A DNA stretch of 60,474 bases, the filler included, from Rhizaria sp. SCN 62-66 (Eukaryota): NCBI GenBank assembly GCA_001724265.1. It is 8 parts of 8 records of this genome, joined end to end, with 100 filler letters (N's around TTAATTAATTAA, not from the genome) between each part and the next. Parts side by side here need not be neighbours in the genome. Positions count along the whole stretch, not along the records: positions 54,239 to 60,474 come from MEDY01000620.1; 7 more parts are not named here. One strand, written 5' to 3'. Of the stretch, positions 1 through 60,474 are shown piece by piece. Both the position numbers and the translations under genes were made by a program. The notes below the pieces were generated by a model. That model searched no databases. It was given only the letters and a program-made list of their open reading frames with translations, and was not told where the DNA came from. The number at the start of each line of letters is the position of its first letter. Within the stretch, counting starts at the first letter, position 1.

Positions 1-1578
1 GGCGTCTGCGGCGAGCGCGGCGGGCGCCAGGCGCGGCTGGCAGCGCGCGCGGCGCAGCGCCGTCTGCGCGCGCGCGCCGCCGACGGCCGCGGGCGCGATG
101 GCGGCTACGGAGCCAGGGAGGAAGGCGGCGGCCGCGCCGGGCAGCAGGCCCGGGGCCGTGGCGCAGGCGCGGGCCGTGGCGGGCAGCGCGGGGGCCGGCG
201 CGGGCACCAGTGCGCATGCGTTTGCGTCGCCGTCGCCGTCAGCAGAGGCAGATGTAGCGGCGGCGGTGGTGGCGGCGGCGGCAGTGAAATAGAGTGTGGC
301 GTTGGAGTCGTGCCAGAGTCCACGGGAGAACTCGCCCTTGTAGGTGCAGTAGCCAAGCAGGGGCGCGTGGTAGCCCTCGGTCACGCGCACCACGTCCGCG
401 CTGGGGACGAACAGGCCGCCAGTGACCGCGGCGTCCACCGCGGCGTCGGTGGGCTGCGCGTCATCAGCGCCGCAGCACGGACACAGCTCCCAGTCACCGT
501 CCAGGTCGACGTCGACCTCGCCGTCACTAGCGTCGCTGTGCTGCTGGGAGGCACTTAGACCGCCGGCCGAGGTACTTACCCCGTCGTCGACCCGCACGCA
601 GCCCTCGGTCCAGACGATTCCGCGCTCCCGCACCCCGTGCAGCCACAGACCGGCCAGCGCGGACTGCCCCTGCGCCTGCGGCTGTGGCGAGTGCGCCTGG
701 GGTGACTGAGAGTGCGACTGAGAGCGTGGCTGCGCTTGAGAGCTGCCGGGCTGCGAGCCTCCGCTGCCGTGCGCGTAGTGTGTGGGGCCCGAACCCCAAG
801 TCATGCGTCCGCGGCCGCACTCGCGGTCACGTCGCCAGCAGTAGCGGCCGCTCCACTCGCCGGCCCCCGAAAACAGAGACTGAGACTGAGACTGCGACGG
901 TGCACCGACGCTGGAGGCCGGGAAGGTCATGGTGCCACGCGCGCGCGCGCCGTGCGCGAACTGCCCGTGGAAGCGCGCGCCGTCGGGGAACCGCAGCTGG
1001 CCGTCGGCGCCGTGGGGCAACCCCGAAACTGGGTGGAAGGGGCCGGTGTAGACCGCGCCCGAAGGGAAGCGCAGGGAGCCGCCCGACTCGCGCCGCGCCG
1101 CGGGGGCGGGCGAGACAGAGAAGGGCGGCTCGTCACTGCTGCTGGTATTCGCGTTGGTGTTGGTTGGGGGAGTGTAGACGGCTAGAGCGCAGGCCTCGGC
1201 GACCGTAAGCGGGCGCGTCGGCAGCTCACTCGCGCTCGCACCAGCCGCGTCCGCGCTGCTATGAGCGTGCGCGTGGCCGCTGTCGCTGGAGTCGCTGGAG
1301 TTGTTGGTGTTGGAGTTGCCGGAGTGAGAGGGCGATAGGTGCGCATAGCACAGCGAGTACTGGCGGGCCGCGGCGGTAAGCAGCAGGTGCAGTGGCGTGT
1401 GGCGCGGGGCGCCGGACCGCGGCGGGGCCAGCGGGACGACCACGCGCGCACCGCCGCTGTTGGCGTTGGCCCTGCTGGACGGGCTGGGGCCGGGGCCAGT
1501 AGGGGTGCTGCGGGCGAGCGCGGGGGCCGCGGAGCCAGCACCGGGGCCTGCAGGGGCGCCCGGGGCGGAGGAAGGCAT
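1..1578 (-). CDS. MORN-repeat protein, 3' end runs off the window
   Basis: My translation from ATG at 1578 (MPSSAPGAPAGPG...) showed no stop toward position 1; it is absent from the ORF track, consistent with having no stop in the window. It contains MORN-like units: GSLRFPSGAVYTGPFHPVSGLPHGADG, QLRFPDGARFHGQFAHGARARGTMTF, CTYKGEFSRGLWH. Confidence 0.75.
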   Translation of the reverse strand, partial: MPSSAPGAPAGPGAGSAAPALARSTPTGPGPSPSSRANANSGGARVVVPLAPPRSGAPRHTPLHLLLTAAARQYSLCYAHLSPSHSGNSNTNNSSDSSDSGHAHAHSSADAAGASASELPTRPLTVAEACALAVYTPPTNTNANTSSSDEPPFSVSPAPAARRESGGSLRFPSGAVYTGPFHPVSGLPHGADGQLRFPDGARFHGQFAHGARARGTMTFPASSVGAPSQSQSQSLFSGAGEWSGRYCWRRDRECGRGRMTWGSGPTHYAHGSGGSQPGSSQAQPRSQSHSQSPQAHSPQPQAQGQSALAGLWLHGVRERGIVWTEGCVRVDDGVSTSAGGLSASQQHSDASDGEVDVDLDGDWELCPCCGADDAQPTDAAVDAAVTGGLFVPSADVVRVTEGYHAPLLGYCTYKGEFSRGLWHDSNATLYFTAAAATTAAATSASADGDGDANACALVPAPAPALPATARACATAPGLLPGAAAAFLPGSVAAIAPAAVGGARAQTALRRARCQPRLAPAALAADA

Positions 1579-2482
1579 CGAGGCGGGCCGTGGAGCTGGT
1601 TGCGTTCGAAGAGGGCTGTGCGCTGATGAGAGAGAGCGACGCTGAGGGAGCGGTGAGAGGGGAGACGTCGACAGCAATCAATGAGGTCGATTGAGCGATA
1701 GAACAGCGTAAGGGAGTAGGATAATCGCACAATGCACATATATCATTTAAAAAAGTCGATGTAAATGTCAGCCACCCTAACTAGTTCGTGAGTGAAGCTT
1801 TGCTACAGTGAACTGCATCAATAATTCAATGTAGCCATAGGAGGCATCATACTTTCGGGGTTATGCATGACGCCAGAATCTGAAGTGCACCGGCGCATAC
1901 CCCAGCGCCTCAAGATATATAGCAACAAGCACTACAATAAAAACATCTAACATGCGCGGTGAGCGCCGTGATCCCGTGAATATGCCAGTATGCGCAGCTA
2001 AATGAGGTGCATAAGGAGGATTAGGCGCATCAAAACGAGAGACACTAAGTCTGAATCAACTATGCCTCGGCAGCACCAATGCTTGACTGTCCCACGAATG
2101 TCAAAATAGAAATCTCAAGCAAACAAGTCTCGCACATAATGAGCACATGCGCTGTTTCTCAGTTACGGTGCATCATTCGAGATACCCTCAACTGAATGAC
2201 ATGCTCGGGGCATGCTCAGGCCAAGAGGCTGCCCGACTGAGGTTCCAGAGAGTAGCTTTTGAAACACTCTAGAACAGGACTTGGATCCGAGCCATGCACT
2301 TATAATAGCAAGCCCAAATATTAATGAAACTTATTGTCTATAATCTCTTTATTATATTATCTTAGTCAACGGTCTAACCTCTCCGCGACCTACATCACCG
2401 CACGGTGCTCGCTCCTCTCCCAGCCTTCCTCGCTACTTCCCCTTTGCAGTTCACCACCGGAGCTTCTCGTTTTCTGCCCGCA

Positions 2483-4561
2483 ATGAGCACCGCTGCCGTC
2501 AAGAGTGCCCAGACCACCTCGCAGTCTTCCGGCAAGCCCATCCTCAAGAAGTCCAAGCTGCGCCCGCCGCAGCCCTCGGCCGCAGCGCCCAGCAGCAGCA
2601 GCAACGCCAGTAACACGAGCGAAGACGATGACGACGACAACGGCGGCGTGTCGCTTTTCGCCTCTTCGATCAAGAAAAAGTTTGCCGGCGCCGCCAAGAA
2701 GCCCAAGGCCCCCGCCGCGGTCTTGTCGAGTCCCAACAGCGACGGCAGCTGCGCCGGCGATGGCGCCGGCGACGCGACCGCTACCGTTAGCCTTGACTCT
2801 GGCCCCGGCGCAGCTCTGACCGGCGGGCTGACTGTGCCGTGGACGCAGGCGCACCCGTACGACCCGCGCGCGACGTTCCGCTCCCTGGGCCTGTCTGTCT
2901 GGCAGGCCAAGGTGCTCTCGGCCATGTCCATCGTGACGCCCACCGAGATCCAGCAGCGCTGCATTCCGGCCGTGCTGGCGGGTCACGACGTTGTCGGCCG
3001 CGCGAAGACGGGCTCCGGCAAGACGGCTGCCTTCGCGCTGCCCATCCTCCACACGCTCGCCGCGGACCCCTACGGCATCTACGCGTTGGTGCTGACTCCC
3101 ACGCGCGAGCTCGCGTTCCAGATCGCAGACCAGTTCAACGTGCTGGGCAGTCCCCTGGGCGTCGACTGCGCGGTCGTCGTCGGAGGGCTCGGTACGCTAC
3201 ACAGGATATGCCTCCGCCATATCGCGCCTTCACAAAGAAATATTTTAAAACCAAGTACTACTTCATGATATCCAACTATATCTACTATTTTTAATTAATC
3301 AAGAGATGATCTTACACGATATGTTTATTTCTCATTCTGCTTATCTTCCGCTGCAGAGATCGCGGCCCAGTGCGCGCACCTGGAGCGGCGCCCGCACGTG
3401 GTGATCGCAACCCCGGGCCGGCTCGCACAGCTTGTCACGATGGGTTCGGTGCGTTTCCACGCGCAGCACCTGCAGTACCTCGTGCTGGACGAGGCGGAAC
3501 GCCTGTTCGAGCCCCAGTTCGTGGGGCCGCTGACCGAGATCCACGCGCTGCTGCCGCCGCCGGGACAGAGGCAGACGCTCATGTTTTCGGCTACGATCAC
3601 CGCAGCCATGCTCGAATGCAACCTCGGCTTTGCGGGCAACAACAACAAGCTCACGTCGACCGCCACGAGCTCCCAGAACAAGAACAAGAACAAGAAGTCA
3701 AGTCAAAAGGGTGGCGCCGCCGACGCTGACGCTGACGAGGCTGATGGTGATGATGACGATGATGATGAGAGCGCTTCGATGCAGCGACTGCCCCCGATGC
3801 TACACAACCCCGTCTTCGTGCAGGTGTCGACCGCAGACGACGCCATCGTGGCCACGCTGGACCAGCGCTACCTCTTCATGCCACAGTCCGTCAAGGACGT
3901 GTATCTGGCGCACCTGCTGCAGCGCATGAAGCCCGACCACGCGGCCTACTCGCCCGCGCGCTCCGTCATCGTCTTCACGTCCACATGCAAGGGCTGCGAA
4001 CTTGTCGCCGAAGTGCTCACGCAGCTCCAGATCCCCAACGCCGCGCTGCACTCGCGGATCAGCCAGACGCGCCGCATCGCGTCGCTGCGCAAGTTCCGCT
4101 CGGGCTCAGTGCGTGTGCTGGTGGCGACAGACGTGGCGTCGCGCGGTCTGGACATCCCGACCGTGGCGCAGGTGATCAACTTCGACGTGCCGCGCTCGCT
4201 GGAGGACTACATCCACCGCACTGGCCGCACGGCGCGCGCGGGCCGCGAGGGCCAGGCCGTGACGCTGGTGACTCAGTTCGACGTCGAGATCTTCGGCCAG
4301 ATCGAGGACCGCGTGGGGCGCAAGATGGAGCTGTTCCCCGACGCAGACGAGGACGACGTGCTTAAGCTGCTTAAGGACGTCACTGATGCGCGCAAGATTG
4401 CCAAGATCCGGCTGGAGGAGTACGATATCAACGCCAAGAAGTTCGGCGACGACGCCGTGGTGATTGACGAGAGGCAGGTTCGCAAGGAGGGCAAAGAACG
4501 GTTCCTGCGCGCCGGGATGGGCAAGGTCGGTGCGGGCAAGAAACGCATGCTTGCTATGTGA
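2483..4561 (+). CDS. DBP8: DEAD-box RNA helicase, DBP8/DDX49 type; exons 2483-3191 and 3357-4561
   Basis: Q motif (PTEIQ), AKTGSGKT, DPYGIYALVLTPTRELAFQIADQF, TPGR, DEAE, SAT, ATDVASRGLDIPTV, YIHRTGRTARAGR. The intron GTACGC...CTGCAG (3192-3356) restores GGLEIAAQCAHLERRPHVVIATPGR. Stop is TGA. Confidence 0.9.
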
Positions 4562-5465
4562 GCGCTGCCGTGTTGAGCGACGCGCTGAGCCATGTTTGCT
4601 ATGACATGATCAATAGATATGCAACGCGCAGTTGGTGTGCCTTGAACAGGTATCGTGGGACAGGATACCACGCAGAGATCGAATGCTGGTCAGATATATC
4701 ACAGATCAATACATAGAACTACACGTTTAAAACAACTATCTCTGTAGATTTGCAATTATAAGAAGACTGCCATGTGCTGATGCTGTTGGCGTGAACTGAC
4801 CACAAAACCAATGCTGAAGACATGCCGGCCTACTTTTCGGAAGTCGCTCGAAGTGAGTTAGGTGCGGCCGCAAAGCGATTTTGAGGAGTTCAAGGCGCGT
4901 TATCTAACCACAGACGAGGAAGCTGACTAGAAAACTGATTTTTATAATTCAGTGCCTATGCGCTCTTAAAACAACGCATGAAGTTTAGCTTGTTTCATAC
5001 CACTTTAGTTTCGAATGCGGAAACCTTCGCAGAGGCCGAGAATGGTCTCTCAACCGAACGTTAGGCAGCATGAAATCACCACCAAGGCGGACTTGATCAA
5101 GACAATGCATCTTGATTTGGTGTCAATGCGCTGCTGCCTAATGCAGATGCGTCGTCTTTATGCGTCCTGCTTCGGTATCATGTTCATCGGATGAGTCCAA
5201 AGGCTTCTCGGCTCGCGTTTGGCTCCAGTTCCTCAACCGTCCTCGCTCCGAATGCACGTTCAAGCAGACTCAAGCGCGAAACCGTTCTTAAACATCGTGA
5301 GATTCTGCACAATCACAACATATACCCGCGTTTTATTTGCTCTATCATGTCTTAGTCTCACTGTTCGCTTCCTCCCGCCTTGTCCACTCGTCTATTGGCC
5401 TTTCTCCCGTCTCCTCCCTCGTTCCTCAATGCCATCGCGACTCTCCCTCTTGCGCAGTCCCCGGG

Positions 5466-5612
5466 ATGATCTACGACTTCACCTCCGCCGCCTTTATGCG
5501 CTTCCTGCGCCAGTCTGGCAAGGCCCAGAAGCGCCGCCACGACGTTACCGACTCGGTCAAGGGCAACATCAAGATGCAGGGCTCCATGGGTGAGGACGGC
5601 CGCTCCGGCTAA
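5466..5612 (+). CDS. Candidate 48-aa small protein (MIYDFTSAAFMRFLRQSGKAQKRRHDVTDSVKGNIKMQGSMGEDGRSG)
   Basis: Strong C/G third-position bias like RPS15A. It is preceded by a pyrimidine-rich tract ending in GCAG, a possible acceptor, so it may be a terminal exon. Stop is TAA. Confidence 0.5.
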   Translation: MIYDFTSAAFMRFLRQSGKAQKRRHDVTDSVKGNIKMQGSMGEDGRSG

Positions 5613-6664
5613 ACGCCTGAAACATGCCACTCTCGTGCAGCGGAACAGTCGCAGCGCGCACGTGGACGTTCACGAGGTGGACAGTTGGCGAGCCTTTACG
5701 ATACCGCAGCAACAATCGCGGCAACAACACAAGCAGTGCGAGGGTATTGTGTGATTTTTACTGTACTACAAGTAGAGCATGAGCTGCAGGTGTGCCCGGT
5801 TTGTTTTGCGCGAGGCGCGGACGCAACCGATCACACGTACAACTCTACACCCATGCAGTATCGTACAACAAACACCACATGCACTGTGTGCGAAGACCAA
5901 CCGCTGCAGTGAATTATCCAGCTGTTGCTTTGATGCGGATTGCTCGACCAAGCAATTCATTCTTTTCTATTTTTTTCTCCCTTTTCATACGTAGTACCGT
6001 TTCTTTATTAAAGTATCTTTATACAAACAAGCCTTATATCACCTACTTCCACATTTACGAAATTCGAGTTGCGTTTGGCATGCCGTTATCGTATTTCAGC
6101 AAATAACCTAGGCGATCGACTATCGCAATATATGCGCGCTAGGCTGGTTACCCAAGTCAAATACACTCGGAGGGTCTCGATGTTAAGTTTAGGCGGAAAG
6201 ATACGACTTTGGAATAAGTACTCCAGCTGTATTACTGACGTATGTTAAAATAAAGAAACCGCGCGAGAGCAGCCGTTGCGTGTCTTTTTCTCGAGACCTG
6301 CAGTCGTCCTGTTATCTGTTACGGGCGGCACGACAACCCAGCCACACAAGCCGAGCTCCAAATAATAAGCTGACGTCGTGTGATCCTTGTTGGAAACAGA
6401 AGATCGCACTTCACGGCAGCCGATAGAGAAGCATCGCAGCACAAGCAGCAAACAGACCGTGCGCCAACACACGCAGGGGAGCTGTGTGGTGGTGCGGCGG
6501 CGTTGGTTGCTTGGAGGCGGCGAACGGGCGAGGGCGAAAGGGATGGCGCGCACAGGACGACCACGACTACGGCAGCGGGCGAAGACGCGCGCGAGTGGCG
6601 AGCGAGGGCAGCGGCAGCTGGGTGCGCAGCGATAGGCGCGGGCGGACGGGCGGGCGGGCGGACG

Positions 6665-6764
6665 NNNNNNNNNNNNNNNNNNNNNNNNNNNNNNNNNNNN
6701 NNNNNNNNTTAATTAATTAANNNNNNNNNNNNNNNNNNNNNNNNNNNNNNNNNNNNNNNNNNNN
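6665..6764. other. Artificial contig spacer (N44-TTAATTAATTAA-N44); also at 13433-13532, 20137-20236, 26830-26929, 35772-35871, 47770-47869, 54139-54238
   Basis: Identical 100-nt N blocks with a six-frame stop linker. Confidence 0.98.
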
Positions 6765-6850
6765 GCGGTGTCAAGGGCGGCATGAAGGGCAAGGGACAGT
6801 TTGCCGTCGCGCCCCAGCTCCAGGCCCAGGGCCAGCTCGGCGGCTTCTAA
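6765..6850 (+). CDS. 3' end of a duplicated gene, copy A (...GVKGGMKGKGQFAVAPQLQAQGQLGGF*)
   Basis: Open, codon-biased frame from the contig start to TAA at 6848-6850. It is the exact reverse complement of 13347-13432. Confidence 0.65.
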
Positions 6851-7333
6851 GTTGCCACGCTTCCTGCTGCGCTTACACTTGTCTGTCTAAGCTTTTCTGC
6901 GTTATGCTAAATCTTGTCTAACTCAGTTTCTGTATGAACACACTTTTCATCATGCTCTCGCATCGTGTAATGCAATGTTCTCTTGTCTAAGATAATTTCG
7001 AAACGCAAACCATTATGTGACTTTGTAAACTCAGTACAATTGACGCTGTCTGCGTTAACGTTACTCAGCTCCAGTCACTGCCACTGCTGCCGCGTTGCCT
7101 CCGATATCAATACAATATCGATTGAAGAAAGCCAAACACGAATGTATGAACTAACAATGTAAAAAAAGTTGTTTATTTGATTCCTTTAACAATACTTTAG
7201 CTTTTGGCCCTTGCGCACAACGCGTGACAAAGTTCAACTCACAAACATAAGACTTGCTTGCTTCTACAAGTCGACGCAAAATAGATTCAAACAGATACAT
7301 GTACATTATATAGCAGCAGCTTGGACGTACAAC

Positions 7334-9643
7334 TCACGCGTTGCCAATCTGCACCGTGCCCTGCTGCTGTGCAGACACGACGCCGCGGCGCCTGCGCTTA
7401 GCCGGCGCCTCTGCCGCGCTGCGGTCCGGCGGGGCCCATTGCAGACACGCCATGTCGACGCCCAACTCCGGCCCGCGTTGCCAGTGCTGCGCCAGCGTCT
7501 CGAGCTGCTTCGGCGTCGCAACGATCGCGTGCGTGCCGCGGTGGAAGCGGCTCAGGTTCAGGTCTTGTAAAGTGATGAGGGCGTCGTCGCTCGTGATGCC
7601 GGTTGCCTCGGACAGGGCCTTGAGGGACCAGCGCTGTGAACGCAGACGGGAAAACAACAACAATAAAAAAGAGTTGTTAGCATCGATCAATGATAAATTA
7701 GCAAACATATGCTTCAAGTTATTGAAAAAGAAATTGATTATGAACTGCCACTGGGTTTTAGCTGTGCGACGTACGTCAGGGGGCATGGCGGCGAGCGCGT
7801 TGACGAGCGTCTGCGACCAGAAGGAACGGTATGAAACCTTGCCCAGGTCAGAGAGCGGCTTCTCTGGACTGCCGGGGCGGCCCTCGAGGCGCGAGAGCGC
7901 GTACGAGAACGCGATCAAGAACTTGCCGTAGCCCTTGCGCTGGTGCTGCGGGAACGTGAGGATGCAGGCGAGGTTGTAGCCCTCGCTTGAGTCCTTTTCC
8001 TTGGAGAAAAAGCCCACGAGGTGGCACCCGTCGGCGTCCGTCTCAGTCAGCACGTAGAACATGAAGGGCGCGACGTCGAAAAAAAGCGTTTTGTGGTCGA
8101 TGTAGAGCTTGGCGAGCAGACACAGGCACTGGGCGTAGAGACGCTGCTCCGCACCGTCGATCTCGAACACCGAGATGTTGTCCTTACGGTAAATCTGCGC
8201 GTGTTGAAGCCAAAGCAACAAGAGTGAATAAAGTGTGATGATGTGCAAATGCAGTGAATAACTTGAGCGTCGACACAAGACTAAGATATGATATTCTGTT
8301 TCGCTCAGTCCGTGCTTTCAGCGTTGTTTCAAGTTATGATATTGCAAGTAAAGCTAGATAAAGTACGTACCTCGGTGCCCGGCGGGTGCCTGGGAGCGCA
8401 CGTGGCCGCGTGGCGGGCCAGCGTCTCCGGCTTCTTCATATACTTAAGGCACCACTCGCACACGTAGAGCTTAGGCAGGCCCGCAAACTCTGGTGGGTAC
8501 GGCGAGTAGTACCACGTGTCGACCTCCCAGGGCCCGATCTGCACGCAGTCGACTGTGCGCACCTTTGTCTGGTCCTCGCGGGCGCGCTCGAGCGCCGCGA
8601 CAACGGGGTCTGTCGGGTTCGCAGAGTCGTCTTGGACGAGCGCGCGGCGGTCGCGGCGAGTCGCCACGCGTGGGGTCGCCGGCTGTGAGAGACACATAGA
8701 AAAACAAAAACAAGAGGAAACCAATAAGAAGGTATGAGCAAGTGATGAGGTAAAGAAAAGTAGGACGGTACAAAGCAGAGAGCGGAAGTAAGTTATGTTC
8801 ATGATTTCACAAAGCACGCACCATAGCGCCTGCGCCGCCCGAGGCGCCCGCGTCGTCGCCCCACCCAGCGCCCGAGGCGCCGCTGCCTGCGACGGCGGTG
8901 CTCTGCCGCGACAGGTGGCCCGCGGCCAGCAGCGCCGCGCCGGGCGTGCCGGGCCCGTGCGAGGGCGAGTAAAGCATCTTCGGCGGTCCCTCAGCCTGCG
9001 CCGTCGCGTCGGTCGGAGCAAGGATGAGTTTGAACTCGAACTGGGACAGCCAGCGGTCCATGCGCCGGTTCGTGTCTTGGTAGTGCACGTAGTAGTCGAA
9101 TCCGCCATTCGCAGTCGCACTGGCAGTGCTGGCACTGCTGCTGCTGTCGGTCGCAGAGGCGGAGGCTGCGGGCGCGGCGGAAGGCGGCAGTGCGGGGGAC
9201 GAGGCGGCCGTCGTCGCAGCACCAGCAGCGGCGGCGGCGGCGGCGGTGGGGCCGAGCATAAGTGTGGCCGCGGCACCAGCGGCCGCTGCCATCGACGAGG
9301 ACGCGGACGCAGAAGCAGGGAGACCGGGGTAGGCTATGGAGCCAGCAGCAGCGGGTGTAGCCGCGGGGGACAGACGGAAGAAGCCCGCGCGCGCGCCGGT
9401 GGCGGGCGTGGGGGGCGGCATCATGTTGAAGCTGCTATTGGAGCTGGCGCCGCTGTTGACGACGATGGCGGCAACTGTGGGCGCAGTGAACTGGGCCGGG
9501 CGGCGCTCGATCACTTGTGCGAGCATCCATGTGCCGTTCTTGTGCAGGCCCCAGCCCTTGTCGCCGATGGCGAAGGCGCGCAGCGGCGCGCCAGACGCCG
9601 GGGCGGTCGTGGGGGAGGCCCCGAGTGCAATCGCAGGCTGCAT
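7334..9643 (-). CDS. ESA1: MYST histone acetyltransferase, Esa1/Tip60 type; exons 9643-8822, 8682-8371, 8194-7775, 7633-7334
   Basis: Chromo-barrel ([16 protein letters not shown]), C2HC zinc finger (WYYSPYP...[11 protein letters not shown]...HPPG), and MYST core ([58 protein letters not shown]). Three in-phase GT-AG introns. Stop is TGA. Confidence 0.93.
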
Positions 9644-11391
9644 CGGAAAACGAGTCAGCAGGGACCGCGGCTTGTCACTTTGAGGGCAAGCGAGGATGCT
9701 CAAGAGAAAGTTTGCGGGGTGAGATTGCTCTGGAAACCGCGTATAGAGTGACGAGACCTGTCCTTGTTCGTCTAGGTGACGGGGAGGGTTCTCGAAAGAA
9801 GAAAGAGCTAAGCGCGAAGATGGTCAAATTAGGCAAACGATTGTGAGCGATGTTATCCTCAAATAGCAATCAGGAATAGCATTTAAACAGAAAAAACAGC
9901 TTAATATTCCGGGATTCAATTCTGTTACGAAATATCGATCACATGTATCTCTTTCGTGATTTTTCGAAAGCACTTCTTGGGTTCGCGCTCACCTTGTTCG
10001 AGCTCGCCTGCAGCCATCCGACTCGAGAAAGTCACATGTGGCTGGAGCAACATCAGCGATATCTCTGTCAGATAATAATGGATCTAGACAATTTCTGACC
10101 ACAAGACATTATGCAATGTCTTATATTATATATTTTGCGTAGAAAGTTTGTAGCTTTTGTATTGTTAAGATATGACCACAGATCAGTTCCCACTATGCTT
10201 GCTACTCTCGAGTAAGTCACAGCTGCAAGACATCCGGAAACAAGAAGTTAGGATAACTCTCAGCGGATCCAAGTTGTTTACCGCATACGACACTAGATTC
10301 AGATGTATTTGAGCATTCATCATGTTATACGTGCGAGATATGGTCATGTGACAGCTTGCAGAATTCTTGTGATGATCGTTGGAGAGCTCGATCAGACTTT
10401 GCCGTAAGGCGTCATGGTGCTTTTATGCTAGAATTCTAATGTTCGGGTAATGTACCCGTAGCTTACGTTGTCTTTTCGTAACACTAATGCTGTTCTCATT
10501 CGCCCATGGCTGAGATTTCACCTAGATCAGCTTGTCCGTGCATTAAGGCAGCATTAACATCTGCGCTAAGCAAAGATAGTTTGCTGTCACATATAAAGGC
10601 GGTTGTTTTACGTTCATGTAAGAGCTCATAACTATTCACGCTTGCCTTTGGATTGTATCACGTAGTTTCTCTTACATGGTTTCAAGTCTAAGTTCGTCTT
10701 ACATAAGTCACGTTTATGACAGCAAATCAGGCTGAAAGTCAGTATATATTACTGCCCACAGTCTGTAAAATCATATTAAACGCAGTACATTACTTTTACT
10801 CGATATATTAATGTTATAGACCGCATATCACGTGGGAAAGTACTGCTTCAAGTTGTACTATGTTCACCTTTTTATTTGAAAACAGATTATATATCATGTT
10901 TTTGTCGCCATTGAAACAAACATTTCACAAAACAGGACAACAGTTTGAACGCTCTATCAAAATGAGTTGTTGTTGATATGTACAACGACTATATCTGTGA
11001 AACATCAGCAGAAGTATGTGGTGCCTTTTTTCGGTCCGACAGCGCGACCTTAATTTCGAAAAAATAATTTCGGGCCGACCGGCGAGCCGACTGGCGGGCC
11101 GAGTGCCGCAGACGAGGGAAGTGACAAGCAGGATCAGGCATCAAAGTGCTTCCGTGCCCTTACACGACCGCCGCTGCGTTCTATGCAGTGATTGGTGCCT
11201 TGCAGAGAAGTCATTCGGCTTTTTCTCAATTTGTGCTCTTGATCGGCGAGCGTCTTTCGTACCAAAAGATGCTTGCTCGGATGGTGGGTCGTTTAGCTCG
11301 GCCCGTCTCCACTTTGGGGCTTTTGTGGTCGTCGCAGAAGCCTTTCTCCGCCTTGCATCCGACTTTGCTCCCATCACGGGAGCTCAGCAGC

Positions 11392-12667
11392 ATGTCTGGT
11401 GTGTGTTTCTCACCCTTTCCGCGCAACGAGCTTGAGATTGTCGGGTTTAACCTGCGCCAACAGCTCAAGCGCCGGCAGCAAGAGGTCGAGAAGCAAACGG
11501 ACGGCATAATTTCCGATGCCAAAACCGTTAACGGCAGCGAGCCGTTGACTCTCCAGGTACGCTCATTTTTTTTTTTTAACTTTAATCTCTAGTGGTTATC
11601 TTAACACCTTTTAGTTTTGATTGGAAGCTATATTAAACCTCTATAGCGTAACAAACGGCTTCGGCCTCTTGTTTCTCAGTCGCTCTAGTGTGTCGCAGCA
11701 TTCCCACATCAAACTGCGTCTGGTCACTGGCCGCCCTGTTTGCGGACCAGCGTCGCCCCGTCCTATGGGGCCCACCCGCGCACTTCGGTGCACGGATCCA
11801 CGGCTTCCAGGACGGTTCAGCTGGAGTTATTCTGGCTGAATGGTGCAATACGCGAATATTCCCCCCCTGAACACACACACTCTCTTTTTATCTCATGTGA
11901 CTGTGCAGTCAGGAGCACAATGTCGTCCTCTCGCCCTCCCGCTACCACCAACTCACGCCTCGTCTCCTCGCATTCTTTATTTCTCCCTTGCTTGCTTGTG
12001 AACTGAAGGATGCGCGGACTGTGCTCGAAGCGCGTCTCAAGCGGCCTGTCTCAGACAAAGAGGCCCGCACCTGCTATGAGGTATGTCTCTCTCGCTCTCC
12101 CTTTGCTCTTGGCGCATTTCTCTCTCTTTAACGACAATGATGATTACTCACTTTCTAGGACACCATTGTAGCCGGTCTGAACGCCGCGATGAAAAAAACT
12201 ATGTGTATTACCTACTGATAACGTTAAAACTCTACAATTCTCTCAAACACAGTATCTCTTGTCTCTCGCACACCAAGCTCACCTTCACTCCATTTCCATT
12301 CCAATGCTATTTCTCGCTGTCACAGCGCTGCCTGAAGGCTTTCGACCCCCTCGCACACGCCCGGCTCGTCTCTGAGCAGCGCGCGCGGCTGGATGCGGCG
12401 CTCGACGCGGCGCGCGAGACTCTGCGGCAGCAGATTGCCGACGCCGCCGCGCGCGGTGCGCGGCTCACGGTCACGCGCAACTACTGCGGGCAGCTACTAG
12501 AGCCGCACCTGGGCCGGTTCCCCGACGCACCCGAGGTGGAGGAGCTGTGGACGCTGCAGTACATGTTCCCGCTCGCGACGTGGGAGGAGGGCGGCGAGTA
12601 CTCGCGTGACGCCAGGGACGCCGCCGCCGCAAACGCTTTCGGGCAGAGCGGAAACGACTGTCTCTGA
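11392..12667 (+). CDS. Hypothetical helical protein of about 192 aa; exons 11392-11556, 12009-12080, 12326-12667
   Basis: Three GC-rich segments join in phase 0 through GTACGC..AAG and GTATGT..CAG introns. Stop is TGA. No family recognised. Confidence 0.65.
11622..11876 (+). ncRNA. Candidate structured intronic RNA, family unknown
   Basis: GC-rich island inside a 452-nt intron. It has a closing helix TGGAAGC/GCTTCCA, two cUUCGg tetraloop hairpins and several more stems. Confidence 0.5.
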
Positions 12668-13346
12668 GCTACGCAACAAACTTGATTCCATATTTTTTTT
12701 TATTTTTTTTCCTTCGAATACAACAACAATTTCTTCATTCTCAATTCTCCTGAGCTTGTGTCTCTCAGCTGTAATGTACGTGTTACAATACAACAGGTAT
12801 GACGATAGTGAATCGAAATTCCAGTTACTCATGATGAGCGGAAAACATAATGAACAATGTTTCAATGCAAATTGAACTTATCATTACTCGTGTTGTATGA
12901 ATATGTTTGTATTCATATCGATGCAGCAGGCGACTGTGGCTGATTGCAACAACTGGAAGTGGAAGTGTAGCAGTGTTGCGATCGTCAAAACTATCACTGA
13001 GAAGTGGGTGACAGTAACCTGATTGCAAACAACATTAAAGGAACAGAGCATTGTATCATAGCCGCAACGAAGCAAGTCGTACAGAGGAGGCGGGGCGTTA
13101 CTGAACGAATCAATATCAAGTTGCAGATGCAGTTACTGTCACAAGTTAAACGTCGAATGCAAACGAATAGAGCAGAACGGAGCAAAATCTGCGTCGATAG
13201 TAAACTGTGATTCAGGTGAGCTGTTGTAGACTAAACCTAGATGACTTAAAATGACTTGACGAGAAATGAGTTCAGTTAAACAGAACTTATGAGATCACAG
13301 AAGAGCTTAGACGAGAGTGAGCGTGCGCAGCAAGAAGCGTGGCAAC

Positions 13347-13432
13347 TTAGAAGCCGCCGAGCTGGCCCTGGGCCTGGAGCTGGGGCGCGACGGCAAACTG
13401 TCCCTTGCCCTTCATGCCGCCCTTGACACCGC
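13347..13432 (-). CDS. 3' end of a duplicated gene, copy B (inverted relative to 6765-6850)
   Basis: Exact reverse complement of copy A. Downstream similarity decays gradually. Confidence 0.65.
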
Positions 13433-13532
13433 NNNNNNNNNNNNNNNNNNNNNNNNNNNNNNNNNNNNNNNNNNNNTTAATTAATTAANNNNNNNNNNNN
13501 NNNNNNNNNNNNNNNNNNNNNNNNNNNNNNNN

Positions 13533-14012
13533 CTCGTTGTGGTCCATGATGCCCTTGGAGGTGGTCATGATGACGAGGCCGAACTGACGAGCGGGGAGGA
13601 GCTTGGTGGCCCACTCCTCGATCGACTCGAGAGGCATGTCGAAGCGGGGGGAGATGACACCGCACTTGTTGATGCGGCCGTTGAGGTTGACGACGATCTT
13701 GCCGGAGCGGCGGTCATCAACGATCTCGAAGTCGTCAATGTAGCCTGTAAACAAAACAAAACAAGAAAACAAACGCAAGAGCAAGTTAGTTACAGTTGCT
13801 AAAGGTCCAAGCCAAGTGACACACAGTCAACAGTATATGGAAGAAATAGCATTGAGTGGGGAAAGAACATGGAACGTACCGTGCTTCTGCATGCACTGGA
13901 GGTACTTGACGACGACCTTGGAGGAAGGGCGGACGATCACCTGGCGGCGGCCACGGCGCTCGGCGTTGGAGATGTTGACGAGGGTGTTGTTGAGGGTAGA
14001 GATCATAACCAT
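13533..14012 (-). CDS. RPS15A: 40S ribosomal protein S15a (uS8), truncated by the contig end; exons 14012-13880 and 13744-13533
   Basis: [65 protein letters not shown]...LLPARQFG...TTSKGIMDH. Intron GTACGT..ACAG. Confidence 0.97.
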
Positions 14013-14028
14013 CTTGACGAGAGTTTAA

Positions 14029-14518
14029 CTATAGAGCGTGATATAATCGAAACCAAGTCAATCAGGGGAAAGCATATGACGACGCACAACGAAACAACGG
14101 AAAAACCCAACGAAGAAACAGCGAGCCAAACAGCCGGAGCAACACGTTGCACGCAGAGAAGAAAAATGAACAGAACACGGACGAGAGGACAGAAACGATG
14201 AGAAAAAGGTTTGCATACATGAGTGTCGAGTCAAACAACGACATCTCCGTCATTTGCCCTTCAAAAGAGGGGCATCGGGAGCGCGTCTAATCGATTTCAT
14301 ATAGCGGCCACCCCTCAAGAGGATGACCAAGGGCGTATCGCGCCGCCGCCCCCAAAAGGGCAAGCAATCACGACAGCAGGAGGCAGAGCGATCATGGCTA
14401 GGCTTACGCCATCCATTGGTCGCTCTACTGAAAGACTACTTGCGGGCCACACCTTCCAACTCGCAGCGCAAACGCAGCGGGAAAGAAAGGTAGGCAGCGA
14501 ACTTGGGACTGAACTTAC
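14029..14518 (-). other. Probable 5'-UTR intron of RPS15A (490 nt) containing a structured segment
   Basis: GTAAGT donor at 14518, long pyrimidine tract, and a TAG acceptor ending at 14029, 16 nt before the ATG. Confidence 0.6.
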
Positions 14519-15874
14519 GCACTGTGCTCTCGAGCTCAATACACACGTCAGACCTCTGTAACAAAGGACATCAAATAAGGTGAATAATTGACTCCCCTCA
14601 TACAACGCCCAAGTTTAAGATCAACCGCAAACAGCCAGAGGCTAGTGTGTAATGGCCTAGACAATGTCGTGCTCGATCGTCAGACCGACTTGCCCGTGGG
14701 GGTTGTTCGTACTATGGCGGGGCGGGGAACACATCGTTGGTTCCGAAAAAATCCTCCGAATGTTCACTAATTTTGTTCTGACAGAGCATATAATCAACGT
14801 GTATTCAAGTTTGTGACGTGAGTTAAGATATGAATCGTTTCACAATTTTATATAACAACGTTTAGTTTTGTATGTGCCTTCGTATATCCTGTCATATTCG
14901 TCGCTTTAATAGTTTGACCCGATTTTGGAAATTTATTTCAGTGCATTGCGAAGGCAAAAGTCTCACACCGTGTAATAAATAATCAAGTTTGACAATCCCA
15001 TACAGCTACAGATGATAAGCCTTTGCAACTCTTCTCTGGAGAACGAGTTCACTTGTCCTGAGCTCACTAATTTTACCCTTGACATGATTCGCTATTCAAT
15101 GGCTGTGAATGCGGGAGCTTATACACACAGCAGCCATCTCACAATAATGTTAAATCTACACAAGCAAGTACGTGTACGCGTAAAGTGCACGCGTTTGCAG
15201 TGATTTGCGTAATATGTGAGGGTTTCTCATGAATCCTAAAGTGATTTGTGACGATTGTCGGACCTCAATCTGCTTGTACAAAGTGATAGTCATATGAAGA
15301 ATCACAGACACAAAACCTTGCTTGAATACTGCCCCGCTTCGATGCGTAACAAGCAAAGTCGTGCCGCCCGTGTTGAAGTGTGTTAGCATCATGAACAACA
15401 CCGTTTTATGGGTTCGAGCAGTGTCGTCACCACGCTTCGTCATCGCTTCCTACCAAGTAGGTAGACACACTATTAACGAGCGACAATGCACTTGAGATTT
15501 AGCATACATATTTAAAATCGACGATGACATATCATATTAGCGATTCGGCATCCGAAACGTAGCTTTCATCGTAATATGTTATCCGGAGCAAACCTTCTGT
15601 TTCCACCTCAAGTCGGTATCTCGGTCTTCCTATCGAGGGCAACATCAAGGTGAGTTAAGAAATTGCGCTAAGTGATGGTTCCGATCGACAGTTGCCGATT
15701 CTTCATGAAGTTCAGGTTGAATTATGTTGTTTCAACAATTCTCACTTAATTATCCCTTCACAGGTCGCTTCCTGGTACACCTACACCCATCATTAGAATC
15801 CCTCCATAGCTCACTTTCTCTGCTTGCTTCGTCACCCTTCGCTCACCTTCACATCACGATATATTCCTAGAGTG

Positions 15875-17469
15875 ATGGCTGCACCGCGCGGCACAGGACG
15901 CCTTGCGTTTGCGCTGGTTGCCCTTCTTGTGTCCTGCTTTGTCGCGGCCGCCGCAGCCGCAGCAGGCACTGCTCCCGCCGCTGGTGGCCACAACGAGACT
16001 GCCGACCTTCTTGAGCTCAGTACGTCTTTTCATCCATGTATCCTCCAAAATCTCACCATATCCTAGAAAAGTTAAGGTATAACGCACTTAAGTTTATTCA
16101 TAACCAATTCAACTTTGTTTTTATCTCCTGGACGAATTTATCTTTCGTTATCGCAGACCCGTGGTACGCGTACCGGAGCACGGCGGCCTTCTCCTTTCAC
16201 CTGGGCTACGAGGTCTCCGTCATGGTGACCTCGGACGGCAAGTACTTCTACGGCCGCGGCTGCTGCTACGGCGTCGAGTACGAGCTCCAGGTCTGGGGCA
16301 CTGGCCGCCACGGCACCGTCCTGGGCAAGCTCTACGGCACCGTGAACGCGCCGCCCATCGGGCTCGACAATGGCAAGGAGTCCGCACTGCTGTACCTCCC
16401 AAAGCGGAACAAGCTCGTTTACTGGAAGTGGAACTACCCCGAGTTCTACGTGGCCTCCGCGCGGCCGCGGCGCATCCGCGACGACGGCCGCCGCACGCTG
16501 CAGTGGGTCCCCTATAACAGCTACTCGTACGGGCTGCCGCTGGCTGACGGCGCGGCGTCTCTGTCAAACGACGAGGCGGACCTCCTCGTGTTCGACTACG
16601 CCACGCTCAAGCTGCACCGCGTTGACGGCGGCACGTTCCGCATCACGCAGACGACGCAGTTTGCGTCGTCGACGCACATCCTGCCGCCGTCGCCCAACGA
16701 GGACCTGCACACGTTCGCCTTTGACGGCCAGCACTACCTGTTCGGGGCCTTCCACTCGGGCCACTGCTACGGCATCTACTCGCTCGCGGGCGAGAACCTC
16801 GGCTCGCAGTGCGACAAGCTCGGCGGCTCCATGCTCTACTACAACTGGGCGCTGCACATGTTCGAGGCGTGCGGGACTGATTCGAGCGCGCCGCCGTCGT
16901 TCGAGACGTTCAACAACGACGCCGGCAACGGCGCGCACTGCACCTTTTGGACGACGCCGCGCACAAACAGTGCCGCCGCGGGGCTGCTGCCCGACTCGAG
17001 CCACCACAATGATCACAGCCAGCAGAACAACGGCGATAGTAACCGTAATAGCTACGGTGACGAGAGCGGCTATAACGCCGGGGACAATGGCGGCAACGGC
17101 TACGGTCAGGACAGCGACGGCGGCGACGCCAGTGGCAACAGCAACTTCGAGGGCCCGGTCTCGTGCGGCGCCGGCTACCCCAGCATCGCGGGCCGCTACA
17201 GTGACGACAACGGCAACGTGTGGACCATCGAGCAGGACCTGTGCGTGTTCTCGCTCGCGTACGACTACGTCGCCGGCCGCTCGCACCTCCGGCGCCTCCC
17301 CACGGGCACCGCGGGGACCGGTGGGAACGCGTGGGGCGCGGAGCAGGTGTACCTGGAGGTGGGGTCGAAGCAGGACCCCGCGTACCCAGGCTTCACCACA
17401 AGTCTGGCCGTCGTCGACGCGCACACAGTCAAGATGGGCGAGGACATCGTGCTCAGGCGCGTCGGTTGA
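15875..17469 (+). CDS. Secreted protein with a beta-rich (propeller-like) domain, an Asn/Gly/Asp linker and a small C-terminal domain; exons 15875-16019 and 16157-17469
   Basis: Signal peptide (RLAFALVALLVSCFVAAAAA). The phase-1 intron GTACGT..GCAG joins it to the 477-aa ORF. Strong codon bias. Stop is TGA. Confidence 0.8.
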
Positions 17470-17954
17470 GCCCGCGGACTCGTACGTGAGTTAACAGAGA
17501 GCTGTGCCGACAGTGCCGACCGGCTTGGAGTCTGGAGTGCGACAGCTTGCTGTGCCATGCTAGTGATGTGGTGATAGCACGTTTGGATCGATATATGGCC
17601 AGAACGAACTACCTTAAAGCAATAAACAATATATTCGAATTTACCACACCGATGAAACAATATGCTACGGCGTTATCGTTTTTGATTACTTTTTAATGCG
17701 TTGCACAATGTTTTATGATGAGGTTGGTGTTTGTGGCTGGATCGAGAGACAGCACCAGAGCCGTTTTTAGTTCAGACGAGAGTTGAAAAAAACCGTTGTC
17801 TGTTCACGCTGCTGATATCGGCAAAATGAATTGTGCGCGCGTATTTGATAAGTAACAATACCATATTAGTCATCCAATTTATTGAGACTTTTTCACTATG
17901 CCTCATCGTGCCGCTATTGACTCCCCGGATTCGCTTGTTTGCTCTGGCATGTAG

Positions 17955-18580
17955 ATGTCGTCCGTCGTCGCCGCTCCCCCGCCCGGCGCTCCCCAGGCCG
18001 GAGGCCCCCGCCGCCGCGGCCTTGCCGCTAAGGCCGCCCGCGAGGAAGAGTTTCTCTCCCAGTTCAACGTCATGAAGTGCGACATGCCTGACGAGGTACG
18101 TTGCCTTACACCACAGTCGAGCTCTTCTCACTGCCATCATCCAACGTGCTCACATTGTTATTTTAAACGACCTCTTGCCTTGATATGTCCCCTTTGCGCC
18201 TTGTTGCAGATGAAGCAGAAGGCACTGGACGCCACGAAGGAGGCCATGGATAACAAGACAACCGAGAAGGACATCGCCGCCTTCATCAAGCAGACGTTCG
18301 ACAAACTTGACGAGGGCGAGTCCACCTGGCACTGCATCGTTGGTACGCTTAATCTCACTCTCCGAACACCAAACTCACTATCACTATATTTTACTTTTAT
18401 CACCACGTAATATTCGAATGGGGACTTCATATGTTTCAACTTTACTCACTATCCGTCATCTCCTCTCCTTTGCTGATCGCAGGCAAGCACTTCGCTGTGT
18501 CCATCACTCACGCGGCCAAGTACCTCATCTTCTTCACTTGCCGCTCAGTCACCGTGCTTCTCTTCAAGTCTGAGGATTAA
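17955..18580 (+). CDS. Dynein light chain, LC8/DLC1 family; exons 17955-18095, 18210-18342, 18483-18580
   Basis: KCDMPDEMKQKALD...EKDIAAFIKQTFDK...TWHCIVGKHFAVSITHAAKYLIFF...VLLFKS. Stop is TAA. Confidence 0.93.
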
Positions 18581-19822
18581 GCACGTCGCTAGCACCTTCA
18601 GCAGGCGCGAGACTGGAAGCAGAATGACGAAAAACGCTAGCAGAGTCAATGCTCGAGGTTCACGTTTTGAGTTATCACTGTTCGTTGTCTGTCGCTCGCA
18701 CTAGGTCAGTACGTACGCGTTGTTAGGTATATGATCGTGTATATCAAGACTTCATTTTATGTGAAGTAACCCCGTTATTCAGCAATTTGTTTGGTTAGAG
18801 GAAGAAAACAAAGCTTATTTGTGTATGGAAAAAAGGGAAGACGGGCTGTGGTTGGCCCGCTTACGTTTGCAGAACGTTAGCCTCAGCAATAAAGCAAAAT
18901 ACGTTAAAACAAACGAAAAGATAAAGTGCATCAGACAAGCTCCAAGGCCAGACTTTGCTTGAGCTTGAAGGAACCCGTTAAAGTGACCAAGGTGGTCCTT
19001 AAAGGTGCGGGATTTGCGGCAGGTTGGAGCCGAGCCACCCTGGAAGAGAGCATTTGAGAGTCCTAAAAGGGGCAAAAGCGTGCAGAAAAGAGAAAATAAG
19101 GTGAGAGAAGGTCTTGCAGAAGAGAGACACAACCAATAAAATGATTGAATTGCTGAAAATCAGTACACACCGCTCCGAAGGAGCCTTCATTTCGAAGATC
19201 AGAAGTGGTTGTAACTCCACTTGTTAGTTTGTCATCCTCATCAGCTATAGAACGCGTCAATTCGAAGCAAGATAAATAAGAACGTACCATTGAGAACTTT
19301 TCAAACACTGTCAACAAAGACTCATCGCTGCTAGTAGCACAGAAGTTGCAAACAACGTTTGATAACTTCCCCCACGCAACCGCGCAACCTGACTTCGAGC
19401 CAGCCGTCGGTTTGCTCACGGTCACTCGTCTGAGGGGCAAGGCAGCAGCTGGCAGGCCAAAGGAGAGAGGAGGCTTTGGGAAAAGCCATTTAGATGCGCT
19501 GCCGTGTACATGGATCTGTTGTCGAGAGTGGTTGTGTGATTTAAGAGAACGTTTTTAATTTGATTATCGATTTGATTGCTGCTGTCGAGTGGTCTCTGGA
19601 CTACATTGCATGTTCCAAGCTGGGGCAAGGAGGGCCGAGCTCTCTGTCCTATCGTCAACCTCTTTCGCGGTCCATGCAGCCCTTGAGAGCCCACACAAGA
19701 CGATACCAATGCATTTTATATTTTTATGCATCAGTTTTCTTTTTACTATCATCCCTCACTGTCACTATCACTTGCTTCTTTCCCGTCTTTTTCGCTTCCC
19801 GATTGACCATCAACTCAGTGTG

Positions 19823-20136
19823 ATGAAGCTTACGTTCCTGTTCGCTGTCATTATGGCCTGTGTGGCTCTGGCCCTGGCTCAGGCTCCTTCGTTCATCGAG
19901 GCGCAGCTCGCTGACGTCCCCGTCGGTGCCCCCGTGCAGGTCGCGACCATCGGCACCCCTTCCAACGCTCCCCTGAACGAGGACGAGAAGCTCGACGCTG
20001 CCCTGCAGGCGCTTGGCGAGGACATCATCGCCAAGTCCAAGCAGATCAAGAACGAGGAGACCTGGGTCGGTGAGGTCAAGAAGATCATCAAGCTCTACGG
20101 CTCCAAGCTCAAGCGCGTTGTGACCAACGTCAAGAC
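19823..20136 (+). CDS. Secreted coiled-coil protein, 5' part only
   Basis: Signal peptide MKLTFLFAVIMACVALALA, then APSFIE and a Lys/Glu heptad-like helix. Very strong codon bias. Cut by the contig end. Confidence 0.8.
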
Positions 20137-20236
20137 NNNNNNNNNNNNNNNNNNNNNNNNNNNNNNNNNNNNNNNNNNNNTTAATTAATTAANNNNNNNN
20201 NNNNNNNNNNNNNNNNNNNNNNNNNNNNNNNNNNNN

Positions 20237-23200
20237 ACCAGCACGGCCGCCATTACGTCCTACACGGCTGGCACCGGACTCACCAAGGTCACGTGCACGG
20301 TCAGCCGCAGCAGCGCGACTGTGGCCTCTGTGAGTGGCTGCGGCGCTGTGAGTGCCTCGTCAGCAAACTATTACGGACCGCGTGTGTTTCGTTTTGGCCC
20401 TGTCACCACGACGTATGCCGACTATTTATCAATGTTTAAGAGTTACAGCACAGCGCAAGGTGCTTTGGGCACAATCTCTGGGGTAAACGTGCCACAGCAA
20501 AACACAGATCAGTCCGACGACACCATCTCGGCCGCGAACTCCAAACCAAGCGCGGTGGTTGGTCTTTATTCGACGCTTGTTACAAGTGCAACGGTGACTG
20601 ACGCCACAACGCTTACGCCCACAGTCACGGGTACTACGAGGCAGGAGTACCTCGTGCGCGTATTCTTCTTTAAGCGTTTGTCGGCCACATTGACAACTGT
20701 GACATACAGCTATACGGGTGCGTCAGGCATGCTCACAAGCTCGTCAACGTCTGTTGGCTCATGCTCTAACTATGCTCAAGGCAGTATCAAATGCATTTCG
20801 TCGCTTTCACCGGCAATGTTCTTTTCGTTCTACACGGGAGCATACGCGGTTGCGTACGAAAAGACTTTCTTTGCGGCCGGCGAATTCACTTTTTCCATCG
20901 CCACTACTTATTCAACTGCCGGAGCTGACACAACAAGTATCTCTGCTTTTGTTGGCTCATCACTTGACGCGCCCATTACGTTCAACCCGCCATTTGAGTT
21001 CACGACTGTACTGACAGAGATCTCCTGGGCGAGTACGGATTTGACTGCCAAGATCCACTTGTACTTGTTCCCGCATACGAGCGAGCTCAGCGCGCACAAC
21101 GTGCTGCTGCAGAACAACTGTGGTGTTTTCAGCACAGGCAAGCCAGTTGCGCTTATCAATAGTCTGGCAACAGGCGCGTGTGTCTCTCGTTACAGCAGTG
21201 GCTTTGATCAGATGTCGATGCCCGCGACATGCATGCCCGCGCAGCCAAAGTTTATCGGCTTCCAGATTGAAGCGGCGTACTTTCTAAAGGCTGTGCATAA
21301 AACTGCGTATGCTGCGACGGGGCTAATTCCCGCTTCGTGCTTCACGCTTGTGGATCCAATCACCTTGGTTTCTGTAACAGCACTTCACAATGCTGCAATC
21401 GGGGCTGTGCCACCGCCTAACGCGTTCATGTACGACGTATTACTTGCGCGCAGCTCGATTTCCTCCCAACAGCGTGCGCGTGTTGACATCCGCACGGTGC
21501 TTATGGTGCCTATTACCGCGACGTCAGTCAATGTTGTTGTCGCTGTTTCAAACTCAACAATCAATAACTGCCCCGTTGGACTTACAATTACATCGTCCGC
21601 CGCGTTCTACGCTCTTGGCTCTAGTTGTACACGCACATCGGCTGCTGCCAGTGAGCTTATTGCCACCTGCACCGGCGGCCCCTGGGGCAACAAACACGTC
21701 TTTGCGTTTGCCTTTGAGCATCTCATCTTCCCAACGAGCACTAACAATGTTGACAAAACGCCATACTTAGGTCCAGGCTGTATTACTGTGAAGATGGCGT
21801 ATGATTTAGTCACGCTGACCGGCACTCCTATGATGCCAGTATGGTCGCGCCCGCTTTTGACTGCTGAGCTTGACCGCACACTGAGCACAGATCCGACTCA
21901 GGGCGCAACTTACCATCTCAGTGTTGACCTGGGTGATGAAAACTTTGTGTCCACTACCAATGACTTTTCTTTCTTTGTTCTCCTACGCGGCTTTAGTGGC
22001 CTTGCTTTCTACACTCAAACTGGCTTTACGACTACAAATAAGATTACCTGGAAAGTGGCTTCGCCAGTATCTGATGCTGTTGAATTTGGTCCAAACACGC
22101 CTACATCCGCCACAGGTGTGTGTTTGCCGACCTCGCCGTGCACCGTGCGCATTCCTGTCACAGCCAACTTTGCTGGCACAGTTCCTCTGTTTACGTCTGT
22201 GAGCGTGTATGTTAAGGAGACCTCCACGGGCCTGACGCGGCCCTACGCCACGGCCCCTGTGCGCATGCCTGCCGGTGTTATTCGGCAACAACTCTCGCCT
22301 CCAGCAATGCCCTTCACCGCAACAGCGTTTAAAGTCACTGCGACTGCTGCATCACCTTTAACGCGTACATTCTCAATCACCCTTGTTGACACTACTGCGA
22401 TTAATGTCGCTGTTGTCCAGTACTGGGTGGTGCAGCTGCCACTAACTGGCTTCACTTACAGCGGTTCAACGTACACGCTTAAAATTGGCACTGGCTCCAC
22501 GTCTTCTGCAGTGTCAGTGTCGACTAGTGGACAGGTTACGATTCCGTACATCAGCTCCATGATTGGCATTGACGTTTTGATTACCGTGAGCAGCGTGACT
22601 CTGACACTCGTCGAGACTCCAGAGGTTGTTACGATTGCATTAGAGCATTACTTGATGCGTAATACGCTTACGGCTAACTCCACGCAACTGAACCGTGCTG
22701 TGACTCTTGGCTATAGCGCACTTCAACAAGATACGCGCTCCACGTACACAGTTTTGACCAACACCTTCAGTGCCGGGACGAAGCCTGTATACGCGACCGC
22801 GGACTGCGCCATGGTTCTTGGACAGGCGCGCTACCAGATGAAGTGCACTGTGGCGTGGGCCGGACTGGTCGACATCACGCCCAGCATGACCCTCGCACTC
22901 GTGACACGTGCCGCCTCACCGCACACCACGCCCAGCGACGTGCGGCTCGAGAGTACGAGGCGCATTAGTCCAACGCCTATGTCCTCGGCGTGCACGCCAG
23001 CGACAGTAGGCGCTGCAATTGCGCTGAGCAGCTGTCTTGCCAACGGGTACTCCGCGCTCACTCTCGAAGTGCTCGTTTCGGCGACAAGCTTCCTCGTCGA
23101 ACAACAGCTTGAAATCGAACTGCGCTCTGGCATCGCACGCCGCGCTGTTGCACAGATGCGCCCACCGTTGGGTGTGATTGCGCTGACAGGAGTGGATCCT

Positions 23201-26200
23201 GTCTTCACAGCCGCGTCTTCAACTTCGCACAACGGACTTCTTGTGATGAAGCCCGTGCTGTCGTATTATGCGAGCACAATTTCTAATGCCATGTTTGCGG
23301 AGATCGAAGTTGTGGGTGGCCGCTTTGCAGCGCGCTTTGTAGCAAATGCAAGCACAGGTACGACAGCCGTTACATTCAACAGCTGTGCTGTGGAATGTGA
23401 GCTGAACAGCCTCATCTTCCCCAACGTATCTTACTCCATTATTTGCCCCATCTCCGGCTGCACTTTGCCTACGTCTGGTGAAACTACGGTTTCCGTGACA
23501 AGCGGCTTTGTGCCCGGTCCCGCAACCGAAGAGCGTGCTGTCCTGCGGCTCTCAATTGCTGCAACTGTGGTCGGCCCCGGTGACCGGCGCGTGCTGTATA
23601 GCGGGCTCTTCAACGCCCCGCGCGGCACGCTGACTGGAGGCGACACTTCTATTGGTACCGATGCAGGTTCTGCTGGAGCTTTTGCGCGCACGGTTGTCCA
23701 CACACTGACACCTGCGACCACGTTATGCAACGGCGGTGACATTGTGCTTGACACTGGAGAGTATTTCCGTCTTATGCCGCCACTGTCTGCGCACACCAAC
23801 ATGGCCTGGGAATCATTGGCCGCCGCGTAGTACACTTGGAGCTCGCCTGATTTCGCTACCAGTGGTGCAACCGCGGTGGCGCTAACTGTAACAGTTTCGA
23901 GCAAGCAGCGTTGGATTATCTTGCGCCCGCAGACCGAAAGCCGTGCCTACTGCTTTGCGGGGCGTCGGTCAAGCCTTATTTCCACTCTGCCCATTGCCAT
24001 TCCCATGATGGCGTTGGAGAGTTTTACTGTGGAAATTCTCTCCCGAGGCGGACTTGTTCGCTACGGGCACTTGGCACGAATGACGTTACTGCCCGACACA
24101 GAACTGCCTGCTGAGCTCTCACTGAGCTCGCGCGCACAAGGTGACTACTCCGCGGTGGGATACGTCAAGATCAACATCACTGAGCTCAGTGTTGGACAGG
24201 TTAAAGAAGCTCGCTTCTCACTGACTATGGGTTCGGCGTGCAACTACTTCCCCGTGGTGGGCACGAAAACTTTGATTGTGTCTGATAACGTTGTGCTTGT
24301 GGACAATCCAAGCAGTGTGTTGCTGTTCAAGACGCCTGTTGTTGACACACTTGAGTTTTACATCAAAGCCACTTCGATTCCTGTTGTAGCTTACATCCCC
24401 GGTGTGTTTTGCTCCTCCTCAGCAGACACTGCGGTCACTCTCGCGGCATACTTCGGCACGAGTGCTGCCGTTGTAATGAGCAAGACGTCGACGTTGCCTG
24501 TCGCGGCGCCTATCCCCAAGACACAAGTTGCAATGTACGCGATGCACCTTGACGGCAAGTTTGCAACAACCGCTGGTGCAATGAGGCCGCTTGTCGTGGG
24601 TATTGCCGGCTACTCTTTCAGCGATAAGTTCGATATGTCGTTTATTGTGCTCCCGGCACTTGGTATCCCTGCGGGATACTATCTTTCGCTCATTGTGCCT
24701 TGGGTGACAACCGGAGCGTTCACTGTATCCGTCCTTGACTCCGCGCATGCTGCCGTCGCCAACACTTTCCAGACTCTGGTCCCGGCCGAGCGGCGCGTGT
24801 CGGTACAGTTCATCAAAGGCTGGCCCGCGGATACACCTCTGATCATTGTGCACAGCGGTTCGTCTGTTGACCCTACTGTCACGTCGCGCGACGTCACAGC
24901 CAAGATCACGCTCAATCTCGACAGCATGTCGAGCAATATTCTTGAGCAGGGGACCGGCACAGTGTCTCTTCGCTCTGACTGGTTCAAAACGCTAACGTCA
25001 AGCGTCACTATCGCGCCGACTGCTCTTGGCAGCGGATATGCACGCGGTGTGTCACTTACGGTTACCTTCCGCGCTCCCGCTGCAACATACATTGCGGAGT
25101 CGCCAAATCCACTGTCGGTATTGCTCGTGCTGTTCCCCACTATCACGGTTGCTTCTGACCCTGCGCATGAGAGCGCCAAGTTTATCTTCTCGAACGCCGG
25201 TAGCACAACGCTGCAGTGCGGGTCACTCGCTGTCAAGACCCTTGCAACATCGCGTAAGTTTGAACGGTACGCAAGCGCGTTGTCTGCTGATGGTACGACG
25301 GTTACGTACGCCCCTGGCTTCCGCGTTGAGCTCGAGTATCAGGCCGCTGCAATCAATGACAACTGCGTTCTTACCGTCACGCACCTCCACGCGAGTAACG
25401 CTTACTACCGCGATGCTCTTGCTTTGGTCACGAAGGCTACGGTGACTCTGCTCTCTGGTGCAAGCGCGACTGTGCTCAATAGCTTTTACTACAGCACTTC
25501 AGCGGCTGCAGTTACCACAACCGGGCTTGTGAAGACAAACGTTCTTCCAACATCTTGGGCACAGATCCTCCCATTGTCACCCTTGTCCTTTAATTCGACA
25601 TCTGCGCTGCGCTTCTTGTCTGCAGGAAACGAGCTCTCGGTGATGGGACCTCAAGCCTTCTTCTACTCTGCTGCAAACGCGCGTAATGACTATGGCTTCG
25701 CTGGACTTGGAGACGTGTTTTCTATTGCTTTACGCATGCAGATCAAGACTGCACCAACTTCTGCGACCGCTGTTTGCTTTTCATTACCTGTTGGGACTAA
25801 CTCGAGCGCAACGTCTATTACACTGTACATTGACGGTCAGTCTGTGTCGTTGCCTGTTTCCGTTGCTGTGAGCTCGACCGTCTGTCCTGCAGAGTTGCAC
25901 GATTTGTTAACGACCTTTGATGCAGTTTCGTTTATGGCGGACAACGCGTCTCGCGCCGATTTGCTTCGTGCTGTGCTGCCGACGCAGTGTGTCTGTACCA
26001 ATACGGCGACGCTTCCTGCAGCTCTAAAGCAAACTGACTCTGTACTGACTGTAGTCATCTCTGCTGTCAATTTTATGCCCTCACTTCCAGCGGATGCCGT
26101 TGAATCACTGCGCATGTCTCCGCTCACCATGATTGCACCTGTCGCCAGCGTCAATGACTCGCTAGTCACTGTTGCCGCACCTGCAGTTTCTGTCAGCGCT

Positions 26201-26829
26201 ATTCCGCCGCGCAACCGCATCTTCCCGCGCGGCTTCCACCTTGGTGATCCGCTGACGCCATTCACTGATCTCGCGCAAGTCTCTGCCGTTGCAGCTACAC
26301 CAAGCATGTCTGTCATGTATGCTGTCGCCTCTGATGGACTGTACTTTGCCGCGCCCCGTGTGACCGTCTTGGCAACAACACCGACAGCTTATGTGTCTCC
26401 TCAGATCAACACACCTGTTGCTTGGAAGAAGCTCACGACCGTTAGCAGTGGTCGGGCATCACTTACCGTTGCGCCCGACGACACAACCGTCGTCATCAAC
26501 TCCAACAACAAGTTGTTGACAATCATTGAAACATCATACGACGACACGATTACTACAACCGATATTCCGTTGCCTTCAATGGACAAGCAACCACTTTTCC
26601 CGTTTACGGTCGCTAACCAAGCACCGCTTTTTGCTCCCATTATCCTCGGATGGCAAGCACGCAGCAGCTATACGGCGAGTACGCCCACAGCAACGGTAGT
26701 GCTTCCCGTGGGTAATGCTCTCTATGTTTTTAGCTTTACCTCAGAAGGACAATCCAAGCTTTTGCGCACTGAGTATCCTCTTGGCGAGACGAGCACGATT
26801 ACGGCCGTTGCATCCTCTCACTCTGCGCT
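20237..26829 (+). CDS. Very large Ser/Thr-rich, beta-strand-rich (surface-like) protein; internal fragment of about 2197 codons with one in-frame TAG at 23828-23830
   Basis: ORFs 20321-23830 and 23876-26881 share a frame. The whole contig is open in that frame apart from one TAG, and composition is similar on both sides. Confidence 0.8.
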
Positions 26830-26929
26830 NNNNNNNNNNNNNNNNNNNNNNNNNNNNNNNNNNNNNNNNNNNNTTAATTAATTAANNNNNNNNNNNNNNN
26901 NNNNNNNNNNNNNNNNNNNNNNNNNNNNN

Positions 26930-28399
26930 AGTGCGACTGAAGACTACGACTTGAAGACACTCACAGAGGCATGCCTCGAGTATGGCGTGTTCGACTGGCT
27001 TTTGCAGTCGCTAGAGTACTGTGGAGACGCGGACGAGCCTGAACGCACCAAGGAGACACTGTGGGTTTTTACTAACCTCGCCGTTTCCTCCGAGGGTTGC
27101 ACCGTGCTGCTAGAACGCGGTGTCACGGAGAAGCTCTGCTGTGTGCTTCGCCCTGGCCAGCCCGACGACATCGTCGAGAACGCGCTCTGGGCGCTGGGTA
27201 ACATCGCCGGCGAGAACCGCGCTGCCGTCGAGTCGCTGATCGAGCGTGGTGTCTTTGCACACGTCTGCCGCTATCTGACAGAGGTATTTGAGGGAACTTT
27301 CCAGGTTCGCGTCGCTGTTCACAAGGTTCTCAGTTGGACAATTAGCAATTTCCTCCGCGTCAAGCCACCGCTGCCGTTTCGTATGGCGATGCCGATCTTA
27401 CCCCAGCTCTTTCATGCACTGCGTTCATTTGCCTCGCTTCAAAACTTGTCTGAAGCTCTTACGGACACGTTGTGGTCAATTAGTTATGTGTTTCGCGAAG
27501 AGAGTGAGGGTGTGATCTTCGACTACCTTTTCGCCAATAACAACGAAATTTTTTTGCTGATGCTTGCACAGCTGCACGGTAGCCGAATGAACCGTGCGCC
27601 AGCGCTGCGCCTTGTCGGCAACGTCGCCGCGCTCGATGGCGGCACATCCACGCGCGTGTTCACGGCGCCCGCGCTGCAGCACCTACAGCGGCTTGCTGCA
27701 ACTATCGCACCTACTGATAATGGTGCGATTAAGGAGCTGTTCTGGACACTCTCGAACTTGTTGGCCGAGGGGCCAACGATTGTGTCGCGCGTGCTCGAGT
27801 CGAACGTGCTGCAGACGCTCATCCCGCGCGTGTCCCCGCCGCCATGCAACGGCGTTGTCAAGTCAATCGTGTGGTCTAACGCGAGCGAAATGTCGTGGGT
27901 GCTGTACAATGTGATGACTGAGTCCCGTGAAAACGATGGCGGCCGGGCTACTGCGGCACTGGCGCTGCTTGACTCCGGCGCGCTTCACTACTGCGCACAG
28001 ACGCTGACCGCTGCCTCCTTACTATCGTCACCGCCGCCCAGTGGGTTGCTAAATCGCCTCTTGCGGGCGGTGCGCCTTATGATTGAGGTCGGTGGCCCTC
28101 ACGACGACACCGAGGACGCCGAGATGCGAAACGTGTTCCTCGCAGCCTTCTTAGCGGCAGGTGGCCGAAACGCACTTATTGATCTGATCCAGAATGAAGC
28201 ATCCAGTGTCGACGCATTGGATGAGGCAATGCAGCTTCTACAGGGATGTGGAGAGGGCTCTGCGTCACAGCCAGCGCAGGAGAGCGGTGACGCCGACGCG
28301 GGCCGCGACAACAATGCACAGGAGAACAACAACGCCGAGCCGAGTGACGAGACGATCGCGAGCAATGGCAAGGATACTCCCTCAGATGTCCCTGAGTAA
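26930..28399 (+). CDS. Divergent importin-alpha-like armadillo-repeat protein, 5' truncated
   Basis: ARM repeats with the W-x-x-x-N groove pattern: ETLWVFTNLA, ENALWALGNIAGE, WTISNFLRVKPP, DTLWSISY, PALRLVGNV, KELFWTLSNLLAEG, SEMSWVLYNV. Stop is TAA. Confidence 0.85.
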   Translation, partial: SATEDYDLKTLTEACLEYGVFDWLLQSLEYCGDADEPERTKETLWVFTNLAVSSEGCTVLLERGVTEKLCCVLRPGQPDDIVENALWALGNIAGENRAAVESLIERGVFAHVCRYLTEVFEGTFQVRVAVHKVLSWTISNFLRVKPPLPFRMAMPILPQLFHALRSFASLQNLSEALTDTLWSISYVFREESEGVIFDYLFANNNEIFLLMLAQLHGSRMNRAPALRLVGNVAALDGGTSTRVFTAPALQHLQRLAATIAPTDNGAIKELFWTLSNLLAEGPTIVSRVLESNVLQTLIPRVSPPPCNGVVKSIVWSNASEMSWVLYNVMTESRENDGGRATAALALLDSGALHYCAQTLTAASLLSSPPPSGLLNRLLRAVRLMIEVGGPHDDTEDAEMRNVFLAAFLAAGGRNALIDLIQNEASSVDALDEAMQLLQGCGEGSASQPAQESGDADAGRDNNAQENNNAEPSDETIASNGKDTPSDVPE

Positions 28400-29037
28400 A
28401 ACTCAAGGGCAAAGCAAAACAGCTTTATCAAAAGCGTTTGTGGTTGGAATAATCTTTGCACCAAGATAAAATCAATAAAAACTTTTCATTTTACAACGGA
28501 GGCTTTACTATCATCGTCGAGCGCACTCCCCACCCCAATCGTCTTATTTAAAACTTCTGATAGATTTCACATTACAGTGTACATTATTGTAAATGAAAAT
28601 CCTTCGAAATATATACAGCAGTGTGGCTGCTCGGAGTCCCCCCACTGAGCGTCACTTAAGCGTAAGTCGCGTTCAAGTCGCGCACTTCTTGAGCCTTCGT
28701 CGTGAAACCAGTGACATTAGGGGTTGATATTGAGGCCTATTAATATCTATGTTTACTCGTACGAGTATTTTTTAACTTGAAATCAAAAATGCAAGACCAA
28801 TGTCATAATGCTTTCCGACTTATTGCATTCTGTTCGGGTCACAGCGATATATCCGATTGTAAGCTCAATTTTATATAAATATAATATGGTCACTAAAAAA
28901 TTATCACTCTTAGCTTACCAAGATATTTGCAAACAGTTCTGGGTTTAAGTATGACAAGAATAGAGCTTATCTCAAAAAGACTTTGTTGCTTAAATTAAAT
29001 ATATGTATATCTAAAATTTTACTCTTACAACCACAAA

Positions 29038-29109
29038 TCTCTGATAGTATAGTGGCTAGTATTCCTCCCTGTCACGGAGGAGACCCGGGTTCAATTCCCG
29101 GTCAGAGAG
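29038..29109 (+). tRNA. trnD: tRNA-Asp(GTC)
   Basis: Acceptor stem TCTCTGA/TCAGAGA, D arm TAGTATAGTGG, anticodon stem CCTCC/GGAGG with loop CTGTCAC, T arm CCGGGTTCAATTCCCGG, discriminator G, and a downstream T-run terminator. Confidence 0.97.
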
Positions 29110-29509
29110 CTTTCTTTTTGCGTTTTCCGCGCATGGCATGGTCAAGCCGCGCACACTATTTTTTTTTTTGTTTCTGCATGAGGCCGGGTGGCGTTTTGAT
29201 TCAAAATAAACTCTAGTATATTTGAACCAAAATATATCAGAGACTCTTTCATCGCAGAATGACATGTTGTGACGCACGACATTTTACATAAAAAAGCATG
29301 TGAGACGGTGACGAAGACGGCCCGCGGTGTATTCCCCTCGCTGTGTCCAAAGGTGGTGTTTCTGTGTTCAAAAGTGGTGTTTCTTGTGTAAATGATAAGC
29401 ATTTAAATACATATAATTCGAATCGTTTCTCTGTGGATTTCCTGTGAGAGAGTCCCTTAAAATCTCGCGCGTAACACATGTTCCTCTTTTATGATGTGTT
29501 CACCAACAG

Positions 29510-30000
29510 TTGGCTAAGACGATCAGGCGGAGATCAAGCTCGGCGTAAACCTTGTTGCCGCGACCGCCCAAAGTAGAGACTTTCCCAAAGTAGAGACTTT
29601 CTTGGCGCTGAAGATGACATGACTGGAGTTGCACTCAAGGTTCTCTTGGCATCATGCGAGGCGGCGGGCGATGTTGACTTCGAAGAGGGCAGAGTGCACC
29701 GCAGGGTTGTTGCAGCTGATGTGGGCAAGCCTCAACAGACCCACGAACGCACTAGCAGATATCAAAACGTCACTCTCTTTCATAATCCAGCTTGTAATGA
29801 TTGCCTTCTCCTGCCCGGGCTCGCGGAGAGTGATCTCCTTGAACTCCCCGCGCCAGTCGTCAAGAATGATGAAGCGGTTGGTAGGACGAGGGAGCCGCGG
29901 AGGACGGTGAGTTTTCGATGGCTGCAAGCTAGTCGCCCCAGTAGTGCGCAGTATCGAGCAAAATGCGCGCTGCGGCAGCAATAATCTCGAACTTCATCCT
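29510..30000 (-). pseudogene. Possible decayed gene fragment
   Basis: Coding-like stretch (PTNRFIILDDWRGEFKEITLREPG...FEVNIARRLA) interrupted by TGA and a short tandem duplication near 29566-29600. Confidence 0.3.
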
Positions 30001-31085
30001 TTCTCTGTGGCGTAATGTGCAGATCCTCCGCCTCTGCTTCAGAGTGAGGCGGCGACTCTGATCATGGAAAATATTCCACAAACAACGCATATTTCAAGTT
30101 GCTTAAATCAAAATAGTACAAATACAAGTTACGATAAAACGACTCCGCACAATTATATTGACCCATAAAGATAATGTTAACTTAATGAGATCTCCATGAC
30201 TATTAGATGTAGTTCATTCAGTGGCGAAGTTTCTGGGACATATACTAGTATTAATATCATCTGAGCTAAACAATTTTTGACAGAACCAGGGGAGCTGAAG
30301 GATCATACCTATTGTTCGGAAAGACTGCGCAGAGTCATTATGCTTAATACTATCTACATATTATTCATCAATAGCATAGGCACTTTCTATGGCAGCAATG
30401 GCGCTATGGGTGCGGGGAGAGTACCGTATTCCACAGGGACAAGCAACCCCACAAGGAAACCAACATTCAAAACAAGTAGATCCACATACTTATAGTACAG
30501 TGATAGGATGTGGAGTTTGCTGGCGTTGCTTGTGTTGTGTTTGACTGTGTCAAAGTCGCGTACGGGATGCCGAGGCCCGAGGGGGAGCACAGGCGATGCA
30601 CTGGCGAGACTGAGTTACCAGTTAGAAGTTCGAAGAGGAATATGATGCGAGGGGCTGAGAATCAGAAAGTGACTTTACTGCGTCTGATTGTCGTTGAATC
30701 GGCCAATATTTATTTTGCTACCACACAAAGCTATATGGTTATTTCATTTTTATTTGTAAAGGGAGTCTAACTCGTTTGAGCTCATGGATATACTTGCTTT
30801 TGCGAATTGCCCTTCTCTTCAAGCAGCCTGTTTCTCGGCTCTTTTCGGGACAGCGCCCTCTTTGACACAGTGAGTGTTCCCCTACAAACTAGGCCCAGCT
30901 AACTTTTTGAGTCTTGTATTACGTCTTGGCGCTCTTTGGTGGCTCTAAAATCCCCTTTGACGTCGCAGAGACGACCCCCTCCGAACCCGAAGGCGACGGT
31001 GGCAAAGTTGAGGGACTTCAGCCGCACTTGGTGCGTCCCGCCACCTTCTCCACGCCGGCCAACGGTTCTGCTGACCCCGCAAGGC

Positions 31086-34000
31086 ATGAGATCTCCCACG
31101 CGGCCACTTTTACCGCGTGTGGCGGGTGTACTTCAAGCGCTTGCGCTTGCCGTACTAGTCTCTGTCGTGGCCGCGCAGTTACCCCTTATTACGGAGGTTA
31201 CCTCTCCACCCGCGGGCGTAGCTTGGGGAGCAAAGTGCGGTGGTAAGAGTGGACCCTTGATCCATCACAGCCAGTCGTCAGACTACGCCGCCGAGTTGCG
31301 CGCGGACCTGTTCCAGCCCGGCGATGCGGACACCAACATCGACTCCTGGCTCACAACGGACTCGCACTGCACTGACCCTTTCTCGATTGTTCCCACCTTG
31401 TCTTTCGTCAACGTCTCCTCATTCACCGCGTCCCCTGCGCTCGTCCAGGCCTCCGTTATCTCAACTAACCCGGACGCCTGGTTTAGCGACACTGTGTTTG
31501 CGATCGAGGGCACTGTGGTGACGTTCTTGTGCTGGCACAAGGCCGTGCCGGACCTCTTCGTGTTTACCGAGGAGCCCTCGTACTTCGGCGACGAGCCTGA
31601 CGGCACCGGCAGCGCGCAACAGGACGGCGCAGAGAGTCTGGACCCCGTTGACGTGACAAATGACCCCGACACCGACACCGACACCGACAAAAACATCGAT
31701 GCTAGCACCACCGACGGTCTCGACGGCACATTGGACACGATTCTCAACACAGAGTCGGGATCCGCGCTGACCGACGGCGACGGCGCGGCTTCTGAGCCCG
31801 CGCCCGAGCCCGAGGCGAGCTACGTCAATCTCACCACCCTTCTGCCGGGCACCTCGCTCATCCCCGCGCTGCCCGCAGCCCCCACGGCCACGGTCACATC
31901 CGCGGACCTCGGCACGACGATCGCGCTCACGTGTCGCCGCGGCCGCTGGCACACGCGCACGCACCTGCGCGAGGCTCCCAGTGCCGCCGCGCCCACAGTT
32001 CCCGGCGCCGCCAAGGTCAACACTGTGGCGACGCGGCCCGTCGTGCTCGCGCGCTGCCCCGCGCAGTGCGCCCCGCATCCGCTGGCGCGCGCGCTGCCGC
32101 CCCACATGCGGCTGCACTACTCGCGCTACGCCGTGGCGTCCGCGGACCAGGGTGTGCTGCCGCCGCCTATCCTTGGCTCGGCCCGCTCGAGTCCCACCCT
32201 GATCGCCGTGCTCGCCGCGGCCGCCGCGGCGGTTGACGGCAAGCTCGACGGCATCAGCGCCGAGGACCTGCCGGGCGTCGGCGGCGGGCTCATTGACGGC
32301 CCGCGCACGTTCGCCGACGGCGTGTTTGCGCATTTTGCCTGCCGCAACGCCGCCACGTCGAACACCACGACGCGACCGCTGGCGACCTACCAGTGCCACG
32401 CCTCGGCCACGGGCCCCGGCGAGTGGCGTCTCGTCTGGTCCTCGGTGCCAGCGATCGTGCCCGCGTCCGTCGGCACCGAGCCCGCCGCTGAGGCCGTCGA
32501 GGCGTTCGCGGAGTCACTTCCCCAGAGCGTGCCGACAGCGCACGCGCGCTCACACCTGATCATGTGTGCCATGTGCCTGCCCGTCGTCTGCGACGGGTTC
32601 CCCGACACGTACACGTCGACCGTGGGGCTGTTGACAACATACTCGCAGCCGCCGTTGTTTCCCGGAGCGCAGCCGCAGCACTTAGCGTCGTCGCTGAGCG
32701 AGACGCGCCAGCTGCCGTTCCGCGGCCGCCGGTTCCCGTCTGGCACGGTCGTGAGCTTCTCGTGCCCGCTGGGCGGCCTGCCTGTGCCGCAGAGCACCCT
32801 GTCCGCAGTACCGGCCGCGACGCAGTTCGAGTGCCGCGCGCTGCGCACAGGCGCGACGCAGCCGCGCGCGTTCGGCGACACGTGGTGCGGATACAGCGAC
32901 ATCGACTGCGGCACGACGCCCACGACGCCGTTCGCGCCCGGCATGGCCCCGGCCGCGCAGGTCGCCGTGGCGGCCGCCATCGACGCCACCGCGGCCGTGC
33001 AGGCCGGTTTTCGCCGCGGCGCGTGGGTCGCTGTGGAGACGAACCAGACGCTCGGCAACGGCGTCGGCCTTCCGCTGTGCGTGCCGAGCGAGTGCCTGCA
33101 CTTGCCGCAGTGGGCGAAGCCCAAGTCGTCGCTGCTGCAGGCCATCACCATCTCGGCGTACTCGGCCTCGACCTCGGGGCTCAGGACGGAGCTGACGACG
33201 GTGTGCCCGAATCACTACACGTCGACGACGCCGGCCCTGGGCGCCACGGGCTCCCTATCGTGCGTCGACGGCGTGTGGACGGCTGAGGGCATTGGGTGCC
33301 GCCCCGACACGGTCTGCGTGCTGCCGATGCACCAGGCCGCAGCGACGCGGCTTCGCTTCCTCACGCTGCCCGTGCTCGACCTGCCCAAGGTCGCCGCTGT
33401 GGATGGCCAGCGCGACTCGATGGCGCTGCCGTGGCGAGACGCCGACGAGACGCACTACCCGGTCGGCGCGGCGCTGCAGCAGTCGTGCAGCAGCGCCGGC
33501 GAGTTCCCTAACGTCAACGGCGCCGGGGTTATCTGGCGCTCGTGCGGTCGCGGGGCATACCGTCTTGACCCGCTGCGGGCGACAGAAGTGGACGATTACA
33601 GCGGTCAAAGCACATTTCCTGATAAAGACGGTGATAGTACGCTCGAGCTGGTGCCTTATTGGAACAACGTCACTTTGAGCTCTCAGCAAGTGTGTGCGCC
33701 TGCCGAGTGTCCGTCAATCGCCGGTCTGCGCTGGGCCGGGTACGACCCCGTGAGCCAGTTGCAGTACGTTTTCGACGCCAGCACCGCCACGACGCCCGTG
33801 CCGCCCGCGATGGGCAGCAGCATTACTCTTTATTGCACGGAGCCCGGATACGAGTCCGTGTCATCCCACACGTGCAACGCCACGGCGCGGTGGGTGCCTC
33901 CGCTGCTGAAGGATCTGGCCGGTGCAGACACACTTGCACCGTGCCCGCGCCGGTCCTGCTGGCTCCCGCTGCAGCTTGCCAGCTGCGGCTCGCTCCAGTC

Positions 34001-35771
34001 CGAGGGCGCTATTGTCACGCTCTCCGGCGCTTCGGCTGCCATAGTGACTGAGAAGGTCTTCAATGGCAATGCTGTGGTTGATCAGAGCGATCCGAAGGCG
34101 CCGCAGGTTGGCGATACGCTTGGCAGGCTTGATGACCCCCGTCTGCCGGTCAAAGTCGCTCCAGGGACTACGGCCACCGCGACCTGCAAGCCGGGCTTTG
34201 CGGCCGTTGATCAGTACGGCGCAGCACTGGGGACGCTGACGGTTACGGACACGTGCTCTGACACTGTTCAGTCTGTGACTGGGCTGACCTTTGCTAAGTG
34301 GACGTCGTTTGCGACTGTACCCACCAAAGTGCCTGCCTACACTGGCAATGTGCCGCCTGACGCGATTGCGAGCGTGGCGATGAAACACTTCTACTGCGAG
34401 CCCGCGCTGTGTCCTGTGATGACTATCGCGCTCGCGCGCCAGCTGCTGATGCTGCCGGGCGCGGACGAGATTGACTTCTCGCTTGAAAGCTACCAGCTCA
34501 CGTACCCGACTCCGTCTCTGGTCACCGGTGTCGGAAGCGTCCGCGTCGGTGCGCGCGCGTACTTGCGCTGCGCTCCGGGCTACGTGCCTGTTTCGGCGTT
34601 TGAGACTGAGGGCGTCCCTGCGCTCTATAACAGCGAGGGCGTGGTTGCTGCTCAGTGCATGCAGTCTGAGTCTGGCTCTCCAGCCAAGTGGAGGCGCATC
34701 AACGCGAGTACTGACGCGTCTGCCAACGAGGCGTGGACTGAAGGCAATGTTATGACTTCGTCCGTGGTCTCCGAGTCAATGCTGCTGTGCGAGAAGCTGC
34801 ATCCTCGCTGCTCGAGCGATAATGGGTTAACAGGCAACTACCGTTATACCTTCGGGCCGCCCAGCTCGTTTAACGCAAGTGAAAAGGACCCGGCGCCGTT
34901 CCAGCACTACAACTCCGTCATGGTTGTCAAGTGCAAGCGCCGCTTCATTCCCGCGGCCTCGCGGTTCACCTGCAACGCCGCCGGCGAGTGGGTCGGCACT
35001 CTGCCGACGTGCGTCGCCGTGGAGTGCGGTAAACTGCCCCTGGTTACATACTCTGGACTGCGGATCAGCGCGGTGCAGCTCCTTGAGGACGGCACTGCTC
35101 CCGATCCGATGCTTGGCATTCCCACGGGAGTTGGCTGGTCGTACATGTACTTAGTCAACAGTTGGCCCTATGGCGTGCACATGTACTACATGTGCCCGAC
35201 GACTTCGCACCAAAACTGGGCGCGCTTTACGACGCCCGATGTGAACAAACACGTTAACTTCACTTGCGAGCACGACGGTGTCTCTAGTTACGGCAACTGG
35301 ACAAAGACCAAGGCACAGATTGATGCCGAGCTGTCTTGCGTCACCACAGTGTGCGAGGACATTGCCGGGTCTCTGCAGGGCTACGTTACGTCCTTGCAGC
35401 AGCCTAGTGGCTCGAACGTGTCATACCCTGCGGTCAACTCGCGCATCACACTGCAGTGCCCCGCTGGGACTTACGGCGGCCAGTCGTACCTCGTTTGCGC
35501 TGCCGACGGCTCCTGGCGCGGTGAGCCCCCGAACTGCACATCGCGCGCGTCTTGCCCCGCTTTAGCGCTTGACAGCATGACTTCACAGCCCTTGCCAGTT
35601 GCACAAGGTGGCGAGACGCTGACGCCTCAGTTTGTGCAAGTTACGCTTTTCACTGACGCGATCAACATCACCGGCGGCATTCTTCATAGTGATAGCATTG
35701 ACCCTGCGACTGTGGGCAGCTTTGAGATGGGCACTGTCGCGCGCTACTCCTGCGCTACAGACGCGCCGACA
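31086..35771 (+). CDS. Large secreted/surface protein with multiple Sushi (CCP/SCR)-like modules, 3' truncated
   Basis: Signal peptide (VLQALALAVLVSVVAA), then repeated C..C..W..C modules such as VVKCKRRFIPAASRFTCNAAGEWVGTLPTC and ITLQCPAGTYGGQSYLVCAADGSWRGEPPNC. Confidence 0.85.
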
Positions 35772-35871
35772 NNNNNNNNNNNNNNNNNNNNNNNNNNNNN
35801 NNNNNNNNNNNNNNNTTAATTAATTAANNNNNNNNNNNNNNNNNNNNNNNNNNNNNNNNNNNNNNNNNNNN

Positions 35872-38800
35872 GGGCGCGGCGGCCGTCGCGGCGGCGATGT
35901 CCGCCGTGAGCGTGCCGCAGAGCCACACAAGCAGCCGCCGCAGCCGCTCGCGCGACAGCGCCTGCAGCTCCAGCTGCGCCGCCGCGGCCTCGGCCTCGGC
36001 GTTGGCCGCCGCCACCGCCGGCGGCATGCTCTTGCCCTTCTTGCCCGTGGCCGTGGCGGGGCCGCTGGGGCTGGCTGGGTTGGCGCGGGCGCGCGCGTTG
36101 CGCTCCCAGGGGCCCAGGTCAGCGGGCACGCGCCACAGCGGCAGCTGCTGCGCGGGCGGCGCGGGAGCGGCGGCCGCAGCGGGCGCCAGCGCGGGCAGCG
36201 TGCCCGCGACGGCGTCGGCCGGCGCCAGCAGCAGCGAGTGCGTGGGCAGCGGCAGGTGCGCCAGCGTCACGGGCGACGCCAGGGCCGGGAACGCAAACGA
36301 AAGGATGCCCGCGTTGGCGCTGGCGCTGGCGCTGGCGCTGCCGGTGATGGAGGCCGTGCCGGGCCGCTTGAGGCCCCCCGTGGCGGCGGCGGAGGCGGCG
36401 AGCGAGGCGTGGCCGTGCGCCGCGAGGGCTGAGACGTGGCCGGTGCCTGTGCCGCCGCTGGCGTTGTTCTGCCGCCGCATCAGCGACGCGGGCAGCGCGT
36501 AGCCGCCCGTCACGCTCGCAGTCGCGCTCGCAGCGCTACTGCTGCTTGAGCTCGAGCCGCCGTTGGCGTTGTTGGCGCTGTGGTGGAAGGGGGCCGCGTT
36601 GGAGCTGTGGCCGTGGCTGCCGTGGATGATGGTGTTGCCCGCCGAGCCCAGCGCCCGGTGCTCGCGGTCGCCGCCGCGGCGGTCGCTGGCCGTGACGCTG
36701 CCGCGCTCGCCGCCGTGCGCGTTGGCGCTAGAGCCGGCGCCGAAGCGGCCCGGAGTCGTCTTGGAGCTGCCGCTGTCCCTGGCGCCGTCCCTGCTGCTCT
36801 CGCGGTCGGTGCCCGCCGAGGCGGGGGGCACGACGAAGGACACGCGCGAGCGCGAAGTCGACGGGGAGCCGGGCCGGCGCATCGAGCCCAGTCCGTTGAG
36901 GGAGCCGACGCGGCTGTCGGGGTCGCTCAGGTCGCCACTGCCTCCACCGCTGCGGTCGCGCGAGGAAAACGACGTCAGCCCGCCCGAGGAGGGCTTCTTC
37001 ATCGCAGACTTGGCCGGTTGACGGCCGTCGCGGCCGTCACGTTCGCGGTCGCTGCCAGAGCTGCCAGAGCTGCCCATGCGACCCAGCGAGGCCGGTGCCG
37101 CCACCGCGGGCATCGGCGCCGGCGGCATCCACTGCCCGTATCCCATCAGGCTCTGGTCCGGCGCTCCGCCCGCTCCCCCCGCCTCGGTACTATGGGCCGC
37201 CGTGCCGCCGGTGAGCGGGGCCGTGGCGGAGATGTAGGGCGCCATGATGTTGCCGGCGGCGATGACAGCCGGGTCAGACAGGCCGGCGGCGGCACTCGCA
37301 CTGGGGCTCGAGCCGGAGCTGGTGGCGTTCATGGTGGCGGTGGCGGGGGCGGGGGGCAGGAGCGCGTGCGCGTGTGCGTGGCGCTGGTTCCAGTCGAAGA
37401 GGCGGAGGAAGACCGAGGGGAAGTAGCGCAGGAAGACCTCCTTGCGCACGCTGCCTACGCGCTCGGGGTCCAGGTAGAGCACCAGGTAGCCCGTCACGCG
37501 CTTGACCTGCGGAGCGATAGAGACAAGAGAGCGAGATGTTATTGGAGTGAGACTAGTATTCATTTGGAGAATTCGATTTAGAGATAGAAATAGAATAGCT
37601 AAATGAAAAATCAAACCATTTAACCCTATATATCGCTATATAATAAATGTGAATTCGGGGATATTATGTTGACAAGATAACGCACCTGGTCGGGGATCGA
37701 GTAGGGGTTGCCCGGCAGTACACGGCGACACATGGCCGCGAAACGCTTGCCGCCCGCGGCGGCGCGCGCGCCCGCGGTGCCGGCTGCGGCGCCCGCGGCG
37801 GCGGCTAGGTCGGCCTTGAGCGCGGCGTGCACGTAGGCCACGATGTCGTGCGCATACGCGGCCAGGGCAGACACGGGCGCGGCCTCGGCCTCCTGCGAGT
37901 GTTGTCGGAGTATCGAGGGGTATCGAGGGGAAGCAAGAGCGAAGGGATAGGTAGTGGGATTTAAGAAATAAGATGTTGGATTATAGCATTGAACAAAAAA
38001 AAAGACTTAAAATATAGAACAAAATCCCAAAAATCATTCGAAAAATCATATCCCGTCCAACTCGACATTACAATAAAGTGTTCACCTGTCATATCCTGAT
38101 GTTATCGTACCTCGTCGCGCGCGTAGTGGCCCCAGACCTGCTCCAGGTGCTTGAGGAAGACCTCTGGCGCGGCCCAGCGGTAAGGCTGCCGCCGCAGCAG
38201 CCCGGCCGTGTCGTCGTCCATGGGCACCGAGCCTGTGTGGAAGAGGTTGCCTGGGGCGCCCACGGCGGCCGCGGCGGGCAGCGCCAGCCCCGCGGCGACG
38301 GCCTCGGCCTGCTCCGGGCTGAGCGCGCCATCGCCGTCGCCGCCGGGCCCGCCGCCGAGCGGCGAGGCGCCGGGCGCGCGCCGCAGCTGCAGGCGTAGCG
38401 CGCGTGGCATCGCAGGCGGCGGGCGCGCGCGCGCCATGCGGCCAGCCAGCGCCTGACGCGGGCGCGCGGCCGACAGCGAGACAACGGGGGTAAAGGCGGC
38501 CTCAAGAAGCCGCGGCCAGTGCAGCTCCAGCTGCCCCTTGGTCACGTAACTGCCCGCGCCCGCGCCGCCGTGGCCGCCGCCGGCGCCGCCGGCAGTTGCA
38601 GCGCCGGCGGAGGAGGAGGCGTTGGTCGCGGAGGCGGCGCCGGGCCCGGTGACCGCGGCGGCGCCAATGCCAGTAATCTCGCCCATGGCCCAGTTGGTGG
38701 CAAAGGCGACGTGGTCCGCGGCCGTGGCGCCGGGGAAATACACCGTGTCCAGCTCGCGGTCAGCGCCCTCCTCGCCGGGCTGCTTCGCGGAGTCGCCGGC

Positions 38801-39181
38801 GGTAGTGGTGCCCGAGGAGGAGGTGATGGACGCGTAGCGCGAGTCAACGGCCATGATGGGGATGAGGCGGTTGCGCAGCGCGGTGTAGGCGTCGGCCACG
38901 AGCAGCTCGAGCTCGTGCGCCGTCATCACTGAGAGCTCGGAGCCGGCCATGTAGTGTGCCCACAGGTCGTCATAGTGCACCAGGAAGACGTACAGGTCCG
39001 CCCAGCCGCCCGGGTGCGCGTCCACGGCGGCGCGCTCCGCGGGCGCCATGCGGCGCCGCTGGGCGATCAGCGCGGCCTGCTCCGCGCGCGCGCGCTTGAC
39101 GCGCTCCAGCGCAGAGAGGCCGTCGGCGCCTGGGGACGACGCCGCGTCGAGCGGGGCGACGTGGCTCGCTCCGCAGCCCAT
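35872..39181 (-). CDS. N-acylated (MGCGAS) protein with repeated divergent EF-hand-like modules; exons 39181-38111, 37892-37686, 37506-35872; 3' truncated
   Basis: Two phase-0 introns (GTACGA..GCAG and GTGCGT..GCAG) join three ORFs. It has a Gly2/Cys3 acylation motif and an LDPERVGSVRKEVF loop. Confidence 0.75.
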
Positions 39182-40488
39182 CGCGGTCGGACAAGCGGGG
39201 AAAAAGGGGCGGGGCCGCGGGAAGGCGCGCGGAGAAAGGCGCGGGGACGGGGAAGAGGGCGCAACGGCAGCGGCGGAGGCAGAGGGAGTGGCAGAAGAAG
39301 AAGTGGGAGGAAAGCTGGGGAACAGGGGAAGGGTTTGTGCAGGGGATATGTGAGGTGTTGCACTATTCAGAGTTTTATAAAGTAGAAATCACACAGAAAT
39401 TTACGGGTATGCAGCGGTGCAAAGCGAAGTGACGAACGCCCCACGGCAAGGAACGCGATTTTTTAAAGCCAATTCGAGGGCCCTTGTCGAGAAACCGACT
39501 GCTGCCGCGCTGCGACGGCTCCAATGCCAGTGCTGTCTACTTGTGGGGCAGTAAACGACAGCAGTGCGTTATATTTAAGAAAGAAACGATGTTTTGTGCG
39601 GAGAAATAATACTATAAAATACGCGGTTACCATTAATAAGCGAAATACGAAGTGATGAAGCGCGTGCTGACGATGTGAAAATTGCCAACCAGATCATCTT
39701 GTCCACACCATCCGGTTGCCTTGGGCACTGAGCGCTCCAGCATGTATTGGCACATCCTTGGGTTATAACGCGCGTTTTCATATCAATCATGACGTTTAGG
39801 CGTTAATCCCGCCGTGGTTTTTCAGGATGCGCCCTTTCCAGTGATATATTGACGGAATAATGAATCGCCTTTGGTGACAACCTTGCTGACGGCAGTTGAT
39901 GCACACACACCAGCAGCACTGACGGTCATAGCGACCAAGTATCTTTACCAATGCATTCGCGGCTGCAGTGTTATGTAATCAAAAGTGTCGTCGTATATAT
40001 AACTGGTTTTTGTTTGAAAAAGAGACTGTTTCCCCATGCATCGTGGCCCTCGAATGTTAGCGGCGACCGTTACTTCAACAACACCTGTCGCCGCTCACCC
40101 TTGTCGTCATCCCAAACTAGACTGCCATGCAGCTAGTGCTCTTGTGGCGACTTCGTCGCTGCGGCTGCGCTTCGGGAGCGGCAGATGCCCTCGGACAACA
40201 TGTGTCAACCTGCGGCGTTGTCAGCCGGCTCCAGGACGAGTGTATTTGGGACATGACCATGTTGTGCGAAACGTATTGATTTGTATTGAGTTGAGTTTGA
40301 CTAAAGTATGAGTAGACTAACCGTAAATAAATATTACAATTTGTCGTCAAGTCGGGATAAGACGCGTTGCCAATGTTCACGTTGTCACAGCTAATGTGCT
40401 GTGAGTCGCGTAAAGCTTCTGCATGCAAAGCTTGTTTGCGCAAGCATATGGGATATTCTCTGCTGCTGCTGCCGCTGCTGTGTGTTCG

Positions 40489-42191
40489 TCAGCGCTTCTT
40501 TGGCGCCCCTTTGCCCCGCAACAACAAAGCCATAATGTCATCATCGTTCCCACCGCCGCCGCCGCCACCATCGCCGCCGCCGCCACCGCCGCCGCCACTG
40601 CCACTGCCATTCGCGGGAGCCGCGCCGGCGACAGAGCCAGCGCTTGCGCCACCGTTGGCGTTGTGGCTGACGCGAGCGTGGGCGCTCGCGCTGGAGTTGC
40701 TGTTGTTGCGGTTGTTCGCAATGATGGCGCTGAAATACGCGCTCGCGCCGGCATTCGCGTTCGCGCTGACGCCCGCGGTGCTGCCGCTGCCACCGCGGCC
40801 GTTGGTGACGGCGAGGGGGCCGCTGCTCAGACCGCTGAGGCCGGTACTTAGACCTGTGTAAGGGTGCGGCTGCGCGTTGCTTGCGCCTGTACTAACGGCG
40901 CCGGTCCCTGTGTGAGCGTTCAGTGTGGCGTTTGCATTGACGTTGCGAGAGTGAGTGTGCGCGCCGCTGGGGGGACGGGGACGGCGAGGCGGCAGCAGCT
41001 GCATCGGCGGCTGCGGCTGTGGCGGCTGTGGCTGCTGCGGCGGCGCGGGCATGGCTGCGACCGCTGCTGCTTCAGGGGAGGAGGCGACGCGACTGGCGCT
41101 CATACCCGGACCAACATCAGCAGAGCCCGCGTCTGCAGTAGCAGCAGCAGCAGCAGCAGCAGCAGCGGCGTTGCCGGTGGCGTTGGCGGTGGAGCGGCGG
41201 CCCAGTAGCGCCAGCCTCGGGTCCCGACTGCCCACGCCGACGCCGGCACTGCTCGCGCTCACACTGGGCCCGGAGGCAGCGGCAGAGACGGCAGCGGAGG
41301 CAGCAGTAGAGGCAGGGACAGACGTGTTTTGGCGCGAGCCGGAGCCCGGCCTAGCGGCAGCGTTTACAGAGACGTTGCTGATGCTGGCGTCGGCACCAAA
41401 GGGCGGCGCGGTGCTGGCGGTAATGGCGGCGCTATAGCCGGAGCCAGATCCGGGCCGGGGCCGGGCAAACGCCTGAGCTTGCTGCGGCTGCAGCTGCGGC
41501 TCTGAAGACTGTGCATGCGGTAGCGGCCGCGGACGCCCGTTGGCAGCTGCGGACCCGGCAGCAGAAGCACCGCTACTATGCGCAGTCGCAGCAGCTGCAG
41601 TAGAGGCAGCGGTGGCGGCGGCGACTGTGGCGGCGGACAAGACCCCCGCGGCCCTGAGTCGGGCCAGCAGCTCGGGGTCGCGCAAAGGTAAGCCGCCCGA
41701 GGAAGTTAGGCCGCCAGCACCGGCACCGCCACTAGTGGTACTCGTGGTATTGTTCGCAGCAGTAGCAGCAGCGCCCAAGAGTGTTGCTGAGGAGTGCGAG
41801 GAGGATGAGCGGCGGCCGGCGACTACTGAAGCGCTGCTGTTGCTGTTAGCAGCGGCGGCGGCAGCAACATTATTGCTCTTGCCTTTGTTCTTGCCCGTGC
41901 TTTTCACGAGCCCCAGCCCCGACAGCAGCAGCAGACCTAAGTCAGCACTCGAGTTGCCACGGATGATGCTGCCGCCGCTGCTATCGTAGAGTGCAAGCGC
42001 AGTCACCATATCGCCCATGCTCCAGCCCGGCAGCGCCGTCAACAGGCCGTCGACGTCGGCGGCACTCCCACTCCCTCCAACACCCGCGCCCGCGCTTGCG
42101 TCTGCGTCGCCGTTGAATGTCTGCGCGGCCGCAGAGACCGCCGCTGTCGCCGCAGTCTTCACAGCTGCCACAACATCCGCACTCGCACTGC

Positions 42192-42223
<32 letters not shown>

Positions 42224-45200
42224 TTTTTGTTGTCGGCGGTGTAAATGGCGGCCTCCAGCGCCCGCGCGGCGGCCACGCAAAGCGCCAGGTAGCGACTAAG
42301 TCCGCTGTCACCGTCGCCGTCACCGTCGGCAGAGTACATGAATGCGATACGAGAACCAGAGCTAGAGCCAGAGTCTGAGCCTGCATAAGCGCCAGAGGCA
42401 GCGGCAGTGACACGGCTGTCGGGCTGAGGGGCGAGGCTTGAGGTAGAGCTCGCGTAAGTGCTTCCGGGGACGTTGTAAGGGGCTGCCAACGCAGCCTCAC
42501 TCAGCACTTCCTCCTCGCCCCTTACCCCGGCCTTGCGGCTGCGAGCCGCGGGCCCCACATCGTGACTATTGGGGGGCAACGAGTTCCCCGCCTCGTTGCT
42601 ATGGAGCAGCGCATCGAGGTCGTAGTCAAGCAAGGCCCAGTCGTCGCTGCTCCGGCTGCCACTGAGGTCGCCGTTGCCGTCCGTGCCAGTGACCAGCGGA
42701 GCAGAGGCCCGCATCAGAGCGACGATCTCTGCAACACCGCTGAACACCCCTGCCTTCGCACTCGCACTGCCGCCGCCCACGCTGCCGCTGTCGCCGTAGC
42801 CGCCGCGACCAAGGCTGCGCGTGGCCAGCGCCGCCAGCGCGGCCGCGCGCGCCGCCGCGCCGCGGCGCCCGCCCGCGCCAGCTCCAGCGCGGCGGGCGGC
42901 GGAAGGCCGCGCGCTCGGTGGTGCGCCAGGAGAGCGCGCGCCGCCCGCGCCGCCACGGCCGAGCCGCCGAGCCCGCCGGCGCGCGCGCGCGAGCCGAGCG
43001 CGGCGGTGGAGGGCGCGGCGGGCGGCAGCAGGCGCAGGCCGGCGAGGGCGCCGAGACGCGCGAGCAGCGGCAGGAACCCCGCCATCGCCATCGCGAAGGG
43101 TTGGCGGGGCGGGGGGGCGTTGGGGGGCGGAGAAGCTAATGGACAGCTTAATGAAGCAAGTAAGTTGCTGGTGTTGTTTGAGTTATTGCTGCTGCTGCTG
43201 CTGCTGCTGTTGCTCGTTAATAGAGCTAGGAGACGTCCAGTTTGCTGGTCAACGTCACTTTCGCTATAGCACTGCTGCTGCGACAGGGTTTGCACAGATG
43301 TTGCTGATGCTGCTGTTGTTGTTGTTGGCGGCAGCAGCGAGCTGTACGCCACTGTCGGGGCGCTGCTGCCGTCGCGCCGAGCAACCACAGCGGCGGCATT
43401 CGCAAAGCGAGTACTGTTTTTCGCCCCATGTGCCGCTGTTGCAGCCCCAGGCCCAGGCCCAGTCCCGGCCTCAGCCTCAGAGTCGAACTCAAAGTCCAGC
43501 TCTTGCTCAAGCTCGAGCTCTAGCTCGGAGCCGGGGACCCAGAACCGGGCCCAGTCGCCGTCGCGAAAGCGTTCACAGTCACTCAGACACGGCTGCTCAC
43601 GGTCACTCGGAGCCCCGCCACTCGCTTTGCTCTTACGTTTGCCATCTTTGCCCTTGCCTATGCTCTGGGACTGAGTGATCGCGTGGCCGACGCTGAAATG
43701 GTTGTCGGTGCTGCCAGGGCCGCCGCCGCTGCAGCCGGTCGCGACCACCCACCCCGAGCCCAGCGACTGTGAGCCCTGTGCCCGTGAGCCGTACATCAGC
43801 GACTGCGACAGCGAGACGCCAGTACCGCCCCCACTGCTGCTGCTGCTGCTGCTGCTGCTAGTGCTATTGGAATTCACAACATTGCCGAGCGACTCTGCAC
43901 TGGCGGGCTGCGGCAGGCGCCACCACGGCCCCCACAGAGGCGGGGCCGGGTCACGGGCGAGCGCACTCACTGCTGCGGATACAGCAGCGGCAGCAGCGGC
44001 AGTCGCGGCGGAAACGCTGCTGCTCTTGCCTGTTGGAGCAGCAGCAGTCGCTGTTGCTGGCGTCGACGCCGGTTGCCTCGCCCGCCCCAACAGCCGCCCT
44101 TGCCCCTGCCCTTGCTGCTGCTGCTGTTGCAGTTGCTGTGCCTTGCCGCTCGTAGCCGTTTTTGCAGCAGGTCTCGCGCCGCTGGCAGTCGCCGTCGCCG
44201 TCGCGAGCGCCGCCACCGCGGCCACCGCCGCGGCCGCGCGCGCGGCCCACCGCCGCGCCCCCAGCGCCTGCGCGGGCCACAGCAACAGCGCCGGGGCCAG
44301 GACGCGAGACTGCGACTGCCAGGGCGACTGCGGCTGCAACTGCGATTTAGCAGTGATAGCTGTCGTAGAGTGAGCGCGTCCAACGGCGAACAGCAGCTGC
44401 GCGTAGGCCGCCGCCAGCGCTGGCCGCGACAGCTCACGCAGCCCCGGTCCAGCTCCAGCGCCAGTCACGCTTACGCTGGCGCCCGCGCCCGCGCCCGCGC
44501 CCGCGCTGTTGAGGTCGCCGGTGGCGGTGCGGCGCGCGGCGAGCGCGGCGGTGAGCCGAGCCCTGTCGCCGACACTGATGCCGGTGCCGGCAAGCCCCAG
44601 CTCCACGAGCCTGGCTGCAGCGTCTGCAACGACGCTGTGGCCGCCGCCGCTGCCGCTGCCACCGGGGTTCGAGAGCGCGAGCAGCAGCAGCAGCAGCCGG
44701 GGCGCGGCGGCGGCGGCGCGCGGCGACAGCGGGCAGTCGTCGAGCGAAAGCACACGCAGGCGGGAAAGTAAGCCGCAGGCGCGGGAAGTCAAGCCGCCGC
44801 GTTGCAGTCCCTGCTGTTGTCCTTGTTGCTGGTGATACAGATTCAAGCCAAGCGCAGAGGCGATGAGTTTCACGGCTTTGACCGAGCGGATGCCGGTGTC
44901 GTCGAGCAGCAGACGGCGCAGCGCCAGCGGCGGCGACTGATAGAGCGATTGCGATTGCGGGCAGGAGCAGGCTGACTGAGACCGCGACTGCGGCGGCTGT
45001 GGCTCCAAGAGCGACTGCGGGTACTGCGAATGCAAGCGAGGCTGTGCCTTAGAGCTCTTCAGCGCACTACCTTGTTGGCCAACACTGCTCGAGCCAGCTG
45101 GCTGGGAGCCAGCGTGCTGGCACTTGCACGTGCGCCTGGGGTACTTAGCCACAGATCTAAGTAGCCACGCAAGCCCCCGACCTCGCAGACCCGGATTCTC

Positions 45201-47000
45201 GCCCAGATCCAGCGACCGCAGCCCTCCCCCAGCCCCACCACCGCAGCCGCAGCCGCCGTAACTGCAGCCACCGCGGTGGCATCTACAACAGCAGCCGCCG
45301 AGCAGGAGTTGGCGCAGCAGCGGGCGCGGCAAGAGGCGCCGCAGCCGGCGTGGTGTGAGTGCGCACGCGCGCAGAGAGAGGTGCTGCAGTGAGCCGCTGA
45401 GGGGGTACTTAGAATGAGACGGACCCTTACACGGGCAGGCGGTGTTCTCGCCATCGTTGTCGTCGTCGCTGTCTCTGAAGGGGTAATCGTCATCATCGTC
45501 GTCGTCATCATCATCACTGTTGTTGCCGTGGACCTTGTTGCGGTTGCTGTTGCTGTCGTCTTCGTCGTCGTCGCCGGCACCGTCGTCGGCGCCGTCATCG
45601 TCGCCGTCGGCCCAGTCGGCCGATGTGAGGGCGTTGTCCAGTGTAAGGACCCTCAGAGAGCCCCCCGGCTCGGCCGCGGCCGCCACCAAGGCCGCCGCGC
45701 CGGCCACGGTCAGGGGGTTCGAGGCCAGACTAAGCGCCCTGAGGTGGCACGCCCCCGTACCGCTGCCGCGACCGCCGTCGCCGCCGCCGCGGTTGCCGCG
45801 GCTGGTAAGCGCCGCCGCCAGCGCGCGGGCCCCTGACTCCCCGACGTCGTTGTTGTCCAGACTCAGCTCCAGCACGCGGTTCCGGCGCTCTGCCCGCGCG
45901 CGCCGCCGCAGCGCCGCCAGCAGCGGCGCCAGAGCCGCCGCTGCGGCCGCGGGCAGGGGGTACGTCCACAGGGGTGGCAACGGAGGTGTCTGAGACTGAG
46001 ACTGAGACTGAGACTGAGTGTCGGAGTTGTTATCTGTGTTGTCGCGTTTGTTCCGCTTAGAGTCGGAGTCGATGTCAGCGTCAGTGTCGGCCTCAGCGTC
46101 AGTATCAGAATCAGAAGCGAGCCAGAACCGAGGCCGGTCGTCAGCGTCGTCAAACAGCTGCTCACAGTTAAGGTCACGGTCGTTGTCATTGTCATAAGAG
46201 CCAGCGTATGTGTTGTTGTTGTTGTTGCTGTGGCCGGCATTGCCGTCGTAGTCAAAGGAGCCTGAGAGGCCAAGCTCAGTGGCATTGGCACTCGTGGCAT
46301 GCACACTCGTGGCATGCACGTTACTGTCGACGCTTGCATTGGCCTTGCTCCTTGTCGCTGCCGCAGCTGCCGCTGCGGCAGCTGCTGGGGTTAGGGCCAC
46401 AGTCGCAAACGTCGGGAAACCGGTTTCCGGGTCTACTGACGACATCACAGCACCCACACTCGCTGCGTTAGACGCAAACCCAGAGCTGGAACCCGCTGTA
46501 GCAGAGAGAGTGTGGCTGTTACTTTGGACATGAGAGTCAGGGATGGAGTATCTGAGCTTGAGCCGCCGAGCGCAATGATACAGCGCCCTTACACTCGCTT
46601 CTAAGCGCCAGGCCGAGGCTCGCCAGCGCTCCAGCAGCGTCCCCGTCGCGGCCGCAGTCGCTGGCCCAGGTGTAGCCGCGGATATGTTGCTGCCGGTGAC
46701 GGCAGCATTCCTCGATCGAGCGATTGAGGCGTTAGAGCCAGCGCCAGGGGTGAGGGCGGCGGCGACGGGGGCGAAGGTGGCGAGATAGTGGTGGAAGCCG
46801 AGCGAGGCGCCCAGCGCGTCCGCGAAGTCGGCGAGCGCGAGTGTGGCGGGCCCCGTGACGGTGTTGAGCGAGAGCAGCGTCGCCAGGGAGCGCGCCGTGC
46901 GGCTCGAGGCGTGCGCGGCATGGAGAGAGATGCGGTGCCGCGGGCGGTCCAGAAGCACCAAGGTGGGGTCGCGCAGCTGGCGCAAGTCACTCACGTCCAT
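40489..47000 (-). CDS. Large low-complexity protein with RI-type leucine-rich repeats; apparent frameshift near 42850
   Basis: LRRs: LELSLDNNDVGESGARALAAAL, LRALSLASNPLTVAGAAAL, LQHLSLRACALT, LRSLDLGENPGL, LRRLLLDDTGI, LVELGLAGTGI. ORFs 42714-47000 and 40489-42780 overlap in different frames. Confidence 0.7.
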
Positions 47001-47741
47001 GATTCATGCAAGAAGTCCGAAATCTGGGTCGCAGAGGTGTGAAAAAGAGTGGTGAGCGAGCTGTTTCTAACGGATAGTTCAAATGTAAAAGCAAGGATAT
47101 CACAACCAAAAGTCCGTCAGTAGAAATTAAAGTGTCACAATACAGTGAAAAATTGCGTCTAATTTGTACTATTTCACTTATAAATGCACAAAACAAAAGG
47201 CATGCGGTCGTGTTAGAGCTTTTTGTGAGTTTTTGATGGAGACTTGTGCTCACGGTCATTGCAGGTTAAGCCGCCTGGCTGGGCGGTTACTCGCTTGGTT
47301 TGTCGGGTCGAGCCATTTTTGTTAGTTGTTGTATCTGTCTTTACAAGCGCCTTTGCGAAGCTGAATTTGAGATAAAGATATCAAACAAGCTTAGTTTGAT
47401 CTATGTTCAAATTTTTGCATCAAAGCTTTCTCAAATTCATGTGCATTTTCGAAGGCAAGAAAAATCGCTCGTTAGTTTTGGCGTCGAACCTCGATTCTGG
47501 GTCTTTAGAGCATCTTGATTGCATGTCCCCTCGTGATGTGTCATCGACATTTAAGAGCTGATAACTCCCCATGGTTTTATTTCTAACATGCAGTTGTCGT
47601 TTTACGATTCAGCGACTCGTGTTGTCCGCAAATTTGAATTCTGTGAATGGGCATTGCTCTAACCGTCACTTGCTGGTCTCTCTTTAACAGTCTTTACTCA
47701 CACTCCTTTCCACCTGTTCTATCTTTTCTTTCTCCAAACGT

Positions 47742-47769
47742 TTTTTTTTTTTTTTTTTTTTTTTTTTTT
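47742..47769 (+). repeat. Poly(T) run at the contig end
   Basis: About 28 consecutive T. Confidence 0.9.
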
Positions 47770-49381
47770 NNNNNNNNNNNNNNNNNNNNNNNNNNNNNNN
47801 NNNNNNNNNNNNNTTAATTAATTAANNNNNNNNNNNNNNNNNNNNNNNNNNNNNNNNNNNNNNNNNNNNGGGGGTCTGACGGCGGGTTCTCGAGACGGGA
47901 TCTCGCGAAGGCAATTCGGGCTTGCGATAAGCAAGACGGTTGCACACAAGAGTAAGTGAATCCGCAAAGTAAAAAGAAATAACGGCGGAGTATGCGACCA
48001 AGAAAAGGGAGACTGGAATAGAAAAGCATGGCGACGACGAGAAGGGCGTGAGTGACCGGGTTAAAGAGAACCTGGGAGCTCGAGTCGGAGTTGATCAAGA
48101 GGTACTGCATCAGCTAATAGATAAAAGAAAACAGAAAAATTGAATTGACTCCGTATAGAATACTACGTTTTGCACGCAACGAATAAACGGCACATGAAAA
48201 TGGCGATTAATTGTTACAGGATATCAGTCGGAATAAACCACGGACGTCCGGTTCGCGTGACAGCCTTGCGACTGTGAGCAGCAGTCGGTACTCTCAGTCA
48301 AGCCATCAAAAGCAGTCTTTGCGCTTTGATGTTCGATTAAAGCTTCTAGAGCAAACCAAATGTGACCCTTCACAAGTTTAACAGCATATGTCCAACTTTG
48401 GGAGTGTAAGCCAGGCGCAATAATTTGAACGCCTCTTTGATCTCCGCGATCTCTCAGGCATTTGACCACAAGGGCATGACTTTAGAGTCAGAGGGGATGT
48501 CATCAGTCGCTGAGCGGCACACGTTACGGTTCTGCTTTAAGTAGGGCGCGGTGACAAGCAAACTGGTTGCTTTTTACGTTGCAGCGTACATTGGCACGCG
48601 TCGCCGATTCGAGCAAGCACGTCACTAAATCAATGTGCTAGGGGCCCTTTCTCTTTGCAGGAGTCAAGCGCAGAGGAGTCTGTGAGAAAGATTGCCGACA
48701 AATTCGAGTGCAGTTTTAAAAGAGAAGGATATGGAAACAAGAAAGAGTGAACTGGAAGGCGTGAGATATGGATTAAGAATGAAACGTAAGAGAGTGGTCA
48801 AGTTTGTGGGTTCAACGGGATAGCTACAGCCATTAGAACAACTCGGAATAGAGCATGTAAAATAGATCCGTTAAAGAAGCATTGCAAAATATTTCATAAC
48901 AAAAATCAGCTTCAACTATTGTTAGGATCTTTCAATATACCTATATCAGAAACATGAGGACATGTGAGGTTTGACCGGTCCGGTTAGAAGAAAAAAACAG
49001 TGTATCAGTCAAAGGGAGTGTCCTCCGAAGAGTTGGCCCGAACCTCGTATGGCAATCGCATATATTCCTTCATTTTCTTCGCTAAAGTCCTTGTATCTAG
49101 GTTGAAAGGATATGCACTTACGTGAAATATTCGGACATCTATTACTACTGTTAACACGTGTGGTTTATTGCTTCAGCAGGCTCCTCTATCACCCCTTCGT
49201 GCTGCTCTCGAAACTCTCTTCGTCCACTCTTCGCATTCTTCCTCCTACGCTTTCATTTCTTGCAAAATTTGTCCAAAACTAACACACTACATTTTACTAC
49301 ACACTTTCTTCTTGATTTCACTATCTGTATTGCCTAAACCATCTTAACTGTATCTACACGCGTCGGTTTGACTCAGTCACG

Positions 49382-50438
49382 ATGGCAAGCGCGAACCCTC
49401 TGGACCACATGATCATCAAGTACCTCCAGTCGCAGGGCTACTTTTCGACCGCGCGCATCTTCCGCCGCGACGCCTCGTCCGGCAAGGACGACGTGGAGAC
49501 CTCGCACTCGCTCAAGGAGATGTACGACGACTACCAGGACTCCCCCGCCGCCGCCGACGCCGCGTTTGCAGTGATGCAGGCGAACGCCCCCAAGGACCTC
49601 GAGCTGGGCGCCCTGCGCGGCGGCGGCAAGGCGGCCACCGACGGCAGCAGCAGCGCGACCCTTCTGCGCGGCGCCGCGTCCGTGATTGACTCTTCTGAGT
49701 GCCCGCGTACCTTCATGGGCAACCTCCCGTTCAAGATCACTGAGGAGTTGCTGGCCGAGGCCTTCGCCGACTGCGGCCCGATCGAGAGCGTGCAGTGGAT
49801 CACCGACAAGGAGACGGGCAACTTTTACGGCACCGCATTCGTGGTGTTTGAGACGCTCGAGGGCGCCAAGGCCGCCGTCGCCGCCACGGGCCGCGAGATT
49901 CTGCAGCGCAAGCTCAAGATCAACTTCGCGCCGATGAAGGAAAAGCGCGCCGAGGCCGGCGAGAAGCGTGCGATGCCGCCCGCGCCCAAGCTGCACGACA
50001 AGCCCGAGGGCTGCCGCACGCTCTTCATTGGCAACCTTGGCTTCACGATTAGCGAGGACATGGTCCGTAACTTCTTCAGCGGCTGCGGCGAGGTCTACCA
50101 GGTACGACAATTACAACAAATACGCAGATATATCACTTTTAACGGAGGTAAAATTATTGTTTTCAAATATATTGCGTTGTTAGATATATGTCCTGCCAAA
50201 TTCACTTTAATTGGAACTGGTTATGAAAATCGAATGTCTTGTTTAAGAACGCCGCTCACTCTTTACTCACATTGTTTGTTTGTTCGTTCTTCTATAGGTT
50301 CGCTTCCAGAAGCGTGAGAGCGGCGAGTTCAAGGGCTGCGGCTTCATCGAGTTCCAGGATGAGTACGCCATTGCCAACGCCATCAAGCTCCACGCCAAGC
50401 CCCTCAACGGCCGTCCCGTGCGTCTTGACTTTGCGTAA
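49382..50438 (+). CDS. LisH-like motif plus two RRM domains (nucleolin/Nsr1-like RRMs); exons 49382-50101 and 50298-50438
   Basis: LDHMIIKYLQSQGYFSTARIFRRD; RRM1 (TFMGNLPF...FYGTAFVVF); RRM2 (LFIGNLGF...FKGCGFIEF...LNGRPVRLDFA). Intron GTACGA..ATAG. Stop is TAA. Confidence 0.88.
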
Positions 50439-50873
50439 ACACGCATGTTAAGCCGCTCGATGCGTCTCGGTGTAGTATTGTTTAGTTTGTTTTGAAACAT
50501 CAGTATATTGCGTTATTTCTAGTTTTATATATTAGTACAACAACACTTCTTGTACTCGCCATGTCAGAGTGCATATGATACATAATCAAACTTCGTAACC
50601 AGTAATTAGTCACATGACCTGCACCATCGTTTGGACATAACTACGAAATCTATTGTCGAGAAAACAGGGTAAACGCATTTTAGACGTATGTACAAGGCCC
50701 CCCAAACAACACACACACACAAAACAAAACAGCAACGTCGACAAAAAACTCAAACCCCAAGAAAGCATGACCTCGTAGAAAAAGCACTCGACCCTAGTCA
50801 CTCTGTGCCTTTTTCCCCGCGAAGAACACACGGCTTAACTTTAACACGCGGGCCGACGGGCGGGATCCCTTGT

Positions 50874-52663
50874 TCAGAAGTTGACCCTGCGCGTCTTCCA
50901 CCGCAGCAGCGTGGGCAGATCCTTATTCACGACGTCCATATACACGCCCATGCCAACGTTGCCACGCGCAACGCCCAGGTGAATGCGGGTCTGATCGACC
51001 AGCTTCTGGTCATTGAGCCCGCGCGCGATCTGGTACGCCTTCTCAAAGTACGCCACTGCGCGCTCGTGATCGCCCGCGTTGGCGGCGTTGAGACCCAACA
51101 GTGTGCACGCCTCGGCTTGCTGTCGTGGTTGCTGGTTGCGCGCAGAGAGCTCATTGCACCACGCCAGGTGCTTCCCAGCCTGCTCACGATCCCCCAGCGC
51201 CGTGTAAGCCTCGGCGATGCCCGAGTACGCCGCGGCCTCGGCCAGCTGGTCGTGCGTCTGCTTCGCAATCTCCAGATACCGCAGCTGCCACTTAAGCGCC
51301 TGCGCAGTGTCGCCGACTTTAGCGCACGCGACGCCGAGCTTGTGTGTGATTACGCCCTCGACCTTGGCGTCCCCGGAGTCAAACGCCGACTTGAGGCACT
51401 TGTGGTACAGCTCCACGGCGGCCGCGGCGTCCCCGCGCGCCATGGTCGCGTCGGCGTGGCGCTGCCCCACGTCGCACAGCTGCTTGTTGGCGTAAACGAC
51501 GCGTTCGTCGTCGTTCATCTGCAGCGCCAGCGCGAGGTGGCGCTCGTGGAAGCGGATCGCAAGCGGCAGGTCGCCCAGCGCGTCGTGCGTCACGCCCAGG
51601 TTGTTGTTCGCGATGCTCTGCTGTGCGAGATTGCCCGTACTCTCGCTTAAATCGAGGCACTTCTCGTAGAAGTACACGGAGGTCTTGTAGTCGCCACGCT
51701 CCTGGAAGTAGCTCGCGAGGCGCTCGTAGGACTCCAGTACGCGGTTCGAGTCCGCGCGGCGGTGTGCGCGCTCAGCCGAGCACAGGTTCGCCTGGACCTG
51801 GGGCAGGTGGGCCTCGGGGATCTCAGCACGGGTCGTGTCCTGTCAAGTGCAGAGAAAAGTGTTAAATGTGAGATTTGACGAGGTATACAACACAGCCGCA
51901 AGCTAACAATACATTATATAGTGATTACAACATTAAATCATATTATTCCAGAAAATAGCAACGAAAAGAAGTGAAATAAACCTTTAAAACCTTGTTGTGT
52001 AGAAGTAGCTTGGCGTACCTGGTCAGTGCGGTGAGTCAGGTAGAAAAAGTCAACGAACGAGTTGACATAGCCCTTGCACAGGGTGTCAATGCAAATGCCG
52101 TGCTTAGTAGACGCAGAGGTCGTGATACCGCCCGCCATCGTGGAATTATTGGCTCCGGTCGTGGTGAAAGGCATCTGATGTTGCTGACCGCCGGCACCAC
52201 CGCTGTTGTTATTGTTGTTGTTGAGAGAGAAAGGGGACGTGTTGGCGGTGCTCGCCTTGAAGTCGGGGTGGAGGATGTTGAGTCCCGTGGGGATCCCGCC
52301 GCCATTCTCGTCGTCATCGTGGCGGCTGCTGTGGCCACGCTTGCTCTGCTTGCTTGAGCCAGCTGCCTTGTTCGCATTGCCGCCGCTAGCGTTCACAGTC
52401 GTGTTGCTGCTGTTGCTGGAGCGGAGCGCGGAGCTCATCCAGGCCGTGTTGGGCGCAACTACCTGGCCGCTCTGCGCACCCGCAGCAGAGGGGCCGAGCG
52501 CGGCGGCGCGGGCGCCCGTGCGCGGGGCCATCCGCGCTGCGCCGCCACTGCTAGAGATGGAGCTGCTCGAGCTGGGGTGCGATCCTGCGTTTGCATGCGC
52601 GCCCGGCCGGCCCGCGGAGGGAGCGGAGGGCGCGTACTTGTCTGGGCGCGGGGCAAAAGACAT
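50874..52663 (-). CDS. TTC29: TPR protein, TTC29-like (flagellar); exons 52663-52019 and 51839-50874
   Basis: CIDTLCKGYVNSFVDFFYLTHR, tandem TPRs, and a C-terminal LLRWK motif. Phase-0 intron GTACGC..ACAG. Stop is TGA. Confidence 0.75.
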
Positions 52664-53337
52664 GACGCGCGACAGGCAGAGGGAAGCTGCGAAAGGGTGT
52701 GGCTCTGACTGGTGGTTTGTGGCGGTGGCTGGGGTGGGAGAGTGGGGCTGAAGTCGGAATGAAACGGGAGATACAGCTCGGTGAACAAGGAGGTCTCGAA
52801 ATAGAAAAATAAAAAGATCGAATTAATTCTACGCGATTAATCCTGGGTGCGTACAGTTCTGCGTCTTGTCGTTGGGAAGTGAACGAACTCGGACCGTTTT
52901 ATCTTCGTTTGGTAACCGCTCTTGACTTGGGCCTAACACGGGGGTCGTGAATTACATGTTTGTGGTGTGGCGGCACTCAGCCAGACTCCCCATCCCCGAT
53001 AAACAGCACTTGATTATCCCGTGAAATAACCGTCAATAATGCATCTAAACGCATGATTATACTTAGCACGTAGTTTGAAATATGTTTTTGTATTATTATT
53101 GTGTAAATTGCAGTATACGTGTAGATTAACCCTATCAAACGGCTCAGCCCTCCCTCAAAACTTCAGGTCAAGACATCAACTCTCTACATCGCATTTTCTA
53201 CCTGAAGACTAGATGTCAAGAGGACAAAAGGTTAAACTTAAGCACACATCACAAGGATACGCCTTCAGAAAATACCGGTTTTCAGAGGTCCCTACACGGT
53301 CTTGTAAGTCAAACATGCTATCAAAGAGGAGCTGAAA

Positions 53338-54041
53338 ATGACTGGGGATGAGGAGGCAACACGTAAGAAGCACAATGTCCCCCAGCAGTGGCTTAGTCGC
53401 ACATATCGAACGCTATCTATATTCCCTGACGTCTCAGATCAAGCACTTGCGTTAGCAATGCCTCCACACAATGATGAACGCAACCCTGGCTATGATCTTG
53501 CTCTACGCGCTCAAGGTACGCTGTACTACACGATCGAGTGCAGATTTTGGCAGTAATTTATGTTGCATTTCTCCATATAATGATTTTTTTCGTTTTAACA
53601 GTGCATTTCGTTAGTTTATGAGTATTGTCATTATTTAGATTGGATTTTATTTTTCATACTAATCAAATCACGTGTATATCCTTGTTTTCAATTTTGTCTA
53701 GGACGCAGAGCATTTAAGCCAAGTACGACAGCACATTTTCACGCCTCCTTTCGCTGGTGTACATGTGCCAGATCCAAGTCATGTCCACGGAGGAGAAGAT
53801 GACGTTCACGAAGATCCTCAACACTAACCTTGAGTCGCACCCTCGTTACATTACAGAGCGCACCACTGCTTTGGGCGCGCCCTTTCCTGTGTCTCTCAGG
53901 CGCATCAACAACGCGCTGGGCTTGAACACACGCAGAGGGCTCGCCTTCAACGCCAACACCCCCCCCAGACACCATGGAGTGCGGGGCATACTATCTACTT
54001 ATCAACTACGCCGCCAGCTCCACGTCCCTGTAGGTCCTTAA
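53338..54041 (+). pseudogene. Possible intron-containing pseudogene or short gene
   Basis: Consensus donor AAG/GTACGC (about 53516), AT-rich intron, acceptor CTAG (about 53701). The codon-biased downstream frame (KYDSTFSRLLSLVYMCQIQ...) is preceded by TAA and does not join cleanly. Confidence 0.35.
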
Positions 54042-54238
54042 GTGCCTGAGCCTCAGCCTCAGTCTCGCCGCTGTTACAGCCACAGTCGCATGGCTCAGAG
54101 TCACAGTCACACGCAAACAAACAAACAAACGAACCCGTNNNNNNNNNNNNNNNNNNNNNNNNNNNNNNNNNNNNNNNNNNNNTTAATTAATTAANNNNNN
54201 NNNNNNNNNNNNNNNNNNNNNNNNNNNNNNNNNNNNNN

Positions 54239-56721
54239 TGGCCGTGGCCGGCAGCCGCGTCGGTCGCGTTGTAACGTGGGCCCACCACGGCGCCCAGGGG
54301 CGCACGCTCGCCGTCGCCGTCATTCGCGCTCGCACTACTACTGGACAGAGCAGTGGCAGCGCTGCTGGCGCCTGTGCCGGAGCTGGCGGCGAGCGCGACC
54401 GCTACGGGGGACGGCCCGGCCGAGGCGGGCGCGGAGCCGTCGCCGTCGCTGTTGCTGTTGCTGTTGAGGTTAGTATTAGCGCTCACGCTGACGCTCATGG
54501 TGTTGTCCCCGGGGGACAGCGCCAGCGAGCCGGGACCCGAACCGGCGGCGGCCGCCGCACTGGCGCTGCCGACGCCTCCAAGCAGTGCCTGCGGCGCCGG
54601 GGACGACGCCTGCGCAGAGCCCGGCGCGACGCGCGAGAGCGTGTGGTAGCGCGCGACGATAGCGTGCGGCGCCGTCGAATGCGACCCGACGCGACCCGGC
54701 GCGCCCGCGATCGAGCCCTTGCGGCGCTGGGGGCCGGGCGCGCCGGCGGGCGCGCGGCGCATCGCGGACACGCCTGCGGCGCTCGCGCCGGCGCCCCCCG
54801 CGGCGAGACCGGCGCCGTCAAAGGCGAGCGGTGCGGGGAAGGGGATGCTGTTGGTGCGGGAGAGGCCGCCGGCGGCGGTGGGCGACGCGGCCGGGATCGG
54901 GACGGCGTCCGAAGAGACGGGCACGGTCAGACCGGGTGACTGCAGGCCGCTGCTGCCGGTCGACGCCGTCGCTGCGGCGGCGCCAGAGACCGACAGCGGG
55001 GGCGGGGGCACGACCGAGAGCGCGCGCGGGGTGGCCGAGGCCAGCGCGTAGGGTGGCAGCGCAGCCGAGTAGCCGCCCGCCGCGCCCGCGCCCGCAAAGC
55101 CGCCCGCGCCCGCGTAGCCGCCGGCGGCGCTGGCGGGGTCCTCGACGCTCATGGGCGCGGCCTTGCTGTGCAGCGCGGAGCCCTGGCCGAGAGCGCCCGG
55201 GACGGCGGGCGGCAGCGGTGCGGCGAGCGAGTAGCCTCCCGTGACGCCGAAGACGCTAGGCAGGAAGGGCGAGCGGTCCGGGCCGAACCCCGCGGCCACG
55301 GACGCGTAGCGCGGGTTATAGCCGATGCCGACGGAGCCGGCGCCGAGTCCGAAGCTAGCCAGCCCGTCGGTGCCGCCGCCGACCGTGTGGCCGTCGTAGC
55401 CGTAGCCCGCGCCGGCGGCGGAGGCGGCGGCGGCGGCGGCGGCGGCGTCCGCTGCGGACGAGGCCGAGGCGGAGAGTCTGTTGTCTGCGATGACGCGGCG
55501 GCGACGCACCATAAGGTACACGAGCCACTCGACGAGCGAGATGCACAGCGCGAAGATGGCGAAGCCGCGCAGGCCGGCCGAGTTGGCGAGCCCGGCCTTG
55601 ACGGAGCAGTAGACGACCGAGAAGAAGGCAACAAAGAGCGCGAGCGACGCGGCGCGCGGGGCCAGCTGGAAGCGGTAGGCGTAGGCAAGGAAGAGGATCG
55701 CGAAGCGGAAGAGCGCCATGAGTAGGATGTCGACGCCGTCGTCGCGGAAAGAAAAGTAGCGCACATCGTGGTCGATGTCGTAGAAGATGTTGGAGAAGGA
55801 GTTGTCGCCGTGCAGCAGCGTGTGGTAGAGCGCGATCGACAGCACCAGGTCGACGATAGTAAGGAGGCGGGCGGCCGAGGAGAGGATCATGAATGCGCAG
55901 CACGCGCCCAGGAAGTAGCAGTGCGAGCAGAAGCGCTCGACGTCGAAGCGCATACAGGGCCCGCAGCAGCGCGCCTTGAAGCGGCCGCAGCAGCCACGCG
56001 GGGCCGCGGCGCCGGGCTCGCCGTCGGCGCCCAGCGACGAGCCGCCGGGGCCGTCGAACCAGCCCAACCCACCCGCGCCGCCGCCGCCCATGTCGTCGTC
56101 GTCGTCGTCGTCGCCCATCGCCGCGTGCGACAGCATCACGCGCCGCGCGGGCCGCAGTGTCGAGCCCGCGGCCCCGTTACCATGGCGGCCGACGGAGCCG
56201 TTGTACGACGTGCCGCCCGCCGCGTTGCCGTAGCCGCGGCCGAAAGTGGCGCCTCCGCTCGCGCGCGGGGCCGCTGCGTTGGCCGTCACGGTCACCGAGT
56301 GCGGGGAGGAGAGCTCGTCGGTGGGGGGCCCGTCGCTCGAGATAGAGCTCGTGCGCACCTTGCTGCGGCCGGCCGCGGTCGCGCGCGGGCCCGCGGGGGC
56401 GCTGGTGCTGCCCAGGCCCGCGTAGGCCGCGTGCTGACTCATGTTAGCGCTAGAGGCGGACTTGACGGAGTTGGAGTTGGAGCTCGCGCTGTTGGAGAAC
56501 TGGGACTGGAAGCCTGAGCTCGACTTCTGGCCGCCGGCTGCGGCAAACGCGTTCGGGCGGGCGTTGCCCGACGACGACGAAGCGGCGAGGTCGCCGAACG
56601 AGTGATGGTGCTGCTGCTGCGGCGGCAGCGGGCCGCCGTGCTCGTGGTCCGAGTCGTCGGGGTGCAGCAGCCCGTCGGTGGTGTTCTTGCGCGGGCGCGT
56701 GCCCAGCGGGGAGAGCGACAT
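54239..56721 (-). CDS. Membrane protein with a 4-TM MENTAL-like (or ABCB9 TMD0-like) domain in low-complexity flanks, 3' truncated
   Basis: LLTIVDLVLSIALY...DVRYFSFRDDGVDILLMALFRFAILFLAYA...YCSVKA...ISLVEW resembles the recalled STARD3/STARD3NL pattern FDLL...DIFLLAVFRFKVLILAYA...AWIETW. Confidence 0.7.
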
Positions 56722-57447
56722 GCGCGACAATCACCCGCCTCGGTTCACGCCGCAGGAGGGAGAAACGTGTTGGGCGGGAACGAGGAAAGGGAGCGAGGGG
56801 CGCGAGGCACCAAGCAAACAGGTGAGAAGTGGGACCTCAGTGACTACCAACCGAGCAGTAGGCACGCGGGCGGAGCAGTTCGGAGAGTCGATACGTGTCA
56901 AACACGTAAGGTGCTCTGTGTCAGAACATGGCAAAAGGTGCGGAGAGAAAATCGTGAGGAAGTCGGGTGCACAAACGGTGAATTAAACATGCCCCCGCGC
57001 TCACACTTTGAATTATCCGTGCGAAATGCGAACAGCAATAACACTGCATATACAGTAGCTTACGGGTTTTCGTAATAGAATATGGTGGAAAACGCATAAA
57101 TAAAGTAGGTATACGATGTACAAAAGAAAAACTGCGAAGTGATCGCACACATCTCCCTGTGTAAATCGGACTTACGACGTCACCGCCACCACTGCGGTCG
57201 ACGAGGCGGTGGCACCGAGACAGCAAAAAGCAATCGGGTGGTGGCCAAAAGTCGTTCCGGATATCTCGATCAATCTATCGTCTGACGTACGTTTGACGCC
57301 ATTACGCTCACTGAATAACACTTCTGTTCATTATATTTAAATTAAATTTTCTGGGATCTTGATATAGCCCTAGGTCTACGCCCTTCTGTAAGAGACATCT
57401 CCCAGTCCAGACCTTCGCCCTCGCGCGTCCCGCCTCTCCCGTCCCCG

Positions 57448-59958
57448 ATGGCGACCGTGGCGGCTTGTCCCTCGCGCGCCGCGTCCCCCACGCCGGCCTA
57501 CCTTGCTGGCGCCGAGCTGCTTGCCCCGCGCTACGTCTCGTACGCGGGCCCCGACGCGCGCGGCCGCTGGGTCCTGCTGATCGTCTTCGCTTTCTTCGCA
57601 TACTCCTACGTGGCTTACTTGCTCACCTCTAAGGTCGACCGCGTCATCTCAGCCGACATCGTCACGGCGCCCGCGCAGCTCCCCGTGCTCGCCGCCGCGC
57701 TGCGCGCCTCGCTCTTCGCGCTGCCGCTGCGCGTCGCTGTCGTTTCCTCCGCCGACGCCCCCGTCTCCCCCACCGTCGCCGACTCAGTCTTCGCCCGCAT
57801 CTCAACCGCCGCCGCGCGCGCCGCTGCGGCTGTCACTGGCGCACCCGCGTCCTCGGCCCGCGTGGTCTCCTTTGCGCCCACTTTGACCGCGCTGACTGTC
57901 GCGCCCGCGCTCCTGACTGAGCTCGCGACCGTAACCTCCGCCGCCGCCGCCGCCGCTGTTGCGGCGACCGCGAAGCCCGCCGCCGCCGCTGCCGCCACCG
58001 CGGTCGCCGACGCCGCGCTCTCTGCACTCCTCGCAGTATACGACAACAACAACGCCGCCAGCGCTCCGAGTGACGAGATCACGGTAGTTATTGTGGACTC
58101 TGCAGCGTTCAAGCCCGCCGCATCATCCGAGGCGGCGAATGCATCGAAGGCAACGAAGGACTCTGCAGCAGTGTGGACGATGGGTCCTGGCACCAAGGCC
58201 TGGGCCACGATGCCTCTTTTGCGCTCCGACGCCGCCACTGACGCCGCGGCCGACGCGGTGGCGTCCCTGCTCGCTGCCGCTCTGCTGCCCTACGCCGCAG
58301 CCATCTCCGCCTCCTCGTCCGCCGCCAACACCGACTCTGCCGCCGCCGCTGCCGCCGCGCTGCCCCCCAGTGCGTTCGGGCTTCCGGGCCTTGCCTGGAC
58401 GCAGTACGCGGCCCTGCGCTCGGCGCTGCCGCCGCGGCGCGCGCTCGCGCTCACGGTCGCGCTCGCGCACGCAGTGCCCGCCGACCCTGCTGACTCAGCA
58501 GGGGACGGCGGGGTTATTCGGGTGAAGTGTGCGAAGAGTGGCGGCAACGGCGATCAGTGTGTGGAGCAGCGTGCGCGGCTTGTGCCCTGCTCACAGTCAC
58601 CGAGCGGGTGCCCGCGGTCGCTCTCCGCGGCGCGCGACATCATGCCTTTGCTCTCGCCGCTGCTCGCCGCTCTCAACGCAGACGTTAACTCCCAGTTTCA
58701 GTCGCAGTCACATTCAGCGGACGACGCAGTCGCTGGCGCCGCCATTGGCGCCGCCGGCGTCGCAGTGACTCTGAGCGCGGTCACGACGCACGCGGTGCCG
58801 CTGCTGCCCGCGGCTCGCGCGCTCACTGCCATACACGGCAAAAGCAACGGCAACGGCAGCGGAAACGGAAACGGCAACGGCAACAACGGCATCGCTGTGT
58901 CTGTGTCGGAGGCGGTGTTGCTGTCAGCCGTCACGAAGGGCAAGAGCCTCTGGGACAGCCCTTCCGTCACCACAACCACCACGACGTTCGCCACCAGCAA
59001 CAACGATGATCACGTGGTTGACGAAGACACGGAGCAGGGCTCGCTCACCATCCTCGCCGTCGCGCCCCCTGCGGCCGCGGTGACCGTGGGCGGCCAGAGC
59101 GCTACCAATGACCGTGAGCGCCCTGCGACTGTGGGCTGGGGTGTCGTTGACGCCCACGGTCACCCGCTGCCACCGCTGCTGCTGCTGCCGCGCTGGGGCG
59201 CCGCTCTCTTGCTCAACAGCAACAGCAACGCCGAAAACAACGCCAGCAGTGTGGGCAGCGGTGAGCGCAGCGGCGACAGCGGCCTGCATCCTGCGTCCGA
59301 CGCGGTGGCCTCGGCCGCGGCCGCCGCGCTGCGCCTGGCCCTCGGGCTGCCCCCCGCCGTGCCGCGCGCCCCGCTCTCCCTCCCCATCCCCTAGCCCGAA
59401 CACCCTCGCTCTCGCGCCGCTGACGTCAAGAGCGCTGACAGTGCCGTCGCCGTCGCGTCGCCGCAGCATGCCGTGTTCGCCCCGTCGAGCGCGGGCGTCT
59501 GCGGCTGGGAGTTGCTACTCTGGCGCCGCCTGCGCGCCTGGGACGCGCTGTCCGCGGCCACCGCGGCGCTCGTGTCCACCGCCGAGCTGCTGGCCAAGGC
59601 GCCGCACATGCCGTTCCCGAGGGGGCAGGCCGCGCGCGCGGGCCGGGCGCTGGCGCTGCTGCGCGAGGCCCAGGCGCACCTCCAGTCTAAGGGAGGCTCT
59701 ATGAGTGTAAGTGCCGGTGTGTCTGCGCCGTCGAGCGCGGCCGCGACGGCCGCTGCGTCGGCGCTGCTGCGCGCGAGCAGTGCTGCGCGCGCGGCGCTGT
59801 TTGACGCGGGCATGGTGCCGCTGCTCTATTTCCCCGACGAGCACGCGTACGCGGTCTACGCGCCGCTGTTCGCGCCCATCATCGTGCCTGTGCTCGCCGC
59901 GCTCTTCAAGCTTGCCAAGGCCGCCGTCGCCAAACGCAAGGCTGTCAAGCAGGCGTGA
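57448..59958 (+). CDS. PIGS: GPI transamidase subunit PIG-S/Gpi17 with an in-frame TAG at 59392-59394
   Basis: N-terminal TM followed by TSKVDR, then LLPRWG and LRLALGL. After the TAG, in the same frame: GWEL...LVSTAELL and ALFDAGMVPLLYFPDEHAYAVYAPLFAPIIVPVL, the PIG-S C-terminal signature and TM. Stop is TGA. Confidence 0.88.
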
Positions 59959-60400
59959 TGTGGGCTGTGTGGTAAGCTAGTCAGCAAGATAGGATTGAGT
60001 TGCGAAGTGGCGTTTTTGCTGAAATTATACGTTATTTAGATAAGATCATTGGCCATGGACTTCAATTAATACAAGTCAAGATTTGGTGTCATCAAGCGAG
60101 TTGTGAAGTTGGTTTGAGATAGTGTTCGTATTGCAGTTACATGAAGGTGTGTGATTGAACAAACTTGGTAGAGTGTATTCTTGTTTGAATTGAAAGGTTT
60201 TTGATTTTGCTTCGCTTGCTGAAATAACAGGTTTGAAGTTCACTTTGATCACGGGGCTCACATCACTGACACTGACGCTGCGCCACGAAGGAGCAGCATC
60301 TCCGAACGCCAAAATGAAACGTAAAGAAACAAAAAATATAAAGTTGTTGTTGGAAGTAAAAACAGAAAAAGAAAAAGTAGTATATCTATAAGCGGAGTAT

Positions 60401-60458
60401 AACTCACACGAACAAAAATGAACTATCACAACTCACACGAACAAAAATGAACTATCGC
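60401..60458 (+). repeat. 29-bp tandem duplication
   Basis: AACTCACACGAACAAAAATGAACTATC(A/G)C occurs twice. Confidence 0.85.
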
Positions 60459-60474
60459 ATAAGTCATCACAACT

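Follow-up and report, generated by a model that had tools for sequence, protein, structure and literature searches.

The nuclear genes of an uncultured single-celled eukaryote from wastewater appear to be written in a new version of the genetic code, one where UAG serves as a sense codon for glutamate and UAA and UGA are the stops. That UAG is a sense codon we consider highly probable; the complete reading, a variant nuclear code with UAG as a rare glutamate codon and two remaining stops, has in our estimate a probability of about 0.75, as judged from sequence comparison. A first-pass annotation of a stretch of this genome had suggested that UAG has lost its terminating role and become a rare sense codon, and this suggestion is supported by a census of 0.92 Mb of the genome, by a tRNA(CUA), by a TAG in the eRF1 gene that persists in a spliced contig, and by substitutions in the motifs of eRF1.

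Gene ends and in-frame TAG codons in the window

In the window, by which we mean the whole 60,474-nucleotide stretch of DNA that was analysed, the first-pass annotation had counted 13 gene ends, seven in TGA, six in TAA and none in TAG, with TAG appearing only internally, at two places. All 13 ends were recovered with the codons assigned to them, both internal TAGs (the one in PIG-S at 59392 and the one at 23828 within a frame of 2,197 codons) are real, and two further ends, at 40491 and 29654 on the minus strand, also use TGA:

4559..4561, + strand: TGA end of a DEAD-box helicase, DBP8-like (stop census, Pfam)
5610..5612, + strand: TAA end of a putative short ORF from 5466 (stop census)
6848..6850, + strand: TAA end, duplicated 3' end, copy 1 (census, duplicate comparison)
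7334..7336, - strand: TGA end of a MYST acetyltransferase (census, Pfam)
12665..12667, + strand: TGA end of the 11392 gene (census)
13347..13349, - strand: TAA end, duplicated 3' end, copy 2 (census, duplicate comparison)
17467..17469, + strand: TGA end of the 15875 gene (census)
18578..18580, + strand: TAA end of a dynein light chain (census, Pfam)
28397..28399, + strand: TAA end of an armadillo-repeat, importin-like gene (census, Pfam)
29652..29654, - strand: TGA end of an extra ORF (census; Pfam scan without match)
40489..40491, - strand: TGA end of an ORF overlapping the LRR ORF, an alternative end of the LRR gene (census)
42714..42716, - strand: TGA end of the LRR ORF (census, Pfam)
50436..50438, + strand: TAA end of an RRM gene (census, Pfam)
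50874..50876, - strand: TGA end of a TPR gene, TTC29-like (census, Pfam)
59956..59958, + strand: TGA end of PIG-S (census, Pfam-validated ends)

Pfam matches (DEAD/Helicase_C, MOZ_SAS, Arm, TPR, RRM, LRR_6, Dynein_light and PIG-S) stand behind several of the gene labels proposed earlier, whereas the 11392 gene, the 15875 gene and the segments with the duplicated 3' ends gave no Pfam match. The two ends described as duplicates indeed share 99 identical bases before they diverge; they represent one sequence, so the window holds 12 independent ends. The lack of TAG among these 12 has p = 0.14, 0.07 and 0.03 at a TAG share of 15, 20 and 25%, respectively, and because of these values the window evidence is only suggestive, which agrees with the original assessment of the sample as supportive only.

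The two internal TAGs lie in the following frames:

57448..59958, + strand: PIG-S gene, a single open frame if TAG is read through, with a TGA end (Pfam)
59392..59394, + strand: TAG in frame, located in a variable PIG-S loop (open frame, Pfam)
20237..26829, + strand: open frame of 2,197 codons that fills its whole contig and contains one TAG (open-frame scan)
23828..23830, + strand: in-frame TAG flanked by coding signal upstream and downstream (Markov coding posterior)

The Pfam match of PIG-S spans its TAG (profile positions 321-512, E 1e-30), and the conserved C-terminal part, which matches human PIG-S, is encoded 3' of it. The 100 bases that precede this TAG are 85% GC, as against 37-52% GC in verified introns, and a search for a phase-0 donor resembling the verified donors found none. 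At 23828, the Markov coding posterior is 1.0 upstream and 0.99 downstream of the TAG, which is followed by 999 open codons; the 200 codons around it are without a Pfam match.

TAG across the genome sample

In 0.92 Mb of the same genome (2.6% of the 34.9-Mb assembly), in-frame coding signal continues past 18 of 32 TAGs, 1 of 59 TAAs and 0 of 64 TGAs (Fisher p 2e-16, clear classes). The search for conserved genes ending in TAG, a check proposed in the first-pass annotation, covered 134 segments and produced 31 Pfam-validated ends, 20 of them TAA, 11 TGA and none TAG; furthermore, no clear TAG-terminated gene was seen among about 93 clean ends. The codon is rarer than every standard sense codon, accounting for 44 of 156,050 codons (about 0.03%; ATA, 59 of 156,050).

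In-frame UAG is present in conserved genes, namely those for eRF1, UBE2J1, SUV3, five kinases and PIG-S. Among 19 cases flagged as TAG inside a match (11 kinase, 3 Helicase_C, 3 dynein, 1 DEAD, 1 eRF1), 12 turned out to be intron acceptors or intronic and were discarded, and seven were kept; the 53 matches to dynein heavy chains contain no truly internal TAG. When 36 segments flanking candidate TAGs were scanned against Pfam (34 of the 70 candidates, with PIG-S in two extended forms), credible domains came to light only in UBE2J1, SUV3 and PIG-S. Standard gene callers fragment genes of this genome. In public sequence entries, SUV3 appears as two pieces divided at the TAG.

A tRNA with the CUA anticodon

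One intact tRNA(CUA) was found among 26 pattern matches; it scores 58 bits with a covariance model, with all stems paired in a full cloverleaf, and minimum free energy folding (z -1.5) yields just two of the stems, acceptor and anticodon. The pattern is absent from the viral contigs. No UUA tRNA was detected with the UUA/UUC pattern, which a gene with an intron or a long variable arm would escape and which gave two matches, one of them tRNA-Glu(UUC). The tRNA(CUA) is identical to tRNA-Glu(CUC) at 47 of 73 positions (64%), to tRNA-Glu(UUC) at 40 of 74, to tRNA-Asp at 39 of 73 and to tRNA-Gln at 33 of 73 and 29 of 74; its acceptor pairs 1-5 are common to both Glu tRNAs and its T stem to Glu(CUC). 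When compared with published determinant sets (PMC9976931), it has U35, A37, U11-A24 and U13-G22:A46 and lacks nucleotide 47, all Glu determinants in a bacterium, E. coli, and has two of the five strong Asp determinants, lacking G34, C36 and C38. On sequence grounds, then, it is a descendant of tRNA-Glu(CUC). ARAGORN labels it 'Pyl', presumably from the anticodon; we rejected a pyrrolysine tRNA, given U1-A72 in place of the G1-C72 of tRNA-Pyl and the ordinary Glu-like body.

Release factor eRF1 and the stage of reassignment

The genome search found no second eRF1 gene, and the sole copy found carries an in-frame TAG that aligns to human Glu107, in a column with E 106, D 10 and V 1 among 117 homologues. 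This TAG is unaltered in contigs from other studies (X5, spliced over intron 1; X7, from a polyA library; X3, from DNA); a relative in run X4 has GAG at the site (one contig, depth 4.9, 31 bases from the contig end) and the relative P0004 has Val. Furthermore, the protein departs from invariant or nearly invariant columns of 115 homologues by T32S, M34V, G57S, T58K, L124M and K130Q, and retains E55, S70, NIKS, YxCxxxF and L69. T32, invariant in 115 of 115 homologues, is the residue in contact with the G of UAG, and T32S together with the other substitutions may constitute a candidate loss of UAG recognition. T58K is present also in ciliates with the standard code. A search of the eRF1 literature returned nothing on T58K or T32S; T32A is described there as lethal in yeast, and Iotanema, which has a UAG-only code, has its eRF1 altered at this same residue (PMC5304391), to T32G as against T32S here.

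The mechanism that we propose would start with a C36-to-A change in a tRNA-Glu, giving a tRNA(CUA) that would be charged by GluRS and would read UAG alone, as wobble of CUA to UAA is not possible. T32S would loosen the contact of eRF1 with the G of UAG such that the tRNA outcompetes the factor, and poor decoding of UAG, one tRNA gene having been found, would keep the codon rare and largely within regions under weak constraint. Such rarity and placement are expected soon after codon capture, and UAG at about 0.03% of codons thus resembles an early stage of that process.

An ambiguous intermediate, in which eRF1 and the suppressor tRNA would each act on UAG part of the time, is an unlikely alternative, although it would accommodate the rarity of TAG (44 against 59 for ATA), its absence from the dynein heavy chain matches, the single tRNA gene found and the motifs that eRF1 still has (E55, S70, NIKS, YxCxxxF). 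A TGA or TAA follows two of the TAGs after 3 and 25 codons, and each of these TAGs could be internal or terminal, which also suits a shared codon; however, TAG accounts for none of the 31 validated ends and for no clear case among the clean ones. The UAG in the eRF1 message might, under such sharing, serve as negative feedback, and the RF2 frameshift in bacteria is a loose parallel for self-regulation of this kind; yet the essential, single-copy eRF1 gene tolerates this TAG, relatives do not keep it, and a 441-codon gene has a chance of about 12% of containing one TAG at the overall rate. Certain UAGs may still bring about some residual termination.

The amino acid inserted at UAG

Orthologue-level columns at four TAG sites comprise one that is E-modal (eRF1), two that are D-modal and one that is variable; the column of UBE2J1 holds D 71, H 19, S 13 and E 7 (n=119) and that of SUV3 holds D 90, E 11, S 11 and Q 7 (n=145). 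The summed log-odds are 7.3 for D and 4.6 for E, and both Q and S trail E by 9-11 bits; the homologue columns point to an acidic residue and are a poor fit for Gln, Leu, Ser or Tyr. Pfam bits, summed over seven TAG positions (E 574.1, K 572.7, Q 572.2, D 571.0, S 569.2, L 561.7), place E ahead of K and Q by less than 2 bits and L 12.4 bits below E. A test of neighbour context at 40 sites (H 1.9, Q -9.0, E -11.8, D -28.5) chose no residue clearly; in its control, GAG samples were called E in 95 of 100 cases. The columns of a CaMK-like kinase (variable in solved structures, Tyr and Lys), a ubiquitin-like protein (Ala) and a NEK kinase (variable) were rejected as residue evidence. The residue is probably acidic and most likely Glu, which we prefer over Asp because the tRNA(CUA) is Glu-derived, though the columns score Asp slightly higher.

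Aspartate, or a mixture of Glu and Asp, would result if the Glu-derived tRNA(CUA), with its G73, were charged by AspRS, which seems to us improbable. G73 is an Asp determinant, but it is also present in tRNA-Glu(UUC); the tRNA(CUA) has Glu-type acceptor pairs at 3 and 5 and is missing three of the five strong Asp determinants. The orthologue columns put D above E by 2.5-2.8 bits, and Asp-modal columns hold 3 of 31 Glu residues versus 18 of 28 Asp residues in the same alignments, whereas the three kinase columns put E above D by 1.6 bits and Asp ranks near the bottom in the context test. Close paralogues of the kinase L159 carry Asp at the TAG position; against this, the relative in run X4 has GAG in eRF1, and TAG to GAY takes two changes but TAG to GAG one. 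A stop-to-Asp code was not found in the literature. A combined scenario, an early stage with Asp or Asp/Glu decoding, continued competition by eRF1 at UAG and adjustment of eRF1 levels through the UAG in the eRF1 message, also strikes us as improbable. The blastn search for close paralogues returned low-complexity noise in most of the matches listed.

Glutamine, the meaning of UAG in Iotanema and some phyllopharyngean ciliates and the commonest outcome in eukaryotes (PMC11687900), is very improbable here. About six of the 40 TAG sites fall within glutamine-rich runs, and L059 contains an internal repeat where TAG is paired with CAG; CAG-to-TAG is the most accessible mutation, so TAGs in polyglutamine are expected under any sense meaning. 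The Pfam sum for Q is 1.9 bits under that for E, but in the orthologue columns, four in number, Q makes up 0/117, 0/119, 7/145 and 1/18 of the residues and falls about 11 bits short of E, and the tRNA(CUA), apart from its low identity to tRNA-Gln, ends in U1-A72/G73 as against G1-C72/U73. More generally, Leu, Gln or Ser, after the manner of exLh, Iotanema or Scotinosphaera, was rejected on account of the poor fit to the columns and the Glu-type tRNA.

The standard code, under which intron ends, pseudogenes or assembly errors would account for the TAGs and chance or stop bias for the missing TAG ends, is extremely improbable despite the 12 of 19 flagged TAGs associated with introns and the 65-69% of point mutations to a stop that yield TAG in this codon usage: 23 of 24 internal stops are TAG (p about 0.001 even so), three other studies have contigs with the identical eRF1 TAG, a spliced contig among them, the search for a second eRF1 gave none, and the cognate tRNA and T32S would be left unexplained.

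Comparison with known codes

Nuclear codes that separate UAG from UAA are few, and the published ones that we found assign Leu, Gln or Ser to UAG or reassign UAA too. UAG-only codes include those of the rhizarian exLh (Leu) and Iotanema spirale (Gln) (Panek et al., 2017, PMC5304391) and, according to McGowan et al. (2024, PMC11687900), those of phyllopharyngean ciliates (Leu, Gln), Protocruzia tuzeti (Gln) and Scotinosphaera (Ser). In these, as here, UAG is sense with UAA and UGA as terminators, and two ciliate MAGs likewise have a cognate tRNA(CUA); unlike their Leu, Gln or Ser, the residue here is probably acidic and the tRNA of Glu descent, with UAG extremely rare and present in eRF1 itself. 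The eRF1 of exLh is changed at L69, whereas L69 is kept here and the sequence differs from that of exLh (Fig. S2).

Glutamate is the meaning of UAG in Oligohymenophorea sp. PL0344, where UAA is Lys (McGowan et al., 2023, PMC10553269). There, too, the tRNA(CUA) is closest to tRNA-Glu (69-93%, versus 64% here), but UGA is the sole stop, whereas UAA is a main stop here and no UUA tRNA was found, and 10 tRNA(CUA) genes and >10,000 Pfam-aligned UAGs contrast with one gene and a very rare codon. In the UAR=Glu codes of peritrich ciliates and Blastocrithidia (PMC12153298, PMC10553269), UAG is read, as proposed here, by a tRNA-Glu with a CUA anticodon, and such a tRNA is therefore workable; however, UAA is also Glu in these organisms (dual in Blastocrithidia, where UGA is Trp), as opposed to the plain UAA and UGA stops here, and the Blastocrithidia change is tied to AT pressure whereas the present coding sequence is GC-rich. 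Both the PL0344 and the UAR=Glu code were rejected for this genome, TAA being coding in 1 of 59 cases and a UUA tRNA not having been found. In context-dependent codes (Condylostoma, karyorelicts, UAA of Blastocrithidia), a codon that terminates at gene ends is read as sense within genes; here, no clear TAG end was seen, and the two TAGs close ahead of a TGA or TAA may be of either kind.

UAG=Glu with UAA still terminating was not found in the literature. If true, a UAG-only acidic code would represent a further independent origin, accompanied by a candidate tRNA and by an eRF1 change at the residue reading the G of UAG. An eRF1 that is blind to UAG yet reads UAA and UGA would serve amber-codon engineering in eukaryotic cells.

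The host organism

The host is a GC-rich, probably non-ciliate protist; the polyubiquitin junction test for Rhizaria gave only two chance matches, out of frame. It recurs in wastewater and bioreactor datasets, and since codon capture appears to be at an early stage, with UAG so rare, the question of capture versus ambiguous intermediate becomes testable in this organism. Metagenomes were scanned for eRF1 with T58K; apart from three sequences that are unrelated, the scan recovered this organism itself (L185, which is probably not independent of X3). The relative P0004 shares T58K and keeps T32.

Gene ends and internal TAG codons in the window

The eight contigs of the window are all eukaryotic, and genes on opposite sides of the N-padded linkers that join them are not genomic neighbours. 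The features that matter here are the following.

Window 6665-6764, 13433-13532, 20137-20236, 26830-26929, 35772-35871, 47770-47869, 54139-54238: linkers, N-padded
Window 6765-6900 and 13300-13432: inverted copies of one 3' gene end at the two ends of one contig; 99 identical bases, then diverging UTRs
Window 13533-14012: candidate ribosomal protein S15a-like gene, identified by eye
Window 29038-29110: tRNA-Asp(GUC)
Window 31086-35771: long Sushi-repeat protein
Window 42714-47003 and 40489-43182, minus strand: LRR ORF and the next ORF, overlapping by 470 bases in different frames

The first-pass annotation listed 13 gene ends, none of them TAG, and their positions and codons (7 TGA, 6 TAA) proved accurate; two further ends are both TGA. 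Because the duplicated 3' ends share 99 identical bases, there are 12 independent ends. If the TAG share were 25-15%, finding none among them would have p = 0.03-0.14. The duplicated end, for which a Pfam scan gave no match, probably reflects the collapse of two paralogues at either end of the contig. The LRR ORF and its neighbour both end in TGA, and their overlap might reflect an intron, a frameshift or an assembly slip.

Both internal TAGs noted in that annotation are real. The one at 59392 lies inside the span of a Pfam PIG-S match, and the portion matching human PIG-S is downstream of it. An intron ending at this TAG appears unlikely, given that the region is 85% GC, compared with 37-52% in verified introns, and that there is no phase-0 donor resembling the verified ones.

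Stop codons across the genome

The assembly spans 34.9 Mb in 714 contigs. We sampled 922,657 bases, made up of the window, 600 kb from four contigs and the search loci, and scored a stop when a Markov model called the preceding 35 codons coding. We set aside any stop that had a donor-like site immediately before it. Of the remaining stops, 18 of 32 TAG, 1 of 59 TAA and 0 of 64 TGA led into further in-frame coding sequence; 4 TAG, 44 TAA and 49 TGA led into non-coding sequence, and 10, 14 and 15, respectively, were unclassified. Without the donor filter, the in-frame counts are 23/44, 1/84 and 0/87. Random point errors in this codon usage favour TAG (65-69%), and even given this bias, 23 TAGs among 24 internal stops have p of about 0.001. 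By eye, the four "terminal" TAGs comprise one that is intronic, one that is probably non-coding and two that closely precede a TAA or TGA.

L107:5334-5621, minus strand: TAG 3 codons before TGA
L090:9614: TAG 25 codons before TAA

These near-end TAGs are candidates for dual meaning.

As the first-pass annotation had anticipated, conserved gene ends in the sample lack TAG: among 134 segments whose stop does not lead into coding sequence (57 TAA, 63 TGA, 14 TAG), the 31 Pfam-matched ends are 20 TAA, 11 TGA and no TAG (p = 0.001 at a 20% share, 0.04 at 10%). TAG is very rare, with 44 occurrences in 156,050 confident codons (ATA 59, GAA 850, GAG 5,469). We regard the use of UAG as a sense codon as a real feature of this organism, and consider this reading very likely.

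The eRF1 gene

A search with eRF1 domain 1 gave three matches: two fall in exons of a gene that looks pelota-like by eye, and the third is the only eRF1 gene found (L031). The eRF1 gene ends in TAA and carries an in-frame TAG as codon 111 of 441, aligned to human E107 in a column where 106 of 117 homologues have E, 10 have D and one has V. In a comparison of the locus with four public sequencing runs, the TAG was unchanged in three: X5 (a contig with intron 1 spliced out), X7 (a contig from a polyA library) and X3 (a DNA contig). It is therefore not an assembly error, and it is neither edited nor spliced out. X3 is possibly from the same campaign as the assembly; the studies behind X5 and X7 are separate and later. 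The fourth run, X4, contains a relative with GAG at this codon, on a single contig of depth 4.9 and 31 bases from the contig end, which may be an error; another relative, the library protein P0004 (84% identical eRF1), has Val.

The protein carries T32S, M34V, G57S, T58K, L124M and K130Q (human numbering) in columns where 115 homologues show little or no variation, and retains E55, S70, L69, NIKS and YxCxxxF. According to Panek et al. (PMC5304391), Thr32 forms a bond with the G of UAG, and Iotanema has T32G; in their Fig. S2, read from the PDF, Thr32 is present in 26 of 26 standard-code taxa. T58K occurs in five standard-code ciliates in the same figure and is, on that evidence, not diagnostic. 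The rhizarian exLh eRF1 differs from that of this organism. Other loci that bear T58K include the following.

L188:639-1352, minus strand: unrelated metagenomic eRF1, with an in-frame TGA just past the RVNR motif region (pseudogene, error or another recoding)
L186:7935-8633: divergent eRF1 on an intronless 403-kb contig that by eye looks like a giant virus

A tRNA with the CUA anticodon

Among 26 matches to a CUA-anticodon pattern, ARAGORN accepted one (L036), which scores 58 bits and has every stem paired. A T run follows it, and the other genes on its 86-kb contig (C84) are ordinary; a DNA search of the genome found no second copy. A search by UUA/UUC anticodon pattern recovered tRNA-Glu(UUC) and no UUA tRNA. 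Among the recovered tRNAs, an incomplete set in which 63 of 506 candidates were scored, the nearest is tRNA-Glu(CUC) at 47/73 (Glu(UUC) 40/74, Asp 39/73, Gln 33/73 and 29/74). The Glu and Asp tRNAs of this genome are themselves alike at 51-52/73, which makes overall identity a soft guide. Individual positions give a clearer picture: at acceptor pairs 3 and 5 the CUA tRNA agrees with both Glu tRNAs and differs from Asp, and it shares its T stem, base 26 and D-loop length with Glu(CUC). Measured against the lists in PMC9976931, the tRNA has 5 of 7 major E. coli Glu determinants, which may not be those of a eukaryotic GluRS, and 2 of 5 Asp determinants.

Which residue does UAG encode?

Nineteen TAGs were flagged within domain matches; 12 were dropped as intron acceptors or intronic, and seven stand (eRF1, SUV3 and five kinases), with an eighth, in UBE2J1, coming from a separate coding scan. 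In the public protein library, SUV3 of this organism appears as two proteins (P0244, P0293) divided at the TAG. Pfam bits summed over seven of the eight sites, with kinase L157 omitted as its site falls in a gapped region, rank nine trial residues as E 574.1, K 572.7, Q 572.2, D 571.0, S 569.2, A 567.5, Y 564.5, L 561.7 and W 560.5. The orthologue columns read D 71, H 19, S 13, E 7, Q 0 for UBE2J1 (119 homologues), D 90, S 11, E 11, Q 7 for SUV3 (145) and T 4, E 3, I 3, L 3 for a NEK kinase (18). Log-odds summed over these three columns and the eRF1 column (D 7.3, E 4.6, H -1.6, S -4.3, Q -6.7, K -7.8) imply that the residue is acidic, as judged from these alignments.

Taken alone, the orthologue columns lean towards Asp over Glu, and at kinase L159 two paralogues carry Asp at the TAG site; three kinase sites favour E over D by 1.6 bits. 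We nevertheless choose Glu, with a probability of about 0.75 against the rivals Asp, Gln and a leaky intermediate, since the tRNA is Glu-derived and is without three of four anticodon-loop Asp determinants, GAG is one change from TAG and CUC one from CUA, a relative has GAG, and tRNA-Glu(CUA) has precedents in Blastocrithidia and PL0344 (PMC12153298, PMC10553269). Gln would find a counterpart in a 48% GC (lower) ORF that is probably virus-derived, and it ranks far below both acidic residues in the summed log-odds.

L059:1-2142 (contig C681): ORF that contains an internal repeat plus one ubiquitin and one Peptidase_S74 domain; two in-frame TAGs are the only stops within it, one of them opposite CAG in the repeat

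The contexts of 40 TAG sites point to no one residue: the sites lie variously in acidic tracts, runs of glutamine and other low-complexity stretches, the mixture expected if CAG, GAG and other codons mutate to TAG in single steps at weakly constrained positions. The leaky intermediate might suit the near-end TAGs and sits less easily with the lack of TAG at the 31 conserved ends.

In the literature searched, where subscription journals are thinly covered and an unseen report is possible, we found no code that retains UAA as a stop and reads UAG as Glu or Asp. UAG alone is reassigned in Scotinosphaera (Ser) and Protocruzia tuzeti (Gln), as described in PMC11687900.

A possible route to reassignment

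The observed basis of any scenario is the TAG distribution, tRNA(CUA) and the eRF1 substitutions. UAG would have dropped from use as a stop, and a copy of tRNA-Glu(CUC) would have acquired the CUA anticodon, which cannot wobble to UAA, leaving UAA as a stop (an argument made in PMC11687900). T32S in eRF1 would weaken UAG reading, and inefficient decoding may maintain the rarity of UAG. P0004 keeps T32 and shares T58K, and this one sequence hints that T32S was the later step. Feedback through the UAG in the message for eRF1 itself, by analogy with RF2, is possible and has little in its favour, since a gene of this length would have a TAG by chance with a probability of about 12% at the overall rate and the relatives are without this TAG.

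Lineage and habitat

For one NEK kinase the best named relatives are from Plasmodiophora brassicae (2 of the top 4 matches), with Spongospora lower, which suggests Rhizaria from matches rather than a tree; the eRF1 and UBE2J1 matches are uninformative on lineage. The GC-rich exons, introns of 130-290 bases and contigs of >200 kb would speak against a ciliate macronucleus. Six runs contain at least half of the eRF1 sequence words, and the five labelled ones among them are bioreactor or wastewater metagenomes.

L060:1501-5945 (contig C706): 18S rRNA gene, 4.4 kb, with four group I introns

The first insertion in this gene, of about 1 kb, might carry an ORF.

Follow-up and report, generated by a model that had tools for sequence, protein, structure and literature searches.

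UAA and UAG have nearly always been reassigned jointly in nuclear genomes. According to the accessible text of a 2024 overview, a UAG uncoupled from UAA encodes Leu, Gln or Ser, and Glu is recorded only in combination with UAA as Lys (PMC11687900). In the available parts of the original reports, Rhizaria sp. exLh (Sainouroidea) reads UAG as Leu and uses UAA and UGA as stops (PMC5304391), and UAG is Gln or Leu beside a UAA stop in Iotanema spirale, phyllopharyngean ciliates and Protocruzia tuzeti (PMC5304391, PMC11687900). Glu is assigned to UAG in Oligohymenophorea sp. PL0344, in which UAA is Lys and UGA the sole stop (PMC10553269), and to both UAR codons in peritrich ciliates and Blastocrithidia (PMC11687900, PMC12153298), again as given in the accessible portions of these papers. 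A literature search, with most subscription journals and bioRxiv supplements lying outside it, returned neither a published code with UAG as Glu next to UAA and UGA stops nor another rhizarian nuclear code, and the accessible text of 2026 papers on Cercozoa and Rhizaria contains no nuclear code change.

Here we analysed a stretch of 60,474 nucleotides (the window) from the assembly Rhizaria sp. SCN 62-66 (GCA_001724265.1) together with the complete set of 714 contigs (34.9 Mb) of the same genome. We propose, with a probability of about 0.7, a nuclear code in which UAG would be translated as Glu and UAA and UGA would remain stops.

Results

A lone in-frame TAG in a gene for a giant protein

The window consists of eight contigs and seven artificial spacers of 100 bases (44 N, TTAATTAATTAA, 44 N) at positions 6665-6764, 13433-13532, 20137-20236, 26830-26929, 35772-35871, 47770-47869 and 54139-54238. 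These spacers join unrelated contigs, and adjacency within the window therefore does not reflect adjacency in the genome. Apart from the two genes treated below, we annotated a DEAD-box helicase (2378-4561), a MYST acetyltransferase (7334-9823), an ARM-repeat protein (26930-28399), a tRNA-Asp(GTC) (29038-29110), a Sushi-repeat protein (30903-35771), an LRR protein (42714-47003), an RRM protein (49316-50317) and a TPR protein (50874-51842).

Positions 20237-26829 form a single contig of 6,593 bp with N spacers on both sides (C616 of genome set G000). Its frame 1 on the plus strand encodes the middle part of a giant protein and is open at both contig ends. As noted in the first-pass annotation, the 2,197 codons of this frame include no TAA, no TGA and a single TAG. 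The remaining five frames contain 50-160 stops each, and about 79 stops were predicted for the open frame from base composition alone. Read as a sense codon, the TAG (23828-23830; context GCC GCG TAG TAC ACT TGG) specifies residue 1198. Public gene callers cut the protein at this codon into two entries, P0367 and P0368.

Sequence data other than the assembly also support the base call of the TAG. In the public runs X2 and X3, a DNA contig covers 23509-24319 with 0 differences. Both runs gave identical tables despite different listed samples and studies; they are probably one data set filed twice and hence not independent of each other, and they may represent the source sample of the assembly. 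A contig from an RNA library (X5) covers 23713-23943 without gaps and with one difference, the position of which may include 23828, and a diverged contig from run X4 covers 23158-24797, likewise ungapped, with 22 differences whose positions may include 23828. In view of these other assemblies and of the genome-wide TAG pattern described below, a sequencing error or a nonsense allele was rejected as a general explanation. A 36-nt intron (GTAGTA...ACCAG; 23827-23862, plus strand), which had been named as a competing possibility, did not hold either. The segment is coding: its 12 codons are conserved at the protein level in 4/4 paralogs compared, and the RNA-library contig spans it without a gap. 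Introns observed in the genome are AT-rich, longer than 100 nt and start with GTACG, GTATG or GTCCG.

The C616 protein is very large, rich in Thr, Ala, Ser and Val, and part of a multigene family. A family search retrieved 13 matches distributed over 11 contigs, the longest open frame among them having 8,748 codons (family contigs C707, C704, C693, C518, C556, C68, C547, C295, C141 and C363 of G000). The match in C363 contains a TGA, and that in C295 is divided between two frames. No Pfam match to the protein was found, only 6 matches were obtained among 1.84 billion representatives, and the family is without clear outside relatives. An AlphaFold model of 451 residues had a mean pLDDT of 65.8, and its structure matches were only generic Ig-like ones (TM about 0.2). 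Tandem beta-sandwich (Ig-like) domains are predicted from this model, and the protein may act at the cell surface. Residue 1198 is located at a helix-strand junction within a modelled domain (block pLDDT 84).

Alignment of paralogs across the site, suggested earlier as a check, revealed CAG, CAG, CAG, CAA and GAA (Q, Q, Q, Q, E) opposite the TAG in five close paralogs, and the TAG appears to be derived from CAG or GAG. Comparison of C616 with C707 yielded 179, 133 and 569 differences at codon positions 1, 2 and 3 in the 1,193 codons before the TAG, and 144, 97 and 418 in the 1,000 codons after it. Three further paralogs likewise displayed a third-position excess on both sides, and purifying selection looks equal upstream and downstream of the TAG. 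A change from CAG to TAG would be a tolerated Gln-to-Glu replacement at this position, where one paralog has Glu, which indicates that the gene is intact. The first-pass annotation did not propose a residue for the TAG; taken alone, the residues facing it, mostly Gln, would point to the less likely answer.

The second TAG reported for the window is real and lies in a gene for the GPI transamidase subunit PIG-S (57448-59958, plus strand), which terminates in TGA. The read-through product matches PF10510 with an E value of 1.3e-29 (residues 613-861), and the TAG (59392-59394, followed by CCC; residue 683 of P0002) is inside this match. The Pfam profile scored 25.8 bits with Glu and 25.8 bits with Gln at this position. 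PIG-S comprises about 835 residues and has long Ala-rich insertions relative to the 514-position Pfam model.

Behaviour of TAG, TAA and TGA across the genome

A coding model was trained on stop-free ORFs from 131 stretches of the own genome (787 kb, overlapping loci included). Each stop counted was preceded by 100 coding-like codons, and 40 coding-like codons after it were scored as continuation. Coding-like sequence continued after 14 of 30 TAGs, and the frame stayed open for at least 100 codons after 25 of them. In contrast, none of 116 TAA (63) and TGA (53) codons was followed by coding-like sequence and 9 of them stayed open for at least 100 codons (Fisher p = 1e-11 and 5e-16, respectively). 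GC content dropped from about 0.67 to 0.46 across TAA and TGA and from 0.72 to 0.65 across TAG. Four TAGs with clearly non-coding DNA after them were situated just inside introns. None of the 30 TAGs after coding-like sequence looked terminal in the 787-kb sample, which is about 2% of the genome, so that rare terminal UAG may occur outside it. UAA and UGA still terminate genes: the eRF1 and ubiquitin genes stop at TAA and the PIG-S gene at TGA.

Exonic in-frame TAGs were present in the genes for eRF1, PIG-S, MLH1, Ubc6, a MORN protein and a PARP zinc finger and in five kinase domains. Among 142 kinase matches there were nine lone TAGs, four of which are intron acceptors. Single TAGs in kinesin and DEAD (eIF4A) matches are splice acceptors as well; the 'stops inside' counts of the family searches (54 kinesin and 43 DEAD matches) overcount in-frame TAG. 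Twenty ABC matches were free of TAG. The dynein motor regions (L205-L212, L223, L224) are mostly intron-free. No exonic TAG occurred in 28,608 codons of dynein heavy chains (about 1,800 Glu codons), so that the dynein paralogs provide no residue evidence. The giant family contained 8 exonic TAGs in 25,114 codons, compared with 597 GAG and GAA. UAG is a very rare codon.

A purine (G or A) came next after 89 of the 116 TAA and TGA codons. After exonic TAG a purine was found in 15 of 43, compared with 58% after codons overall; these 43 sites comprise the 30 strict ones minus 9 (intronic, antisense or doubtful) plus 22 hand-picked exonic ones. No common downstream sequence was detected after the TAGs, in line with the earlier proposal of a general code change rather than a programmed readthrough motif. 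The view that C616 carries one gene read through UAG is backed by the genome-wide stop counts and by the eRF1 TAG and the tRNA(CUA) described below. It is almost certain that the nuclear code of this organism treats UAG as sense.

A tRNA with a CUA anticodon

A single-copy tRNA(CUA) gene was located by a loose pattern search on the minus strand of contig C84 (76008-76080; L094:309-381), which also bears a kinase gene and a kinesin gene. The tRNA scored 58 bits in Rfam, has a short variable loop and no encoded CCA, and its gene is followed by a T-run. It is identical to the organism's tRNA-Glu(CUC) at 47 of 73 positions, compared with 31 of 72 for tRNA-Gln(CUG) and 24 of 72 for tRNA-Gln(UUG). 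The acceptor-stem pattern TCCC...GGGA is found in ten tRNAs, namely eight Glu(CUC), one Glu(UUC) and the tRNA(CUA), and the closest E. coli tRNAs are tRNA-Glu. These similarities suggest that the tRNA(CUA) was derived from a tRNA-Glu. No tRNA-Gln(CUA) was seen in the genome, where BLAST with tRNA-Gln(CUG) retrieved only its five exact copies. A UUA-anticodon pattern gave 17 matches in the genome and 17 in the control, counted at the level of the pattern, and a tRNA(UUA) is probably absent. Because only 63 of 506 candidates were scored in the Rfam tRNA search, our tRNA lists are lower bounds.

The D-arm and T-arm of the tRNA(CUA) had at least 120 bacterial matches, and 80 of the 80 examined were Glu(CUC) or Glu(UUC). 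The 20-base D-arm is identical to that of many bacterial tRNA-Glu, and the acceptor stem is host-like; none of the 80 bacterial tRNA-Glu sharing the D-arm starts with TCCC. A bacterial or viral tRNA combining this D-arm with a CUA anticodon was not found. The bacterial-type D-arm may have been acquired by transfer or by convergence.

An in-frame TAG and altered motifs in eRF1

The only eRF1 gene copy found (contig C63; L037:1117-1827, minus strand) contains an in-frame TAG in domain 1 at the position of human Glu107. The same TAG is carried by an identical metagenome contig (L165), the only such contig in a metagenome scan in which none of 32 loci was a close relative. In 120 eRF1 homologues the corresponding residue is Glu in 109, Asp in 10, Val in 1 and Gln in 0. 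By eye, Guttulinopsis and exLh also have Glu at this position in the alignment available. The nearest relative, P0006, has Val, so that position 107 is relaxed in this lineage. The TAG precedes the rare Lys codon AAA in a gene that is otherwise strongly codon-biased.

Near the stop-reading motifs we observed the exchanges T32S, G57S, T58K, L126M and K130Q, which occur in 0, 0, 1, 7 and 0 of the 120 homologues, respectively; T32 and G57 are invariant among them. E55, L69, Y125 and N129 are unchanged. According to the accessible parts of the structural and functional literature, Thr32 touches the third stop base (PMC4605324, PMC5304391), a T32S exchange leaves termination by human eRF1 normal at UAA, UAG and UGA, and for UAG the residues E55, Y125 and N129 are important in the human protein (PMC3632111). 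Judged by eye from the available supplement 6 of PMC5304391, G57S is present in 14 of 22 sequences with UAR as Gln, mostly from related ciliates, and in 0 of 26 standard-code sequences. Since T32S is neutral in the human factor and E55, Y125 and N129 are kept, we only infer that this eRF1 recognises UAG poorly.

The residue inserted at UAG

Thirteen TAGs from two gene families could be aligned with paralogs, one TAG without an aligned paralog being left out. The facing columns were all Glu at five sites, Glu and Gln at two, all Gln at one, Glu/Asp-containing at one, Gln-containing at one and other at three. For comparison, an all-Glu column was found opposite 297 of 608 true Glu codons and opposite 11 of 573 true Gln codons. 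Over the 13 sites the log-likelihood was -25.1 for Glu, -35.6 for Gln, -42.7 for Lys and -68.7 for Leu. Orthologues of MLH1 and Ubc6 have R, D or S opposite the TAG. Scoring of residue substitutions with Pfam was too blunt to separate Glu from Gln, the differences amounting to -0.8 to +0.7 bits at nine of ten sites matched under both readings; at the tenth (MLH1) the TAG is outside the match. Leu received the lowest Pfam score at four of five sites where it was tried. UAG as Leu, the exLh type, was rejected on the log-likelihood given above and on the tRNA(CUA), whose body is of the Glu type and whose variable loop is short. On balance, the paralog columns and the tRNA make Glu the probable meaning of UAG.

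Lineage of the organism

A FastTree phylogeny of dynein heavy chains, a single gene with one named rhizarian (39 of the 121 sequences available; 1,703 columns), grouped the organism with the cercozoan Mataza sp. and others with a support of 1.000, stramenopiles and alveolates being placed apart. The introns are canonical, the proteins divergent and the dynein heavy chains about 11 in number, features that suggest a long-branch flagellate; the organism is probably a flagellated, Cercozoa-like rhizarian. Homologue searches with HSP90 and eRF1 gave no placement, the best-matching sequences either lacking a species name or being about 70% identical. The eRF1 residues M34V, T99E, F114V and L188P are common to Guttulinopsis vulgaris (by eye, in the available alignment), and each is found in one to three of 120 other homologues; these are hints of a membership in Sainouroidea.

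Ubiquitin patterns revealed no polyubiquitin junction, the site of the rhizarian insertion. Ubiquitin monomers begin with MSMQIFVK, which is only suggestive for Rhizaria. The monomers (L197-L204) are unusually divergent; two residues extend the N-terminus and three form a tail, and several copies are located at contig ends. Public runs containing the organism are labelled bioreactor, wastewater and activated sludge.

Discussion

If UAG is translated as Glu, the tRNA(CUA) would be a Pol III transcript and a substrate of glutamyl-tRNA synthetase, and an eRF1 altered around its stop-reading motifs would be poor at UAG. UAA would stay a stop because the CUA anticodon pairs with UAG and not with UAA, and UAG would be rare because it is served by one tRNA gene. 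With both other stop codons retained, such an assignment would add a new variant to the known nuclear codes, and Rhizaria would then contain two different reassignments of UAG. The genome, the tRNA gene and the altered eRF1 are all in hand, the organism recurs in bioreactor and activated-sludge samples, and the testable question is opened of how eRF1 loses UAG yet retains UAA. A natural eukaryotic amber suppressor together with a UAG-poor eRF1 would be useful for genetic code expansion. Moreover, public protein sets already mis-split genes of this organism.

The reassignment might also be only partway. A tRNA-Glu(CUA), possibly with a D-arm gained by transfer, would then compete with an eRF1 that has retained part of its activity on UAG, and the UAG within the stop-reading domain of the eRF1 gene would act as negative feedback on the eRF1 level. 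In bacteria the internal stop of RF2 serves such feedback on the factor's own level. Hints in this direction are the TAG-AAA context in the biased eRF1 gene, the few purines after TAG and the TAG-free dyneins. We consider this scenario unlikely; if it holds, the organism would be a eukaryote whose release factor regulates itself and a present-day example of an 'ambiguous intermediate'.

Ambiguity in a wider sense, with Glu and Gln both inserted or with the tRNA(CUA) acting against a partly terminating eRF1, appears unlikely as well. It would fit the lack of TAG in 28,608 dynein codons as against 8 exonic ones in the giant family, a single tRNA(CUA) gene as against eight for Glu(CUC), and the retention of the residues that matter for UAG in human eRF1. 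The scarcity of purines after TAG (15/43) would also be expected, as the base after real stops is mostly a purine. However, 0 of 30 TAGs look terminal, and codon bias and descent from CAG account for the rarity and the bias of the following base as well. In the accessible text on the rhizarian exLh, UAG is likewise described as rare in highly expressed genes (PMC5304391).

A purely Gln-encoding UAG, known from Iotanema spirale and two phyllopharyngean ciliates, ranks next and is improbable. Glutaminyl-tRNA synthetase would have to accept the Glu-like tRNA(CUA), unless a tRNA-Gln(CUA) gene escaped the search. In favour of this reading, mischarging by GlnRS is common among amber suppressors. The Q, Q, Q, Q, E column at 23828 agrees with Gln, and so do several TAGs that sit within Gln runs and a TAG in a ubiquitin-like domain at a position where the genome's ubiquitin has CAG. 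Furthermore, the following base resembles CAG more than GAG, a pyrimidine being found after 65% of exonic TAGs (n=43), 69% of CAG and 48% of GAG codons (p = 0.018). Against this stand the all-Glu columns at 5 of 13 TAGs, as opposed to 11 of 573 true Gln codons, and the eRF1 column with 0 of 120 Gln. The body of the tRNA(CUA) is of the Glu type, and the tRNA-Gln(CUG) search recovered five exact copies only. As TAG would often have arisen from CAG at tolerant sites, Gln contexts would be expected under either code, and both they and the CAG-like following base would fit a UAG that encodes Glu.

That UAG has a meaning other than Glu, Gln or an ambiguous or leaky one is very unlikely. The standard code, with the TAG as a nonsense mutation in a redundant paralog, a sequencing error or a small intron, is largely refuted already and hardly credible. 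The gene family is redundant, CAG to TAG is a single transition, the distant paralog matches in C363 and C295 are interrupted by a TGA or split between frames, and many TAGs in domains are intron acceptors (four of the nine lone kinase cases, kinesin, eIF4A). Nevertheless, this explanation does not cover the in-frame TAGs in PIG-S, MLH1, Ubc6 and the only eRF1 copy found, nor does it agree with 0 of 116 TAA and TGA behaving likewise, with a cognate tRNA, with selection that looks equal on either side of the TAG at 23828, or with the TAG sites in other assemblies. Least probable of all are pyrrolysine, suggested by the label 'Pyl' that ARAGORN gave the tRNA(CUA) from its anticodon but contradicted by a canonical Glu-type tRNA body and by 0 matches to PylRS (TIGR02367) in a genome that may be incomplete (one match over cut-off in a Methanosarcina-containing control), and readthrough at programmed sites only, against which the missing shared downstream sequence speaks.

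Among the described codes, as far as their reports are accessible, exLh is similar in that only UAG is reassigned; it belongs to the same supergroup and possibly the same clade. The rarity of UAG in highly expressed exLh genes is a further likeness (PMC5304391). Unlike the present organism, in which L69 is kept, exLh has L69A in eRF1, and its tRNA(CUA) is only predicted, as no genome is available (PMC5304391), whereas the gene was found here. Iotanema and the ciliates with a UAA stop share the uncoupling of UAG from UAA but are unrelated lineages in which the residue is not Glu; eRF1 Thr32 is altered both in Iotanema (T32G) and here (T32S), according to the available data. PL0344 resembles the code proposed here in reading UAG as Glu by a tRNA(CUA) that is closest to tRNA-Glu (PMC10553269), but has ten such genes compared with one found here, where UAA is still a common stop. 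Peritrichs and Blastocrithidia use Glu, the probable residue here, but both UAA and UAG are reassigned, whereas 0 of 63 TAA continue here. With TAA as a frequent stop, the code is not one of the UAR=Glu type. Since the residue would differ from that of exLh and Iotanema, and UAA is kept unlike in PL0344, peritrichs and Blastocrithidia, the code proposed here would belong to neither group.

Follow-up and report, generated by a model that had tools for sequence, protein, structure and literature searches.

A TAG inside the PIG-S reading frame of an uncultured GC-rich eukaryote, and a possible early stage of UAG decoding as glutamine

The stretch of DNA analysed here (the window, 60,474 nt) was composed of 8 joined contigs from an uncultured GC-rich eukaryote of wastewater-type metagenomes, and contig 4 and contig 8, parts of one bin, may come from the same organism. 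The genes in the window are GC-rich, and the introns (137-218 nt) and spacers are AT-rich. The matches of its MYST and DEAD-box proteins were found in Eukaryota of mixed phyla. The tRNA content of the window is tRNA-Asp alone, and no tRNA(CUA) was found within the 60,474 nt. In the gene at 40489-47003 a possible frame break was noticed near 42800-42870; a fused relative of this gene was searched for and none was found. This possible break is a hint of ORF-breaking lesions, or of assembly indels, in the bin.

On contig 8, a coding region similar to PIG-S/Gpi17 is interrupted by one TAG. The features of this locus are:

57448..59958, plus strand: PIG-S/Gpi17-like coding region with the TAG read through (PF10510, 104.1 bits; collinearity with P0004; GC3)
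57571..57627, plus strand: N-terminal hydrophobic segment, aa 42-60 (Kyte-Doolittle 19-residue mean 2.14)
59359..59394, plus strand: candidate 36-nt in-frame intron, judged unlikely (GTGCCG...CCCCTAG, 78% GC, no +5 G, acceptor TAG)
59377..59475, plus strand: 33-codon stretch, aa 644-676, missing in P0004 (BLASTP alignment gap; variable LGLP-WELL/WELD linker)
59392..59394, plus strand: in-frame TAG, PIG-S codon 649 (sequence; DNA contigs of runs X2 and X3; P0003 on 5 contigs)
59827..59844, plus strand: YFPDEH motif beyond the TAG, aa 794-799 (alignment of 12 PIG-S sequences)
59851..59907, plus strand: C-terminal hydrophobic segment, aa 802-820 (Kyte-Doolittle mean 2.18)
59956..59958, plus strand: TGA, the likely true PIG-S terminator (ORF end; 41%-GC non-coding DNA beyond)

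With the TAG read through, the gene has 836 codons and a TGA stop. A preliminary description of this DNA had reported two ORFs in one frame with a single TAG at 59392-59394 between them. This was borne out, since the stop-to-stop ORFs 57346..59394 and 59395..59958 adjoin in one frame and so have only one stop between them; the start of 59473 given there for the second ORF is the GTG used by the gene caller for P0007, the 161-aa product of the downstream ORF. The nucleotide context of the TAG is ATC CCC TAG CCC GAA and the protein context is ...LSLPIP-X-PEHPR.... The frame is defined by the motif LRLALGLPP, 6-10 codons before the TAG, and by GWELLLW, 37 codons after it, both in the same frame, and GC3 is 0.82 upstream of the TAG and 0.87 downstream. 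The first in-frame ATG after the TAG is that of Met 721 (KAPHMPF), within a conserved block. The PIG-S DNA is 72% GC, and wrong frames nearby are open for 144-206 codons.

PIG-S proteins have hydrophobic (membrane) segments near both ends. The window protein resembles the PIG-S/Gpi17 family (PF10510) in such segments, in the YFPDEH block and in a profile score above the cut-off: the read-through protein was matched with 104.1 bits against a cut-off of 26, with aa 579-827 corresponding to profile positions 321-512 and spanning the TAG. It differs from the family in its length (836 aa vs about 520-630 for most full-length matches), in its many Ala-rich insertions and in the in-frame TAG itself. 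The downstream part by itself reached 95.5 bits. It had been claimed that PIG-S motifs lie on both sides of the TAG, and this is true, though more weakly for the upstream side than was implied, as the upstream part by itself gave no PF10510 match at E<=1. Decisive is the alignment with an 816-aa relative, P0004, whose collinearity extends over aa 23-827 and so to either side of the TAG (290/814 identities, BLASTP). Because P0004 is collinear with both halves, the two ORFs are parts of a single PIG-S gene. The C-terminus of P0004 falls within about 15 residues of the TGA point of the window PIG-S, and P0014 and P0017 were each aligned in one stretch from about 70 residues before the TAG through the C-terminus. 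The Y, F, P, E and H of YFPDEH are invariant in 12/12 aligned PIG-S sequences, as is the L of the wider LYFP(D/E)EH block (59824-59844), and all 14 of the 14 family-invariant residues downstream of the TAG are intact in the window PIG-S.

The PIG-S TAG is a genuine DNA base and not one assembly's slip. A check of the base at 59392 had been proposed, and in the Logan contigs of DNA runs X2 and X3, assembled independently and extending over 58555-60143, 0 differences and 0 gaps relative to the window were found; the X2 and X3 pieces are identical, so the two runs may be one data set. P0003, the upstream 648-aa ORF ending at the TAG, was recorded from 5 contigs, and no read-through form of it (459-1463 aa) was present among the 90% clusters. 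The intact PIG-S paralog that had been named as a possible refutation was sought in 1.84 billion representatives and not found: the only matches at E<=1e-30 were P0003, P0007 and P0004. The first two are the window's own ORFs, and P0004 was recorded on 1 contig vs 5 for P0003, which speaks against both being in one genome. An alignment search with PIG-S gave no orthologous loci in metagenome contigs or genome contigs.

The site had also been placed in an unconserved linker, in agreement with the gap in P0004 and with the variable linker of other PIG-S proteins. As far as the alignments go, this is a variable, unalignable linker in which the residue at the TAG is not readable. Among distant PIG-S proteins, the linker at the TAG position is about as long in P0014, P0017, P0010 and P0025, and the in-frame GC1/GC2/GC3 of the 33-codon stretch at 59377..59475 is 0.76/0.58/0.79.

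A second in-frame TAG was found on contig 4, in the following features:

20237..26827, plus strand: 2197-codon ORF filling contig 4, rich in Ser/Thr/Ala/Val, no Pfam family (72% identity to P0005)
23828..23830, plus strand: second in-frame TAG, codon 1198 of the contig 4 ORF (gapless alignment with Gln of P0005)

The identity to P0005 extends over 1375 aa, and at the TAG the alignment reads AAAXYTW against AAAQYLW, without a gap and with Gln in P0005. An intron is impossible at 23828 because P0005 is aligned there without a gap. The protein context is ...SLAAA-X-YTWSSPDFATSGATAVALTVTVSSK, and P0006, which is 100% identical and derives from a different assembly, stops precisely at the TAG codon. 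The first part of the long ORF has also been recorded from a contig of 49.7 kb. The GC3 of contig 4 is 0.58 vs 0.82-0.87 in PIG-S, and its codon usage (RSCU) correlates more closely with that of low-GC3 genes on other contigs (r = 0.83) than with that of high-GC3 genes (0.67). The long ORF looks like a member of a surface-protein family, and P0005 could be its paralogue; no loci related to the long ORF were obtained by alignment search in metagenome contigs or genome contigs. The in-frame UAGs within genes whose homologues continue are few, at the two sites 59392 and 23828.

The use of stop codons at gene ends was assessed from ORFs that look coding and reach 100 codons or more (n=27). Left out were 5 cut by a contig end, 4 whose end falls inside a modelled intron and the 2 that end at the in-frame TAGs. 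The 16 remaining coding-ORF ends, putative terminators (TGA 7334-7336, for example, overlaps GTGAGT), were TGA in 12 cases, TAA in 4 and TAG in none. Among six-frame ORFs of at least 100 codons, 51 of 210 end in TAG, and the probability of 0 in 16 is about 0.012. A scan for stops with 40 open codons on each side and the own frame best on both sides, using a codon-score model trained partly on the PIG-S ORFs themselves, returned 5 sites, including both TAGs; the other three (TAA 38104, TGA 13829 and TGA 8809) lie just after intron donors. With 25-codon flanks the codon-score scan was too strict, returning nothing and missing both known TAGs, and a GC3-only in-frame scan was dropped as sense and antisense frames were indistinguishable. 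Coding frames yielded no in-frame TAA; the sole candidate, TAA 38104, follows a GTACGA donor. A third TAG at 37636-37638 (minus strand) was rejected, as it lies within the modelled intron 37685-37507 and its upstream 'ORF' is non-coding-like without a Pfam match.

TAG occurs 2 times in 13,037 codons, beside 325 CAG. From another synonym pair differing by C/T at the first position (TTG:CTG = 124:470), about 86 TAG are predicted if TAG were a neutral synonym for Gln, so that TAG is about 40 times rarer than such a synonym should be. Random one-step nonsense changes would give TAG in a share of 0.62-0.66 in PIG-S and 0.47-0.49 in the long ORF, and the share starting from a Gln codon would be 0.11-0.29. 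Over the 109 nt from each TAG onward, RNA folding was not unusual (z = +0.85 and -0.15; +1.62 for the TGA terminator as control). CAR-YYA is a read-through context motif; neither TAG matches it, the downstream codons being CCC GAA and TAC ACT.

These data fit only an early or inefficient reassignment or two nonsense alleles. The reading preferred here, to which we give a probability of about 0.45, is that UAG is read as a sense codon, with Gln the probable residue, and that this decoding is still at an early stage or inefficient. The decoding itself is what we infer: UAG would not end translation, or would do so only inefficiently, with Gln as the most probable residue, and UGA and UAA would stay terminators. 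In that case, translation of the PIG-S mRNA would run on past codon 649 and yield one 836-aa protein, with the C-terminal YFPDEH motif and the C-terminal hydrophobic segment retained. The likely agents would be a tRNA-Gln with anticodon CUA or the near-cognate tRNA-Gln(CUG), either of them alongside a weakened recognition of UAG by eRF1. The great rarity of TAG points to an early or low-efficiency stage and not to an old reassignment, and an old, fully established one like that of exLh or Iotanema is unlikely. More specifically, and more doubtfully, UAG may be in early codon capture, gone from gene ends and barely reappearing inside genes as Gln, an intermediate toward an Iotanema-type code. 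The original proposal that UAG is decoded as an amino acid was strengthened by the second TAG opposite Gln and by the absence of TAG from the 16 putative gene ends, and weakened by a TAG frequency so far below that of a neutral Gln synonym. Several observations count against reassignment: there are two TAG sites in total, with an informative residue at one (Gln in P0005); CAG to TAG is the commonest stop-creating transition; the two TAGs are on different contigs of one bin, with unlike GC3; and the long ORF is surface-protein-like, a kind of gene that often decays.

It has been reported that UAG-only reassignments arose independently several times (PMC11687900), and they are known from only a handful of eukaryotic lineages; all the cases described are mature, with UAG frequent inside genes (PMC11687900, PMC5304391). 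In Iotanema spirale (Fornicata) UAG means Gln and UAA and UGA are stops, with 204 in-frame UAG across 126 genes and terminators of 104 UAA, 15 UGA and 0 UAG (PMC5304391). The window is similar in that UAG alone would be affected, Gln is likely and the putative terminators (12 TGA, 4 TAA, 0 TAG) are without UAG; it differs in having 2 in-frame UAG in about 13,000 codons, in having TGA and not TAA as the main terminator, and in its GC-rich coding regions. In the rhizarian exLh, UAG means Leu, which was found from in-frame UAG in conserved genes and from missing UAG terminators, with Leu at 82/86 hyperconserved UAG positions and 71 UAG in 8 proteins (PMC5304391). The window would share with exLh a UAG-only change in an uncultured protist; exLh differs by Leu and high UAG usage, whereas the one informative site of the window has Gln. 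In phyllopharyngean ciliates and Protocruzia tuzeti UAG means Gln, and in other lineages Leu or Glu (PMC11687900). In our judgement the window does not resemble a ciliate macronucleus, since its genes are GC-rich and its introns (137-218 nt) and spacers AT-rich. Codes with UAR = Gln (NCBI table 6) are listed for many ciliates, Hexamita, Ulvophyceae, Streblomastix and Amoeboaphelidium (PMC11687900); in them a former stop also means Gln, whereas in the window no coding-frame TAA was found and four coding ORFs apparently end in TAA. A literature search outside subscription journals turned up no GC-rich eukaryote from wastewater for which a change of UAG is described. If sense decoding of UAG is true, it would represent the intermediate state debated by the codon-capture and ambiguous-intermediate models, in a lineage not known to deviate; if the TAGs are nonsense alleles, the finding is an ordinary one.

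The somewhat unlikely alternative that comes next is that the code is standard and both TAGs are genuine nonsense mutations, in recent pseudogenes or loss-of-function alleles. PIG-S would then be cut after residue 648, and be non-functional or rescued by an unseen second copy. The rarity of TAG, 2 in 13,037 codons, is as it should be for a stop, TAG is the likeliest one-step nonsense outcome in GC-rich genes by the shares given above, and a change of Gln to a stop by C>T fits the Q in P0005. The long Ser/Thr-rich ORF without a known domain may belong to a decay-prone family, and the possible frame break in a third gene would suit a lesion-rich genome. Furthermore, the 187-codon open frame downstream of the PIG-S TAG is not in itself functional evidence in 72%-GC DNA, since wrong frames reach 144-206 codons. 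However, this explanation requires a recent nonsense codon, with no other damage, in each of 2 genes out of about 20 within 60 kb. One of the two encodes a core GPI transamidase subunit in which every family-invariant residue downstream of the TAG is intact and GC3 there is 0.87. The TAG form is alone on record (5 contigs, with the read-through form not found), which makes the chance sampling of a heterozygous allele less likely, and the second PIG-S was searched for and not found. That both stops are TAG (about 0.3), that one is aligned with Gln (0.11-0.29) and that 0/16 terminators are TAG (about 0.012) are each mildly unlikely under nonsense mutation.

A weak rival, and an unlikely one on the sequence features of the site, is that the PIG-S TAG is removed by splicing, as part of an atypical spliceosomal intron that is GC-rich and in frame, at 59359-59394 (36 nt) or 59359-59466 (108 nt, GTGCCG..CGCAG). 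On this view the TAG of the long ORF has a separate origin, as a nonsense mutation of its own or in the DNA of another organism. Across the PIG-S TAG there are 55 in-frame GT..AG pairs of up to 400 nt, a pyrimidine run (CTCTCCCTCCCCATCCCC) stands just before the TAG, and P0004, the nearest relative, is without 33 residues there; minus the 108 nt, the linker would be 13 residues, near the 16 of P0004. The modelled introns (n=7) are 137-218 nt long with 34-40% GC, donors GT[AG]CG[TCA] and acceptors CAG in 7/7, whereas all 55 candidates have at least 74% GC and none (0/55) has a GT[AG]CG-type donor, and the 36-nt candidate ends in TAG. This candidate had already been called a poor fit in the preliminary description, for its GC content, its length and its lack of a +5 G, and the comparison with the modelled introns agrees. 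The residues past the 59359 donor (VPRAPL) are still aligned with P0004 (ALPAPL), the edge of the 33-residue gap has no GT, and the in-frame GC3 of the 36 nt is 1.0. Translated linkers of similar length exist in other PIG-S proteins, and insertions of 12-24 residues vs P0004 occur at several other places in the alignment. Among the pieces listed, the contigs of the polyA metatranscriptome X7 are at 57534-58044 and 59624-59777 and those of X4 at 58910-59103 and 59479-60375, with 59392 outside them, and the 15 of 93 joints listed do not include one at 59359-59394; these pieces favour neither splicing nor read-through. Variants in X4 and X7 point to a strain about 1% divergent. An intron would leave the second TAG (23828) unexplained.

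Correction of the TAG in RNA, by A-to-I editing of UAG to UGG (Trp) or U-to-C editing to CAG, is very improbable. A-to-I editing of premature stops is described in some filamentous fungi, and GTACGT/GTGAGT-type donor motifs, which occur in the window, are common in fungi and relatives; editing would account both for the rarity of such codons and for a TAG that is fixed in the genome although the essential gene around it is intact. However, the residue of the relative at the second TAG is Gln and not Trp, the unusual fold looked for downstream of the TAGs was not found, and we know of no nuclear U-to-C editing in protists. Scarcely credible is a true stop in a naturally split or truncated gene, giving a 648-aa N-terminal product with or without a separately started C-terminal piece: gene callers do yield two ORFs (P0003 and P0007), but there is no in-frame ATG from the TAG to Met 721, inside the conserved block, P0007 starts at a GTG as is typical of prokaryotic gene callers, and 0/11 of the other aligned PIG-S proteins are split at this point.

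If UAG is read as sense, standard gene callers would split such genes, and the annotation would need a changed code. In the stored gene-caller products, PIG-S is present as proteins of 648 aa and 161 aa, and the long ORF of contig 4 as a 1551-aa fragment.

The TAG at 59392-59394 was described preliminarily as the one stop between two ORFs of the same frame, and the ORF scan bore this out, since 57346..59394 abuts 59395..59958 with this codon as the sole interruption. Logan contigs from the DNA runs X2 and X3, whose pieces are identical and possibly come from one data set, covered 58555-60143 with 0 differences to the window, the TAG included. Both halves are on record as separate proteins: P0003 (648 aa, recorded from 5 contigs) is the upstream ORF as far as the TAG, and P0007 is the downstream ORF starting at GTG 59473. 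The PIG-S family PF10510 matched the part downstream of the TAG alone with 95.5 bits and the read-through protein with 104.1 bits, in a single match spanning the TAG (aa 579-827), whereas the upstream part alone had no match at E<=1. The uninterrupted 816-aa protein P0004 from another metagenome was collinear with aa 23-827 (290/814 identities), N-terminal hydrophobic segment included, and its alignment placed LGLPP 6-10 codons before and GWELLLW 37 codons after the TAG in the same frame. PIG-S signal on both sides, as first claimed, was thus upheld by Pfam for the downstream part and by P0004 for the whole, but not by Pfam for the upstream part. At the level of sequence comparison, the ORFs on either side were confirmed as one gene, with the collinearity of P0004 as the strongest evidence.

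The window (60,474 bases) is no single stretch of chromosome: it consists of eight contigs with seven N44-TTAATTAATTAA-N44 spacers between them, as follows:

1-6664, contig 1, then spacer 6665-6764
6765-13432, contig 2, then spacer 13433-13532
13533-20136, contig 3, then spacer 20137-20236
20237-26829, contig 4, then spacer 26830-26929
26930-35771, contig 5, then spacer 35772-35871
35872-47769, contig 6, then spacer 47770-47869
47870-54138, contig 7, then spacer 54139-54238
54239-60474, contig 8

The whole of contig 4 is a single open frame of 2197 codons, rich in Ser, Thr, Ala and Val and matching no Pfam family, and its sole stop is TAG 23828-23830. Protein P0005 (1828 aa, 4 contigs) showed 72% identity to it over 1375 residues with 10 gaps, and ran gap-free across the TAG with Gln at the site (AAAXYTW in the window, AAAQYLW in P0005), by which an intron at this TAG was excluded. 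P0006, from another assembly, is 100% identical to the ORF and ends exactly at the TAG. By this comparison, TAG 23828 would be either read (as Gln) or a CAG turned into a stop. The ORF has a GC3 of 0.58, its RSCU correlated with low-GC3 genes at r = 0.83 and with high-GC3 genes at 0.67, and it shares the preferences ACG>ACC, CGC>>CGA and GGC>GGT>GGA>GGG.

A stop scan demanding at least 40 open codons on each side, with the own frame best of six on both, passed five sites: TAG 59392, TAG 23828, TAA 38104, TGA 13829 and TGA 8809. The last three each lie directly behind an intron donor. Because the PIG-S ORFs formed part of the training set of the codon model, the score of 59392 is not independent. 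Seven introns were modelled from composition jump and frame continuity, three of them also demanded by Pfam domain continuity:

3192-3356, plus strand, modelled intron
16020-16156, plus strand, modelled intron
38110-37893, minus strand, modelled intron
37685-37507, minus strand, modelled intron
8821-8683, minus strand, modelled intron
8370-8195, minus strand, modelled intron
7774-7634, minus strand, modelled intron

Coding-like ORFs of 100 codons or more numbered 27, of which five cut by contig ends, four with their stop in a modelled intron and the two in-frame TAG rows were left out; the remaining 16 ended in TGA (12) or TAA (4) and never in TAG. ORFs of at least 100 codons in all six frames ended in TAG in 51 of 210 cases (24%), giving P(0/16) ~0.012. 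This absence may be taken as supportive of UAG as a sense codon, not as decisive, because the terminators are unverified and TAG may simply be avoided by an organism that uses the standard code. The 25 ORF pieces counted as coding held 13,037 codons, including 325 CAG and 87 CAA. Since TTG:CTG, synonyms with an equal first-position T/C difference, stood at 124:470, ~86 TAG would be expected if it were a neutral Gln codon, against 2 observed.

The preferred reading, to which we give a probability of about 0.45 on a case resting on two codons, is that UAG is read as sense at an early or inefficient stage. UAG would be recognised as a stop weakly or not at all. It would presumably be decoded as Gln, either through near-cognate reading or by a tRNA-Gln(CUA) that arose from tRNA-Gln(CUG); termination would stay with UGA and UAA, and PIG-S would be produced as a single 836-aa protein. 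No read-through signal or RNA fold was found at the TAGs. UAG-only changes are known in Iotanema spirale (Gln), the rhizarian exLh (Leu) and Scotinosphaera (Ser), as well as Protocruzia and phyllopharyngean ciliates (Gln, Leu, Glu) (PMC11687900, PMC5304391). Iotanema has 204 in-frame UAG across 126 genes and exLh 71 in eight proteins (PMC5304391), and about half of the transcripts of Amoebophrya contain such codons (PMC6394959). The putative assignment would resemble that of Iotanema, whereas the usage (2 TAG in 13,037 codons) would not. With usage so far below both expectation and the known cases, the state would be young or the decoding costly if UAG is read. If true, this would add a lineage, and possibly an intermediate stage, to a known type of code change.

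That both TAGs are nonsense alleles is rather unlikely. TAG was the likeliest stop to arise by one random mutational step (0.62-0.66 in PIG-S, 0.47-0.49 in the long ORF), and a Gln codon was the source in 0.11-0.29 of such stops in the long ORF, so that neither the two TAGs nor the Gln of the relative would be more than mildly surprising for nonsense alleles. TAG is also rare in the coding pieces, the contig 4 ORF may be in decay as one member of a family or belong to another organism of the bin, and a third gene has a possible frame break near 42800-42870. However, among about 20 genes there would be two with a recent stop and no other damage, and one of the two encodes a core subunit of the GPI transamidase that has kept its conserved C-terminal block. 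The TAG form alone is on record (5 contigs for PIG-S, 2 for the long ORF), and a second close PIG-S was absent from the library searched, P0004 being recorded from 1 contig against 5 for P0003.

An atypical intron removing the PIG-S TAG is improbable. A pyrimidine run precedes the TAG, and taking out 108 nt (59359-59466) brings the linker closer in length to that of P0004. The modelled introns, however, measure 137-218 nt at 34-40% GC, with donors GTACGT, GTACGC, GTACGA or GTGCGT and acceptor CAG in 7/7. The TAG is spanned by 55 in-frame GT..AG pairs no longer than 400 nt; all of these are at least 74% GC, and such a donor occurs in none. The 36-nt candidate, correctly characterised earlier as GC-rich (78% GC) and far shorter than the other introns, starts with GTGCCG, ends in TAG and has 100% G+C at third positions of the reading frame; residues following its donor at 59359 still aligned with P0004, and the flanking motifs share one frame. 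Around the TAG, aa 644-676 (nt 59377-59475, 33 residues) had no counterpart in P0004. A HMMER search without a profile, run against 1.84 billion representatives, yielded 576 PIG-S-like matches at E<=1e-3; apart from P0004 and the two pieces of the window itself, none of them reached E<=1e-30. In an alignment of the window protein with 11 of 154 listed proteins, picked for length or for a match starting before the TAG, the distant PIG-S proteins P0014, P0017, P0010 and P0025 had an LGL-to-WELD linker about as long as the window's, and others, P0004 included, a short one, so that the TAG sits in a linker variable family-wide yet translated. The residue at the TAG could not be inferred there, as anticipated. 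Correction of the TAG by RNA editing is very improbable, and a true split PIG-S gene is scarcely credible; the small remainder of the probability is assigned to no explanation.

Several minor observations were made. The divergent neighbour of PIG-S is a minus-strand ORF of 830 codons (54241-56730) that runs off the contig, with GC3 0.91, long Ala/Gly/Ser runs, hydrophobic stretches in its middle part and no Pfam match. Contigs of another run, X4 (56645-57692, 59479-60375), and of the polyA metatranscriptome X7 (59624-59777) differed from the window at ~0.7-1% of positions, for example 59693-59694 GA>AG (Gly>Glu) and 59746 A>G (Thr>Ala), and a second strain or allele of this organism is therefore present in another study. 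At 42700-43182, the minus-strand ORFs 47003..42714 and 43182..40489 overlap without sharing a frame, and the coding signal changes frame near 42870-42800, in ~90%-GC DNA without GT. Two abutting genes, a frameshift or an indel of the assembly could each account for this, and a search for a fused relative found none.

Window DNA was found in bioreactor and wastewater metagenome runs. The genes are GC-rich (GC3 mostly 0.67-0.91) with AT-rich introns and spacers, and tRNA-Asp (GTC) at 29038-29110 was the sole RNA gene detected. Pfam matches in the window were:

DEAD-box helicase, split by an intron
MYST acetyltransferase, three exons
RRM protein
Sushi, LRR and Arm repeats

These are eukaryotic genes, by which the source is identified as a bin of an uncultured eukaryote. 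Atlas comparisons of the MYST and DEAD-box proteins returned Eukaryota with mixed phyla and no narrower placement. The joining spacer contains a stop in every frame, ORFs or repeats crossing it are artefacts, and genes adjoining across contigs are unlinked. The ends of contig 2 (6765-6872 and 13325-13432) are perfect inverted repeats of ~108 nt with the spacer subtracted; they are true terminal inverted repeats or else an assembly artefact of the hairpin type. At the end of contig 8 (60271-60474), the ~27-nt direct repeat AACTCACACGAACAAAAATGAACTATC occurs twice, and summed contig depth there was 18-422 in all four runs against ~5 nearby; this repeat is probably dispersed or tandem and broke the assembly.
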